Below, piece by piece: positions 1 to 64,000 of a stretch of 64,000 nt of DNA. The notes beneath the pieces were generated by a model that worked only from the letters and a program-made list of their open reading frames with translations, ran no database searches and was not told where the DNA came from. The DNA comes from Raja brachyura (taxonomy: Eukaryota). The DNA is taken from the NCBI GenBank assembly GCA_963514005.1, contig CAUPSL010000303.1:248001-312000 (forward strand), in the 5' to 3' direction. Numbering within the stretch: the stretch's first letter is position 1; each line of letters opens with the position of its first letter. A program made the translations under genes and the position numbers.

Positions 1-476
1 ATGATTCAAGTTAGGACAGGTGATTGGATTTATGGGTCTCCTGAATCATAAAATAACATTAGGAGCAGTTAGCAGCACAAGAATGGAGCGGTATCTGAAA
101 CGCAATTACAGTTCCAGGCGACCACGCCCTGCCATTCCATTCCATTTGCTATAGAGTGCGAAAAAAACAAAGTGCTGTGGTAACTCAGCAGGTCGGGCAA
201 CATCCCTGCAGGACATTGACAGGCGCTGTTTCAGATTGGGAACCCACTTCAGACTGACAATAGTCACCCATACTTTTTCTCCAAAGATGCTGCTCGATTC
301 CTTGAGTTACTCCAGCGCTCTGTGTCTATTGTCGCCAATCTATGCTCCCCAAAATTGCGAGCTGACCTGCTGAGTTACACCAGCACTTTGTGTCTTTTTC
401 TTTGTTGTAATTCAGCATCAACACCTCCTCGTGTCTCCATTGCAGTCAATTGTTTTGTGTTGGTCCAATGACACCG

Positions 477-519
477 CTCGACAACTGGTGACGACCCGTC
501 GTATTTTTATTCTGATTGC
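477..519 (+). promoter_or_regulatory. MHC-type X1/X2-Y (SXY-like) promoter module
   Basis: CTCGACAACTGGTG (477-490) resembles the X1 box, overlaps the CRE/X2 half-site TGACG (489-493), and is followed after 21 bp by CTGATTGC (512-519; the Y box is CTGATTGG). It lies about 75 bp upstream of the leader ATG. Confidence 0.55.
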
Positions 520-593
520 ATGATGAGATCCTGCTTTGATGTTGGTGAAGTTTGGCTCAGTCACTGCTGTTGATGCGAGAGGTTGTGCGCGAA

Positions 594-645
594 ATGATTT
601 TGTTCATCTTGCTGAGTTTCTTCCGTGTACAAGGGGCTCTAGTCG
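594..645 (+). CDS. MHC class I-like exon 1, signal peptide MILFILLSFFRVQGALV
   Basis: ATG at 594 starts a hydrophobic 17-aa leader, followed by the donor G|GTAAGT at 646. Phase 1 joins to GG-CCT of the alpha1 exon, giving ...GALV-GPHTL. Confidence 0.75.
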
Positions 646-1061
646 GTAAGTTAATAATTCTAATTTTATTCTCTACTGGCTAAAAGCGTCTTGACTTCAT
701 CTCAATCTGGACAGGAGGCGACCCAGGTTAAAAATGCGGGTTAGTCTGAAGTACGTGCGGACATTAAAAGGTTTAAAAGGGTCGGAAGAAAGGTCTCACC
801 CGAAACGTCGCCTATCTCCTTCGCTCCTTAGACGCTGTTACACCCGCTGAGTTTCTCCAGCTTTTTGTGTAACTCTCGATTCTCCAGCATCTGCAGTTCC
901 TTCTTTAACACAAGGGTTTAATCTCCCCTGTTTCAGTACAATCCAGACTGGAATGTGTGCTTTGATTTGCAACATGCCCCGTTTCCTTTGAGGAAGAAAG
1001 AACTGCAGATATTAGTTTAAACTGATTTTAATTCGTGTAAAACAAACAGGAGCGAGGCACT

Positions 1062-1965
1062 CACTAGGGTGGCCTCGATGCTCCGCTCTTGCTCTCCCTT
1101 CCCCCCATTCGTAACAAGGACAGAGTCCCCCTTGTCTTCACCTTTCACCCCATCAGCCGTCCCACACAACATATAACCTTCCATCATTTTTGCCACCTCC
1201 AACAGGATCCCACTACTGGCCACATCTTCCCATCTCCACCCCTGTCTGGTTTCCATGGAGACCGGTCCCTCCGAAATTCCATGGTCCTCGTCCTTTTCCA
1301 CCCAAACCACCCCTCCCCAGGCACTTTCCCCAGCACCGGCAGGAGATGCAACACATGTCCCTTTCCCTCCCCCCTCGACTCCATCCAAGGACCCAAACAG
1401 TCTTTCCAAGTGAGGCAGAGGATCACTTGCACCTCCTCCAACCTCATCTACTGTATCCACAGTTGCAGGTGGCAACCTCTCTACATCTGCGGGGCCAAGC
1501 GCAGGCTCGGCAATCATTTTGCTGAAATACTCTGCCCAGTCCATCTTAACCTACCTGATCTGGTTGCTCAGCACTTCAACCTCTCCTCCCATTCCCAATC
1601 TGACCTTTCGGTCCTGGGCCTTCTCCATTGTCAGAGTGAGGCCCAGTGCAAATTGGAGGAATAGCACCTCATATTTTGCTTGGGTTGTTTACAACCAAGC
1701 CACATGAAGATTGACTTCTCCAACTTTAAATAGCCCTTGCTTTCCCTCTCTATCCCCCCCTTCCCAGTTCTCCCACCAGTCTTATTGTCATTGCCTACAC
1801 TCTAACTTTGTCCCATCCACTCCCCTGACATCAGTCTGAAGAAGGGCCTCGACCCGATAGGTCGCCCATTCCTTCTCTCCAGAGATGCTGCCTGCCTGCT
1901 AAATGAATCCAGCATTTTGTGTCTACCTTTGAGTTAAACCAGCATCTGCAGTTCTTTTCTACACA
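1062..1965 (+). mobile_element. Penelope-like element 3' fragment (GIY-YIG endonuclease + pLTR-like tail)
   Basis: Encodes PLVFTFHP...CNTC...FQVRQRITCTSSNLIYCI...LYICGAKRRLGNHFAE, a PLE GIY-YIG domain. The tail carries a degenerate hammerhead motif at 1836-1863. Confidence 0.85.
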
Positions 1966-2069
1966 AAGTGCCTTGTTTGACAGGTTCAGGTTTATGGCCA
2001 AATGTCGGAAGAGAGCGAGGCACAAGTACAATGCAAAATCAGGAAAAGATTAGCACAGTCACTAAAGAT

Positions 2070-3590
2070 TAGCAAAGTCAAATGTGGGTCCCTCGAAGGT
2101 TGACACAGGTGAAATTAGTATGGGCAACAAGGAAATGGCAGAATAGTTGAATAGGTACTTTGGATCTGTCTTCACTAACAATCAAGACACAAACAATCTC
2201 CCAGATGTACTGGAGGACAGAGGGCCTAAGGGGGTAGAGGAATTGAAATACATTTTCATTAGGCGAGAAATAGTATTGGGCAGGCTAATGGTACTGAAGA
2301 ATGATAAATCCCCTGGGCCTGATGGTCTGCATCCCAGGGTCCTCAGGGAGGTGGCCCTGGAAATAGTGGACGCATTGGTGATCATTTTCCAATGTTCAAT
2401 AGACTCAGGATCAGCTCCTGTGGTTTGGAGGATAGCTAATGTTATCCCACTTTTCAAGAAAGGAGCGAGAGAGAAAACAGGGAATTACAGACCAGTTTCT
2501 CTGACTTCAGTGGTGGGAGAGATGCTGGAGTCAATTATTAAAGAGGTAATAATGGGGCATTTGGATAGCTGTAAAATGATTAGTCCAAGTCAACATTGAT
2601 TTATGAAATGGAATTCATGCTTTACTAATCTTCTTAAATGTTTCACACACTGTGTATTTTGCTATTAACTGAGCGACAACTCTTAGCTCCAAACTTGCGG
2701 TCACCATGTTTACGTGGTTTATTAATGATTTGGATAAGGGGATAGAATGTGTTGTGGCCAGGTTTGCAGTTGATGCTAAAATAGGTGGAGGGGCAGGCAG
2801 TGTAGAGGAAGCAAGGACTTTGCAGAAGGACTTGTTCATGTTAGCAGAGTGGGCAGAGAGGTGGCAGATGAAATTCAGAATAGCAAAGGGTGGAGTCATG
2901 CATTTTGGTAATACGAATAAAGGCGTAGATTATTTTACAAATGGAGGGAGAATCCAGAAATCTGAGGTGCACAGTGACGTGGGAGTGTTGGTGCAGGATT
3001 CCCAAAAGGTTAATTTGCAAATTGAATCGGTAGTCAGGAAGGTGATTTATATCAAGAGGACTGGAATACAAAAACAGAGATGTCATTCTGAGGCTCAAAA
3101 ACATTTGGAGTAAAGTGTGCAAATTTGGGCCCCCTATCTGAGGAAGGATGTGCTGGCTCAGAGGAGGCTGACAAGAATTATTCCATGAATGAGTGGGTTA
3201 GCATATGATGAGCGTTTGACAGCACTGGGCCTCTACTCGCTGGAGTTGAGAATGTTCAGGGGGGAACCTCATTGAAATTTACAGAATAATGAAAGGCAAA
3301 GCTAGAGTGGATGTGGAAAGGATGTTTCCACTGGTGGGTGAGTCTAGGACCAGAGGTCATAGCATCAGAATTAAAGGGTGCTCTTCTAGAAAGGAGGGAC
3401 TCATCGCCACAGAGGGTTGTGGAGGCCACGTTGGTGGATATTTTTAAGGCAGACATCGACACATTTTTGATTAGAATGGGTTATCATTGGGAGAAGGCAG
3501 GAAAATGGCATTAGGAGGCACAGATCAGCTATAATCGAATGGTGGAGTAGACTCGATGGGCCGAATGGCCTAATTCTACTCCAGTAACGT
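2070..3590 (+). mobile_element. degenerate CR1/HER1-like LINE fragment
   Basis: [22 protein letters not shown] and a degenerate FADD region, with deletions and stops. Confidence 0.85.
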
Positions 3591-5204
3591 GAACGTGTAC
3601 AGGTTGGGAGAGTGGGCAGAGAAGTGGCAGATGAAATTCAGTATAGCAAAGTGTGGAGAGATTCATTTTGGTAATAAGAATAAAGTGTAGATTATTTTAC
3701 AAATGGAGAGAGAATCCAGAAATCAGAGGAGCATAGTGACATGGGAGTGCTGGTGCAGGACTCCCAAAAGGTTAATTTGCAAATTGAACCGGTAGTCATG
3801 AAGATGATTTATATCAAGAGGACTGGAATACAAACCCAGAAAACGCCACCATGTCGCCAGATTTCTAAGAGTGTCAAAGGTCACAGGGAGATGACAGGAG
3901 AATGGTGTTGAGAGGGAACGATAGGTTAGCAATGATTAAATTGTGGAGTAAACTCGATGTGCTGAACAACCAAGTTCTGCACTTTATGAAGTGAGTCAAA
4001 GTTCAGAACATGAGGGGTGATCTTTTTATTTCTCCCCAGAATGGTGTGTCTGGAACCAAAATTCACAGTTTACAAATAAGGCTTCAGACATTCTTATGGC
4101 ACCAAAACATGGTGACAGTTGTGTATTGCCTAGGTTAGATCTGCTATATGATTTTACTGAGTTGTATACGGAACAAAACTTTTCACTGTACCTAGGTGCC
4201 TGTGACAATAAAATACTATTGAATCATTGAATTCAGTGTAGTAAAGAGATTAAATTATTTCACCCAGAGGGGAATTAGTCTTTCAAATTCTCTGTCCAAG
4301 AAGGCTGTGGGCATTCAGTCAATCAGATGCTTGAGGCAGGGTTGGAAGATGCTTGGATACAAAAAGAAATGGTTAGTTTGGAAAAATGGTGGTCTGCATG
4401 AGGATCATTATGATCTTATAGAATATCAGAGATTGGGGACAAAGGATGAATGGCACCACTTTACTTATGTTAGGTTTGTTCCCACTCCACAAGAGAGTCC
4501 AGAAGGAAAGAGAGTATAGAGTGTTCAATTGTCATATGTGCTGACTACAAATCAATGACATTCTTGTAGCAGCTGAGCAGAACTGTAAGACAATACAAAT
4601 AAATAACATACTAAAAATTCAGCAAATTGATAGTCCCAATGCGTGCAAAAAACACCTTGAATGCTTAGTCTAACCAAAGACTGTCCATAGGTCTACAGGG
4701 TCTGACTTGACACATCACCTATCCACTGTCACCAGCGATGCTGCCTGATCTGCTGAGTTACTCCAACACTTTGGCTTTATTTTGTTCATTATTCATAGTT
4801 GAGTGTACTGTAGTTCAGGGTTCAATATACGGGAAGATTTTAATGATCACATTCCAGCACACATCAAATGATCACATTCCAGCAGCACACAAAAAATGAC
4901 ATTCTCCTTTGATGGTAATAATCTAAGTTGGTGAAAGGGGAAACAGACTTAGATATAAAGAATAACATATTTAACGCAGTTCCAATGTAGGAAAATGCTT
5001 CAATGAGAATGCTTCAAGTAAGAATATTATTCTGTAACATTTTACTTCGAGCAGTATAATGACATTACATGACAATTAGCAAAATAAACATTTAAGGTGC
5101 ATCTTAAAGGAAAAATAGAGGAAGGGATATATAGAGAGCAATTCTACGACTTAGGCCTACTCTTCAGATGAAGTACTTACATTTGTGAATAATCAGGATA
5201 TTAT

Positions 5205-5420
5205 ACTGCCCGGTTCATCATGGGTACTGACCTCACCACCATTGAAGGGATCCACACGAGACGCTGTCTCAAAAAGGTAGCCAACATCATCACCCTGGCC
5301 ACACTCTCATTACCTCCTACCATGGGGAAGAAAGTACATGTGCTTGAAAACCATAGCCACCAGGTTGAAGAATAGCTTCTTCCCAACAACTATCATGCAA
5401 ATGAACACTACACAATGCTA
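5205..5420 (+). mobile_element. old Rex1/Babar- or L2-type LINE 3' fragment (related pieces at ~7110-7185 - and ~37700-38140 +)
   Basis: Translates to GTDLTTIEGIHTRRCLKKVANII..., resembling the C-terminus of these LINEs. Confidence 0.5.
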
Positions 5421-7188
5421 ACCTCAACTGTGAAATTCTATGGACTGTCTTTGGTTGCACTAAGGACTTTCAGATTTTGTTTGCCCTAGTAGTGAGGTTA
5501 GTAATTTATTGATTTTGTTAGTTGTATTATGTATTTTCTATGTTTATTGTCTGTACAGACCTGTTATCATGCTCTGAGTAAAAATCTCATTGTTCCGTTT
5601 CTCGTTGTGTATATGTGTGTATGTGTGTATATATAATTTGGTGCAGGGGGAAGATATATATATATATGATAATTAAGCACTCAACTCTTGATTAAAACTG
5701 GAAGATGGTTTGCAATGTTGAGGAACAATGACGAGGGAAGAGCTGCGTAGGGAGGAACTGCAGATGCTGGTTTAAACCGAAGATAGACTCAAACAGCTGG
5801 AGTAACTCAGCGGGTCAGACAGCGACGCTGGAGAAAAGGAATAGGTGGCATTTCAGCTCGAGACCTTCTCTCCAGAGATGCTGCGTGTCCCACTGAGTTA
5901 CTCCAGCATTTTGTGTCAATCTCTAAGTGCTGGAGTAACTCAGCTGGTCAGGCAGCATCTCCAGCAAACATGGATAGATGACGTTTAGGATCAACACCCT
6001 TCCACTGGGTGAAGAAGGGGTCTTGACCCGAAACATCTATCCATCATCACATATCCATGTTCTCCAGGGATGCTGCCTTACCCACTAAGATGATCCAGCA
6101 CTTTACGCATCTATCTTTGTGAACCAACATTTGTAGTTCCTTGTTTCTAGTGTAAATTGACTTTCATTTGTAGGTAAGTAATATGATCTGGAGAGATATG
6201 ATGGGAATTTGCAGAGAATAAGAATGGGTTGGTCGAGAGCAAGAGTTTAATTGTCATCTGTACTGGCAATTGGACAATGAAATTCGCATGCACATATTGA
6301 ATATAAGATAATCAATGACACAATAAATTAATATTAGTTATACTAGGTAACCAAACCATAACAGTGGAAAAACAAAACTTCCTTACTGCAAGCAAAATAA
6401 AGTCCATCACAGATCAGAGTTGTTGAGGTAAGGTTGTGGTTAGTGTTGTGCAGTGTTTAAAAGCCTGTTGCTCGTCAGAAAAAAGCTGCTCTTAAACCTG
6501 GAGCTAACAGTTCTCAGGCTCTCTAACCTCAAAGGTAGTTCATTGTTTCAATGGTATTTTATTTGTGGCATGTACCAAGATACAGTGAAATTTATTTTTG
6601 TATACAGTTTAATACAGGTATCACTATATATATATATAAGCCCTTAGATATATCTTAGATAAGCATCTCAGATGCAGTACGTGTCGCCAGTTATTTGTGC
6701 CATTTTCACATCCCAGTTGTTGTAAGTGAGGGTTCTTGGCCTGACCATGAGCCCCACTGTCCTGGTGTTGTTCCAGGGTCGGCCTGGCCAAGCGAAGCTG
6801 TGGTGTCCTCTACTGCTGCAGGGAGTAACTGGTCCATGCGCCCGGCCTCTTGGAGCGGCGCCTGGAACAGCCAAGCCCCAGGCTGCTGTAGGGCCTCCAG
6901 CGCCCACTCCACTGTTGAGGCAGTGCATTCCCTCATGCAGCCAGTCTGTCTATCAGCCATCCATCTGACTCCTTCCACTCTGGGCCGACGAGTTGAGCCT
7001 TCCAGATGGTTCCTCCATCCTTGGTCCACAGCGACCAAGAACTCGGTCCATGATGGATGGGCCCGATGTTCCGGGCGAATTCCCGGTCCAGGGTGGCCGG
7101 CCCTGAGAGTATGGCCAGGGTGGTGTGGGTCTCTGATGACATTAGCTGTCTTTCTGAGGCAGCACCTCCTGTAGATCCATTCAATGAT

Positions 7189-7564
7189 GGCCCGGGGAGC
7201 CGTTGGAGACAGAGGGTGGAGCTACCTGCGCTGTGAGTATAAACCTAGCGCGGGGCTTGCTTTTCACAGAGGCCCGGGGAGCCGTTGGAGACAGAGGGTG
7301 GAGCTACCTGCGCTGTGAGTATAAACCTAGCGCGGGGCTTGCTTTTCACAGAGGCCCGGGGAGCCGTTGGAGACAGAGGGTGGAGCTACCTGCGCTGTGA
7401 GTATAAACCTAGCGCGGGGCTTGCTGACACAGAGGCCCGGGGAGCCGTTGGAGACAGAGGGTGGAGCTACCTGCGCTGTGAATATAAACCTAGCGCGGGG
7501 CTTGCTGACACAGAGGCCCGGGGAGCCGTTGGAGACAGAGGGTGGAGCTACCTGCGCTGTGAGT
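7189..7564 (+). repeat. ~4.6 tandem copies of an 81-82 bp monomer at the CR1 5' end
   Basis: Unit GAGGCCCGGGGAGCCGTTGGAGACAGAGGGTGGAGCTACCTGCGCTGTGAGTATAAACCTAGCGCGGGGCTTGC(TTTT/TGA)CACA, near-identical copies. Confidence 0.95.
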
Positions 7565-7885
7565 AGACTGAAATCTGCAACGTTTCATCTTCCAGTGAGG
7601 AAATCTGGTGGGGAATCTGTGTAGCCTCTGATTGGTTGAAGAGGACCAGAGGAAGCAGCTGATTGGCTGGAACGCGGGGTTTACATTTCTCCATTTCTGC
7701 CTTCAGGTTTAAGGATTCTGGGTGCTAAGGACTCTGGGAGCTAAGGACTCTGGGTGTTAGGGATTCATTATTTATTAGTAAAGTTTAAAGAATAAAGTTT
7801 TGTGTTTAATAAAAAATAAAAAAAAATAAAATAAAATAAAATAAAAAATATATATATATATTTAATAGAGTAATTTGGGAGTAAG

Positions 7886-9297
7886 ATGTCAGTGGAGATT
7901 GGTCCCGTGGTTTGCTCAGCCTGCAACATGTGGGAGATCAGGGATATGGTCGGTGTCCCTGATGACTACATTTGCAGGAAGTGTGTCCAGCTGCAGCACC
8001 TGGCAGACCGCATTGAACGATTGGAGCTGCGGCTGGATTCATAGAAACATAGAAACATAGAAAATAGGTGCAGGAGTAGGCCATTCGGCCCTTCGAGCCT
8101 GCACCGCCATTCAATGTGATCATGGCTGATCATCCAACTCAGTATCCCGTACCTGCCTTCTCTCCATACCCCCTGATCCCTTTAGCCACAAGTGCCACAT
8201 CTAACGCCCTCTTAAATATAGCCAATGAACTGGCCTCAACTACCTTCTGTGGCAGAGAATTCCAGAGACTCACCACTCTCTGTGTAAAGAATGTTTTCCT
8301 CATTTCGGTCCTAAAGGAATTCCCCCTTATCCTTAGACTGTGACCCCTTGTTCTGGACTCCCCCAACATCGGGAACAATCTTCCAGCATCTAGCTTGTCC
8401 AACCTCTTAAGAATTTTGTAGGTTTCTATAAGATCCCCCCTCAATCTTCTAAATTCCATCGAGTACAAACCGAGTCTATCCAATCTTTCCTCATATGAAA
8501 GTCCTGACTGGAGCATCCACGATGCAGAGAAAGTCGTGGACAGCACATACAGCGAGTTGGTCACGCCACAGGTAAAAGGTAAGAGGACAGAAAGGGAGCG
8601 GGTGGCCAATAGCCAGCAAAACAGCAGGCAGGTAGTGCAGGAGTCCCCTGCGGTCATCTCCCTAGTCAACAGGTTTACCATTTTGGATACTGTTGAGGGA
8701 GATGGCTCATCAGGGGAATGCAGCAGCAGCCAAGTTCATGGCACCATGGGTGGCTCTGCAGCACATGATGGGGGAAAAAAGAGGGGAAGGGCTATTGTAA
8801 TAGGGGATTCAATTGTCAGGGGAATAGATAGGCGTTTCTGCGGCCGCAAAAGAGACTCCAGGATGGTATGTTGCCTCCCTGGTGCAAAGGTCAGGGATGT
8901 TACTGAACGGCTGCAGAACATTCTGGAGGGGGAGGGTGAACAGCCAGTTGTCGTGGTGCATATTGGCACCAACGATATAGGGAAAAAAAGGGATGAGGTC
9001 CTACAAGGTGAATTTAGGGAGCTAGGAGATAAACTCAAAAGTAGGACCTCAAAGGTAATAATCTCTGGATTATTACCAGTACCACGGGCCAGTCAGAGTA
9101 GAAATAGGAGGATATTGCAGATGAATACGTGGCTTGAAAAATGGTGCAAGGGGGAGGGATTCAAATTTTTAGGGCACTGGGACCATTTCTGGGGGAGGTG
9201 GGACCAGTACAAACAGGACGGTCTGCACCTGGGCTGGAATGGAACCAATGTCCTTGGGGGAGTGTTTGCTAGTGCTGTCGGGGAGGATTTAAACTAA
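7886..9297 (+). pseudogene. CR1 ORF1 (zinc finger/leucine zipper + SGNH esterase), interrupted by an insertion at 8040-8508
   Basis: MSVEIGPVVCSACNMWE...YICRKCVQLQHLADRIERLELRLDS (7886-8041) resumes as WSIHDAEKVVDSTYS at 8509. Esterase motifs GDSIVRG, HIGTND and DGLH are present. Confidence 0.9.
8040..8508 (-). mobile_element. 5'-truncated CR1 3' end inserted antisense in ORF1 of the host CR1
   Basis: Reverse complement of the CR1 ORF2 C-terminus (SGLSYEERLDRLGLYS...GEKAGTGY), 3' UTR and octamer tail. Confidence 0.95.
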
Positions 9298-12212
9298 TGT
9301 GGCAGGGGGATGGGTACAAGAGCAGAGAGGCAGGTGGGTGTAAAACGAGGGTGGAAGCAATAGGGAGCAAGGTGAAAAGTAAAAGGGGTAAGAGCATTGT
9401 AAAAACAAGCCTGAAGGCCTTGTGTCTCAATGCAAGGAGTATTCGTAATAAGGTGGATGAGTTGAACGTGCAGATAGCTATTAATGAGTATGATATAGTT
9501 GGGATCACGGAGACATGGCTCCAGGGTGACCAAGGCTGGGAGCTGAACATCCAGGGGTATTCAATACTCAGGAGGGATAGAGAGAAAGGAAAAGGAGGTG
9601 GGGTAGCGTTGCTGGTTAGAGAGGAGATTAACGCAATGGAAAGGAAGGACATTAGCTTGGAGCATGTGGAATCCGTATGGGTAGAGCTGCGAAACACTAA
9701 GGGGCAGAAAACGCTAGTGGGAGTTGTGTACAGGCCACCTAACAGTAGTAGTGAAGTTGGGGATGGTATAAAACAGGAAATTAGAAATGCGTGCGACAAA
9801 GGCAAAACAGTTATAATGGGTGACTTCAATCTACATATAGATTGGGTGAATCAAATTGGCAGGGGCGCTGAGGAAGAGGATTTTTTGGAAAGTATGAGGG
9901 ATAGTTATCTAAATCAACATGTAGAGGAACCAACGAGAGAGCAGGCTATTTTAGACTGGGTATTGAGTAATGAGGAAGGGTTAGTTAGCAGTCTTATTGT
10001 GCGTGCCCCCTTGGGCAAGAGTGACCATAATATGGTCGAGTTCTTCATTAGGATGGAGAGTGACATTGTTAATTCAGAAACAATGGTTCTGAACTTAAGG
10101 AAAGGTAACTTTGAGGGTATGAGACGTGAATTGGCCAAGATTGACTGGCAATCAATTCTAAAAGGGTTGACGGTGGATACGCAATGGAAGACATTTAAAG
10201 ACTGCATGGATGAACTACAAAAATTGTTCATCCCAATTTGGCAAAAGAATAGATCAGGGAAGGTAGTGAATCCGTGGATAACAAGGGAAATCAGGGATAG
10301 TATCAAAGCAAAGGATGATGCGTACAAAGTAGCCAGAAAAAGCAGCATACCAGAGGACTGGGAAAAATTCAGAGACCAGCAGAGAAGGACAAAGGGCTTG
10401 ATTAGGAAAGGAAAAATAGATTATGAAAGAAAACTGGCAGGGAACATAAAAACTGACTGCAAAAGTTTTTATAGATATGTGAAGAGAAAGAGATTAGTTA
10501 AAACAAATGTAGGTCCCTTGCAGTCAGAAACAGGTGAGTTGATCATGGGGAACAAGGATATGGCGGACCAATTGAATAACTACTTTGTATCCGTCTTCAC
10601 TAAGGAAGACATAAATAATCTGCCGGAAATAGCAGGGGACCGCAGGTCAAAGGAGTACTTGAGTGAAATCCAGGTTAGTCGGGAAGTGGTGTTGGGTAAA
10701 TTGCATGGATTAAAGGCCGATAAATCCCCAGGGCCAGATAGGCTGCATCCCAGAGTACTTAAGGAAGTAGCTCCGGAAATAGTGGATGCATTAGTGATAA
10801 TCTTTCAAAACTCTTTAGATTCTGGAGTAGTTCCTGAGGATTGGCGGGTAGCAAACGCAACCCCTCTTTTTAAGAAGGGGGGGAGAGAGAAAACGGGGAA
10901 TTACAGACCAGTTAGTCTAACATCGGTAGTGGGGAAACTGCTAGAGTCAGTTATTAAAGATGGGATAGCAGCACATTTGGAAAGTGGTGAAATCATTGGA
11001 CAAAGCCAGCATGGATTTACGAAAGGTAAATCATGTCTGACGAATCTTGTGGAATTTTTCGAGGATGTAACTAGTAGCGTGGATGGGGGAGAACCAGTGG
11101 ATGTGGTGTATCTGGACTTCCAGAAGGCTTTCGACAAGGTCCCACATAAGCGATTAGTATATAAACTTAAAGCATATGGCATTGGGGGTTCAGTATTGAT
11201 GTGGATAGAGAACTGGCTGGCAAACAGGAAGCAAAGAGTAGGAGTTAACGGGTCGTTTTCACAATGGCAGGCAGTGACTAGTGGGGTACCGCAAGGCTCA
11301 GTGCTGGGACCCCAGCTATTTACAATATACATAAATGATCTGGATGAGGGAATTGAAGGCAATATCTCCAAGTTTGCGGATGACACTAAGCTGGGGGGCA
11401 GTGTTGGCTGTTAGAAGGATGCTAGGAGAATGCAAGGTGACTTGGATAGGCTGGGTGAGTGGGCAAATGTTTGGCAGATGCAGTATAATGTGGATAAATG
11501 TGAGGTTATCCACTTTGGTGGCAAAAATAGGAAAACCGACTACTATCTAAATGGTGGCCGATTAGGAAAAGGGGAGATGCAGCGCGACCTGGGTGTCATG
11601 GTACACCAGTCATTGAAAGTAGGCATGCAGGTACAACAGGCAGTGAAGAAAGCCAATGGTATGTTAGCTTTCATAGCAAAAGGATTTGAGTATAGGAGCA
11701 GGGAGGTTCTACTTCAGTTGTATAGGGTCTTGGTGAGGCCACACCTGGAGTATTGCGTACAGTTCTGGTCTCCAAATCTGAGGAAGGACATTATTGCCAT
11801 AGAGGGAGTACAGCGAAGGTTCACCAGACTGATTCCTGGGATGTCAGGACTGTCTTATGAACAAAGACTGCATAGACTCGGTTTATACTCTCTAGAATTT
11901 AGGAGATTGAGAGGGGATCTTATAGAAACTTACAAGATTCTTAAGGGGTTGGACAGGCTAGATGCAGGAAGATTGTTCCCGATGTTGGGGACGTCCAGGA
12001 CAAGGGGTCACAGCTTAAGGATAAGGGGGAAATCCTTTAGGACCGAGATGAGAAGGAATTTTTTCACACAGAGAGTGGTGGGTCTCTGGAATTCTCTGCC
12101 ACAGAGGGTAGTTGAGGCCAGTTCATTGGATATATTTAAGAGGGAGTTAGATGTGGCCCTTGTGGCTAAGGGGATCAGAGGGTATGGAGAGAAGGCAGGT
12201 ACGGGATACTGA
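9297..12212 (+). pseudogene. CR1 ORF2 (APE endonuclease + reverse transcriptase), one in-frame TAG at 11412-11414
   Basis: Motifs [34 protein letters not shown] and FADD. ORFs 9297-11414 and 11430-12212 share a frame, and the second CR1 copy has GAG at the TAG position. Confidence 0.95.
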
Positions 12213-14207
12213 GTTGGATGATCAGCCATGATCATTTTGAATGGCGGTGCAGGCTCGAAGGGCCGAATGGCCTATTCCTGCACCTAATTTCTATGTTTCT
12301 ATGTTTCTATGTTTCTATGTATGGAATTAGTGCTTCATGGTCAGTGGACTCTGGCGGCTGATGGGTCTGTTTGTGTGTCTCTGTGACTATATGTGTGGAG
12401 AATGCTTTGAAAGTAAGAGTAGGTGAAGGGGCATTCCAAATGATGGAATGCACATGTCATTGTAAATGGGGCCCTCAAAGTATTGATCTTTAAAATGCTA
12501 AATCCTTCTATCCGGGGATGCTGCCTGTTCCACTGCGTTACTCCAGCATTTTGTCTCGATCTTTGGTGTAAACCAGCATCTGCAATGCCTTCCTACACAG
12601 GCACAAGAAGGTTTCCAACAATGGATTCTCTTTGTATGGAGTTTATATGTTCTTCCTGTGACCGCTCGGGTTTCCTCTGGGTGCTCCGGTTTCCTCCCAC
12701 GTTCCAACAACGTGTGTGTTTGTAGGTTTATTGGCCTCTGTAAATTGCCCTGAGTGTGTAGGATGTGAAACAGGGAAAACATAGAACTAGTGTATGGGTG
12801 ATTGATGGTCAGTGCAGACTCAGTGGGCAGAAAGGCCTGTTTCCATGCTGCATCTGTTGAAAAAGATTGGTGAGCATGATACCCGAATTCAAACGTCACG
12901 GAAAAACCAACACATTTTAGTTTGTTCAGACAAGAACACCCAAGAATGTTTTTATTCAAAGAGAACAACAAAGTACTAAAGGTTTGCAGGTACAAAGTCC
13001 AACAGTGAGCATTGTTTAATCTAATGTTATACTTTGAACATTGTAGCAGTAGGGCATTCAGCACAGGGAGGCTGTCCCATTGAGGGGGGACGAGGACAAA
13101 GGGGGAACTGTGGGGGTGGGAGTGCCACCAAGAATGAAGGGGGAACTGGTGGGGATGTGGTCTGCTGCCATGTGTGACAACAGGCAGTGGATAGGACTGT
13201 TCGGTACTTTTGTAACTTTGTCTGTACCAACACATGGCGACACTTTTGTACTGCCTAGGTTCAGTTTGGTTTATTGTCACGTGTACCGAGGTACAGTGAA
13301 AAGCTTTTTGTTGCATGCTAACCAGTCAGTAGAAATACAATACATGATTACAATCAATGCATTTGCAGTGTAGAGACGCATGATAAGGGAATAATGTTTA
13401 GTGCAAAGTGAAGCCAGCAAAGTCCAGTCTAGGATAGACCGAGGTTGTATGGAAAACAAAGCATTTCACTATACCCAGGTACCCTGGGTACATGTCACAA
13501 TGGAGTATCATTCATTCTTTCCTTCATTCATCGATCCTATTCCTCCCACCATATTTTCCATAAAACACAGTCACTCATGGCTGTCAATGCTCCTTTGATT
13601 TGTTTTTTCCATTAACCTGTGTTGAGCTGGTTAATGGGTTTTGTGAAATGCAGCACAGTGGTGCAATGGTAGAGAGCTGCTGCCTCATCGTGCCAGAGAC
13701 CCAGGTTCAATCCTGACCTCGGGTCTGTCTGTGTGGAGTTGCACGTTTTCGCCGTGACCGCTGTGGTTCCTCTGGGTGCTCTGGTTTTATGCCACACCGC
13801 AAAGGCATGCAAGTTTGTAGGTTAATTTGCCTATGTAAATTGCCCCTGGTGTAATGAGTGGATGAGAATGTGGAATAACTAGAGTGAATGGGAGATCAAT
13901 GGTCAGCATGGACTCTGTGGGCTGAAGGGCCCTGAAGGAGACCCGGGTTCGATCCCGATGTCTGTATGGAGTTCATACGTTCTACCCTTGACCTGCGTGG
14001 GTTTTCTCTGAGATCTTTGGTTTCCTGCCACATTCCAAAGACGTGCAGGTTTGTAGGTTAATTGGCTTGGTAAATGTAAAAATTGTCCCAGGTGCGCGTT
14101 AATGTGCAGGGATCACTGGTCAGCACGGACCTGGTGGGCCAAAGGGCCTGTTTCCGCGCTGTATCTCGAAACATAGCCATGTTGAACATTGTTGAAAAGG
14201 ATAGTAA

Positions 14208-14537
14208 AAGCCTTGTCCCACTGTACGAGTACATTCGAAGAGTTCTCCCGAGTTTGCCCTGATTCGAACTCAGAGATTTACGGTAATGGCCACTCGTCGG
14301 TACTCGGGGCTCTCGTGGACATTTTTCAACATGTTGAAAAATCTTCATGAGTCTTCCCGAGCTTACCTGCCATTAGCAAGTCTTCCCGAGTACCTGCCGT
14401 TAGCGTTACGATCCGCTAAGAGACGTCCCCGAGCTCCGACATACCCACTACATTCATTCTCCGTGCTTCCCACGAGTTAGATTTTTTTTTAAACTCGGAA
14501 GAGCTCTTGAATGAACGCGCATCGTGGGACAGGGCCC
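14208..14537. mobile_element. Harbinger-type MITE
   Basis: Ends AAGCCTTGTCCCACT / CGTGGGACAGGGCCC share the TGTCCCAC TIR core with the other copies. Confidence 0.7.
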
Positions 14538-16006
14538 ATTAATTCATTAATGCTCGCAAGAATAGTAATGTTAAAATTGACTTTAGTAAAATACAGAAAA
14601 CACTTTGCAATATGCAGTAGGTCATATGTGGGAAGAAAAGCAGAGCTAATGTTTCAGGCCAGAGGCCCTTCAGTACCGGGAATGAGTAGAAAGAAGAATT
14701 GAGGAACTGAAGATGCTAGTTAACAAAAAAAGACACAGTGTTGGAATAGCTCAGTGGGACGGGCAGCATTACTGGAGAATGTGGGATGGTGATGATTCTG
14801 GTTGGGGCCATTCTTCAGACTGATTGTGAGGGTAAATAAAGCTGGAAGCGAGGAGGGGCAGGACAAAGTGTGGCAGATGATAGATGATAGATACCAACAT
14901 TATCGCCTCCTCACCTATGTTCACCTATTACCTGCCCCTCCTCTGAAGAAGGGATTCGGCCTGAAACATTACCTATTGTCTTCGCTCCATAGATGCTGCC
15001 TCATCCGCTGAGTTTCTCCAGCACTTTTGTCTAACTCCTTTCATCCAGATTCCTTCATCGCCTCCTCCCCATCCACACTGCCCATACCAACCTCCTATAA
15101 TTAGTCTGAAGAAGGATCCTTTTCCACAACAACTCATATCCATGTTCTCCAGTGATACTGCCTGACCTGTCCAGTTGTCCCAGCACTTTGTTTATTTTTC
15201 TAGGAGAAAAAAGAAGCATGTTAAGTTGCAGGAAGTGTGGGGGAGGGAGAATGTCTTTCAAAGATAAACACAGAAAGCTGGAATAACTCAGCGGGACATG
15301 CAGCATATCTGGAGAGAAGGAATGGGTGACATTTCAGGTCGAGGCTCTTTTCCAGCCTTTCGAAGCATTATCTGGTAGAATTTAATGAGATAGACATCTG
15401 TTCGTGGTCAAATGCGTTATCTGAAAGCTGAATGTAAATTGCACTGTTAAGGCTTTACAATACGTAATTGGTTAAAATGTGCAAGGAATTAACATATGGG
15501 CTTAATTGTCCTCGTGTTTTGAAGGGAAGCTCACAGCATGTCTCAATTGCATGTCAACCTAGTATCATAAAAATGACTGCTGCAGGAATTCAGGTGGTGG
15601 TGGAACACCTTTGTAAGAAGGAACTGCTGATGCAGGAACTGAAGATAGACACAAAATGCTGGAGAAACTCAGTGGGTCAAGCAGCATTTCTGACAAAAAG
15701 AAATAGGTGACGTTACAGGTTGAGACCCTTCCTCACATCTTCAACAGTCAAGAGTGTTTTATTGTCACATGTCCCAGATAGGACAATGAGATTCTTCCTT
15801 GCTGCACATCAGAATGGAATGAAATTTGGAGGGAATTAAATTGTTCACAATGATTTTTAACTGGTACAGTAAGTCACTTCTATTATTCATAAACCATTTG
15901 CTGGGGTATGTAGTAATATTTTAAATGACATAAGACCAAGTCTGCATGAGAAGTCATCTTGTGATACAGTTTAGGATTTGGCAGGAAATGCTAAAAATAT
16001 GGTTCG

Positions 16007-16310
16007 ACACGGTGGTGCAGCGGCAGAGCTGCTGCCTCACAGCACAAGGACATGGGTTCAATCCTGACTACGGTTTCTGTCGGTTCATACGGTTTGTACG
16101 AACTTCCCATCCCATGACCGGCGCGGGTTTCCTCCGGGTGCTCCGGTTTCCTCCCACACGCCAATGACATACCAATTACGTTAGTAAAATTCTAAATTGT
16201 CCCAAGTGTGTGCATAGAATAGTGATAGTGTGCGGGGATCGCTGGTCGGCATGGAATCGGTGGGCTGAAGGACCTGTTTCTGCACTGTATCTCTAAATCA
16301 AACTAAATTC
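16007..16310 (+). mobile_element. tRNA-derived HE1/V-SINE-like element (representative of many copies)
   Basis: A/B-box-like head (GGTGGTGCAGCGG...GGTTCAATCC), central CTCCGGTTTCCTCCCACA core, CR1-like tail ending (CTAAA)n. Other copies: ~13650 +, 17370-17690 -, 21950-22260 -, 23700-23985 +, 30930-31225 +, 33240-33510 +, 40195-40480 -. Confidence 0.85.
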
Positions 16311-18870
16311 CCAGAAAGCATGGAAAATGTTAAGCTTAAGGAGAGGAAATCTGAATTCACGTTCTGGACCGTCATCATTTAATTTGGCAACTAAAATGTC
16401 GCAACTCTATTTACCTCCACAGATGCTGTTGGACCATTTCCAACATGTTATATTTCTGTGTCAAGTTTATAGCACCACGACATTATTTTACATTATTTTC
16501 TACTGAAAACGGAAAGGTTATTTGGTAGTTTTTGTAATGTAATCAGTCTTTTGCTGATTAATATTGAGAGTCGAGTCCAGCAATACAATCCTCAGGACTC
16601 GAGCAATTGTTCTCTTGACCTGTTGTGGATTTATCAGAGAGAACAGTAAGGATGTGTATGAGTGCAGTTATGCCTGCTGAAGTATGTACATTTTTGAGAA
16701 GGGAGGAAAAATGGGAGATAAAGATTAATCACCAGTTCAGTAGACATTTAACAAGGTTACACTTAAAGCGTTTGTAAACATTTGTGAGGTAGGATCAGGT
16801 TATTTTACTGGAAGGTAATTTTCCCCGAGTAAATGTGGGTGATGGGAAAATTGAGAGGCGAGGGAAGTTAATGGGAATGTGAGATTTACATGGAAACAAA
16901 GAAACATGGAAAATACTGTAGGTGCAGGAAGAGGCCATTCGGCCCTTCGAACCAGCCTGTTTCTGCTCTGTATCTGTAAACTAAACTATTAACGTCTGTA
17001 TCGATGCAATATGATCATGGCTGATCATCCAAAATCAGTATCTCGTTCCTGCTTTTCCCACCATATCATTTGATTCCAATAGCTAAGAGCTAAATCTAAC
17101 TCTTAGTCTTGTCTTGAAAACATCCAGTGAAGTAGTCTCCACTGCCTTCGGTGGCAGAGAATACCACAGATTCACAACTATCTGGTTGAAAAGTTCTTCC
17201 TCATCTCAGTTCTAAATTGCCTACCCCTTAGTTTTAAACTGACCCCTGGTTCTGGACTCCCGCAACATTTGGAACAGTTTTGTGTGGGATTAGTGCTTGA
17301 CCGCTCGCACAGACACAAGTTTCCGTGTTCGATGACTTTATTTTCATCAGTATTTTGATACAGACGTTAATAGTTTAGTTTAGAGATACAGAACAGAAAC
17401 AGGCCCTTCGGCCGACCGAGTCCGCACCGGCCAGCGATTACCGCACTATCGCCACTTTACACACACATACACGCACACACTAGGGACAATCTGATATTTA
17501 CACCAAGCCCATTAATCTACAAACCTGTACGTCTTTGGAGTGTGGGAGGAAATCAAAGGTCTTGGAGGAAACCCATGCGGGTCACTGGGAGAATGTACAA
17601 ACTCCATACAGACAGCACCTGTAGTCAGGATCGAACCCGGGTCACTGGCGCTGTCAGGCAGTAACTCTACCTCTACTACACCGTGCCGCCCATAATAATG
17701 CTGCCCACTGGAACAGTTTCCATGTTTTTCAATCATCAATATTCTCACTAGAATGGGCCATAACAAAGTACACCCTGTGGAAAACGTTCAGTAACTTGGG
17801 GAAAAAAGATTAAAAATAATTGTTAAATTACATTGTAAAGGACAATGTCAACAGAAAACAAATGTGATCCATGAACTAGTTGATCGTTGCCTTACCTCAG
17901 CCACCATCCACTGAATGCTGCCACTGAGTGGTATATTTGTGGGATACTTTGTAGGATTACGTGGAATAAAAACATACATCAATCATAATTGATTTAAACG
18001 GTACACAGGATGCCAGGTTTTATTTACACTGTATTTGTAAACACAGAACAATGATGCACAAGGCAGGATGTACAGGAAGGAACTGCTGAAGCTGGTTAAA
18101 ACAGAACATAGACACAAAAAGCTGGAGCAACTCAGCGGGACAGGCAGCATCTCTATTTCTGGGTGATGTTTCTGGTCGAGACCCTTTTTCAGACCCTATT
18201 TACATTAATTCCACGTCACCATGTGGTCTATACCCCTCTATTTCCTGCCTGTTCATGTGTGTGAATGCTTATCCACATATATTGTGCTGTAGCATCTGCA
18301 TCCACCTCTCCTGAGAGTGTGTTCCAGGCATCTACCACTTTCTGTGTCCCAAAGCAGCCTCTTTTGCATCGGCATAGACTGGACGACCATTTAAAAAGCA
18401 CTTGCATTCTGTCTGTCAATGCCCGCTGGATCTCCCAGCTCCTAACCTTTCAACTCCCCTTCCCAGTACCAGACCAACCATCCTGTCTTTAGCTTCTGCC
18501 ATTGCCAGAGTGAGGACACATGAAATCTGGAGGAACAGCACTCCATGTTCTACTTGGATAGCTTACAGTCCAATGATATCAACATTGTTAAAGAAGGAAC
18601 TGCAGATGCTGGAGAATCGTGGGTTTTACACAAAAAGCTGGAGAAACTCAGCGGGTGCAGCAGCATCTAAGGAGCGAAGGAGATAGGCGACGTTTCGGGT
18701 CGAGACCCTTCTTCACATTGAATTGTTCAATTTGAGGCAATACCCACCCCTTCCTCTAATCCGACAACCACCCTTCCCCCCCCCCCCCAACACCCGCTCT
18801 TTCCTGTCCACCCTGGTGTGCACCTATTCACCTATTTCTCCCACTCTCCCAATCAAAGATCCTATGGCAA

Positions 18871-19123
18871 GCAAGATGGATCACTCGACAAACAGAAGCC
18901 AGTTACGGAAACATCCTCGTAAAAATAAAAGTAATTTGGTAAAAATCTTCTCCTCGTTTTCAGAATTTTAATTTATTAACACAAACTGTTCCCCCGCAAC
19001 GTTGATTACACTGCGAGTCGGGTCGGGTCGGTTTACGGAAATGGATGAAAAAAAGGCCCTTATTCCGTTCCGTTGCGTACTCCATGTCAGCCCATTGCAT
19101 TTGGCAGGAGTGATCTATCTTGC
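18871..19123. mobile_element. unclassified MITE
   Basis: 16-bp inverted repeats GCAAGATGGATCACTC / GAGTGATCTATCTTGC with 1 mismatch. Confidence 0.6.
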
Positions 19124-19433
19124 CCCCCCGCTTTAGGATCTTTCCTCCCAATCACTCAGTTCCTTTCCCCTTTGTTTATGCATCTCCCCTCCTCAATTCT
19201 CTCATTGCACTTTTATCCCCTATCTTTCTCCTCCCCCCCCCCCCCCCCACCCCCTTGTCTCCTTCCACCTTTGGCCCTTCATCTGGCTTTAGATTTCACT
19301 CCTCTTATCTCCTTACCTGACACCCTTTGTCTCTTGTGTAAGAAGGAACTGCAGATGCTGGTTTAAACCGAAGATAGAAACAAAAAGCTGGAGTAACTCA
19401 GCGGGACAGGCAGTATCTCTGGAGAGAAGGAAT

Positions 19434-19469
19434 GGGTGATGTTTCTGGTCGAGACCCATCTTCAGACCC
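19434..19469 (-). ncRNA. minimal type I hammerhead ribozyme-like motif (representative, imperfect copy) in a PLE-derived repeat
   Basis: Minus strand reads GGGT-CTGAAGA-T-GGGTCTCGACCA-GAAA-C-ATC-ACCC: stem I GGGT/ACCC, CUGANGA and GAAA core boxes, stem II hairpin with one mismatch, and an NUH triplet. Confidence 0.6.
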
Positions 19470-22400
19470 TTTGTCACCTTTTCACCTCTAGCCGTTGCCA
19501 CTTACTCCACCCATCTACTTATCAAATCTGTTCTCAAGTCGCACCAGCTTCTCGTTTTCACCCAACAAATAGCTTTTGTTTGGCCTGTTTCCCTTATCAT
19601 CATTACTTTTTTGCATATCTTTCATTCACTGTTCTTTACCTCTCTACACCATTGTCTATATCTCTTGTTTCCCTTATCCCCAACTAGTCTGATGAAGAAT
19701 CTTGACCTAAAATGTCACCCATTCCTTCTCTCCAGGGATGCTGCTTGGCCCGCTGAGTTGCTCCAGCATTTTATGTCTTATCACCTGTATCACTTGTCAG
19801 GCTTTGTCCCAGCCCCACCTCTCTTTTTCAGCTTTCTATTACAGTCAGTCTGAAGAAGTGTCTGACCCAAAACATCATCTGTCCATTCTAGACTGCAGGA
19901 GTACGTGCTGAGGGGGAAAACATTGCTCCAGATATTACCTGACCTGCTGCATCCCTGCAGCCCTTTGTGTTTTGCAGTGCATAGTATATATGATGTGGAT
20001 GTGAATATAGGTGGTTTGATTACTAGGTTTGCAGATGACATGTACATTGATGGATTCATAAACATTGAATAAGGTTGTCTATGGATACAGTGGGATACAG
20101 ATTATCTCGAGAGCTGGATGGAGCAATAGTAGAAGAAATGTAATCTGGACATGTGTGAAGTTGTGTGCATCCTCATGTCATGTTCTGGTAGGACATAAAA
20201 GGTCAGAACCTGAGGGGTGTTAATGTACAGAGTCTCTTTGGATTGCAAGTTCATAAGTTACGTAAAAATGCCGACAAGGGTAGACAGGAAAGCAAAGAAT
20301 GCACTTTGGCATGTTTGTCCGCTTAGACATAGAAGCATAGAAAATTGGTGCAGGAGTCGGCCATTCGGCCCTTCAAGCCAGCACCACCATTCAATATGGT
20401 CATGGCTGATCAACCAAAATCAGTACCCCGTTCCTGCTTTCTCCCCATATCCCTTGATTCCGTTAACCCTAAGAGCTAACTCTCTCTTGAATACATTCAG
20501 TGAATTGGTCTCCGCTGTCTTCTGTGGCACAGAATTCCACAGATTCACAACACTCTGGGTGAAAATGTTTTTCCCCATCTCAATCCTAAATGGTCTTCCC
20601 CTTATTTTCCTGCATCTAGCCTGTCAAATCCCTTTATCGTTTTCGGCGTTTCCGTAAGATCCCCTCTCATCCTTCTGAATTCCAGTGAATATAAGCCCAG
20701 TTGATTCATTATTTTATCATATGTTAGTCCTGCCGTCCTGGTGAACTTTGTTGCATTCCCTCAATAGCAAGAATGTACTTCTTCAAACTAGGAGACAAAG
20801 ACTGCACACAGTATTCCAGGTGGAGTCTCATCAGGGCCATGTATAACTGAATAGACTCAGTCATCAAGTATATGAGTTGAGAAATCAAACAAAACATTGG
20901 TTAGGCTGCACATGGAGTATTGTTGAGAGTTGTGGTCGTTCCAGTACTAACGTTACTGTGCGGGGATCACTGGTCGGCTGTGGGCTGAAGGGCCTGTTTC
21001 TGCAATGTATCTCTAAACTAAAAAGGATGTGATGAATAGTGCAGAAGGGTTTTGCCAGGTTGTTGCCTGGAATAAAGGTGTGTGGTTATGTGAAGAGATT
21101 GGATAGGCTGCATTTATTCTCACTGGAATGCAGGAGTGAGATAATGAGGGCTATAGGTAGTGTCGGAAGGATATGCAGATACTGGTTTAAACCAAAGAAA
21201 GACACAAAAAGCTGGAGTAACTCAGTGGGACAGGCAGCATCACTGGAGAGAAGGAATTAGTGACATTTCGGCTCAAGACCCTTTTTATTCAGGTTTTGAC
21301 CCTTCTTCAGGAAGGTTCAACAGATGCTGGTTTACACAGAAGACAGACATAAAATGCTGGCGTAACGCAGTAGGACAGGCAGCATCACTGGAGAGAAGGA
21401 ATGAGTGACATTTCTAAACATTATCCATTCCTTCTCTCCAGAAGTACTGCCTACCCTGCTGAGTTACTCCAGCATTTTGGGACAATATTTGGGGTATAGA
21501 TAGTATAGAGGGTAACTGCCTCTTTCCCAGGGCAGTGGAGACTAGAACTGGAGTTTTAACGTGATGGGAGAGAAATGTCAAGGGGATCTGAGCAGATGTT
21601 TCTCACTGTAGTAGTTATCTGGAATGAGCTGCAGGGGAGATGGTAGAGGCAGATATAACCACAATGTCTATACAACATTTGGGCTTTTGGTAGGAAAGTC
21701 AGGGAGGGATAAGGGCATAATTCATGTAATTGTAGATAAGCATCTCGGTCAGCATAGACAAGATTGGGCAAAAGGGCCTGTTTATATGCTGCATGATTCA
21801 GTTTTTTTAAGATTATTTCTGTGGTTTTCATGTTGCTAACTCTATTAGCCAGAATAACCACTGAAAATGACTATCAAGCAGGCTTCACCGGAGAGAACAC
21901 TGCCTGAACCAAAGGAAGTGAGATATGTAAAATAGGTTCTTTCGTTTTTTTAGTTTAGCTATACAGCATGGAAGCAGGCCTTTCGGCCCACCAAGTCTGC
22001 ACCGGCCAGCGACTAACCCGCACACTAACACTATCCTATGGACACGAGGGCCAATTTAACACGTGCATCAAGCCAGTTAACCTACATTCCTGCACGTCTT
22101 TGGAGTGCGGGAGGAAATCGAAGATCTCGACAAAAATCCACGCAGGTCACTGGGAGAACGTACTATCTCCGTAGAGACATCATCCATAGTCAGGATTGAA
22201 ACCGGGTCTCTGGCACTGCAAACACTAGGCAGCAACTCTACCGCTGTGCCTCTGTGCCGCCCTTATTGGTAACTTTGTGTGATCTTATTTTGTTTGGATG
22301 CAAATTCTATCGGAACGCTTTCTCAAAAAGATACATAATGATGTAGAAACAACGAACTGCAGATGCTGGTTTGTACCAAAGTGTGTCACAAAATGCTGGA

Positions 22401-24336
22401 GTAACTCAACGGGTCAGACAGCATCTCTGTAGAAAAAGGATGGGTGATGCTGGGTGAAGCTTCAGGTTGGGACCCTTCTTCAGACTGATGCGTTGGGTTT
22501 GGGAACCTTCTTCAGACTAAACCTGCATGAGACTGAAGTAGGGTCCTGACACGAAGTGCCATCCAGCCTTTTTCTCCAGAGATGCTGTGGTCTTGCTGAG
22601 TTACTTTAGCACTTAGTGTCTAAGGTTGATAATGAGTTGTTCAATCTTGATTTATTTGTGATGTTAATTTCTGCATGTTCACAGGGCAGACTGTGAGAGT
22701 TAACAGTTGAAAAACTAGTCGAACAGGAAATGTGTGGTATTTGAGGAAGTGTGAATGTGGGGCCTCTCCAGTGAGATAATAGTGGAACTCCCTGACAAAA
22801 GGGGATGTGGTGAACTATCAGAAAGTCACCAGGTGGTTCTATCAAAACAGAAGTTAAATGTTACATTAATATTTTTAGAGTCTGCTCTTGATGTACTGGC
22901 ATGATGCAAACCGATTTGGCCAGCCTACTGTATATTGCAGCTCAAGATGATATAGAGATATAGCATGGGAGCAGGCTCTTCAGTCCACCAAGTCCATGCT
23001 GAACAGCGATCCCCGTACAGTAGAAATATCTAATAGACTTGCAACAATTTATAATCTTTACCAAAGCCTATTAAACTACAAACCCGTCTTTGGAGTGTGG
23101 GAGGAAACTTAAGCACCCAGGGAAAACCCACAGGTAGAATGTAAAAACTCCATACAGACAGCACCCATGGTCAGGATTGAACCTGGCCATCTCTCGTGCT
23201 GTAAGGCAGTAACTCTACCGTTGTTCCACCGTCACCCTTTTGTTTGGAATCGTGACAGAAGTCTCGTCGTGGCGATCCCCGGAACCGACGGCACGATGTA
23301 CTCTGTGACGTGTCGGGCGACCAATTCTGTCAACATGTTGGATGACGACAGGAGCCAACAGCGAGCTACATGTCGTCTGACACACAAGTGAATGAACCCT
23401 TGTTAGACTAATCAAATGCAGGTTACGACATAAATATGATGTGATGCAACTAATTGAGAGTGCAGCATAGAGAGTGCAGCACAGAAACAAGCCCTTTGAC
23501 CCACTAAGTCCATGCTAACCTTTTTGGGACCTGATCTCTTTTTATCTTCCTGATATTTCCAATACCCACCCCTAGATATTACTATTTAATGACACACGGT
23601 GTAATAAATGGTGGCCTGGGAACCAAATAACTGCCGTGACTCACCTTTGTGGGTGGAATATCTGAATATCATATCATTTCCAAATGTTGATCAGTAAGGG
23701 CGGCACAGTGGGGCTGTGATAGAGTTGCTGCCTTAAAGTGCCAGAGCCCCAGGTCCGATCCTGACTATGGGTACTGTCTGTAGGGAGTTTGTACGTTCTC
23801 CCCATGACCAGTGTGGGTTTTCTCGAAGATCTTTAGTTTCCTCCCGCACTCCAAAGACGTACAGGTTTGTAGGTTAATTGGCTTGATATAAACGTAAATT
23901 GTCCTTCGTGTGTAGGATAGTGTTAATGTGCGGACTCGTGCTGAAGGGCCTGTTTCCACACTGTATGTCTAAGCTAAACTAAAATAATCTAAGTTAGCTT
24001 GACATTTGGAATCATATAAGCATGGAAACAGGCCCTTCAGCCCACCTTATCTATGCCGGCCAAGATGCCCCATCTAACCTTGACCCACCCACCTATATTT
24101 CAGCTTAATTTAATTGATTATTAATGTCACGTGAAAATGTTTCGTGTGTGCTATCCAGTCAGTGAAAAGACTACATTACTATGAAGCCGTTCACAATATA
24201 TAGATACAGGATAAAGGGTATCATGTTTAGTGCAAATTAAGTCCAATTGGTGTTTTGCCGGTTTCCCTCCAAACCTTTCCTATCCATAGAAATGTCTATT
24301 GCTTGGCAATAATTGTATTATTTTATTTGTGTCTAG

Positions 24337-24597
24337 GGCCTCACACACTGATCTATTACTACACCCTGAACCACGGGAATACTAATCTACCAGAATATAG
24401 TGTGGTGGGTGTTCCGGACGGTTGTGAGATACAGTATCATGACAAAAACATGGCCATTACAGTTCCAAGACAGAAATGGATGGCGGCTGCATTTGACAGG
24501 AGTTACTGGGTAAGAAATACGGTTTTCACAACTGGTTTCCATGGAATCATCAAAGGGGAAGTCGCCGAATGGATGCGGAGGCATAGCAAAACAACAG
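24337..24597 (+). CDS. MHC class I-like alpha1 exon (261 bp)
   Basis: Acceptor ttttatttgtgtctag, donor GTTAGT. Encodes GPHTLIYYYTLNHGNTNLPEYSVVGVPDGCEIQYHD...PRQKWM...SYWVRNT...WMRRHSKTT, matching alpha1 motifs (HxLxY, LPEY, VG..DG, PRxxWM, YW). Confidence 0.92.
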
Positions 24598-25898
24598 GTT
24601 AGTTCATTCATTTGAATAAAGTTGGATTGTGATCAATGTAAATGAAAAAATCTCTCAGAAATACCGCGCTGTGCCAGAGATCCAGGTTAGATCCTGACCT
24701 CAAGCCAGTTGGCACGTTCACCCTGTGACCACACATATTTCCTCCGGGTGCTCCATTTTTGTCCTATATCGTGCAAACGTGCAGGTTTGTAGTTAATTGG
24801 GCACTGTAAATTGCTCTTGTTGTGCAGAGATTGGGTGAGAGTGTGGATAACATACTGTAGATGTGTAGGAATGAACTGCAGATGCTGGTTTACAGCATAG
24901 ACACAAAATGCTGGAGTAACTCGGCGGGACAGGCAGCATCTCTGGATAGAAGACTCTGCATACCTTGGGTATTCATTATGAACACATATTCATCTATTCA
25001 TGATTCATGATTAATTACTTTTTAAGACATTGCTTTTTGTTACCTCTTTGGTTACACATTAAACAAATTATATTTAAACTATAACTCTGGACAGGATAAG
25101 GTGTGTACAATACATCAAAATATTATGCACTGGGCATAATTTCTATCAATTTTCCATACCTTGCAATATTTATTATTATTTTCAAATTGCATGTGAATTA
25201 ATGTGAATAAGACATTTATTGGATTATCGTCAGATTGATTGAACCATGTTTATCGAATCATATTGCCTTAAAAAATATGATGTTTTATTTGCATTAATCA
25301 CGGTGCGCATATTATCTGCAACATTGTTATGTTTATGAGATTTATGAGCATATTGCCGGGGCTCAAGGGTGTGAACAAGAGTGAGAGATTGGGCAAGCCA
25401 GGGCTTTATTCCATGGAGCACAGTAGGCTAAGGGGTGATCATATAGGGGTGCTTAAAATCATGAGGGGAATTGATAGAGTGTATGCGCGGAGCCTTTTAC
25501 CCAGAGAAGGGGAATAAAATACCAGAGGACATGGGTTTAATGTGAGAGAGCGAAGATTTGATTGGAACCTGGGGGGCAATCTTTGTGCTCAGATAGTGGT
25601 AAGTATATGGAATGAGCTGCCAGAGAATGGAGTTGAGGCAGGTACAATGACAATATTTAAAAGACACTTGGACAGGGCATGGGAAAGGTTTCGAGTGATA
25701 TAGTATCTACTCTTTGCAGGGTAAATAGGACTAGCTTAGATGGGGTATCTAGATTAGCATGAACAAGTTGAGCCAAAGGGCTTGTTTCCATGCTGTGTGA
25801 CTCTCTCTATGACTGCTTTTGTAGCAAAGAGCCCTGCTGCCTCACAGCTCCAGTGATCCGGGTTCAATCATCTCCAGTGCAGCCTGTGTGGAGTATAA

Positions 25899-26593
25899 AG
25901 GGCCTGTCCCACTTGCGTGTCCTTGGCAAGCAAATTAATCGACCTCGTCGTTGCGTTGAGGCGCACGGGCATCCAGTGGCCGCGCGGGGCCGGTCCCACT
26001 GAGAGGCGCGGAGGGGTATGTAGTTGTGCGCGGCATCGTGCGGCGCTCCGAAACTTTGTAGCGAACTAAATCTTCGCGCGCCACCGGCCTGTTGCGTAAC
26101 TGACGGCCAAAGTGGGACAGGCCCAAGACTCTGGCGCGATGCAACGTCTCACCTCCAGCAGCAGCAGAAGCAGGCAAACGATCGCCGAGCTCGGCCTGGG
26201 GATCACGGCCGTTGCGGTCCGGATCCGCCCACACTTCTACTCCCAGAGCGGGGCCAAGAAAATTGAAGATAGACACAAAATGCTGGAGTAACTCGGCGGG
26301 ACAGGCAGCATCTCTGGAGAGAAGGAATGGATGACGTTTCGGGTCAAGACCCTTCTTTCAGACTGAAGAAGAGTCTCGACTTGAAACATCACCCATTGCT
26401 TCTCTCCAGAGATGCTGCTGGTCCCGCTGAGTTACTCCAGCATTTGGTGTCCATCTTCAAATGACGTCACGCGCTCCAGACGGCTGTGCAGGCGTATGAA
26501 GTCGCACGCGACCTTGACTGGACCGTCGCGCTTCAACGCGACCACGAGGTCGCTTAATTAGCGTGTCAAGGACAAGTAAGTGGGACAGGGGTT
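25899..26593. mobile_element. non-autonomous PIF/Harbinger-type DNA transposon
   Basis: ~70-bp imperfect TIRs starting AGGGCCTGTCCCACTT / AACCCCTGTCCCACTT, with TAA on both flanks. It interrupts a SINE and contains a nested PLE palindrome (~26265-26460). Confidence 0.8.
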
Positions 26594-26926
26594 TAAGCAT
26601 TCTCCCTGTGACAATGTTTGTTCTCCTGTTTCCTCCCACATACCAAAAATGTGCTGATTTAGTAGATTAATCCACCCGTGCAAATTTCTCTTCGTAAAGG
26701 TGCATTTGTGGCATTGATAGAAGTGAGGAAGATCCGTGTTGTTCTCAGGGATAAAGTGGGCTCAGGAGGCTGTTCTTTATCTCTGGGCTAAAGTTCACAG
26801 ACTCTTCTTTTCAAGGAGTGAGCAGTTTTTAAGCAAACTCACCAGCAAATCCTTACAAATTTCTACACCCCCTCCTCCAACCTCCTTTGATTCATCAATC
26901 AATGCCAGAGGGAATGATTCACCTAA

Positions 26927-28400
26927 AGCTCCTGTCCCACTTGGGTGACCTCTACCGCGACCCATAGTCCCGGCAAGGTCACCACGAGGTCGTAGGAGGT
27001 CTTCGTCACTCTCCTTCATGGTCGAGAGTGGTCTCCGCGTAGTCCAGGGTTCAGCTAGGCCGTGGCCTATTTTTCAAAATGTTAAAAGTTGATCGCGACT
27101 AAAAATAGGTCGCCGTGGGAAAAATCTATTTTTTTAGTTGTTGGTCTAGTCGAAGCCGGTCGTAGTTAGCCATGATGCTAGTCGTAGGTAGTCAAAGATA
27201 ATAGAAACAAAGAAACATAGAAAATAGGTGCAGGAGGTGGCCATTCGGCCCTTTGAGGCAGCACCGCCATTCATTGTGATCATGGCTGATCAATAACCCG
27301 TGCCTGCCTTCTCCCCATATCCCTTGACTCCACTCGCCGCTAGAGCTCTATCTAACTCTCTCTTAAATCCATCCAGTGACTTGGCCTCCACTGCCCTCTG
27401 TGGCAGGGAATTCCATAAATTCACAACACTCTTGGTGAAAATGTTTTTTTCTCATCACAGTCTTAAATTCCCTTCCCTGCATTCTAAGAGTGTGGCCCCT
27501 GGTTCTGGACTCGCCCAACATTGGGAACATTTTTCGTGCATCAAGCTTGTCCAGTCCTTTTAGAATTTTGTAATAGCTCTGGGGTGAAAGAAAGTTCAGT
27601 GGAAAAAAACGGTAATTTAAACAGCAGAACGTCACCTCTTTCACACCAAGGCATGTTCATTCATAGCTGGAGAGTTTTTTGCAGAGGAGACTTGTGTTTT
27701 AGAGATGGCACCAAAATGACAGCATCGCAGGAGGAGGGCACAACCCTCAAAAAATCCTGCCATACAGGTGTTGCCCACCCAGGAGGAGGAGTGGCAGGAG
27801 GTGCTGCCACAGGAGGAGATAGTGCAGGAGGAGGTAGCCCTGCATGAGAGACCCCTGCGGGGGAAGGCCAGGGTGGTAATATATGTCCCCACCATCACCC
27901 CATCCTTCACTGCCTCATTTGAATGCAGCAAAGCAGCCCTTTCTCCTGTGTCTGACACAGCATCAGTTGCAGATGCCCCATTGGTGGTGAGGGAGGGCTG
28001 GAGGAAGGTTATGCCCTACACCTTCACCAGGCAGCAGGAGGGGAACCTTGAGGAATGGTTCCAGCAGAATGCCATCCTGTACGAAAAGGAAAATGAGGGG
28101 TACAGGGACAGGGACAAGAATGGCATGCTGGCCATCCACTGCCCCTGATGTGTACTTAAAGTTCCATATTTTGTCAAAGCCCAGCGCCACTCTCTTCCAG
28201 TCATCTGGTGTACTGGGACAGTCCATCACATCATCTCCATTCACCCATTGAGACCACTTCTTGTGCTTCCTCTTCACTATTGCTCTTCCCCTTCTGCCTT
28301 TCTTAAAAGGCTGCTGAAGCAAAAGGGCTACTGCAAACAACAGCAGTTGTATTTTTAGTAACATCATCCAAACTTGTTCCTTCCTTGCTTGCATGGTTCA
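26927..28400. mobile_element. internally deleted Harbinger transposon with remnants of both genes (right end not resolved)
   Basis: Left end TAA-AGCTCCTGTCCCACTT. Plus strand ~28015-28120 encodes a MADF/Myb-like remnant (FTRQQEGNLEEWFQQNAILYEKENEGYRDRDK). Minus strand ~28125-28225 encodes a transposase remnant (PSTPDDWKRVALGFDKIWNFKYTSGAVDGQH). A CR1 fragment is nested at ~27200-27570. Confidence 0.75.
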
Positions 28401-29204
28401 GAATGATTTTTTAAAAAAAACAACCTGGAAGGCATTTTTTAGTGAGGAAAAATATGCAGACATGACGTCATTTTATCAGGTGATCATTTGAGCTGTAGAC
28501 ACTCGTCACTGGTCGTTGTTGGTTTTCAGTGTGGTTCTCTGAGGTGGAAGGGGGTCGTGCTCATTCACGGACCAATTTGCCAGCGACCATCCTCGAGTAA
28601 GAATACGAAGGAAAGGTAGTGCAGTTACACAGCACTGGATATCTTTATGCAATGCAAGCTCGAGTGTACTCGGGTCATGGCCAATAGTACAAATAAACTT
28701 GGCAATGAACAGCTTAATGGTCTGCATATATTGGAGAAAGCCTTCAATGCCCATGAGGGGTGAGCCTTATTATATCCATGTTTCTCTAAAAATAGGAAGC
28801 ACTTTTGTGGTGAAAGGGGCAGCTCGGAGCTTCAAAGGATCTAACCTTATGTGCAGCTTTACATTTGTTTATAGGCAAAAAGCAAAAAAAAAAACACAAT
28901 ATAAGATTAATACATGATCATAATTATAAACAAAGCCAAGAGATTGTGCTGCACGGTGGCACAGTGGTAGAGTTGCTGCCGTACAGCACTTGCAACGCCA
29001 CAAACGTGGGTTTGATTCTGGCTATGAGTGGTCTCTGTACGGAGTTTGTACGTTCTTGTTGATTCACGTTTTTCTCTCACATCGGTTGTTTCGACAATAA
29101 TCGACCAGGCACCGGGGTCACTTTAAACGTACGTTTATTGAGCAGGAGTCTCCACACAGGTTAACAACCTAGCAAAGAGTCACGCTCTCTGCCCTTAATT
29201 GCAA

Positions 29205-29894
29205 TAGAAACATAGAAACATAGAAAATAGGTGCAGGAGTAGGCCATTCGGCCCTTCAAGCCTGCACCGCCATTCAATGTGATCATGGCTGATCATCCAA
29301 CTCAGTATCCCGTACCTGCCTTCTCTCCATACACCCTGATTCCAGAACAAGGGGTCACAGTCTAAGGATAAGGGGGAATTCCTTTAGGACCGAAATGAGG
29401 AAAACATTCTTTACACAGAGAGTGGTGAGTCTCTGGAATTCTCTGCCACAGAAGGTAGTTGAGGCCAGTTCATTGGCTATATTTAAGAGGGCATTAGATG
29501 TGGCACTTGTGGCAAAAGGGATCAGGGGGTATGGAGAGAAGGCAGGTACGGGATACTGAGTTGGATGATCAGCCATGATCACATTGAATGGCGGTGCAGG
29601 CTCGAAGGGCCGAATGGCCTACTCCTGCACCTATTTTCTATGTTTCTATGTTTCTATGATCCCTTTAGCCACACGTGCCACATCTAACGCCCTCTTAAAT
29701 ATAGCCAATGAACTGGCCTCAACTACCTTCTGTGGCAGAGAATTCCAGAGACTCACCACTCTCTGTGTAAAGAATGTTTTCCTCATTTCGGTCCTAAAGG
29801 AATTCCCCCTTATCCTTAGACTGTGACCCCTTGTTCTGGACTCCCCCAACATCGGGAACAATCTTCCAGCATCTAGCTTGTCCAACCCCTTAAG
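29205..29894 (-). mobile_element. CR1 3' fragment (-) containing a nested CR1 3' fragment (+, 29341-29658)
   Basis: The minus copy breaks at CCCTGAT (29340) and resumes at TGATCCCTTTAG (~29657). The intervening sequence is the same 3' end in + orientation with its own octamer tail. Confidence 0.92.
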
Positions 29895-30245
29895 ACTTGG
29901 GCTTGTCCAACCCCAATGCTTTATATATGTTAATGCCACCGTTTAGCCCCTCCCACATTACCCAATTAACCAACAGACCTGTACACAATGGTCATGATAA
30001 CAGGCACGTACACAATGGGAGATGTTAATTAGTGGAACAACACTAGAGCTAAGACAGGGACATTTCTCAGACTTTCGGGAGCCAGTGGTTTGCATATTCT
30101 TCAGCCTTCTGAAAATCAGCCACCTCAATCAGACGGGTGCGAGGAATATCAAAGTAGCGATCAGCAGATCAGCATCAGCAGGATAATGTGTATTTCTCAG
30201 GATCACAACTTTCTGAAACCTGCAGCCACATAGTCAGCAACTTTG

Positions 30246-30435
30246 TGTTAAAGAAGGAACTGCAGATGCTGGAGAATCGAGGGTTACACAAAAAGCTGGA
30301 GAAACTCAGCGGGTGCAGCAGCATCTAAGTAGCGAAGGAGATAGGCGACGTTTCGGGTCGAAAACCCGAAACGTCGCCTATCTCCTTCGCTCCTTAGATG
30401 CTGCTGCACCCGCTGAGTTTCTCCAGCTTTTTGTG
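30246..30435. mobile_element. palindromic PLE-derived element with 15-bp target-site duplication
   Basis: 74-bp arms (30285-30358 and 30364-30437, 1 mismatch), flanked by TAGTCAGCAACTTTG at 30231-30245 and 30436-30450. Confidence 0.9.
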
Positions 30436-33400
30436 TAGTCAGCAACTTTGGTCAGCAGACATTTTAAGTTTCAACCCAGTTCGCCTGACCTCCATTTTCC
30501 CTTCACAGAACCATTTTACAGTGTTGATTCAAGATTTACATTCACATTCTCACCGTGATCTGTGTGGGTTTTCCCCGCTATCTTCAGTTTCCACACACGC
30601 TCCAAAGGCGTACAGGTTTGTAGGTTAGTTGGCTCGGTATAAATGTAAATAGTCCCCAGTGCGTGTAGGATATTGTTAATGTGTTGGGATCACTGGTTGG
30701 TGCAGACTCCGTGGGCTGAAGGGCCTGTTTCTGCACTGTATCTCTAAACTAAACTAAATCAAACTTGCACTAAGGAGGTTCCCAAAGAGTTCAGCCATCC
30801 AATAACTCAGCCTAATAAGGTGGAACGAGGAACTGCTTGGTCTACTGAAAATGTATAGAGGTTTGGAGAGAGTTGCCATAATCACTGATGGAAACATTTC
30901 AGCGCACAATACTAATGACAACAGGGTAGCGTGGTGGCACAGCGGTGGAGCTGCTGCTTCACAGCTCCAGAAACCTGGGTTCGATCCTGACTCCGGGTGC
31001 TGTCAGTACGGAGCTTGTACATTTTCCCTGTGAATGTGAGGGTTTTCTCTGGGTGCTCCATTTTCCTCCAACACTCCAAAGACACACATGTTTGTAGGTT
31101 AATTGGCTTCGGTAAAAATTGTAGATTGTACCTCGTATGTAGGATTGTGCTGATGTACAGAGATTGCTGGTCAATGTGGGTACAGTGGGCTGAAGGGCCT
31201 GTTTTCATGCTTTATCTCTAACCTATACGAAATAATTGTCAATGTAACAAATATGAGCTTATTTCACACCTGGGGCATAGATCCAGGGTTTCTTTCCTTT
31301 CATCTTAATTCCAGGTTCTCTGATAGGAAGAGCCATCCATAAGATAGGATCAGGTTGGGATTCTGCAGTGGTGTTTCTGCCACAGGCATAATTCTTCCAA
31401 CTTTTGTAAACATATTGCTGCCTCAAAGTGCCATAGACCAAGGTACAAGCCTGCTGTCTGTATGGAGGTTGTACTTTTCCCCCGTGACCGCATGAGGTTT
31501 CTCAGAGATCTTGGTTTCCTCCCACACTTGAAAGACATACGGGTTTGTAGGCTAATTGGCTTTATATAAATATAAATTGTCCCTAGTGTGTGTGGGATAA
31601 TGTTAATGTGCGGGTATCACTGGTCAGTGCGGACTGGCTGGGCTGAAGTGCCTGTTTCCATGCTTCCATTGTCCATGTCATGCTCCTCGTCCTTCCATTT
31701 TCCTCTTTGGGAAGCGGGAGCAAAGTAGAAGGGGTAACACAGCTCCCTCTCACTATGTGGAGATGCTACCAGACCCTTGGTCCGGTACCCGGACGTGGCA
31801 CTGACGGACGAGAAGCTGAAGCAAAGACGTCGAAGCCAAAGAACCAAATAGAAATGAGGCCGAAACGCCAATAAACCGAATGAAGACGAAGACGAAACCC
31901 CTACTAACCGAAAGGATGGGACGCCTAAACACAAAGTAACCAAAAGGGTGGGACGCCTAAAAGCCAACGAGCCGAAAAGCTGCATCGCCAAAAGCAAACT
32001 TACCGAATGGCTGCTCTGTCGAAACACCACCTATCCGAAAGTCGGCATCACCTCCAAGCTAAAGGACCGACTACCGCTCAACAGATCAGTCCAATAACGG
32101 TCTTGACGTTGCCCGGGGCGGGACTTGTCAGCGATTGGTCCAGACCCCCGCGTCCATCACATCACTGTGAACGGATGAACATTGTCCCACATCTCGGCTC
32201 CATCCGACCCGCAGCCCGCAGAGGGTGGTCGTGGGAGAGTGGGGGCTGAACCGAGGGGTGCGCACCTTCGGCCGCTTTCAACTTGGTGCTTGGGTTCGGA
32301 TTACCCAGTCACCTATGGCTTGTGTGGGGAAAATGAACCCCACGCTCCCGTCTCCCCTCTTCTCTCTCTCCCCCTTCTCTCTCCCCCCTCTGTCTTCCCC
32401 CTCTCTCTCACCTGGTCTTGGATCAAAAACTTGTACTGAAGTCCCCACATTCTGTCCACACCTTGTTAATCTGTTGCTGCCACGTTTTTATTTCACTATT
32501 GGCCATGACCCGAGTATACCCGGGGGTGGCACTGAACAGATTAATCAGGAACAGTTTCCTAGGAAACGGCAAGCAGATGGACCTAAAGATCGTAGCCTGT
32601 GTATTATCCAGAGATGATGCCTGACCTGCTGAGTTACCCCAACACTTTGTGTCTTTCTTAATTTTAGGAAGGAACTGCGGATGCTGATTGAAACCGAAGA
32701 TTAACACAAAAAGCTGGAGTCACTCAGTGGGTCAGGCAGCAAGTCTGGAGAAAGGGAATAGATGATGTTTCTGGTTGAGACCTCCTTCACACCTGCCACC
32801 AAAATGTCACATTCCTTTTCACCTGAGATGCTGAGTGACTCCAGCTTCTGGTGTCTATCTTGTGTCCTTCTTAAATTGTGTTGACTTCATGCATGTGGCA
32901 ATCAGGTGGTTTATATTATTGGCGGAAAATCCCATTGAAAGTAGGAAGTATTCTGCATTATAAGCACAGGTGGAATGGATATGCACATGTTACAATGTCC
33001 TGGTACATTGTCCTGTTACCGTGACTCCCATGACTTATGTATGAGTTATTTAATCACCAGTTCCAGTGTGAGGAAGGATGAGAATGGCAAAGGAATGGAA
33101 GCTTGCATAACCAAAAAGGTGATAAACTTAACTAGAAAGAAAGAAAAAGAAAGTGCATGTAAGGATCAGGAGGATGGAATCAGGCAGGAGCTATGAGGAA
33201 TGTAAAGAAAGGAGGGAATAACTCGAGTGGGTGAGTAGAGGGTGGCACAGTGGCACAGCTGGAGAGTTGCTGCCTTGCAGCACCTGCAGCGTTGGAGACC
33301 CGCCTTTGATCCTGACTACGGGTGCTGCCTGTAAGGAGCTTGTACGCTCTCCCCATGACTACGTGGGTTTTCTCCGAGATCTTCGGTTTCCTCCCACACT

Positions 33401-33789
33401 CTAAAGACGTACAGGTATGTAGGTAAATCGGCTTAGAATAAATGTAAATTGTCCCTAGTGTGGGCTGAAGGGCCTGTTTCTGCGCTGTATCTCTAAAGCT
33501 TAAAACTAAAGGGGCCCATAGAGGCCACAAAGTGGCTTTGGTGAGTCGGATTACAGAAAATCCCACATCTTTTTCAAGGTTTCAAGGTCAGTTTATTGTC
33601 ACATGTACCAATTAAGGTTCAATGAAATTCAGATTACGATATAGTCACACTTAAAAAAAAAGCAAAGGCCGCCAACACCTCGATGTTAGGCCCCAGTGTG
33701 GCCGGAGATACGATACCAAAAAAAAATCGCTTCTACATCGAGGTAAGAGATTAGAAAAAGTTTCCTCCATCTCCCAACCCCCACACTAA

Positions 33790-34111
33790 TGGGCCTGTCC
33801 CACTTAGGCGATTTTTCAGGCAACTGCAGGTGACTAGTTTATTTCCACATGCTCGCCGGTGGTCGTCGGGGGTAGTCTCAGTCACGGAAAACGTTGTAGT
33901 GTCTTTCTGCTCACCACTAAATTTTGAACGTTGAAAATTTTACAGTGACAGTGGGTTTGACTTCATTGAGCAGAGCTTAACTTCTCCTGACATAGGTGCT
34001 GTCGTAGGTTGTCGCCAGGATGACGTAGGTTGTTACTGGTTTTTCGTTGACCTGCTACAACTATGACAGTTGCCGGCAGTTGCCTAAAAAATCACCAGTC
34101 GGACAGGCCCA
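33790..34111. mobile_element. Harbinger-type MITE
   Basis: TIRs TGGGCCTGTCCCACT / AGTCGGACAGGCCCA plus subterminal inverted sequence; flanks TAA/TGA. Confidence 0.75.
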
Positions 34112-34348
34112 TGAAGAACATACATTCAATACATACAAAACCGACACAAAGAAGGAAGGGACAGGCAGAGTTTTGGCGAGGCAGCCATTGCACCAAAACA
34201 CGAGGGAGAAGGTGGGATTGCTTAAAGATGTAGCAGCGAATATGTGCTTGGTGTTTGTGGACGGAGGCGAGGTACGAAACAAATACTTTGCATTTGGTTT
34301 CACCAAGAAAGACATGGAGAAAAGTAAGGACTTTTAATAGTAAGTACA

Positions 34349-35143
34349 GCATGTAATCCTCCAACATTTTCACCACCTGCAACAGGATCCGACTACTGGC
34401 CACATCTTCCCATCTCCACCACTTTCTGCTTTCCGCAGAGATCGTTCCCTCCGAAACTCCCTGGTCAACTCGTCCCTTCGCACCCGAACGACCCACTCCC
34501 CCGATACTTTCTCCTGCATCCGCAGGAAATGCAACACCCGTTCCTTTACCTCCCCCCTCGACTACATCCATGAACCCAAAGTCTTTCCAGGTGAGGCAGA
34601 GGTTCACTTGCTCCTCCCCCAACCTCATCTACTGTATCTGCTGTTTCAGTTGTCAACTTCTCTACATCAGCGAGACCAAGCGCAGGCTCGGCGAACGTTT
34701 TGCTGAACACCTCCGCTCAGTCCGTCTTATCCTACCTGATCTCCCAGTGGCTCAGCACTTCAACTCCCCCTCCCATTCCCAATCTGACCTTTCTGTCCTG
34801 GGCCTCCTCGATTGTCAGAGTGAGGCCCAGCACAAATTGGAGGAACAGCACCTCGTATTTCGCTTGGGCAGTCTGCACTTCAGCGTTATGAACATTGACT
34901 TCTATAACTTTCGATAGCCCTCCATTTATCTCTCCATCCCCTCCCCCTTTGCAATTCTCCCACCAGTCTTACTGTCACCGCCTACATTCTATCTTTGTCC
35001 CTCCCCTGACATCAGTCTGAAGAAGGGTCTCGACCCAAAATAACGCCCATTCCTTCTCTCCAGAGAAGCTGCCTGACCTGCTGAGTTACTTCAGCATTTA
35101 GTGTCTACCTTCGATTTTAACATCTGCAGTTCTTTCTTACACA
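34349..35143 (+). mobile_element. Penelope-like element 3' fragment (second copy)
   Basis: Encodes FQVRQRFTCSSPNLIYCICC...LYISETKRRLGERFAEH; colinear with 1170-1965. Confidence 0.87.
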
Positions 35144-35261
35144 TGGAGAATCAATGTGGAGAATGTTAACATGCAGGGGCACTTTGAAGTTAAGTAAGAA
35201 GGAGATGTTGGGTCACTTGAAGAGAAATGTGGATAAATCCCCAGGATAGAGCGGTGTAGTG

Positions 35262-35725
35262 GATGATAATAATAATAATACTAATCGTTGATAACATTAG
35301 TGCCATGCTGGTTTCTGACGGGCACGATGACAGACACAACACACATCTCTGTCCTCCATTCAGCTGGCAAGCTGCTCTTTTGTCTCTGCAGATGGGTCTT
35401 CCATAAACATCTTCAGCATCGTCTTGATTGGTCGTCCCGGGTCGAGTCTTCCATGGGTTGGTTCCCACAGCACAACTTTGTTTGCTGGCATTTCTGGGTG
35501 GCGGTGGCAGTGACCTGCGAGCCTCATCCTTCTCAACGTGATCTTCTCGGCCAGAGGTGGAGTCTCCCCATGGAGCTGAGCATTGGTGATGTGGTTTTGA
35601 ACTATTCTGAGCATTCGGGTGTAGGTACCATCGAGAGACTTGGACAGTGCTGGAGTGAGAGTCCATGCCTCACACCCGTACAATAGTATGGTCTCTACAG
35701 TTGCACGGAAGGCCAAATATTCAGG
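35262..35725 (-). mobile_element. RTE-clade LINE 3' fragment
   Basis: Encodes FRATVETILLYGCEAWTLT...RRMRLAGHCHRH...GRP, an RTE C-terminal signature, with an (ATT)n tail. Confidence 0.8.
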
Positions 35726-35855
35726 GTGTAGTTCAGTGACAAGTAGAGTTCTGCAAGGGTCTGTGCTGTGACCCTTGCTACTTGTGACATTTATAAATGA
35801 CTTGGACCCTGGTGTCATAACAATTAATCAAATAATGATTTTGTCTTTCTTTCAG

Positions 35856-36131
35856 ATTATCACTATATTCAAGGACAGTTTGGTTGTGAGGTGAACGATC
35901 ACAGTCCCAATGGAGGGATATTGAAGTTGGCTTATGATGGAAGATATGCATTTAGTTTTGATAAGAACACACTAAAGTGGACAGTGCATGATCCAGCAGC
36001 TGAGCCCTTCAAAGAGAAATGGGACAAGAATGTAAAAATGAACCGTTATTTCAAGAGCTTGTTAGAAAATGACTGTGTGGAACGATGACATACATACTAT
36101 GCAATTGGAAAGACATACCTGACCAGGGAAG
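35856..36131 (+). CDS. MHC class I-like alpha2 exon (276 bp) with in-frame TGA at 36086-36088
   Basis: Acceptor ttgtctttctttcag, donor GTGAGT. Encodes DYHYIQGQFGCEV...AYDGRYAFSFDKNTLKW...KEKWD...LENDCVER*HTYYAIGKTYLTRE. Both disulfide cysteines and AYDG are present. Confidence 0.93.
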
Positions 36132-36449
36132 GTGAGTTCAGAACAAAGGATGTTGTTTTTTGATGGTGGGCGATGAGTAATATTTCACTCTGAGGCAATG
36201 AGTAATATTATCTCTGACCCAATCATGACAGAGGGAAAGGTAATTCGGCCCATTTAGTCTATGCTAGTTTTCAATGCAATGTCGACTAACTGCTCAACAG
36301 CTCTCTCTCACAACTTGCACTCAGCTCCCTCGGATTCTCCATTCATTCAGCTCCACTTCAGATAATTTGCAATGTCCAACTAACTTACCGGCACGTCCTT
36401 GGTACATGGGACAAAACTGGAGCACATGGAGGAAGCCAACTGATGCATA

Positions 36450-36925
36450 AGGTCATAAGTGATGGGTGCAGCATTAGAACATTCGGCCCATCAAGTCTAC
36501 TCCGCCATTCAATCATGGCTGATCTATCTCTCCCTCCTAACCCCATTCTCCTGCCTTCTCCCCATAACCCCTAGCATGCATAATAATCAAGAATCCATCT
36601 ATGCCTTAAAAAATATCCATTGACGGATTCCAAAGCCTTCTGTGGCAAATAATTCTACAGAATCACCACCCTCTGACAAAATAAATTCCACCTCATCTCT
36701 TTCCTAAAGGAATGTCCTTTAATATTGAGACAATGACCTCTAGTCGTAGACTCTCCCACCAGTGGAGACATTCTCTCCACATCCACTCTATCCAACCCTT
36801 TCACTGTTTGATATGATTCAATGAGGTCCCCCCTTATTCTTCTAAATTCCAGCGAGTACAGGTTCTCTGCCATCAAATGCTCATCATATGTTAACCCATT
36901 CATTCCTGGGTTCATTCTTGTACAC
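36450..36925 (-). mobile_element. CR1 3' fragment in MHC intron 3
   Basis: Encodes LYSLEFRRIRGDLIE...TRGH and a CR1 3' UTR. Confidence 0.8.
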
Positions 36926-37084
36926 CTCTTTTAAACCACGTGGTTGGTTGATGGTGACGAAAGAGGTAAAATGGGGCAGATGTGGACAGTAACTTGGTTG
37001 TTGTAGTAGACTGAAGAATATTTTGTGGTGGGTGACTGTGCAAGTTTTACTGAAGGTGAAAATAACCAACTTACTGTCTTGTAG

Positions 37085-37351
37085 TTTCCCCTGAAGTCAC
37101 TCTCACTGCCCGCCCTGATGATCATTCAGTCCTGTACTGCACTGTGTTTGGATTTTATCCACCGGCCATCAATGTCAGCTGGTTGCAGAATGGTCAACAT
37201 GTCTCTGAGACCAAATCTTCTGAGGTCATACCCAACAACGATGGAACATATCATCTAAAGTCTGTCCTTGAGTATGATCCGTATGATGGGAAACAGTATT
37301 CCTGTCATGTCGATCACAGCAGCCTGCCCGGTGGGAAGACCATCATCTGGG
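37085..37351 (+). CDS. MHC class I-like alpha3 exon (Ig C1-set, 267 bp)
   Basis: Acceptor tactgtcttgtag, donor GTAAGA. Encodes VSPEVTL...LYCTVFGFYPPAINVSW...PNNDGTY...YSCHVDHSSL...W, a C1-set signature. Confidence 0.95.
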
Positions 37352-39489
37352 GTAAGAACATTAAATATTCTTTCATGGATCATCATTATCTTCTGTTGTT
37401 TCCATTTTAATCATTATGACTACATCACATATTCCAAGATGCTTAAACTTTCTTTGTTTAGTGGTGTTGCTCTAAGTAATCACGTAATCAGCACCCACTC
37501 TCCACTTGAGCAGAAGACTTTGTCAACAGAAAATTTATCAAAATAAATAAATAACTAATATACAAGGAAGGAGTATTTGGGTTTCTCAGTGGTGGAACTG
37601 AAATCCCAGAAATGTATGTTTAAATAAAAAATGAATCTTTCCTCATGATGTGATTAACAGCAAGGCACTGGGGGAGTACATGCCCCAATCCAAATCAATG
37701 GTCCGAAGTGGAAATGATTGAGAGCTTCATGTTCCTTGGCATGAATATATACAATATTCTGTCATGGACTGACCACATAGCCAAGGAGGCACACCGACAC
37801 CTCTACTTCCTCAGGAGACTGAGAACATTCATAATGTCTCTGGCGACTCTAGCAAACATCTATAGATGCCGCTAGAGAAAGCATGTTGTTGGGTTGCATC
37901 ACATCTTGATTTGGGAACTGCACTGTATAAGACAGCAAGAATATACAAAGAGTTAAAGATCGTCACACAAGCCACTATTGAGTCAATCTACACCAGGTTG
38001 CCTTGGTCCACCCTGGTCATTCCTCCTTCCTGCTCCCATCACACAATTGGTACATGAAGTTGAAAATATGCACTGCCAGGCTCGGGAACACCCCCTTTCC
38101 ATCTGTTATCAGGCTTCGGAAGGGTCCTTCCATAATGTAGGTTTAATGCCCGATTCACCTCAACCTCATTGCACATTGAACATTGTCTATGGAACGGATG
38201 CGTTACAATGCTGAGAACTATATTCTGTACTCTGTATCCTGCTCTTTGCTCTATCTATTATTTTGTATTTGTATTTATGTATAGTCTTATCTAATTTCTT
38301 TGGATAGCATACAAACAACACCTTTTCACTGTGTCTTGAAACATCTGGCATTAATAAAACTAAACCTAATGAAGCAAGTTCCGTGACGCAAGTTACAGCT
38401 TCTGCAACGAACAATATAACTGCCTGACAAACAGTGATCATACCAGATTGATTCAATGTATGCTGCACTAACCTACACAAATGCTCACTTTTGAAGATTC
38501 CCTCGAACAATGCACAACTAAGCAATCTGATGTTTCACTCTGAAGACTGTTGACATACTCCAAAACTTAATTTCCAACCTATCTATGTATCATCAGCAAT
38601 CTAGGCTACAGCACCATCAGTCCCTTCATCTGCTCTTAATGCCAACGATAAGTAGTTCACTTTCTTGCATTGATTCCCAACTTGCAGATGCAGTTTCCCA
38701 ACCTGAACACTCCTTTAAGACAACTCTCTGCTTGCTCTTAATTGTTTTTCCATTCATGCTAATTATTACCCCCAGTGTCATAAGCCATGTGCCTTTGCAT
38801 CAATTGATCAGATATCTTATGAAAATCCAGATATTCTGGCGACATCTGGTGGTCGGGCCATTTATTGCTAGAACCCTCGTCAGGGCAGCTGGGTCTACCA
38901 CGTGACAGAGTTTTCGTGGGAGTTGGTGATGAGTTCATCGCCAGTTAACTGGTGTGCCTGATTGCAACGGCAGGAACTTTGCTCGTTCTTAAAAAACACA
39001 CATGTGTGCAAAAACTGTATTTCTTTAAAAAACATTGATTTGTTCACGTTTGGATCTCTACAATATCTTGTATTTCTTTTGTTTCTCATTCCAATGTTGT
39101 TACCTATTCTGCTATTCCATCATTTTGTTTTAGAATTTTAGGCTGTGCACACCTGCAAACTACTGCTGCTCGAATATGCGTTGTCTACGGGTTCCTGTTG
39201 CATTTTCAAAGACTTCTAATCAATTTCTCAAACAAAGTTTGAAGAAGGGTCCCAAAACGAAACGTCCCCTGTCCATGTGTAAGGAGCAACTGCAAATGCT
39301 GGTTTACACTGAAGATGGACACAAATTGCTGGATTTACTCAGCTGGTCAGGCAGCATCTCTGGAGAAAAGGAATAGGTGGCATTTCGGGTCGAGACCCTT
39401 CTTCATCCTGAAGTCCTCAGACAGTGCCAATCTATTTAGCTGCACAGCTTAACAATTGATTTGTAAAATTATGCATTCTTATTTTTCAG

Positions 39490-39597
39490 AAGGAAATAGG
39501 AGGAAAGACAGGCACATCGGCCTTATTGCCGTGTGTGTGCTGATATTGCTGGCTATTGTCTTGGCAGTAATTGTTTGGTGGAGAAAAAAGAGGAGAG
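39490..39597 (+). CDS. MHC class I-like connecting peptide/transmembrane exon (108 bp)
   Basis: Acceptor ttcttatttttcag, donor GTAAGA. Encodes EGNRRKDRH-IGLIAVCVLILLAIVLAVIVWW-RKKRR, a TM helix with a basic stop-transfer signal, phase 1 at both ends. Confidence 0.9.
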
Positions 39598-41318
39598 GTA
39601 AGATGTTGCTAATAAAGGTATTGGGCTTGAATAAATGATTGATCTCAAGTAGAATAAGGCAGCAGCTACACCTGAAATGCCTCGAGTCACCAATGTCAAC
39701 TAGCCTTTGTGCTGTTGTTAAATGTTTCAGATAATCAGATATTTGAAAATTGTGAATTCAGAGTAAAATAAAAAGGTAGACATTATGGATTAATTGCACC
39801 AAATCCTAGAGATATCATTGAAAAGTACAGCATGCCAGCAGTCCTTTTGGCCCACTGAGTCCATGCCAACCACCTGTTCTCATGAATTCTATCTCATTGC
39901 ACCTTCTCATCCAGTCACCCACCCACTAGGGGTAATTTACAGTGGCCAATTAAACTATAAACTGAACCATCTTAGGATGTGTGAGGAAACCGGAGCCCCT
40001 GGAGGGATCCAATGCGGTTACACGGAGAATGTGCAAACTCCACATAGATGGCACTCAAGGTGAAAATTGAACCCGGGTCTGTGTTGCTGTGAGGCATCAG
40101 CTCTACTAGTTGTGACACTGTGCTGCTCTGTTGGGGCTCGCACTGCTCATAATCCAAGTCAGCTACGAGGCAGATTGGTTGCAGTTTAACATTAACTAGT
40201 TTAGTTTAGTTTAATTTAGAGAAACAGGCTCTTCGGCCCACCGAGTCTGCGCTGACCAGCAATCCCCACACATTAACACTATCCTACACACACACACCAA
40301 GCCAATTAACCTACATACCTGTAAGTCTTTGGAATGTGGGAGGAAACCTTAGATCTCGGAGAAAACCCACGGGGGGGAACGTACAAACTCTGTACAGACA
40401 GCATATGTAGTCAGGATTGAACCTGGGTCTCCGGTGCTGCAAGCACTGTAATGCTGCAACTCTACCGCTGCGCACAGTGGCCGCCTCCGTGGCCACGGTT
40501 ACAGGAAGACTCAAAATTGTGGGAATGTGAGTAGTGGTGGGAAAAATGGTTCAAGGTGGAAAGCCGATTGAATGAGCAACAACATGACAGGTGGATTACA
40601 ATGTGAAACAGGGCAGCATGGAGTCAGGGACCTGAATTAAATACCAACATTGGCTGTTATATCTGTAGACTTTGCATGTTGTTCCTGTGACCATGTGGGT
40701 TTCCCCAGGTGCTCTGGTTTCCTCCCACATCCCCAAAACATGGTTTGGTTGGTTAGTTGTCCCCTAGATTGTGCATGATACAATTTGTGGAGAGCTGATG
40801 AGAATGTGGGACAAATGTAGGATTAGTGTACATGAATGGTTGGTGCAAACTCAATGGGACAAAGGCCATGTTGGTGTATTTCCATGCCTCTTTATGGTGT
40901 AGAAAGATGCTGACTATTTTTGAATTATAAGATTGGGAAAGACTGCGAGGGGCAGTAACTCTGAGTAACTCAGCAGGTCAGGCAACATCCCTGGAGACCA
41001 TGGAAAAGTGGTATTCTGGTTCGAGAATCTTCTGGCAAATTACAATGGGTATTCCTCCGGTTAAGTCTGACCGTAGTGTGTAGATGCACCTCAACCACTG
41101 ACTTGCTCAACAAGTGCCACAATTAGTTGAATAAAAGTATGTTTGGAGTAACATGCAGCATCCTTAAAATCTACCATTTCCCAAATCCCAAGAGAGCTGG
41201 ATGATCAAGGTTTAAGTGTAAATTCAGTCATCTATATCACTAGTTTCTTGCCTGTGATCACAATGTTGTAAGAGATATTCTGGCGATGAATTGCAGTTCA
41301 CTTTCCTCCTGTGTATAG

Positions 41319-41360
41319 GAGTTATTGTGTTGAATATAACAAGTGGAAGGGAAAGTCAAT
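41319..41360 (+). CDS. candidate cytoplasmic exon (GVIVLNITSGRESQ)
   Basis: Acceptor ctttcctcctgtgtatag, 42 bp, phase 1-1, weak donor GTAGGA. If not spliced it reads on to CRI-stop (TAG 41369-41371). Confidence 0.35.
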
Positions 41361-44300
41361 GTAGGATTTAGAGTTTGTACATAAGGCAGCGTGGTAGTTC
41401 AGCTGGTAGAACTGCTACCTCACAACGCCAGAGACCCAGGTTCAATCTGGACCTCGGGTACTGTCTATGTGGAGTTTGCATATTCTCCTTGTGACAATGT
41501 GGGTTTCCTCAGGGAGCTCTGGTTTCCTCCCATATCCCAAAGATGAGCGGGGTTTGCATGTAATCATCCTCTGTAAATCACTCTGATAGTGTAGGGAGTG
41601 GATGGGAAATCTATTATGAATAGGTGATTGCTGGTGAGTATGGATTTGGTGGCACAAAGGGCCTGTTTACACACTGCATCACTGTTGTCAAGATAGTTAG
41701 ATTTAGCTTTTAGGGCTAAGGGAATCAAGGGATATGGGGAAAAAGCCAGAATGGAGTACTGATTTTGGATGATTAGCCATGATTTTATTGAATGGCGGTG
41801 CTGGTTCGAAGGGCCGAATAGTCTATTCCTGCACCCATTTTTTATGTTTCTATCTTTCTATTAAATAAACTAAATTGGAAGACAGAAGGTATTGACTGAT
41901 GCATCTTCATGCCAGCTGTAAATGTCATAAACTGTAAGAATTGATTGCAAATGTTATATAATATTATAAACAAAACTGGGTGATCAAAATGACAAGATGG
42001 ATGAAGAGCAGAGTTTTCATTGAAATAACAGACGTGCTGCTTTCTCGAGCACTTGGCCTTGTTTGTTTCATATTTCCTCTTCAAAATACAATGTTCCCTG
42101 GCATTGCTGGTCTGAGACACCTAGCAGCAAGTATATTTCCTGAAACGGGGGTTCTACTTTCATGGTATCAAGATGTCTAGCAGTTCCAGCACCCAGATCA
42201 GAACCAGGACATTTCTCACCTTAACCTCTCGCAAAAACCAAAAATGCAGCAACAATTTAGTCATTGAACATCAACAACATGCACATTTGAATTGAGGCAA
42301 TGGTTAGCTTATGATCACTGTCAACCAGTCGTGGTCATGCCTTTCCCATTGTGGTCACTATACGTGAGGGTGATTAACTAACATTTAGCAATGAAACAGA
42401 AAGGAATTGGCTTTCCAAACCCACTGAGCCATAGCGTAATTCGGCATGGAAACAGGTCCTTTGCCTCAACTTGGCCTTGCCAACCAAGATGCCATGTTTA
42501 AACTAGACCGCTGTTCCTACAATTGACCCATATCTCACTGAACCTTTCCTATCTACAGTATGTACCTGTCCAAGTGTGTTCTAAATCCTTTTTTAATATC
42601 TGCCTCAACTCCTTCCCCTGGAATGTTGTTCCATATTTCCACTTCCTCTGGTTCCAAGTAACTCGTTTCCTTCTCACCTTAAACCTAAGTCCTCTGGTTC
42701 TTGATTACACAAGGCTGGTTAAAACATTCTGTGCATTAAATCTATCTATGCTCCTTAATTTTATAAACCTCCATAAGATCACCCCTCAGCCTCTTGCGTG
42801 CCAAAGAATAGAGCCCAAGCATGCCCATCCTCTCCCTGAATCTCAGGCCCTGTTAATGACATCCTTCCGATAGTGGGGTGACAACAACTTAACACAATAC
42901 TCCATATGTGGCCTCACCAACATCTTGTACAACTGTAGCAGAACATCCCAACTGTTTTATTCAGTACCATGACATGTTATTGATGTTCACGATTATTCTG
43001 ATCTTTGTGCCTGTCCATTTTGTCTTTGTCACATTTTACTTGGTTTATGATATTGTACAAGATTTGCAATCACACCTCCCAATTGACTAAAATTATCCCA
43101 ATTAACTAAATGCCTACTATGGCATTTAACTTATTGCATTATATTCAGTGCAGGGTACAAGCTGCAGTTTTTTTAAAAGGGCAGGTTTTTATTACACACT
43201 ATGTGGTGTGTGCCTGGAAAGCACTGCCAGGGATGGTGGCGTCTGGGGTGTACCTTCGTGTGTGCATGGAGATGCAGTGGTTGGAGGGACATGAATCATT
43301 TGCAGGCAGGTACTGCCTAACTGATGTCTGTCTGACTGATCTGGAGGCATTTCAATGGGATCTGATGGTCAGGCAGGGAATACTTCCAGTGACCCAATGG
43401 TGCTGAGTTCGCTGAATTTTACGATGCATGGGAATGCCCCTCTAATAGAGGAACAGGTCCTTTGTCCAACACCGTTTGTGCTGAACATGACGCAACCTGA
43501 GGCAGAGTGGCGCAGCTGATAGAGCTGCTGCCTCAGAGCGTCAGAGACATCAGTTCAATCCTAACCTCGGTTGTCGGCTGTGTGAAGGTTGCATGTTTTC
43601 CCTATGACCGCATGGGTTTCCACTGTACTCCAGTCTCCACATACATACTAATGATGCCAGGGTTTATGGGTTAATTGGTCTCTGTAATTTGACCCTAGTG
43701 TGGAAACGAAAGTTGGATGACATAGAACTTGTGTGAACGAAAGTATTTGAAGGAGTATTGAGTTTTTGATTATTCCGAGAGAGAGCATTGAAACAGACAC
43801 TTCGGCCCACTGAGTCCACACCAACCAACGATCACCCACATTAGCTTGGGACACAAGTCAATTAACATACAAACCTGCACGTCTGTCTTTGGAATGTGGG
43901 AGGAAACTGGAGCACCCGGAGAAAACCTATGCAGTCACATGGATAAGGTACAAATTCCGTACAGACATCACGCTGTCAGGATCAAACCCGGGTGTCTGGC
44001 GCTGTGCCATTATATCTGGAAGGTAGATGTTACATGCGATGAATCAACAGTTAAAGCGAATAAACAAGTTGCATTTTCTGAGTTCTGTTCCCTGCCATTT
44101 CTTAGTTGTGTAATATTTAATTTCCATCCTCAGATGATCAAAATATTCAACCAAACCAGAACGTGCACTGCTGACCAATCGCTGAGTAGTAGATTTCATG
44201 GATGTGATTAAAATACAGGAACTGAAATAAATGGAAAGAGTTAAATTAAGTTCATCAAACATGACAGAAATTCTCAATAGACTGCCGTGGATTTGTACAA

Positions 44301-45129
44301 ATTAGAGCTATCTAGCAATTTATGTTGATAATAGCTGATATGACTGAGGCTTCAACTCCTTCAATGTGCTTATTCCACACAATTCCCTGTTCTTTTAGAA
44401 TATATCCACGGATTATCCACCAATTCACCACCCCACCATGCCTCTTTAATACATTCATATGGTTCACTCTGTTTCTTGTCATCTCCAAGGGACACAGAAC
44501 CAGTGATTTCAGCCATTCATTGTTAGGCATATTCCAGAAATCTCTTCAGGGTGATATCCAATATTAATATATCCTTTCTTAAATCTGAGGACCAAGCTGT
44601 GCACAGTGCTCCTGATATGTCCTTAGCAACATAATGTACCATAATTACAATAGTAACCTACCTTTGAATGCCAATATGCTAATCACCTTCTGAGTTGTGT
44701 GCTGCACCTACCTGCTGGCATTTTTTTTTGCACTTTAAGCACTTGAATCTCTTGTACTCCACTAATTTGCCATCTCACTCCATTTAGATAATAGCTTCCT
44801 TTTAATTGCTCTTACCAGTGTGCGTGAGCACATATTTTCCATTATTAAACTCCATTTGCCATGTTTATGTTCATCTAACAAAGAGTCATAGAGCCATATA
44901 GCACGGAAGCAGGTTCCTCCGCCTAATGCTCCAAGCTGAACAAAATGCTATATTTAGGTCACATCTGCCAGCATTTGGCCCACTTTCCTCTCAACAGGTT
45001 CTATCCATGTACCTGTCCAAGTGTCTTTTCAATGTTGTTATTCTACCTTCTCTGGCTTCATCCAGTAACCTCTTAATAGAAAAAGTTGTCTCTCAGGTTC
45101 CTACTAAATCTTCCTTCTCACCTTAAACC

Positions 45130-45746
45130 CAGGGGTGCAGTGCTGCCGGAGCTGACCGGAGCACCGATCCGGCAACTCAGTTTAAAAAATATAATAAACA
45201 GCGTGGAATTTTAACTAGCGGATGTGTGATCGGGGTATCCTTATTAAAAGAGGGGTAAGGGGAAGAACCATCACTACTGAGGTTCCCTGTTGGAGGGGGA
45301 GCACTAGGATGCAGCAGAGTCTGGCCATGTGATGTGTGCATTGTTTGTGGTTGTGGGCCTGTTGATGAGACTGGAACTCGGGTGGGTGGGTGAGTGGGTG
45401 TGAGGGTGAGTGTGTGTGTGTGTGTGTGTGAAGGCCCAGAGCTGCGGGATAGTCAGGGTGCGTCGGTGTGTTGCCGGCTCCTCTGTAAAAATACATGACA
45501 ACCGTATATCTCTTTACTTGCTTCATAATTATAGTTTGTGATAATCAGTGAGTGCAATCGTGCAATATTTTGTCATTATTAAATTAAGTATTATATGTTT
45601 GAATGTACTATCTATACACTGGGATGTAGTGATAGGCTATAATCTTGTTTGACCCTCTAGGGAGACTATCTTGCCCCCCCAGCAAAATCTGAAATGACGC
45701 CGCAGTTTGATAGCTTTGACACCTAAAGAATTAGCATTGAACACTG
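45130..45746. mobile_element. hAT-like non-autonomous DNA transposon
   Basis: Ends CAGGGGTGCAGTGCT / AGCATTGAACACTG, 8-bp flanks CTTAAACC and CTTACACC (7/8 match). It interrupts an old CR1 fragment. Confidence 0.7.
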
Positions 45747-46139
45747 CTTACACCTGTTTTTGCTGGTTCTTGATACCCTACCCTGGGTAAAATAAATCCT
45801 GGTCAATCACCCTCATGATTTTAGAAAGCTCTCTCAGATCACCAATTAAATGGTTTCAATTATAGATAGAGTAAGACTTTGTGGTTATTTCCAACAAGAA
45901 TTTTAGACTAAAGAAAGGCCAGTGGAAGCACTTGGTCAAAGAGCATCTGTGGAGGCAAGTGACATATACCAACATTTCAAGTCAAGGCACTGCATTAGAT
46001 TTGAAGGAGAGGATGGCCAGATTCTAACAGGTTGAAGGAGGAATGGGACAGAGGCTGGTAAGTGGCAGGTGGAATCAGCTGGGAAGGGGATGATGGGCAG
46101 ATGGAGCAAAGTTAGTGTAGGGGTGGTTGTGGGAGAACA

Positions 46140-46470
46140 AATGAACACCAGTGGTATGGATAAGCTGAAATGTGAAACCTTTATATTCATACCATCGGCT
46201 TGTAAGGTACCCAGGTGGATTATCAGACATTTTACTTGAAACTTTCAGTGCCCATGGTTAACGACAGATGGGTCAGTGTGAGAGTGGGAAAAGGGGTTAA
46301 AATACCATACAACGTCTCAGGATTCTGTTTACTTCAAAGGGTAGGTGCTCTACAAAATGGTTGACGTCTAAGCTAGTTTCTCCAATGTAGAGAAGACCAC
46401 AGTGTGAGCAGTGAATGCAGTAGGGAAATTTGAAAGAGGTGCAAGTGAACCTCTGTCTCACCTGAAAAGT
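46140..46470 (-). mobile_element. degenerate Penelope-like fragment
   Basis: Reverse complement resembles the GIY-YIG region of the two + strand PLE copies (CAGGTGAGACAGAGGTTCACTTGCACCTC). Confidence 0.6.
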
Positions 46471-47262
46471 TTATTCTCCTGTGGTTCACCTCTTCTTCCT
46501 CCTCTCCTACCTGTTTCCATTTACCCATTATCCTCTCCCCACCTGCTTCTACATTTTATTCACCAGCCTCGCCCTATTCCTCCCTGCCATCCTCTTCCCT
46601 CACATGCCGGGTGCAGGTTCTTGACCCTATTTGTGATATCAACAATTTGTCCCAATAATTTTGCTTGAGCCATTGAATGTTTTCAGTCTTCTGTTTTTAG
46701 TTGGAGATTCCATTAGCTACAGTCATTATTGGATAGAATATATTTTGTTTTAACATTGCATTTATTCTGAGACTCAGCACCAATAAATGTTGTTACAAAA
46801 TGCTTGGTTATTTGATTATGTCAAAACGTCTTGATTGTTTGTACTTTGTACATTTCTAATCTAATGCAAAGAATTTATCATCTATATGAATATAAAATTG
46901 CCCACAGTGATTGGTGGCACAGTAATCAAGTTCATTTTATGTGGCTGATTTGGAACAAGTGCTGCTCTTGTGATTTAACCTAATAATAGTTGCCTGTAGA
47001 ATGTGCTTGATGAATAGACCATTGAGTACAAGATTTTTGGAAATAGATGGGCATGAAATTCAAGTAAACACATTGGATTGCACCCTGCTTCATGTTGCAA
47101 AGTGAAGGCAAGATATATGGAATATGCAAGATATAATATGAAAGATATAATATGCAAGGCAAATAATTAAATTGTCGTTAAGAAAATGTAATGCCTCCAT
47201 TTATTTGCAACAGCATCAATCACAGTTATCTTACGTCAAAGTTGATTTTGTATTTTTTACAG

Positions 47263-47282
47263 AAAGAATGGGAACAAAATGA
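47263..47282 (+). CDS. candidate terminal exon (ERMGTK-stop if joined to the TM exon), followed by putative 3' UTR
   Basis: Strong acceptor ttgattttgtattttttacag, then a short phase-1 frame ending in TGA, then ~0.8 kb of AT-rich non-repeat sequence. Confidence 0.4.
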
Positions 47283-50200
47283 TCAAAAATGAATTGGCAG
47301 TCAACGTAATACAAGGTTGTAGTGGAAACAAGTGTGTAGAAACAGGCCACTCTGCCTATCCTGTCAACACTGCTGCATATAGTCCACATGAGCCTCTTCC
47401 CACCTTATGCGATCTGCAAAATAGTTGGCTAGTCTATGCTGGATTCTCCAATGTAGAACCGACTGTTCCTTTCTCTTTTGTGTTTGCCCAGCCTTCCCCT
47501 AAATGCAATTAATTGATCTGGATCCTCATTCTCACCAGCATTGGGTGGGAGGGGAGTAGAGGGAGCATTCTCTGTAGAATTCCCTGCTGGATTTTATGGT
47601 GGAAATGCTTTCACCAAAGTGCTTTATTTAAAACCTTTATGTATTTTAACATCACCCTTCAGCCACTTCTCAAAGGGGTGGAGGGCAGGGGGTGGAAGAC
47701 TTACCCGGGGAGATTCGATGACCATGTTATGTTTATTTTATCCAAAAACGTTTTTAATATAGGTTAGTACATTTTTAGTGCAGTGCTTATCAACACAGTA
47801 GTATTCATTTTTTTGCATCTTGAGTAAACACATTGAAATGAGTTATTTCTGATTTGTCCTTGCTTTGTGAACAGCAAACCAATGTATGCATCTGTCTTAT
47901 CTGCAAAAAAGGCACAGGCACCAGGGTATATTTTCCTTTTAAGTTATCATGCTCGTCAATGCAGAGGAAATGTGGCCAGGATAAATACAAAAATGTTGAA
48001 ATACAGCATATAAAATTAATAGGAATTCAGGCATTTAAGCCTCAACTATTATTCCATGTGATAAATTGTGACCCACATTTATTACCTTGATCCTTTTATT
48101 TCTCCTCATCATCTGTGATCCTTTGACCATACAAATAACATATAACTGCTTGAATAAATGTAATGATCTGTGTTCAACTGCTTCCAGTGGTATAACATTC
48201 CACACGTTCATCATTCTGTGGGAGAAGTAATCGCTCTTCATCTCAACGTTATGCCTGAGCTTCAGATTCTGACTACTGGGTTCTGAACTGACCTGATTTC
48301 CCTCTTGAATATATGTATGGGTACATATATACACATATATGTCTGTGTACCCGCGAGTACGCGTGTATATATATGCACACTGATTTTTTTTCCTCGTTTT
48401 TCATATTGTTTACCGTGTACTATGTTTACATATTCCGTGTGCTGCTGCGAGTAAGAATGTCACTGTACTATCTGGGACAAATGACAATAAAACACTCTTG
48501 GCTCTCTTGAATCTGTACAGACCCTTAAGAATTTTGTAGTTGTTTTAGAATGGTCCTAATCTCAGATGTAAAACTAATCGCCCATATTGTCCATCATACA
48601 TTAGTCCTCCCATCCCTGAAATCTGATGACCATTCAGAACACTCCCTCCATAACCAGAACATTCTTCCTAAGAGCAGGAGACAAAAACTGCAGATGTTGT
48701 GGTCTTGCCAAGTATATTTCTCAGAATAACATGATGTATCTTTAGAAAGGGATCAGGAGGAATCCCTTCAGTCAGAGGGTGGTGAATCACAAATTAATTT
48801 CTTGGAGCTGTGGAAAGTGATCAATCCTTGATGGGAAGAATGGATGGGGAGGCCGTTCACGTTGCTGGAGGGTTTGAGGGCTAGATGTCACAGGGAGAGA
48901 GGACGAGGAATTTTATGCAATGTGGGTTTGGAATTTCAAATGTATGCCACGTAGATGTTGTGTAGTTGGGTCCATTATGCCCTTAATGCATTGCAAAAGA
49001 TAAACAGGGTTTTCACCTAAGATTAAATGTTCTGCTAACAGCACCGAATGGTAAGCAAGTAGGCTGGCTTTGGGAAACGATTAAATGCTTGAGAAAATGC
49101 CTGGGCTCGCTTATAATAACTGGGTAATTATGGAGCAGCCTACAAGGATATTTACAGTGCAATGAAAGGATAAGATAAACTTTTCTTTCTAAGAGACATG
49201 CAAGAATAGCTCGCTGCTTGACTTAATGAAGAACCTTTGAAAGACAGTGGCTGGGCCCGCAAGATCTCCATACCAGCCGTCATAAATAGGAGTCTCCAAT
49301 GGGCAGAAGAATGAAACTTGATGGTATTTGCCACTGCTTCTATCATTTAACACATTGAGCCGAAAGCTATGAGACTCGTTGCTTTTTTTTAATGCTTTGT
49401 CATGTAATTTGATACAATAAAGATAATAATTTGTACCCCTGAAACTTTCTTGCTCCGTTCATGGATCCGAATCCTATTTATGTTTCATTACAAAGAGAGA
49501 ATTGGATACACTTATTGTGAGCAGAAAAATGCAAAAGTACAGTCGAAGGGCTGGGGTTGAACAAGTGACTTTCTCCAGTAGAGATGTGGCATTGGCCTGA
49601 TAGGATGAATGGTCTCCATCAGCACAGTAAACATTTAAATGATCCATTGTTTTGTATTTATCATTGTATATCAAATAAACTTAGGGATACGGATGGAGAA
49701 ATATTTTGGCCTGTTTACATGGTGCAAAAGAACCCACCCCAGAACAATAAATAGTTGTGAATTTACACTTAATATTATTTGTCACTGAAGCAGAGTGCAG
49801 AGGTTCTCAAATTAATTGAAGAAATGGTATTAAGGCGACTGTATAGAAAATGATGGGTCTTGCTTGGCAGCAAGATGTGAGCAGTATTGTAGTGGTAGTG
49901 ATGAGGTGTTTTGGTGGCAATTATCATAATTTAGCATGATTAAAGTAGAAATGTGCACTAGGGACGCAGTTTCGCAGCTGAGGCGAAAACATCTGCAAGA
50001 CTGCAACATAGTTTAACAGAAATGTAATACAAAATGTAATAAAATAGGGCAAACGAATGGTAACAGTTAACAGATTTATTGCGATACTAGAAACGGCAGA
50101 TCGTTGAGCAAAACCGTTGACAGTGGGTCAGGCAACATCTGTGGGATGGAATGAACCAACGACTTTTCAGGCTGGAACTCTTGTTCGGACTGGTGACTTC

Positions 50201-51211
50201 AAAACGTAGTCAGTCGATTCCCACCACAGATGCTGCCTGGCCCACTGAATTCTTCATGCACTTTGTTTTTAACACACCAGCTGGAAAGAGTCGAGAAGAT
50301 TTACAAGGAGACTAATTGTCGCATTTGACGTCTCTAGAAAAGCATAGATATGCAGGGAAAGGGGTGGATATGGAACATGTGTTGGTAGAGCAGATTAGTT
50401 CAACTTGGCATCACGTTCGGAACAGAAGGTGTGGACCCACGGGCCTGTTCCTATGCTGAACTGTTCTGCATGTCAGCGAGTCTATGTTCAGTGAGGGTGA
50501 TGTTGAGAAGGCTCTGATTTCATTCCTTAGAGTGCAAAAGGATGGGGTGATCTGAAAGAGGTTTACTAAATTATGAGATCAATCAATCGGGTAAATGAGC
50601 ATGAGTTTTTGCCCACAATATGGGACTGGAGAACTAGAGGATATTGATTTATGGTGAGAGCGGGTGAGTGTGGAGATTTAATAGGAACCTGGGGATAATA
50701 TTTTTACATAACGGGTGGTGGGTATATGGAACGAGCTGCCAGATGAGGAGGTTGAGGCAGGTACTATCATAACAATTAACAGACAATTGGACAGGTACAT
50801 GCATGGGATGGGTTTTGAGGGTTATGAGCCAAGTGTGGGGAGTTGGGACTAATATATATGGGGCATGCTGTGCCGAAAAGCCTGTTTCAACGCAGTGTGA
50901 TTCGATGACTCAACCCCACTTTGGCACCTTACACATCTTACTTGGGGCAATTAACGTGTAAACCTGCACGAGTTTGGAATGTGGGTGGAAACCAGCGCCC
51001 GGAGAAAACCCACGCAGTCAGTGTGAACGTACGACCTTCACACAGACAGCATCCGTCGTCGGGATCAAACCCGGGTCTCTGACGCTGCGAGGCATCCGTT
51101 TGACTGCTGCGAAGCTGCCCTTAATTTTTGTTTGTAATTTCTGATTTAAATCAAGGATTTTGGTATAGATATGAGTTCCATGTTTAGGAAATGTGTGAAT
51201 GACAGCAAAAT

Positions 51212-53045
51212 TGTGAAGAGAAATAGATTAGTTAAAACAAATGTAGGTCCCTTGCTGACAGAAACAGGTGAGTTGATCATGGGGAACAAGGATATGGCGG
51301 ACCAATTGAATAACTACTTTGGTTCCGCCTTCACTAAGGAAGACATAAATAATCTGCCGGAAATAGCAGGGGACCGCAGGTCAAAGGAGTACTTGAGTGA
51401 AATCCAGGTTAGTCGGGAAATGGTGTTGGGTAAATTGAATGGATTAAAGGCCGATAAATCCCCAGGGCCAGATAGGCTGCATCCCAGAGTACTTAAGGAA
51501 GTAGCTCCGGAAATAGTGGATGCATTAGTGATAATCTTTCAAAAACTCTTTAGATTCTGGAGTAGTTCCTGAGGATTGGCGGGTAGCAAACGTAACCCCT
51601 CTTTTTAAGAAGGGGGGGAGAGAGAAAACGGGGAATTACAGACCAGTTAATCTAACATCAGTAGTGGGGAAACTGCTAGAGTCAGTTATTAAAGATGGGA
51701 TAGCAGCACATTTGGAAAGTGGTGAAATCATTGGACAAAGTCAGCATGGATTTACGAAAGGTAAATCATGTCTGACGAATCTTGTGGAATTTATCGAGGA
51801 TGTAACTAGTAGCGTGGATGGGGAGAACCAGTGGATGTGGTGTATCTGGATTCCAGAAGGCTTTTGACAAGGTCCCACATAAGCGATTAGTATATAAACA
51901 TAAAGCATACGGCATTGGGGTTCAGTATTGATGTGGATAGAGAACTGGCTGGCAAACAGGAAGCAAAGAGTAGGAGTAAACGGGTCGTTTTCACAACGGC
52001 AGGCAGTGACTAGTGGGGTACCGCAAGGCTCAGTGCTGGGACCCCAGCTATTTACAATATACATAAATGATCTGGATGAGGGAATTGAAGGCAATATCTC
52101 CAAGTTTGCGGATGACACTAAGCTGGGGGGCAGTGTTAGCTGTGAGGAGGATGCTAGGAGAATGCAAGGTGACTTGGATAGGCTGGGTGAGTGGGCAAAT
52201 GTTTGGCAGATGCAGTATAATGTGGATAAATGTGAGGTTATCCACTTTGGTGGCAAAAATAGGAAAACCGACTACTATCTAAATGGTGGCCGATTAGGAA
52301 AAGGGGAGATGCAGCGCGACCTGGGTGTCATGGTACACCAGTCATTGAAAGTAGGCATGCAGGTACAGCAGGCAGTGAAGAAAGCCAATGGTATGTTAGC
52401 TTTCATTGCAAAAGGATTTGAGTATAGGTGCAGGGAGGTTCTACTTCAGTTGTATAGGGTTTTGGTGAGACCACACCTGGAGTATTGCGTACAGTTCTGG
52501 TCTCCAAATCTGAGGAAGGACATTATTGCCATAGAGGGAGTGCAGCGAAGGTTCACCAGACTGATTCCTGGGATGTCAGGACTGTCTTATGAACAAAGAC
52601 TGCATAGACTCGGTTTATACTCTCTAGAATTTAGGAGATTGAGAGGGGATCTTATAGAAACTTACAAGATTCTTAAGGGGTTGGACAGGCTAGATGCAGG
52701 AAGATTGTTCCCGATGTTGGGGAGGTCCAGGACAAGGGGTCACAGCTTAAGGATAAGGGGGAAATCCTTTAGGACCGAGATGAGAAGGATTTTTTTCACA
52801 CAGAGAGTGGTGGGTCTCTGGAACTCTCTGCCACAGAGGGTAGTTGAGGCCAGTTCATTGGCTATATTTAAGATGGAGTTAGATGTGGCCCTTGTGGCTA
52901 AGGGGATCAGAGGGTATGGAGAGAAGGCAGGTACGGGATACTGAGTTGGATGATCAGCCATGATCATATTGAATGGCGGTGCAGGCTCGAAGGGCCGAAT
53001 GGCCTACTCCTGCACCTAATTTCTAGGTTTCTATGTTTCTATGTT
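51212..53045 (+). mobile_element. 5'-truncated CR1, same subfamily as 7189-12320
   Basis: Near-identical to ~10478-12305 with RT motifs and the octamer tail. Several 1-bp indels between ~51540 and 51925. Confidence 0.95.
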
Positions 53046-54739
53046 ATTTGCAGGTGCTGTATTAGGCAAGATGTAACATTCAATAACATTGCCAAGCTAA
53101 CGCCCCCGCCATCAGTCTCTGTTCAAATAATAATTGAATCACCATCATTTTGACCAGACAGTCGGACTCGCCCGAACTTGGAAATGGCAAGTGCTTGCAA
53201 GTGCCGATGTCCTGGGAAGAAAATACTCATTTGGACAAGTATTACTTTTAGCCACTGAATGGAATATTATAATCATTTTCCTCTGGACGGTAAAATCAAC
53301 AGCCTTTCGCATACCAAGCGGGCAATTATGGTTAGTCCCCCTTAGAAATCTACAGAGTAAAAATAGCTCCTGCAGATCAAGATCCAAATTGACCGCCATT
53401 CTGATTTGGAAATATGTCGCTGATACTCAGTATTGCAAATGCCGAAACGCCCCACGCCGACAGAATATTGTGCTTGCGCATGGATGTCTTCAGCGGTGGC
53501 GGAAAAGGATGGCTCTTCACCACGTAGTCAAACGCAAAAAGAAAATGTTAATAAAACCTTGCTACCTGCTTAAAATAAACACTAGATGCTGCAATCGATA
53601 GATATAACGTATTGGTTTATTATTGACGCGGGTAACCAGATACAGCGAGAAACCTTGTGCGTGGTATTCAGCAACATCATACTATGCATGAATATAATTA
53701 AGCCATTCATAAGTTGTGTAAAGATAAAAAATATACAAGCGTGCAGAATATAGTGTTACCGCGTTCTGACGCTGCGTTTACAGCTAATGTGCAGATAAAA
53801 TAAATGTACAAGTATACATTGCCTAACGTAAACGGGCTTGGCGATTTGCAACGGTGCATAAAAGGCTTCTATCAAAGATTATTTTCTCCGCGGTTGCATG
53901 AAGCTGATATAGAAATACGATGCATGAATTCATAATGGGACTGGGAGAGGGAGCTGTGTGGTGCGAACGTTCGTGCATTTTAGTGAGTTTCTGTGCTTCG
54001 TCAGGATGACAATAATTCGATTTGGTGATATCACAAAGAAATACGATAGTAATTGACAATATTAAAAGCTGTTCCATGGAGACGTCGCATTGAACATGAC
54101 GAATAGCATTTACAAGATATGACCAAAGAACAATCTATCGGAGGAACTCTGTGGATCAGGCAGCATCCGTGGTGAGGAGGAACAGATGACGTTTCGCGTA
54201 GAGACCCTTGGCTTCCTTCAGAAAGGTGTTTTTTTTGCTCAAGATTCAAGCTTCTGCAACCTCGTGCCTCCATTTGCAAGGCATATTGAGTCATGAAAGG
54301 CCTGGATAGAATGTATATCGAGGGAATGTTTCCACTACTGGGAAAGTCCACGACAAGAGGCCACAACCGAAGAACAGTTGGAGGGTGGTGATTATGTGGA
54401 ATTGGTTGCCACAGAAGGCTGTGGAGGCCAATTCGATGGATATTTTTTCAGGTGGAGGTGGACAGATTCTTGATTAGTACGGGTGTCAGTGGTTAAGGGG
54501 GTAAGGCAGGAGAATGGTGTGAGGAATGATAGATAGATCTGTCATAATTGAACGGAAGAGTAGTCATGATGGCCAGAATGGACTAATTGTGTTTTTGCAA
54601 AGCGTCATGTTATGAACATATGAAGACTTCTTTAGGTTAGTTGATCAATACTTCAGAGATGCTTTCGTGGCATGCCATCTATGCTCTGTTCAAACATTTT
54701 TTATTAGGCGACAACAGGTAAATGGATTTAGATAATGGA

Positions 54740-55677
54740 TTATTGAAAAACGCTGCGTGGTCTCTGGTCCGAGGTTAGAACTAATCTATTCACGAAAGTA
54801 AACGGATATTTCAGCGTATTCGTCAATGATTCTCTGAACTTTGCCTGAGCCACCGCATAAATAAATGTGTTTGTGCACGAATTCAAGCACTGCAGCATAT
54901 ACCCAGTGTGCTCCATAATGGCGAAAGGATCGTTGTAATCTGTGAGCATGAACTCAACGCCTGCAAATTGTGTGCATATGTAATGTACAAATGTTACCAT
55001 CCATAGCAGTATGAAACAGCTTGAGATGGAGAGCAGTAAAATGATCGATTTTCTGCGGTTTACAATCTCCGGATCAGTGCAATCCTCGCTTTTCCCGTCC
55101 CCCCGGAGTCCCCTCCTTATCCGACTAGCCTGTAAAATATGTCTGGTGGTCAGGGCATTAAGCAGCACAATCAAAAGGAAAGGTACAAACGGTGTTAAGG
55201 TAATGTCGAAGAAGAAGTATGCAATCCATATTGGTAAACTGGAGAGACTTGACTTCACTTTGCAGAACCATGGCACGTTGTCAATAATCAGCAGATGCTC
55301 GTTTTCAAAATAAATAGGGATATTCTGCACAAAGCTTACTCCAAACACAATCACTATTATAATAGCGGCAGTTCTTTCGGCGCAGTATTTTGCTCTCAGC
55401 TTCTGACAACAAATGGCGATGTATCGATCAAATGTGAAGGCAACGGTTAGCCAGACCGAACAATCAATGTCTGCGAACACCAGGGCAATTATGAGGCTGC
55501 AGACGGGAGTATAATGCAAGAAGGAAAGCGGAAAATGCATGTCATTAATCTCATATAATACTACATCAAATATTATCACCAGTAGGTCTGCAACAGCCAT
55601 GGCGACCATGTAACGTGTGATGCATTTGGAAAGACCACAGTTCCCACGAGATAGAATCACAATCGCCATAAGATTAC
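54740..55677 (-). CDS. class A GPCR, GPR139/GPR142-like family expanded in cartilaginous fish; main coding exon (exon 1 not located)
   Basis: Acceptor tttctattcttgcag, then an open frame NLMAIVILSRGNCGLS...MAVADLL...FTFDRYIAICC...LNSCTNTFIY... covering the end of TM1 to the C-terminus. The ORF-track N-terminal extension (55678-55849) is intronic and repeat-derived. Confidence 0.88.
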
Positions 55678-56944
55678 CTGCAAGAATAGAAAGATGCGCA
55701 GTCACAGAGAATAACCGCTTTGGACAAAATGTTACTTGGCGATGAACTCCAATTATTTCATAAATAAAACACAACGCGTTGGAATAACTCGGCGGAACAG
55801 GCGGCATTTGTGGAAGGAATGGATTTCCGACATTACCAGCCAGGAGCATTCTTCGGACTTAAGAAACGGCCCGACCGGTAGCGTTGCCTATAGAGTCAAC
55901 ATTCAAGATTCAAGAGTGTTTTATTGTCATATGTCCCTGCTAGAACAATTAAATTGTTACTTGCAGCAGCAGAACTGAATATGTAAACATAGTACATTCT
56001 AAACAATATAATCAACGAGAGAAAAAAAGGTTAGTGTGTGTGTACATACACATATCCACCCATATACCGTCCGAAGAAGGTCTCGACCCGAAACGCCACC
56101 CATTCCTTCTCTCCATGATACCTGCCTCGCTGAATTACTCCAGCCTTTTCTGTCTATCTTCGTTTTAAGACAGCACCTGCGAATCCTTCCTACACACACA
56201 TATATATATTTTCTACAACTAACGATTTTCCCCTCCTGATTTCAATGCAAGTAACAAGAAAACATGGATAGATATTACATTGGGTTTATGATCTTAGAAA
56301 GGATGTGAAATTCATGCTTTGCATTTCCATTAACGTTAATTTGAGGGCTTTGTTTGTGTAAATGCTACAGTATTTGTCAGCATTATGATTGGGTTAGACG
56401 GTATTCGCTGTAAGTATTGTTAGCTCAGACTTGGTTTGTTTTCTCTGCATGGGCATAGGTAGAGCGGAGGTCTGATAGAAGTATATAACATATTGAGATA
56501 TATAGATATGGTAGGCAGTCTAAAACTTTTATCTTCCCCAGTTCAAGGGAAAGGCGAAAGGGATAAACTTTAAAACGAAAGGGGAAACGTTTGACAGTGA
56601 GGGTGGTGATGCCTGGAATGCGCTGCCACATGTGCCGGTGGGCGGATGCAATAATGACGTTGAAGACGGTTTTAGATAGGCACGTGGGTATGCAGGGAAT
56701 GGGTAATGTGCAGGCAAATTAGATTACTTTATCTTCGCACCATGTTCAGCACCGACATTGTCTGTTCATGTGCTGGACTGTTCCATGTTCTGTGCCTTCC
56801 AATTATTCTCCGACATGAAAAATGCCCAGAAGAATCAGCAAGCATTTGAGATCGCGCAATGGTCTCATTAGCAAACGTAATAAACCTAGGAGTTAACCAT
56901 TTGTCGAAAAGATTCAGTGTTCTGCATGGATTGAATATAGAAAC

Positions 56945-58450
56945 AAGCAAAAGGGCAATGCTATGGTGGTCATAGGAGATTTCAATAATTGGAAATTTCC
57001 CATGATTGGAAAATGTCCAATATTACCCAGCTGCACGTGAAGGGATCAAAGCACAAATAGTGTCAACAAAAGGCTGGTTAGTCTGACTTCCGTGCTTGGT
57101 TAGATTTTAGAATCCATTATAAATGATGAGGTTGCGACATACTTTATGGCCAAGTTCACGATAAAATAGGCCGAAGTCAGCATGGCTTTGTGAAGAGGAG
57201 GTCTTGCTTCACAAATTTGCTGGAATTATTTGAAGATGTAAGTAGCAGGACGGCAAAGGAGAGTCAGTAGATGGTGATAACTTACATTTTCAGAAAGCCT
57301 TTGATAAGGTGCCACACGTGATGTTGCTCAGGAAGATGAGAGCTCACGGTATCAACCGACAAATATTAGCATGTATTGGCTGGATGACAGAGGACAAAGG
57401 GTGGCAATAAAGGGGGGCATTTTCTGGTTGGCTACCAGTGACTAGCGGAGTTTCGCAGTGGTCGGTGCGAGGTCTACTACTCCTCATGTTGTATATTAAT
57501 GATTTGGATGAGTGGATTGAAGGCTTGGTGGCCAAGTTTGCGGATGATACGAAAATAAATGGAAGGGCAGGTAGTGTTGAGAAAACAGGGACTCTACATA
57601 AATACTTGGCCAGGTTGGGGGAGTGTGCAGAGAAGTAGCAGATGACATATAGTGTAGCAAAGTGTCGCTTCATGCTTTTCGGTAGTAGGAATAAAAACAT
57701 AGATTATTGTCTGAAAGGGGAGATAATCCAGAAATCACAAGTGCAAAGGGACACGGGAGTGTTGGTGCAGGATTCCCAAAAGGTTAATCTGCAAGTCGAA
57801 TCGGTAGTAAAGAAAGCATGTTCAATGCTAGTAGTTATTTCAAGAGAACTTGTATACACAAATAGGGATGTAGTGCTGAGGCTCTAAAAGGCACTGATAA
57901 GGTCCCATTTGGAATATTGTGAGCAATTTTGGGCACCATATTTGAGAAAGGATGTGCTGGCTCAGGAGTGGGTCCAGAGGAGGTTTATAAGAATGATCCC
58001 AGCAATTAGCAGGTTAACCAATGAGCAGCGTTTGTCGGCACTGGGCCTGTACTCGCTGGAGTTTAGAAGAATGAGGAGGACCTCATTGCAACATACAGAA
58101 TAGTGAAAGGCTTGGATATAGTGGATGTAGAGAGGATGTTTCCACGAGTGGGATACTCTGGAACTAGAGGTTATAGCCTCAGAATTAAAGGACGTTCTTT
58201 TAGGAAGATGATGAGAAATGTATTTTGTCAGAGGGTGATAAATATGTGGAATTCTGTGCCACAGAGGGCTGGAGAGGCCAAGTCAGTGGATATTTTTAAA
58301 GGCAAATATAGATATATATTTGATTAGTACACGTGGCAGAGGTTATGGGGAGAAGGCAGGCGAATGGGGTAGGAGGGAGAGATAGATAAGCCATAAATAA
58401 ATGGCGGAGCGGACTTGATGGGCCGAATAGACTAATTCTATTTCAACCAT
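56945..58450 (+). mobile_element. degenerate CR1/HER1-like LINE fragment
   Basis: TSGVSQ...YINDLD...KFADDTK and a CR1 3' end with many stops. Confidence 0.85.
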
Positions 58451-58501
58451 CTATTACCTTATGACTTTATGAATAAGAACAGCGTTCACCATGTGGTCAC
58501 T

Positions 58502-59511
58502 TGTAGCTGACACGTTTTCAATTATCATGTCTGAATTGTATTCTAGTTTTCTGCATTAACCTTATTTTCCTTTATAAATACCGATCGCCAATATGTGTAT
58601 ATCCGTTTTGCCTACATATCGCCGTTCCAGTGCTGGAGCGATTTGATGAGAAAAGCATCGCAACATCTTATAAAACATGGTTGGGCACCGTAAAGCAGAT
58701 AGATAACCTGTATAAAGGCAGGTGTGAGAAGGCAAATGAGGACACAGTGCATCTTAATTCATCCCCAGGTTGCTTCCGCTGGTTGTTTTATTCAATAATC
58801 ATGTAAACACAAAACATTGCTCTTATCATTGGTTCAGTCATCCATTTTGTCTCTCCCTAACACACCCATTTTGTTACAGTTTCACTCACAGCCCATTCTT
58901 TCCTATGTTTCCCTTGTACTCAATACACTCTCTGTGCGATTTACACACTTGTATTTTTGATTTTACACTTCAATAAATATTATTAGGCACTTAATTAACC
59001 TTCACTGTACATTTCCAGCAACATGCTAAAAGTTGACATTTAGCCTTTTTTTTCTATGCCATATCCTCATTGCAACGTCTGCAACCACCACAGGTTATGG
59101 AATGACCTAATAAGAAACATGCCCATGCTACACATTATTATATCTTCCAACCCAGCACACAGAAACATTAACAACCAGTAATCCACTAACTTCAACTTTC
59201 TTAACACCCAAAACAACACAGAAACTTCACCCAACCATATTCAAACCCCAAAAGTGCATATTTGTGTGGTCCTGACAGTCTACCAACCTGTATAAAAGCA
59301 GGTGTGAGAAGGCAAATGAGGACACAGTGCATCTTAATTCATCCCCAGGTTGCTTCTGCTGAGATGGGGGGGGGGAGTGCCTTGCTGTTTCCAGTCCCCG
59401 CAGCAACTGGAGTAACACAGAGGTTCCCCCTCACTGCTGCACCTTATAAACTGCCAATACACCATCACATAAATTAAATCAATGTGGGCACACCGTCTTA
59501 GATGCGCCACA
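58502..59511 (-). repeat. Gypsy 3' LTR (~1010 bp)
   Basis: Minus strand starts TGTGGC right after the PPT and ends GCTACA, forming imperfect inverted termini. It contains a 77-bp internal duplication. Confidence 0.75.
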
Positions 59512-59676
59512 CGCTCCCCAACAACAAAAGTGGCACCTGACACTTATTTCAAATCGCAAGTGTCCATTGAAAATAATCAACAATCTTTCACAGACTCAAA
59601 AATATTTACAATATTCAAAATCTTCAACTATAAAAAAAATATGACTCTAGTTTGATTACATCACCACTGTTTATTC

Positions 59677-62600
59677 TCAATAACCCTGTACCGTACATGG
59701 CAAGTATGAATATTGGACCATGGGTGCACACTGGAATGATGGCCTGCACAGTGGGTCAGTATAGGGCATGAGGTACGTGCCAATAGTGTTCACAGCAGGA
59801 AATGGTTGATAGGTCGGATGACCAAGAGATGCGTAGGTGAGCCTTTGGACTGGCCGTCTTTCCCTTGTGGACCGTCTCAGTGTAACAGGGGATCCAGGTT
59901 CAGAAGGTGAGAGAGAGTGATGCTCGAGATCTGCAACAATCTTCTCATCTTGTTCAGTGTCATGGGGAATGTCCTGATCATCCTCCTGTTGTGGTTCGCC
60001 TTCATCTGTTGAGTGTCTTTTCCATTGATCCTGTGGCTGTATTTCAGCTTCTGGTGGCCTCAAGTCCATTTCAGGTGATATTTGGACCACCATCCGTTCT
60101 TGACTTCTTTCATGTTTTCCGACTGATATGAATGAATCTTTATCCCTTTGTCGGGTCACTCGAGTGGGTGTTCTTTGTGCTTGCTCATGTTGGATTCTGG
60201 CAGGTTTACTAGGAGTCTGAGCCGGCATTCTCTCAGGCGTAGCTGCTGTCCTTGGCTCAGCCCGACTTAGGGGTATCCTCAACCAATAACCTCCTCCTGA
60301 CTCATCATCCGAGTCAGATGTCTCTGCATTCTCGGTTCTGTCTCTTATGTCACTCCTTCTCAGCTGAGGTTTCCTTTTCGTCTGTGGCTTTGAAGTTGGT
60401 TTGGTCTGCTGCGATGGGAATTCCACTGGTAAATCATTACCAGTAAAAGCAGGTTTCTATGCAGCGTCCTCAGTCCCCCTTTGCCATCGTTTTCTGGATG
60501 AATAACATACACTGGGTTGTCTGAGACTTGCTCTTTCACTACATATATCCTCTTTTCCCAGTAGGAACGTAGTTTCCCAGGCCCACCTCGCTCTCCCAGA
60601 TTTCTAACCAACACTCTATCCCCAGGCTTCAGGACCACTCCTCTCACCTTCTGATCATAGTAGGACTTTCCTTTTGCACTTGAAGCCAGACTGTTGTTGT
60701 TAGCAATGCGGTATGCTTCCGCCATCCTTTTTTGCCACTTCTCAGCATAACCTTTGTGCGTCACTGGATCTATTTCTTCAGCCAACCCAAACAAGAGATC
60801 CACAGGAAGGCGAGGGTGTCGACCATAGAGAAGATAGTGAGGGGAATAGCCAGTGGACTCATGGCGTGTGCAGTTATACGCATGTACAACCTGTGGGAGA
60901 TGTTCTTTCCATATCTCCTTTTCTATGTCTGTCAGAGTTCGCAGCATCTGCAGCAAGGTTCGATTGAATCGCTCTGCTGGATTACTTTGCGGGTGATATG
61001 GAGATGTTCGGGAATGTCCTACTCCAGAGAGCTGGCCAAGGGTTCGAAACAGTTCATTCTCGAATTCACGCCCTTGGTCATGATGGAGCTTGTTTGGGAA
61101 TCCGAAACGTGGTACAAAGTCATTGTAAATCCGTTCTGCTGCCGTCCGGCCAGACTTGTTTTTTGTAGGGTAGGCCTGAGCAAACCTTGTAAAATGGTCA
61201 ATTACTTCTAGGATGTACTCATAACCGCCTTTGCTCTTTTCCAGGTGTAAGAAGTCGATACAAACCATTTCTAGGGGTGAGTTAGACTTCAGACCGCTCA
61301 TTGGTGCACGCACATGCACTGTAGGCTTCTTCTGTTTGATGCAACTGCACTTCTTTGTTACATAGTCCTCGACACACCTTTTCATGTAGGGCCAGTAAAA
61401 CCTCTCCCTGGCGAGGTGAAGAACTCTCTCCATGCCCACATGCCCCATGTTGTCGTGGAGGTGCTTTAATACCACAGGGTGGTATTTCAGAGGTAGTACT
61501 AATTGTTTCCTACTTGTTGTTCTTCGGTACAGCAACCCATCCTCGATGTGCAACCTGCTCCACTCATGCAGAAGCTTGCATGCGCTTCCTCTCACAGTCC
61601 TTCTGATGTCGTCTGTCAATTTACTGTTCATCTCTTTGAGCTTTAAGATCTTACCTATCTCGGGATCCTCTCTTTGAGCTTGGACCAAGTCGTCATCACT
61701 AATGCTGTGTAGAGGGGCGCGGGGCTGTAGGACAACATCTTGAGAGGAGACAGCGAGAGCGGCTATCCATGCCACATCTTTCCTCTGGGCTGCTTGACTT
61801 CCTTCCCAAGCTGCATTCACTACATCCTGCGACAACTCCTCTGTGCATGTTGACATGTACTGGTCAATATCAAGAGGGACTCGGGACAGAGTATCTGCGT
61901 CCGTGTTGACTCTTCCTGGTCTGTACCTGATGTCAAAATGGAAGTCTGACAGTTCTCCCACCCACCGGTGACCAACCGCATTGAGTTTGGCAGTGCTCAT
62001 GATGTAAGTAAGTGGGTTGTTGTCAGTGAAGATGGTAAAGTGTGGAGCATAATAGAGGTTGTCCCTAAATTTCTCGCACACTGCCCACTTAAGTGCAAGG
62101 AACTCCAACTTGCCACTATGCATATGGTAGTTCCTCTCTGCAGCTGTCAAAGTCCGTGACCCATACCCAATGACTCGTAGCTTTCCCTCCTGTTGCTGGT
62201 AGAGAACAGCTCCTAGACCTTGCTCTGATGCATCGGTATGCAAGACGAAAGGCCTGTCGAAGTTTGGGTATGCCAAAACCGGTGGATGTGTCAACATGTC
62301 AATCAGTCTCTCGAGTACACTTTGATGTTCAGCAGTCCACTGTATGGGTGCCCTGGATGACAGTTGGGGTCCCTTGGCTTTACCTTGTCGCGACTGGACT
62401 TGAATTGAGGATTTCCCTTGGAGCATCTCATACAATGGCTTTGCTATCGTTGAGAAGTTTTGAACGTATGTCCTGTAGTAACTGAGAAAACCGAGAACCC
62501 TTCTCAAATCACCTACCGTCTGTGGTGTTTTGTCTTTCAAAAGCCAGCACAGCATTCAGGTCCTTGGGATCAACTCGAATACCGTTAGCAGAGACAAGGC

Positions 62601-64000
62601 GGCCAACATAGCGAACCTCTTGCTTGAACAACTCACACTTTTCAGATCGGAGCTTTACCCCTTGATGTTGCAAAGCTTGGAGAACCTTGCGGACCACTTC
62701 CACATGATCTTCAAATGACCGCGAGTAGCAGAGGATGTCATCGAGGTAGGATATACAGCACTCATCCCTCAGCGAACTCAACATCTCCTCCATACTTCTC
62801 TGGAATGCTGCTGGCGCGTTTGATAGGCCAAACGGGATCCTTACCCACTCATAAAACCCCCAGGGTGTGATGAAAGCAGTGAGATGACGTGACCTTTCAG
62901 CCACGAAACCCTGGTGGTAGGCCTTACCCTGGTCAAGGATGCTAAACCACGAGTAACCACCCAAGGTGTCCAGCAAGTCTCGTATTCGAGGCAGTGGGTG
63001 TCTATCCGGCACCGTTTTCTGATTCAATAGACGATAATCTATGCAGAGGCGCAGCGTACCGTCTTTCTTCCGCACACACACAACTGGAGCGGCATAGGAG
63101 GACCTAGATTTCACAATCCATCCCTTGACAAGGAGGTCTTGAACATATTCCTTTACTTCTCTCAACAGTGGTTTTGGGATGGATGTGTACGCTCTCTGCA
63201 CAGGAATGTCATATTTCAGATTTATCACCATTTGCAGGTTTGGGTTGCATCCAATATCATTTTCATCTCTGGCAAAGGCTTTTGACTCCTCAAATAACAT
63301 TTTCCTGACAACCTCTTGCTGATTTTCCTCCAGGTGATCAAGGTTCACGAGCGGATGCCACAGTGATGGAGTTGGTTGATGAAGTTGAGAGGTGACCTCG
63401 TTGACTGTTGTCATGGATGCCACTTTTCTTGGAGGGTCAGCTTCCACAACCCTTTCAATATGCTGTAAGGTGCCCAGGGCTGTCTTACGTGGCAAGATAA
63501 TGTCATGGCTGGTGTTGTTGCCAACAGCAATGGTGACATACGGTTTTAAAGGATTCTGCATTTCAACCAAACCTGCTCCTAGATCTAGCTGATCCAAAGG
63601 CTGACTGCCTTCGTCTGATTCGAACAATACCAGACGGCCATAGGAGTTCATGGTTGGGGGAACCCGGCATCTCACCCAGCTGACTTGTCCAGCTGGAACG
63701 ACCACGTCCTTTGCACCAGTTCTTAGGCATCCTTGTGGCATACTTGGCTCCACTGTCTGAATAAAACTCACCACTGCTTCGGCTTTCTCACTTGAAACAC
63801 CAATGGCATTCTGAAACAACTGTATCAGAGTAGGTACTAACCTTTCTGGCTGTCCCTCAACAAGCTGCTCAAGAACATTAAAACCAATCAACGGTCTTTC
63901 CATGGTCAAGCTGCTAACTAAGAATGGGACACTGATGGCAAGACTTGGGTCCTCATTCCCAGGTAGGTTGGTCATTATAGGAACCCATCCATCAAAAGGA
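59677..64000 (-). pseudogene. Gypsy pol polyprotein with two single-base frameshifts
   Basis: ORFs 62509-63975, 60360-62555 and 59677-60426 join if one base is removed from the run at 62539-62542 (giving AVLALKDKTP) and one is added at 60437-60438 (giving LLLVNDLPVE). Confidence 0.88.

What the first reader, a model, noticed from the sequence alone, without database searches (positions are those of the whole stretch)
594..39597. Hidden 39-kb non-classical MHC class I gene with a partly remodelled peptide groove
Five exons reconstruct a complete leader-a1-a2-a3-TM heavy chain across TE-filled introns of 23.7, 11.3, 0.95 and 2.1 kb. By eye against HLA numbering, Y7, Y59, K146, W147, Y171 and the C101-C164 pair are kept. 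T143 is F, Y159 is L and W167 is R. The N86 sequon is lost (RRHSKT instead of RxNQS/T), alpha1 has an extra Cys (DGCE), and the only extracellular sequon is NVS in alpha3. This pattern argues against a classical peptide presenter. It suggests a divergent chondrichthyan lineage (UBA/UCA/UDA/UEA or an unnamed one) with a different ligand. I cannot assign the lineage without a tree.
Basis: partly seen in the sequence, partly recalled or inferred. Interest (0 to 1): 0.8.

Follow-up and report, generated by a model that had tools for sequence, protein, structure and literature searches.

The report
Skate UGA gene with premature stop
This is a skate copy of UGA, an already described shark-and-ray MHC class I-like gene said to bind lipids, spread over 44 kb of repeats and carrying a stop codon that close relatives lack, so it is a useful annotation and not a new kind of gene.

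Summary
The five exons are real, on the + strand, with canonical splice sites. Three points change the picture.

1. There is a sixth exon, the cytoplasmic tail at 44134-44174. The gene therefore runs 573/594-44174 and is colinear with 334-aa relatives.
2. The alpha2 exon has an in-frame TGA at 36086-36088.
3. The gene is not an unnamed lineage. Each domain matches PDB 9ch4 far better than any other solved chain (E 8e-33, 1e-29, 5e-34). The 9ch4 entry is titled 'shark nonclassical MHC class I, UGA'. Per-domain trees place the window inside the skate subclade of 17 UGA sequences from other species.

Most of the 'remodelled groove' features are shared across the lineage. This includes the extra Cys in DGCE.

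These features separate this copy from its relatives:
- the stop codon;
- loss of the alpha1 glycosylation site, which is present in 16 of 16 relatives;
- Asp in place of the tail Tyr of a YxxI/V motif, present in 12 of 16 relatives;
- L-to-P and G-to-E changes at two otherwise invariant positions.

Contigs of four other coded organisms were laid on 35700-39700 only. They are about 98-99% identical there and read TGG and Gly at the stop and G-to-E sites. The alpha1 and tail changes could not be checked in them.

Most likely this is a recently disabled UGA copy or a null allele. No RNA data were available. The scan had already noted a UGA gene on another piece of this genome (s1-881416).

The parts
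573..645 (+). Exon 1: leader. ATG at 594 (MILFILLSFFRVQGALV) with an in-frame upstream ATG at 573 (MREVVREM). GT donor at 646.
   Evidence: The NCBI models of Leucoraja and Amblyraja start with MREVVREM / MREAVREM. tblastn with P0001 covers 573-674.
24337..24597 (+). Exon 2: alpha1 domain, phase 1 at both ends. Holds the lineage-typical DGCE Cys. Pro replaces an invariant Leu (VGVPDGCE). The sequon is lost (RRHSKT where relatives have N-x-T/S).
   Evidence: (9ch4_A E 7.8e-33).
35856..36131 (+). Exon 3: alpha2 domain, with the Cys pair spaced 63 residues apart.
   Evidence: MHC_I 1.9e-13; 9ch4_A E 1.1e-29.
36086..36088 (+). In-frame TGA, codon 77 of exon 3, near the end of the alpha2 helix. It is part of a cluster of three window-private substitutions at 36082, 36084 and 36088. 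The window reads GAA CGA TGA (E R stop). Contigs of four other runs read GAT CTA TGG (D L W).
   Evidence: table 3: other_depth equals all_depth in X1, X3, X6 and X11, one contig each.. Trp is at this column in 13 of 16 relatives.
37085..37351 (+). Exon 4: alpha3, an Ig C1-set domain with an NVS sequon. Glu replaces a lineage-invariant Gly at codon 46 (37222-37224). The four runs read Gly.
   Evidence: C1-set 1.3e-20; 9ch4_A 5e-34; 37223 A>G in all four runs.
39490..39597 (+). Exon 5: connecting peptide, transmembrane helix and basic stop-transfer (…WWRKKRR).
   Evidence: 83-94% identical to the skate relatives that cover it; P0157 lacks this part.
44134..44174 (+). The Tyr of the relatives' DYQNI / DYQTI motif is Asp here. 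AATAAA lies at 44207 and 44226.
8536..12212 (+). Near full-length LINE inside intron 1. ORF1 has a GDSL-esterase domain. ORF2 has endonuclease and reverse transcriptase domains. A further ORF follows.
36370..36905 (.). Very high-copy repeat in intron 3. A second one lies at 39184-39451 in intron 4.
   Evidence: table 2: summed contig depth is 10^5-10^6 here against 10-300 in the exons.

Best explanation
The window holds a six-exon copy of UGA in a skate. UGA is a non-classical MHC class I lineage found across sharks and rays.

From its relatives, the intact product is a 334-aa type I membrane protein. It has a leader, an alpha1/alpha2 groove platform, a beta2-microglobulin-type Ig alpha3 domain, a TM helix and a short tail. 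The tail carries a YxxI/V motif. By analogy with CD1b-d, this would route the molecule through endosomes (inferred). A review says the lineage binds lipids like CD1d; I did not test this here.

In this assembly the copy is most likely dead or a null allele. A TGA in the alpha2 exon ends the frame before alpha3 and the TM. It lies four exon junctions upstream of the last exon, so the mRNA should also be a target of nonsense-mediated decay (inferred).

The copy has further changes at sites that its relatives keep. The alpha1 glycosylation site is lost, and so is the tail tyrosine. Pro replaces an invariant Leu in an alpha1 floor strand, and Glu replaces an invariant Gly in alpha3.

The damage looks recent. 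Splice sites, frame and length are intact. Overall protein divergence is ordinary. Very close relatives still read Trp at the stop position.
For: Lineage:
- Alpha1, the alpha2 piece and alpha3 each hit 9ch4_A best: E 7.8e-33, 1.1e-29 and 5e-34. The next hits are 2.3e-10, 5.7e-14 and 8e-29.
- 9ch4 is titled 'Crystal structure of shark nonclassical MHC CLASS I, UGA'.
- The skate relative P0164 aligns to 9ch4_A without a gap over 266 residues, E 6.5e-120.
- Relatives are annotated in 3 skates, sawfish, 2 stingrays/mantas and 7 sharks.
- Per-exon identity to skates is 76-84% (a1), 87-88% (a2) and 91-92% (a3). To sharks it is 51-60%, 64-74% and 54-65%.
- In trees with 9 outgroup class I sequences, the window sits in the skate UGA clade for a1 (100/99) and a3 (99/99). 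For a2 it sits in the batoid UGA clade (96/90).

Inactivation:
- TGA at 36086-36088.
- The window violates 3 of 72 lineage-invariant columns: L44P, N101S and G243E. Other skates violate 0-1.
- The tail Tyr is Asp. The YxxI/V motif is in 12 of 16 relatives.

Recent and private:
- In all four runs laid, the only contig over the site reads TGG. All four also read Gly at 37223.
- Of 7 listed exon 3-4 differences that separate the window from all four runs, 6 change the protein and 1 is silent. The 8 listed differences among the runs split 4:4.
- For X1, the exons differ from the window at about 1.4-1.7% (9-11 of 651 nt). The introns differ at about 1.0% (14 of about 1370 nt, tables 3 and 8).

Exon structure:
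- Logan contigs of 1.4-3.5 kb encode the whole 334-aa protein in one frame (P0160-P0162). That is what a spliced mRNA of the relative would give.
Against: - There is only one stop. There is no frameshift, all ten splice sites are canonical, and the CDS length equals that of the relatives.
- Three invariant-column violations lie within the range of intact relatives taken overall (0-11).
- The relative-rate counts are not significant. For a1, window versus Amblyraja gives 7:5. The best case anywhere is p=0.04, uncorrected.
- Root-to-tip lengths are ordinary. For a1 the window is 0.15, against 0.05-0.20 for the other skates.
- The invariant Gly replaced by Glu aligns, by my recalled HLA numbering, with a Glu of classical class I. 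It need not be harmful.
- The stop could be an assembly error. I could not lay the source individual's own reads: the best holder has only 0.61 of the sampled words.
- The table of differences is cut (152 rows not shown), so the 6:1 count may be incomplete.
- Only 35700-39700 was laid. I do not know whether the alpha1 and tail changes are private.
- No RNA run was on record.
- Lipid binding rests on a review's 'personal communication' and a PDB title, not on anything tested here.
Confidence: 0.65

Rival explanations
1. The gene is a working UGA gene. The TGA would then be an assembly or consensus error, or a rare variant of the sequenced individual with no consequence for the species.
For: - Four of four other runs read TGG.
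- All splice sites, the frame and the length are intact.
- Alpha3 is 91-92% identical to other skates.
- Three substitutions within 7 nt (36082, 36084, 36088) is an odd pattern for independent point mutations.
Against: - The window also carries private or unusual changes elsewhere: Gly to Glu at 37223, the lost sequon, the lost tail Tyr, and Leu to Pro. One local error would not explain these.
- Substitution errors are not the usual failure of modern long-read assemblies (general knowledge, not tested).
- The window differs from the four runs at many other sites too, so it is a real, distinct haplotype or species.
Confidence: 0.2
2. It is an old, decaying pseudogene paralogue of UGA that has drifted for a long time beside an intact copy. 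That intact copy would be the UGA gene noted on another piece of this genome.
For: - UGA is multicopy in at least one skate. Ten distinct proteins at 90% identity or more are annotated on one 41.5-Mb Rhinoraja longicauda chromosome.
- Alpha1 is only 76-84% identical to other skates.
- In the a1 tree the window branches outside the other three skates, with weak support (90/61).
Against: - No frameshifts or splice-site losses.
- Relative-rate counts are balanced.
- Root-to-tip length is like that of the other skates.
- In the a3 tree the window is sister to Amblyraja plus Leucoraja, as a species tree would give (88/65, weak).
- The neighbouring GPCR is as diverged from Leucoraja and Rhinoraja (89% and 87%) as the class I gene is. 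This fits plain species divergence.
- Close relatives keep the frame open at the stop site.
Confidence: 0.1
3. One reading: a new or unassigned chondrichthyan class I lineage whose remodelled groove takes a different ligand.
For: - It is not classical. The shark classical chain 6lup scores only E 2.3e-10 with alpha1.
- Several anchor positions are replaced.
Against: - It nests within UGA.
- The groove substitutions that are not private are shared with 16 relatives.
Confidence: 0.03

Closest known systems
UGA, elasmobranch non-classical MHC class I lineage (PDB 9ch4, released 2026-03-18). NCBI models include XP_078272153 (Rhinoraja longicauda), XP_032898133 (Amblyraja radiata) and XP_055521885 (Leucoraja erinacea).
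   Same: - Same six-part architecture, and the same 334-codon length as the Rhinoraja model and the Logan-derived sequences P0160-P0162 (the Amblyraja and Leucoraja NCBI models are 341 aa because they start at the upstream ATG).
- DGCE cysteine, Cys pairs in alpha2 and alpha3, and the NVS site in alpha3.
- Leader and tail wording.
- 76-92% identity per domain to skates. About 60% identity to the solved shark chain.
   Different: - In-frame TGA in alpha2.
- N-x-T sequon at the end of alpha1 lost.
- Tail Tyr is Asp.
- L-to-P and G-to-E at invariant columns.
- Introns swollen to 44 kb in total.
CD1 (lipid-presenting class I-like molecules of tetrapods)
   Same: - A review says UGA and UFA bind lipids comparable to those of human CD1d (PMC12562908, section 2.1, personal communication).
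- The family's YxxI/V tail resembles the endosomal sorting motif of CD1b-d (recalled).
- Chicken CD1-1 aligns to the skate UGA model with Z 15.2, against 16.6 for 9ch4. That model is poor.
   Different: - No special sequence kinship. With alpha1 and the alpha2 piece no chain named CD1 is among the 60 best shown. Classical class I, MR1 and ZAG rank next after 9ch4.
- Orthology to CD1 is called hard to assess by the authors themselves (PMC10751288, section 11, said of UFA).
Classical shark class I (UAA; PDB 6lup; Triakis scyllium alleles P0041)
   Same: Same fold and exon plan. By my recalled numbering, Y7, Y59, K146, W147 and Y171 are kept.
   Different: - Only about 30-35% identity.
- It falls among the outgroup sequences, apart from the UGA group, in the a1 and a3 trees and is unresolved among the outgroups in a2.
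- Positions 143, 159 and 167 are replaced.

Membership tests
UGA lineage | Closer in sequence to the solved UGA chain than to any other class I chain, in each extracellular domain | tested here: met
   9ch4_A is the top hit for a1, the a2 piece and a3: E 7.8e-33, 1.1e-29 and 5e-34. The next hits are 2.3e-10, 5.7e-14 and 8e-29. The entry title names UGA.
UGA lineage | Falls inside the clade of UGA relatives in trees that include other class I lineages | tested here: met
   Per-domain trees had 17 UGA sequences, 9 outgroups and the window. The window is in the skate UGA clade for a1 (100/99) and a3 (99/99), and in the batoid UGA clade for a2 (96/90).
UGA lineage | Family hallmark residues: Cys in DGCE, and Cys pairs in alpha2 and alpha3 | tested here: met
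   The Cys is present in 15 of 16 relatives and in the window. C115/C178 and C215/C270 (P0164 numbering) are invariant and present.
UGA lineage | N-glycosylation sequon at the end of alpha1 | tested here: not met
   N-x-T/S is in 16 of 16 relatives. The window has S-K-T.
UGA lineage | Short cytoplasmic tail with a YxxI/V motif | tested here: not met
   The motif is in 12 of 16 relatives. The window reads D-Q-N-I.
UGA lineage | Open reading frame through all exons | tested here: not met
   TGA at 36086-36088. Four other runs read TGG.
UGA lineage | Linkage to the MHC class Ib cluster | tested here: inconclusive
   No MHC framework gene lies in the window.
UGA lineage | Binds lipids (CD1-like function) | not testable with these tools
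   Only stated in a review as a personal communication (PMC12562908, passages).
Classical class I (UAA) | Sequence kinship with classical shark class I, and a full set of peptide-terminus anchors | tested here: not met
   6lup_A scores E 2.3e-10 with a1 and 3.2e-07 with a2. It falls among the outgroup sequences, apart from the UGA group. Positions 143, 159 and 167 are replaced (mapping by recalled numbering).
CD1 | Sequence kinship of alpha1/alpha2 with CD1 | tested here: not met
   No chain named CD1 is among the 60 best shown for a1 or the a2 piece. Only alpha3 matches CD1 fusion chains, as any C1-set domain would.

The most novel reading that the evidence does not exclude
In skates the CD1-like UGA lineage is a birth-and-death multigene family, not a single conserved gene. 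At least ten copies lie on one Rhinoraja chromosome, and at least two loci are reported in this genome. On this reading, this locus is a member caught at the moment of loss. It would be a null allele or a very young pseudogene that still segregates against intact TGG versions in close relatives. That would give a natural knockout for asking what a shark-type lipid presenter is needed for.
Probability: 0.3. Interest if true: 0.5.

Novelty: new member of a known kind. Interest (0 to 1): 0.3.

Why it matters
It fixes the annotation. A gene that automatic pipelines would miss or call a pseudogene is assigned to UGA, with all six exons placed.

It also separates what is typical of the lineage from what is private damage in this copy. 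For people who study the origin of lipid presentation, two by-products are of some use.
- UGA is multicopy in at least one skate. A review calls it single- or low-copy.
- The YxxI/V tail is widely conserved.

The stop codon itself is of local interest only, unless it proves to be a segregating null allele.

Tried and rejected
- **Long-term relaxed constraint.** At first I read the long terminal branches of the window (a1 0.15 against 0.03) as acceleration. Summing root-to-tip lengths and counting unique changes against sawfish and manta outgroups showed no significant excess. I dropped that claim.
- **Structure-based mapping of the groove.** The AlphaFold model of the skate relative P0164, built on a 16-row alignment, was poor (mean pLDDT 60.8, alpha1 under 50). 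I used it only to retrieve PDB entry titles. No groove analysis rests on it, and the second job was not spent.
- **Transcript evidence.** None of the 22 runs listed was on record as RNA. None of the 15 joints listed lies at an exon border, and all sit in repeats (536 joints not shown). The join 645 to 24337 is therefore untested in this species. It is supported only by relatives' cDNA-like contigs.
- **Synteny with TAP, PSMB8 or BRD2.** A word search of earlier notes found nothing on brd2, psmb8, rxrb or col11a2.
- **Second class I gene in the window.** None was found.
- **Rfam at gathering threshold.** No match.
- **Literature.** Six searches found no primary paper on UGA or UFA and none citing 9CH4. 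Only PMC12562908 and PMC10751288 name the lineages, and I read passages of both by 'find'. All other papers were seen as search listings only. The supplementary tables of PMC10751288 may list class Ib gene positions that bear on linkage.
- I did not search, fold or align the spliced six-exon model as one protein. I worked exon by exon and used the natural relatives P0154 and P0164 as full-length proxies.

Full report
**Observation**

- Leader: 594-645
- Alpha1: 24337-24597
- Alpha2: 35856-36131
- Alpha3: 37085-37351
- TM: 39490-39597

All junctions are phase 1. Pfam recognises the alpha2 piece as MHC_I (1.9e-13) and alpha3 as C1-set (1.3e-20). Alpha1 and the TM exon have no Pfam hit.

Two things were missing from the finding.
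- The alpha2 exon contains an in-frame TGA at 36086-36088 (…CVER*HTYYAIGKTYLTRE). The same reader filed it as a separate note (s1-880885).
- A sixth exon at 44134-44174 encodes the tail (D)DQNIQPNQNVHC and the stop codon. AATAAA lies at 44207 and 44226.

The six exons add up to 1005 nt, which is 334 codons plus stop. An in-frame ATG at 573 (MREVVREM) matches the start chosen in the NCBI models of two other skates. Each exon occurs once in the window.

The introns are full of repeats.
- Intron 1 holds a LINE with an esterase ORF1 and an endonuclease/RT ORF2 at 8536-11414.
- Contig depth reaches 10^5-10^6 at 36370-36905 and 39184-39451.

**What it is**

I searched exon by exon. Alpha1, the alpha2 piece before the stop and alpha3 each hit one solved chain far better than any other: 9ch4_A, at E 7.8e-33, 1.1e-29 and 5e-34. 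The next best hits are 2.3e-10 (shark classical 6lup), 5.7e-14 and 8e-29. Fold searches gave the entry's title: 'Crystal structure of shark nonclassical MHC CLASS I, UGA', released 2026-03-18. I ran those searches with a poor model of a skate relative, used only to obtain titles.

A scan of 1.84 billion representatives with alpha1 found 155 proteins at E up to 0.001 but only one above 60% identity. That one is P0001, at 76%. It is an NCBI model from Leucoraja erinacea. Members of its cluster include the Amblyraja radiata model P0154.

Searching with P0154 gave 17 proteins at E up to 1e-10. They come from 2 skate species, sawfish, stingray, manta and 7 sharks.

Per-exon identity of the window:

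| Compared with | Alpha1 | Alpha2 | Alpha3 |
|---|---|---|---|
| Rhinoraja | 84% | 88% | 91% |
| Amblyraja | 78% | 87% | 92% |
| Leucoraja | 76% | 87% | 91% |
| Sharks | 51-60% | 64-74% | 54-65% |

The skate relative P0164 aligns to 9ch4_A over 266 residues without a gap (E 6.5e-120).

Per-domain trees used 17 UGA sequences, 9 other class I sequences and the window. The outgroups included Triakis classical class I and a second Leucoraja class Ib. The trees place the window in the skate UGA clade for alpha1 (100/99) and alpha3 (99/99). For alpha2 they place it in the batoid UGA clade (96/90).

**Lineage traits and private traits**

An alignment of 16 relatives shows which features belong to the family.
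- The 'extra' Cys of DGCE is in 15 of 16.
- A hydrophobic residue stands where classical molecules have T143.
- The alpha3 NVS/NVT site is shared.
- The short tail carries YxxI/V in 12 of 16.

These features separate the window from its relatives:
- the stop, where 13 of 16 relatives have Trp and the solved shark chain has Leu;
- Ser for the Asn of the alpha1 sequon, present in 16 of 16;
- Asp for the tail Tyr;
- Pro for an invariant Leu in VGVLDGCE;
- Glu for an invariant Gly in alpha3.

In a formal count the window breaks 3 of 72 invariant columns. The other skates break 0-1. The whole set ranges from 0 to 11, the highest being two extra sawfish copies.

**Reads**

No run on record is RNA. 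The best holder shares only 0.61 of the sampled words. I laid contigs of four runs from four coded organisms on 35700-39700.

In every run the single contig that covers the stop reads T, T and G at 36082, 36084 and 36088. That turns GAA CGA TGA (E R stop) into GAT CTA TGG (D L W), the wording of the Leucoraja variant P0157/P0161. All four runs also read G at 37223, which restores the invariant Gly.

In exons 3 and 4, the listed differences that set the window apart from all four runs number 7. Six change the protein (G19V, A47V, E75D, R76L and stop77W in alpha2; E46G in alpha3) and one is silent. The 8 listed differences among the runs are 4 replacement and 4 silent.

For run X1 the exons differ from the window at about 1.4-1.7%, against about 1.0% in the introns (tables 3 and 8). 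The table of differences was truncated (152 rows not shown), so these counts are a minimum. All four runs also carry 18 extra bases after 39603, just beyond the exon 5 donor.

**Old pseudogene or recent loss**

I first took the long terminal branch of the window as a sign of long relaxation. That does not hold.
- Root-to-tip lengths in alpha1 are 0.15 for the window, 0.05 for Rhinoraja, 0.13 for Amblyraja and 0.20 for Leucoraja.
- Counts of changes unique to the window or to another skate, judged against sawfish or manta, are balanced. Alpha1 against Amblyraja gives 7:5 and against Leucoraja 7:7. The best case is 8:1 in alpha2, p 0.04 uncorrected.
- The intronless GPR139-like gene 10.6 kb downstream, on the other strand, is 89% identical to a Leucoraja protein and 87% to a Rhinoraja protein. 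It has no identical entry in the protein collection.

The window therefore comes from a third skate lineage whose proteins are not in that collection. The class I gene has diverged about as much as its neighbour. With all splice sites and the frame intact, the simplest reading is a UGA copy that worked until recently.

**How it would work**

What is shown:
- the domain plan;
- the kinship to a solved UGA chain;
- the conserved Cys pairs;
- the position of the stop.

What is inferred:
- The intact protein pairs with beta2-microglobulin through alpha3.
- It cycles through endosomes by its YxxI/V tail, as CD1b-d do (recalled knowledge).
- It presents lipids. A 2025 review states that UFA and UGA bind lipids comparable to those of human CD1d, on crystal and mass-spectrometry data cited as a personal communication (PMC12562908, section 2.1, passages). 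The 2023 genome paper mentions only UFA as CD1-like, unpublished (PMC10751288, section 11, passages).
- In this assembly the TGA would end the chain within alpha2 and expose the mRNA to nonsense-mediated decay. The lost glycan site and the lost tail Tyr would further impair a read-through product.

**Copy number**

The Rhinoraja cluster holds 10 distinct UGA proteins at 90% identity or more, on one 41.5-Mb chromosome. Nine keep the DYQTI tail; the tenth (P0180) ends before it. All that include that part of alpha1 keep the NET sequon. An earlier follow-up reports a UGA gene with an intact YQNI tail on another piece of this genome (s1-881416; I did not see that locus). Loss of one copy is therefore plausible. 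The review's 'single- or low-copy' description does not fit all skates.

**Limits**

- The spliced model was never searched or folded as one piece.
- Named reference sequences of UBA, UDA, UEA and UFA were not available.
- The HLA-numbered residue calls rest on recalled numbering.
- The primary description of UGA is not in the searchable library.
- Supplements were closed and I did not ask for them.

**Verdict**

The interpretation as a novel lineage is not supported. This is a new member of a known kind, probably freshly disabled. Interest is modest.

Noticed in passing
window 54740-55849 (-): An intact intronless 7TM receptor ORF (Pfam 7tm_1, 8e-21) of the GPR139-like family. It is 87% identical to a Rhinoraja protein and 89% to a Leucoraja protein. 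NCBI even fuses the two in Leucoraja (LOC129716032 isoforms). This suggests a conserved UGA and GPR139-like neighbourhood.
   Followed up: partly
Rhinoraja longicauda proteins P0164, P0178-P0186: Ten distinct UGA proteins at 90% identity or more on one 41.5-Mb chromosome. The review calls UGA single- or low-copy.
   Followed up: partly
window 8536-12212 (+): A near full-length LINE in intron 1, in the gene's orientation. ORF1 has a GDSL-esterase/OSK-like domain. ORF2 has endonuclease and RT domains (705 aa). A further 260-aa ORF has no Pfam hit.
   Followed up: partly
window 60360-63975 (-): An LTR-retrotransposon pol in two long ORFs (488 and 731 aa): RT, RNase H, integrase zinc finger and integrase core. 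Another RT fragment lies at 51928-52944 (+).
   Followed up: no
window 39603/39604: All four related runs carry 18 extra bases just beyond the exon 5 donor. The window therefore has an 18-nt deletion there relative to them. The donor GTAAGA itself is intact (table 4).
   Followed up: no
window 36082-36088: Three window-private substitutions fall within 7 nt, one of which makes the stop. A cluster like this could come from a single complex event or a short conversion tract. No donor was sought.
   Followed up: no
window 36370-36905 and 39184-39451: Extremely abundant repeats: summed contig depth is 10^5-10^6 in all four runs. Many joints link the two places, in both orientations, so they are copies of one element family (tables 2 and 5).
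   Followed up: no
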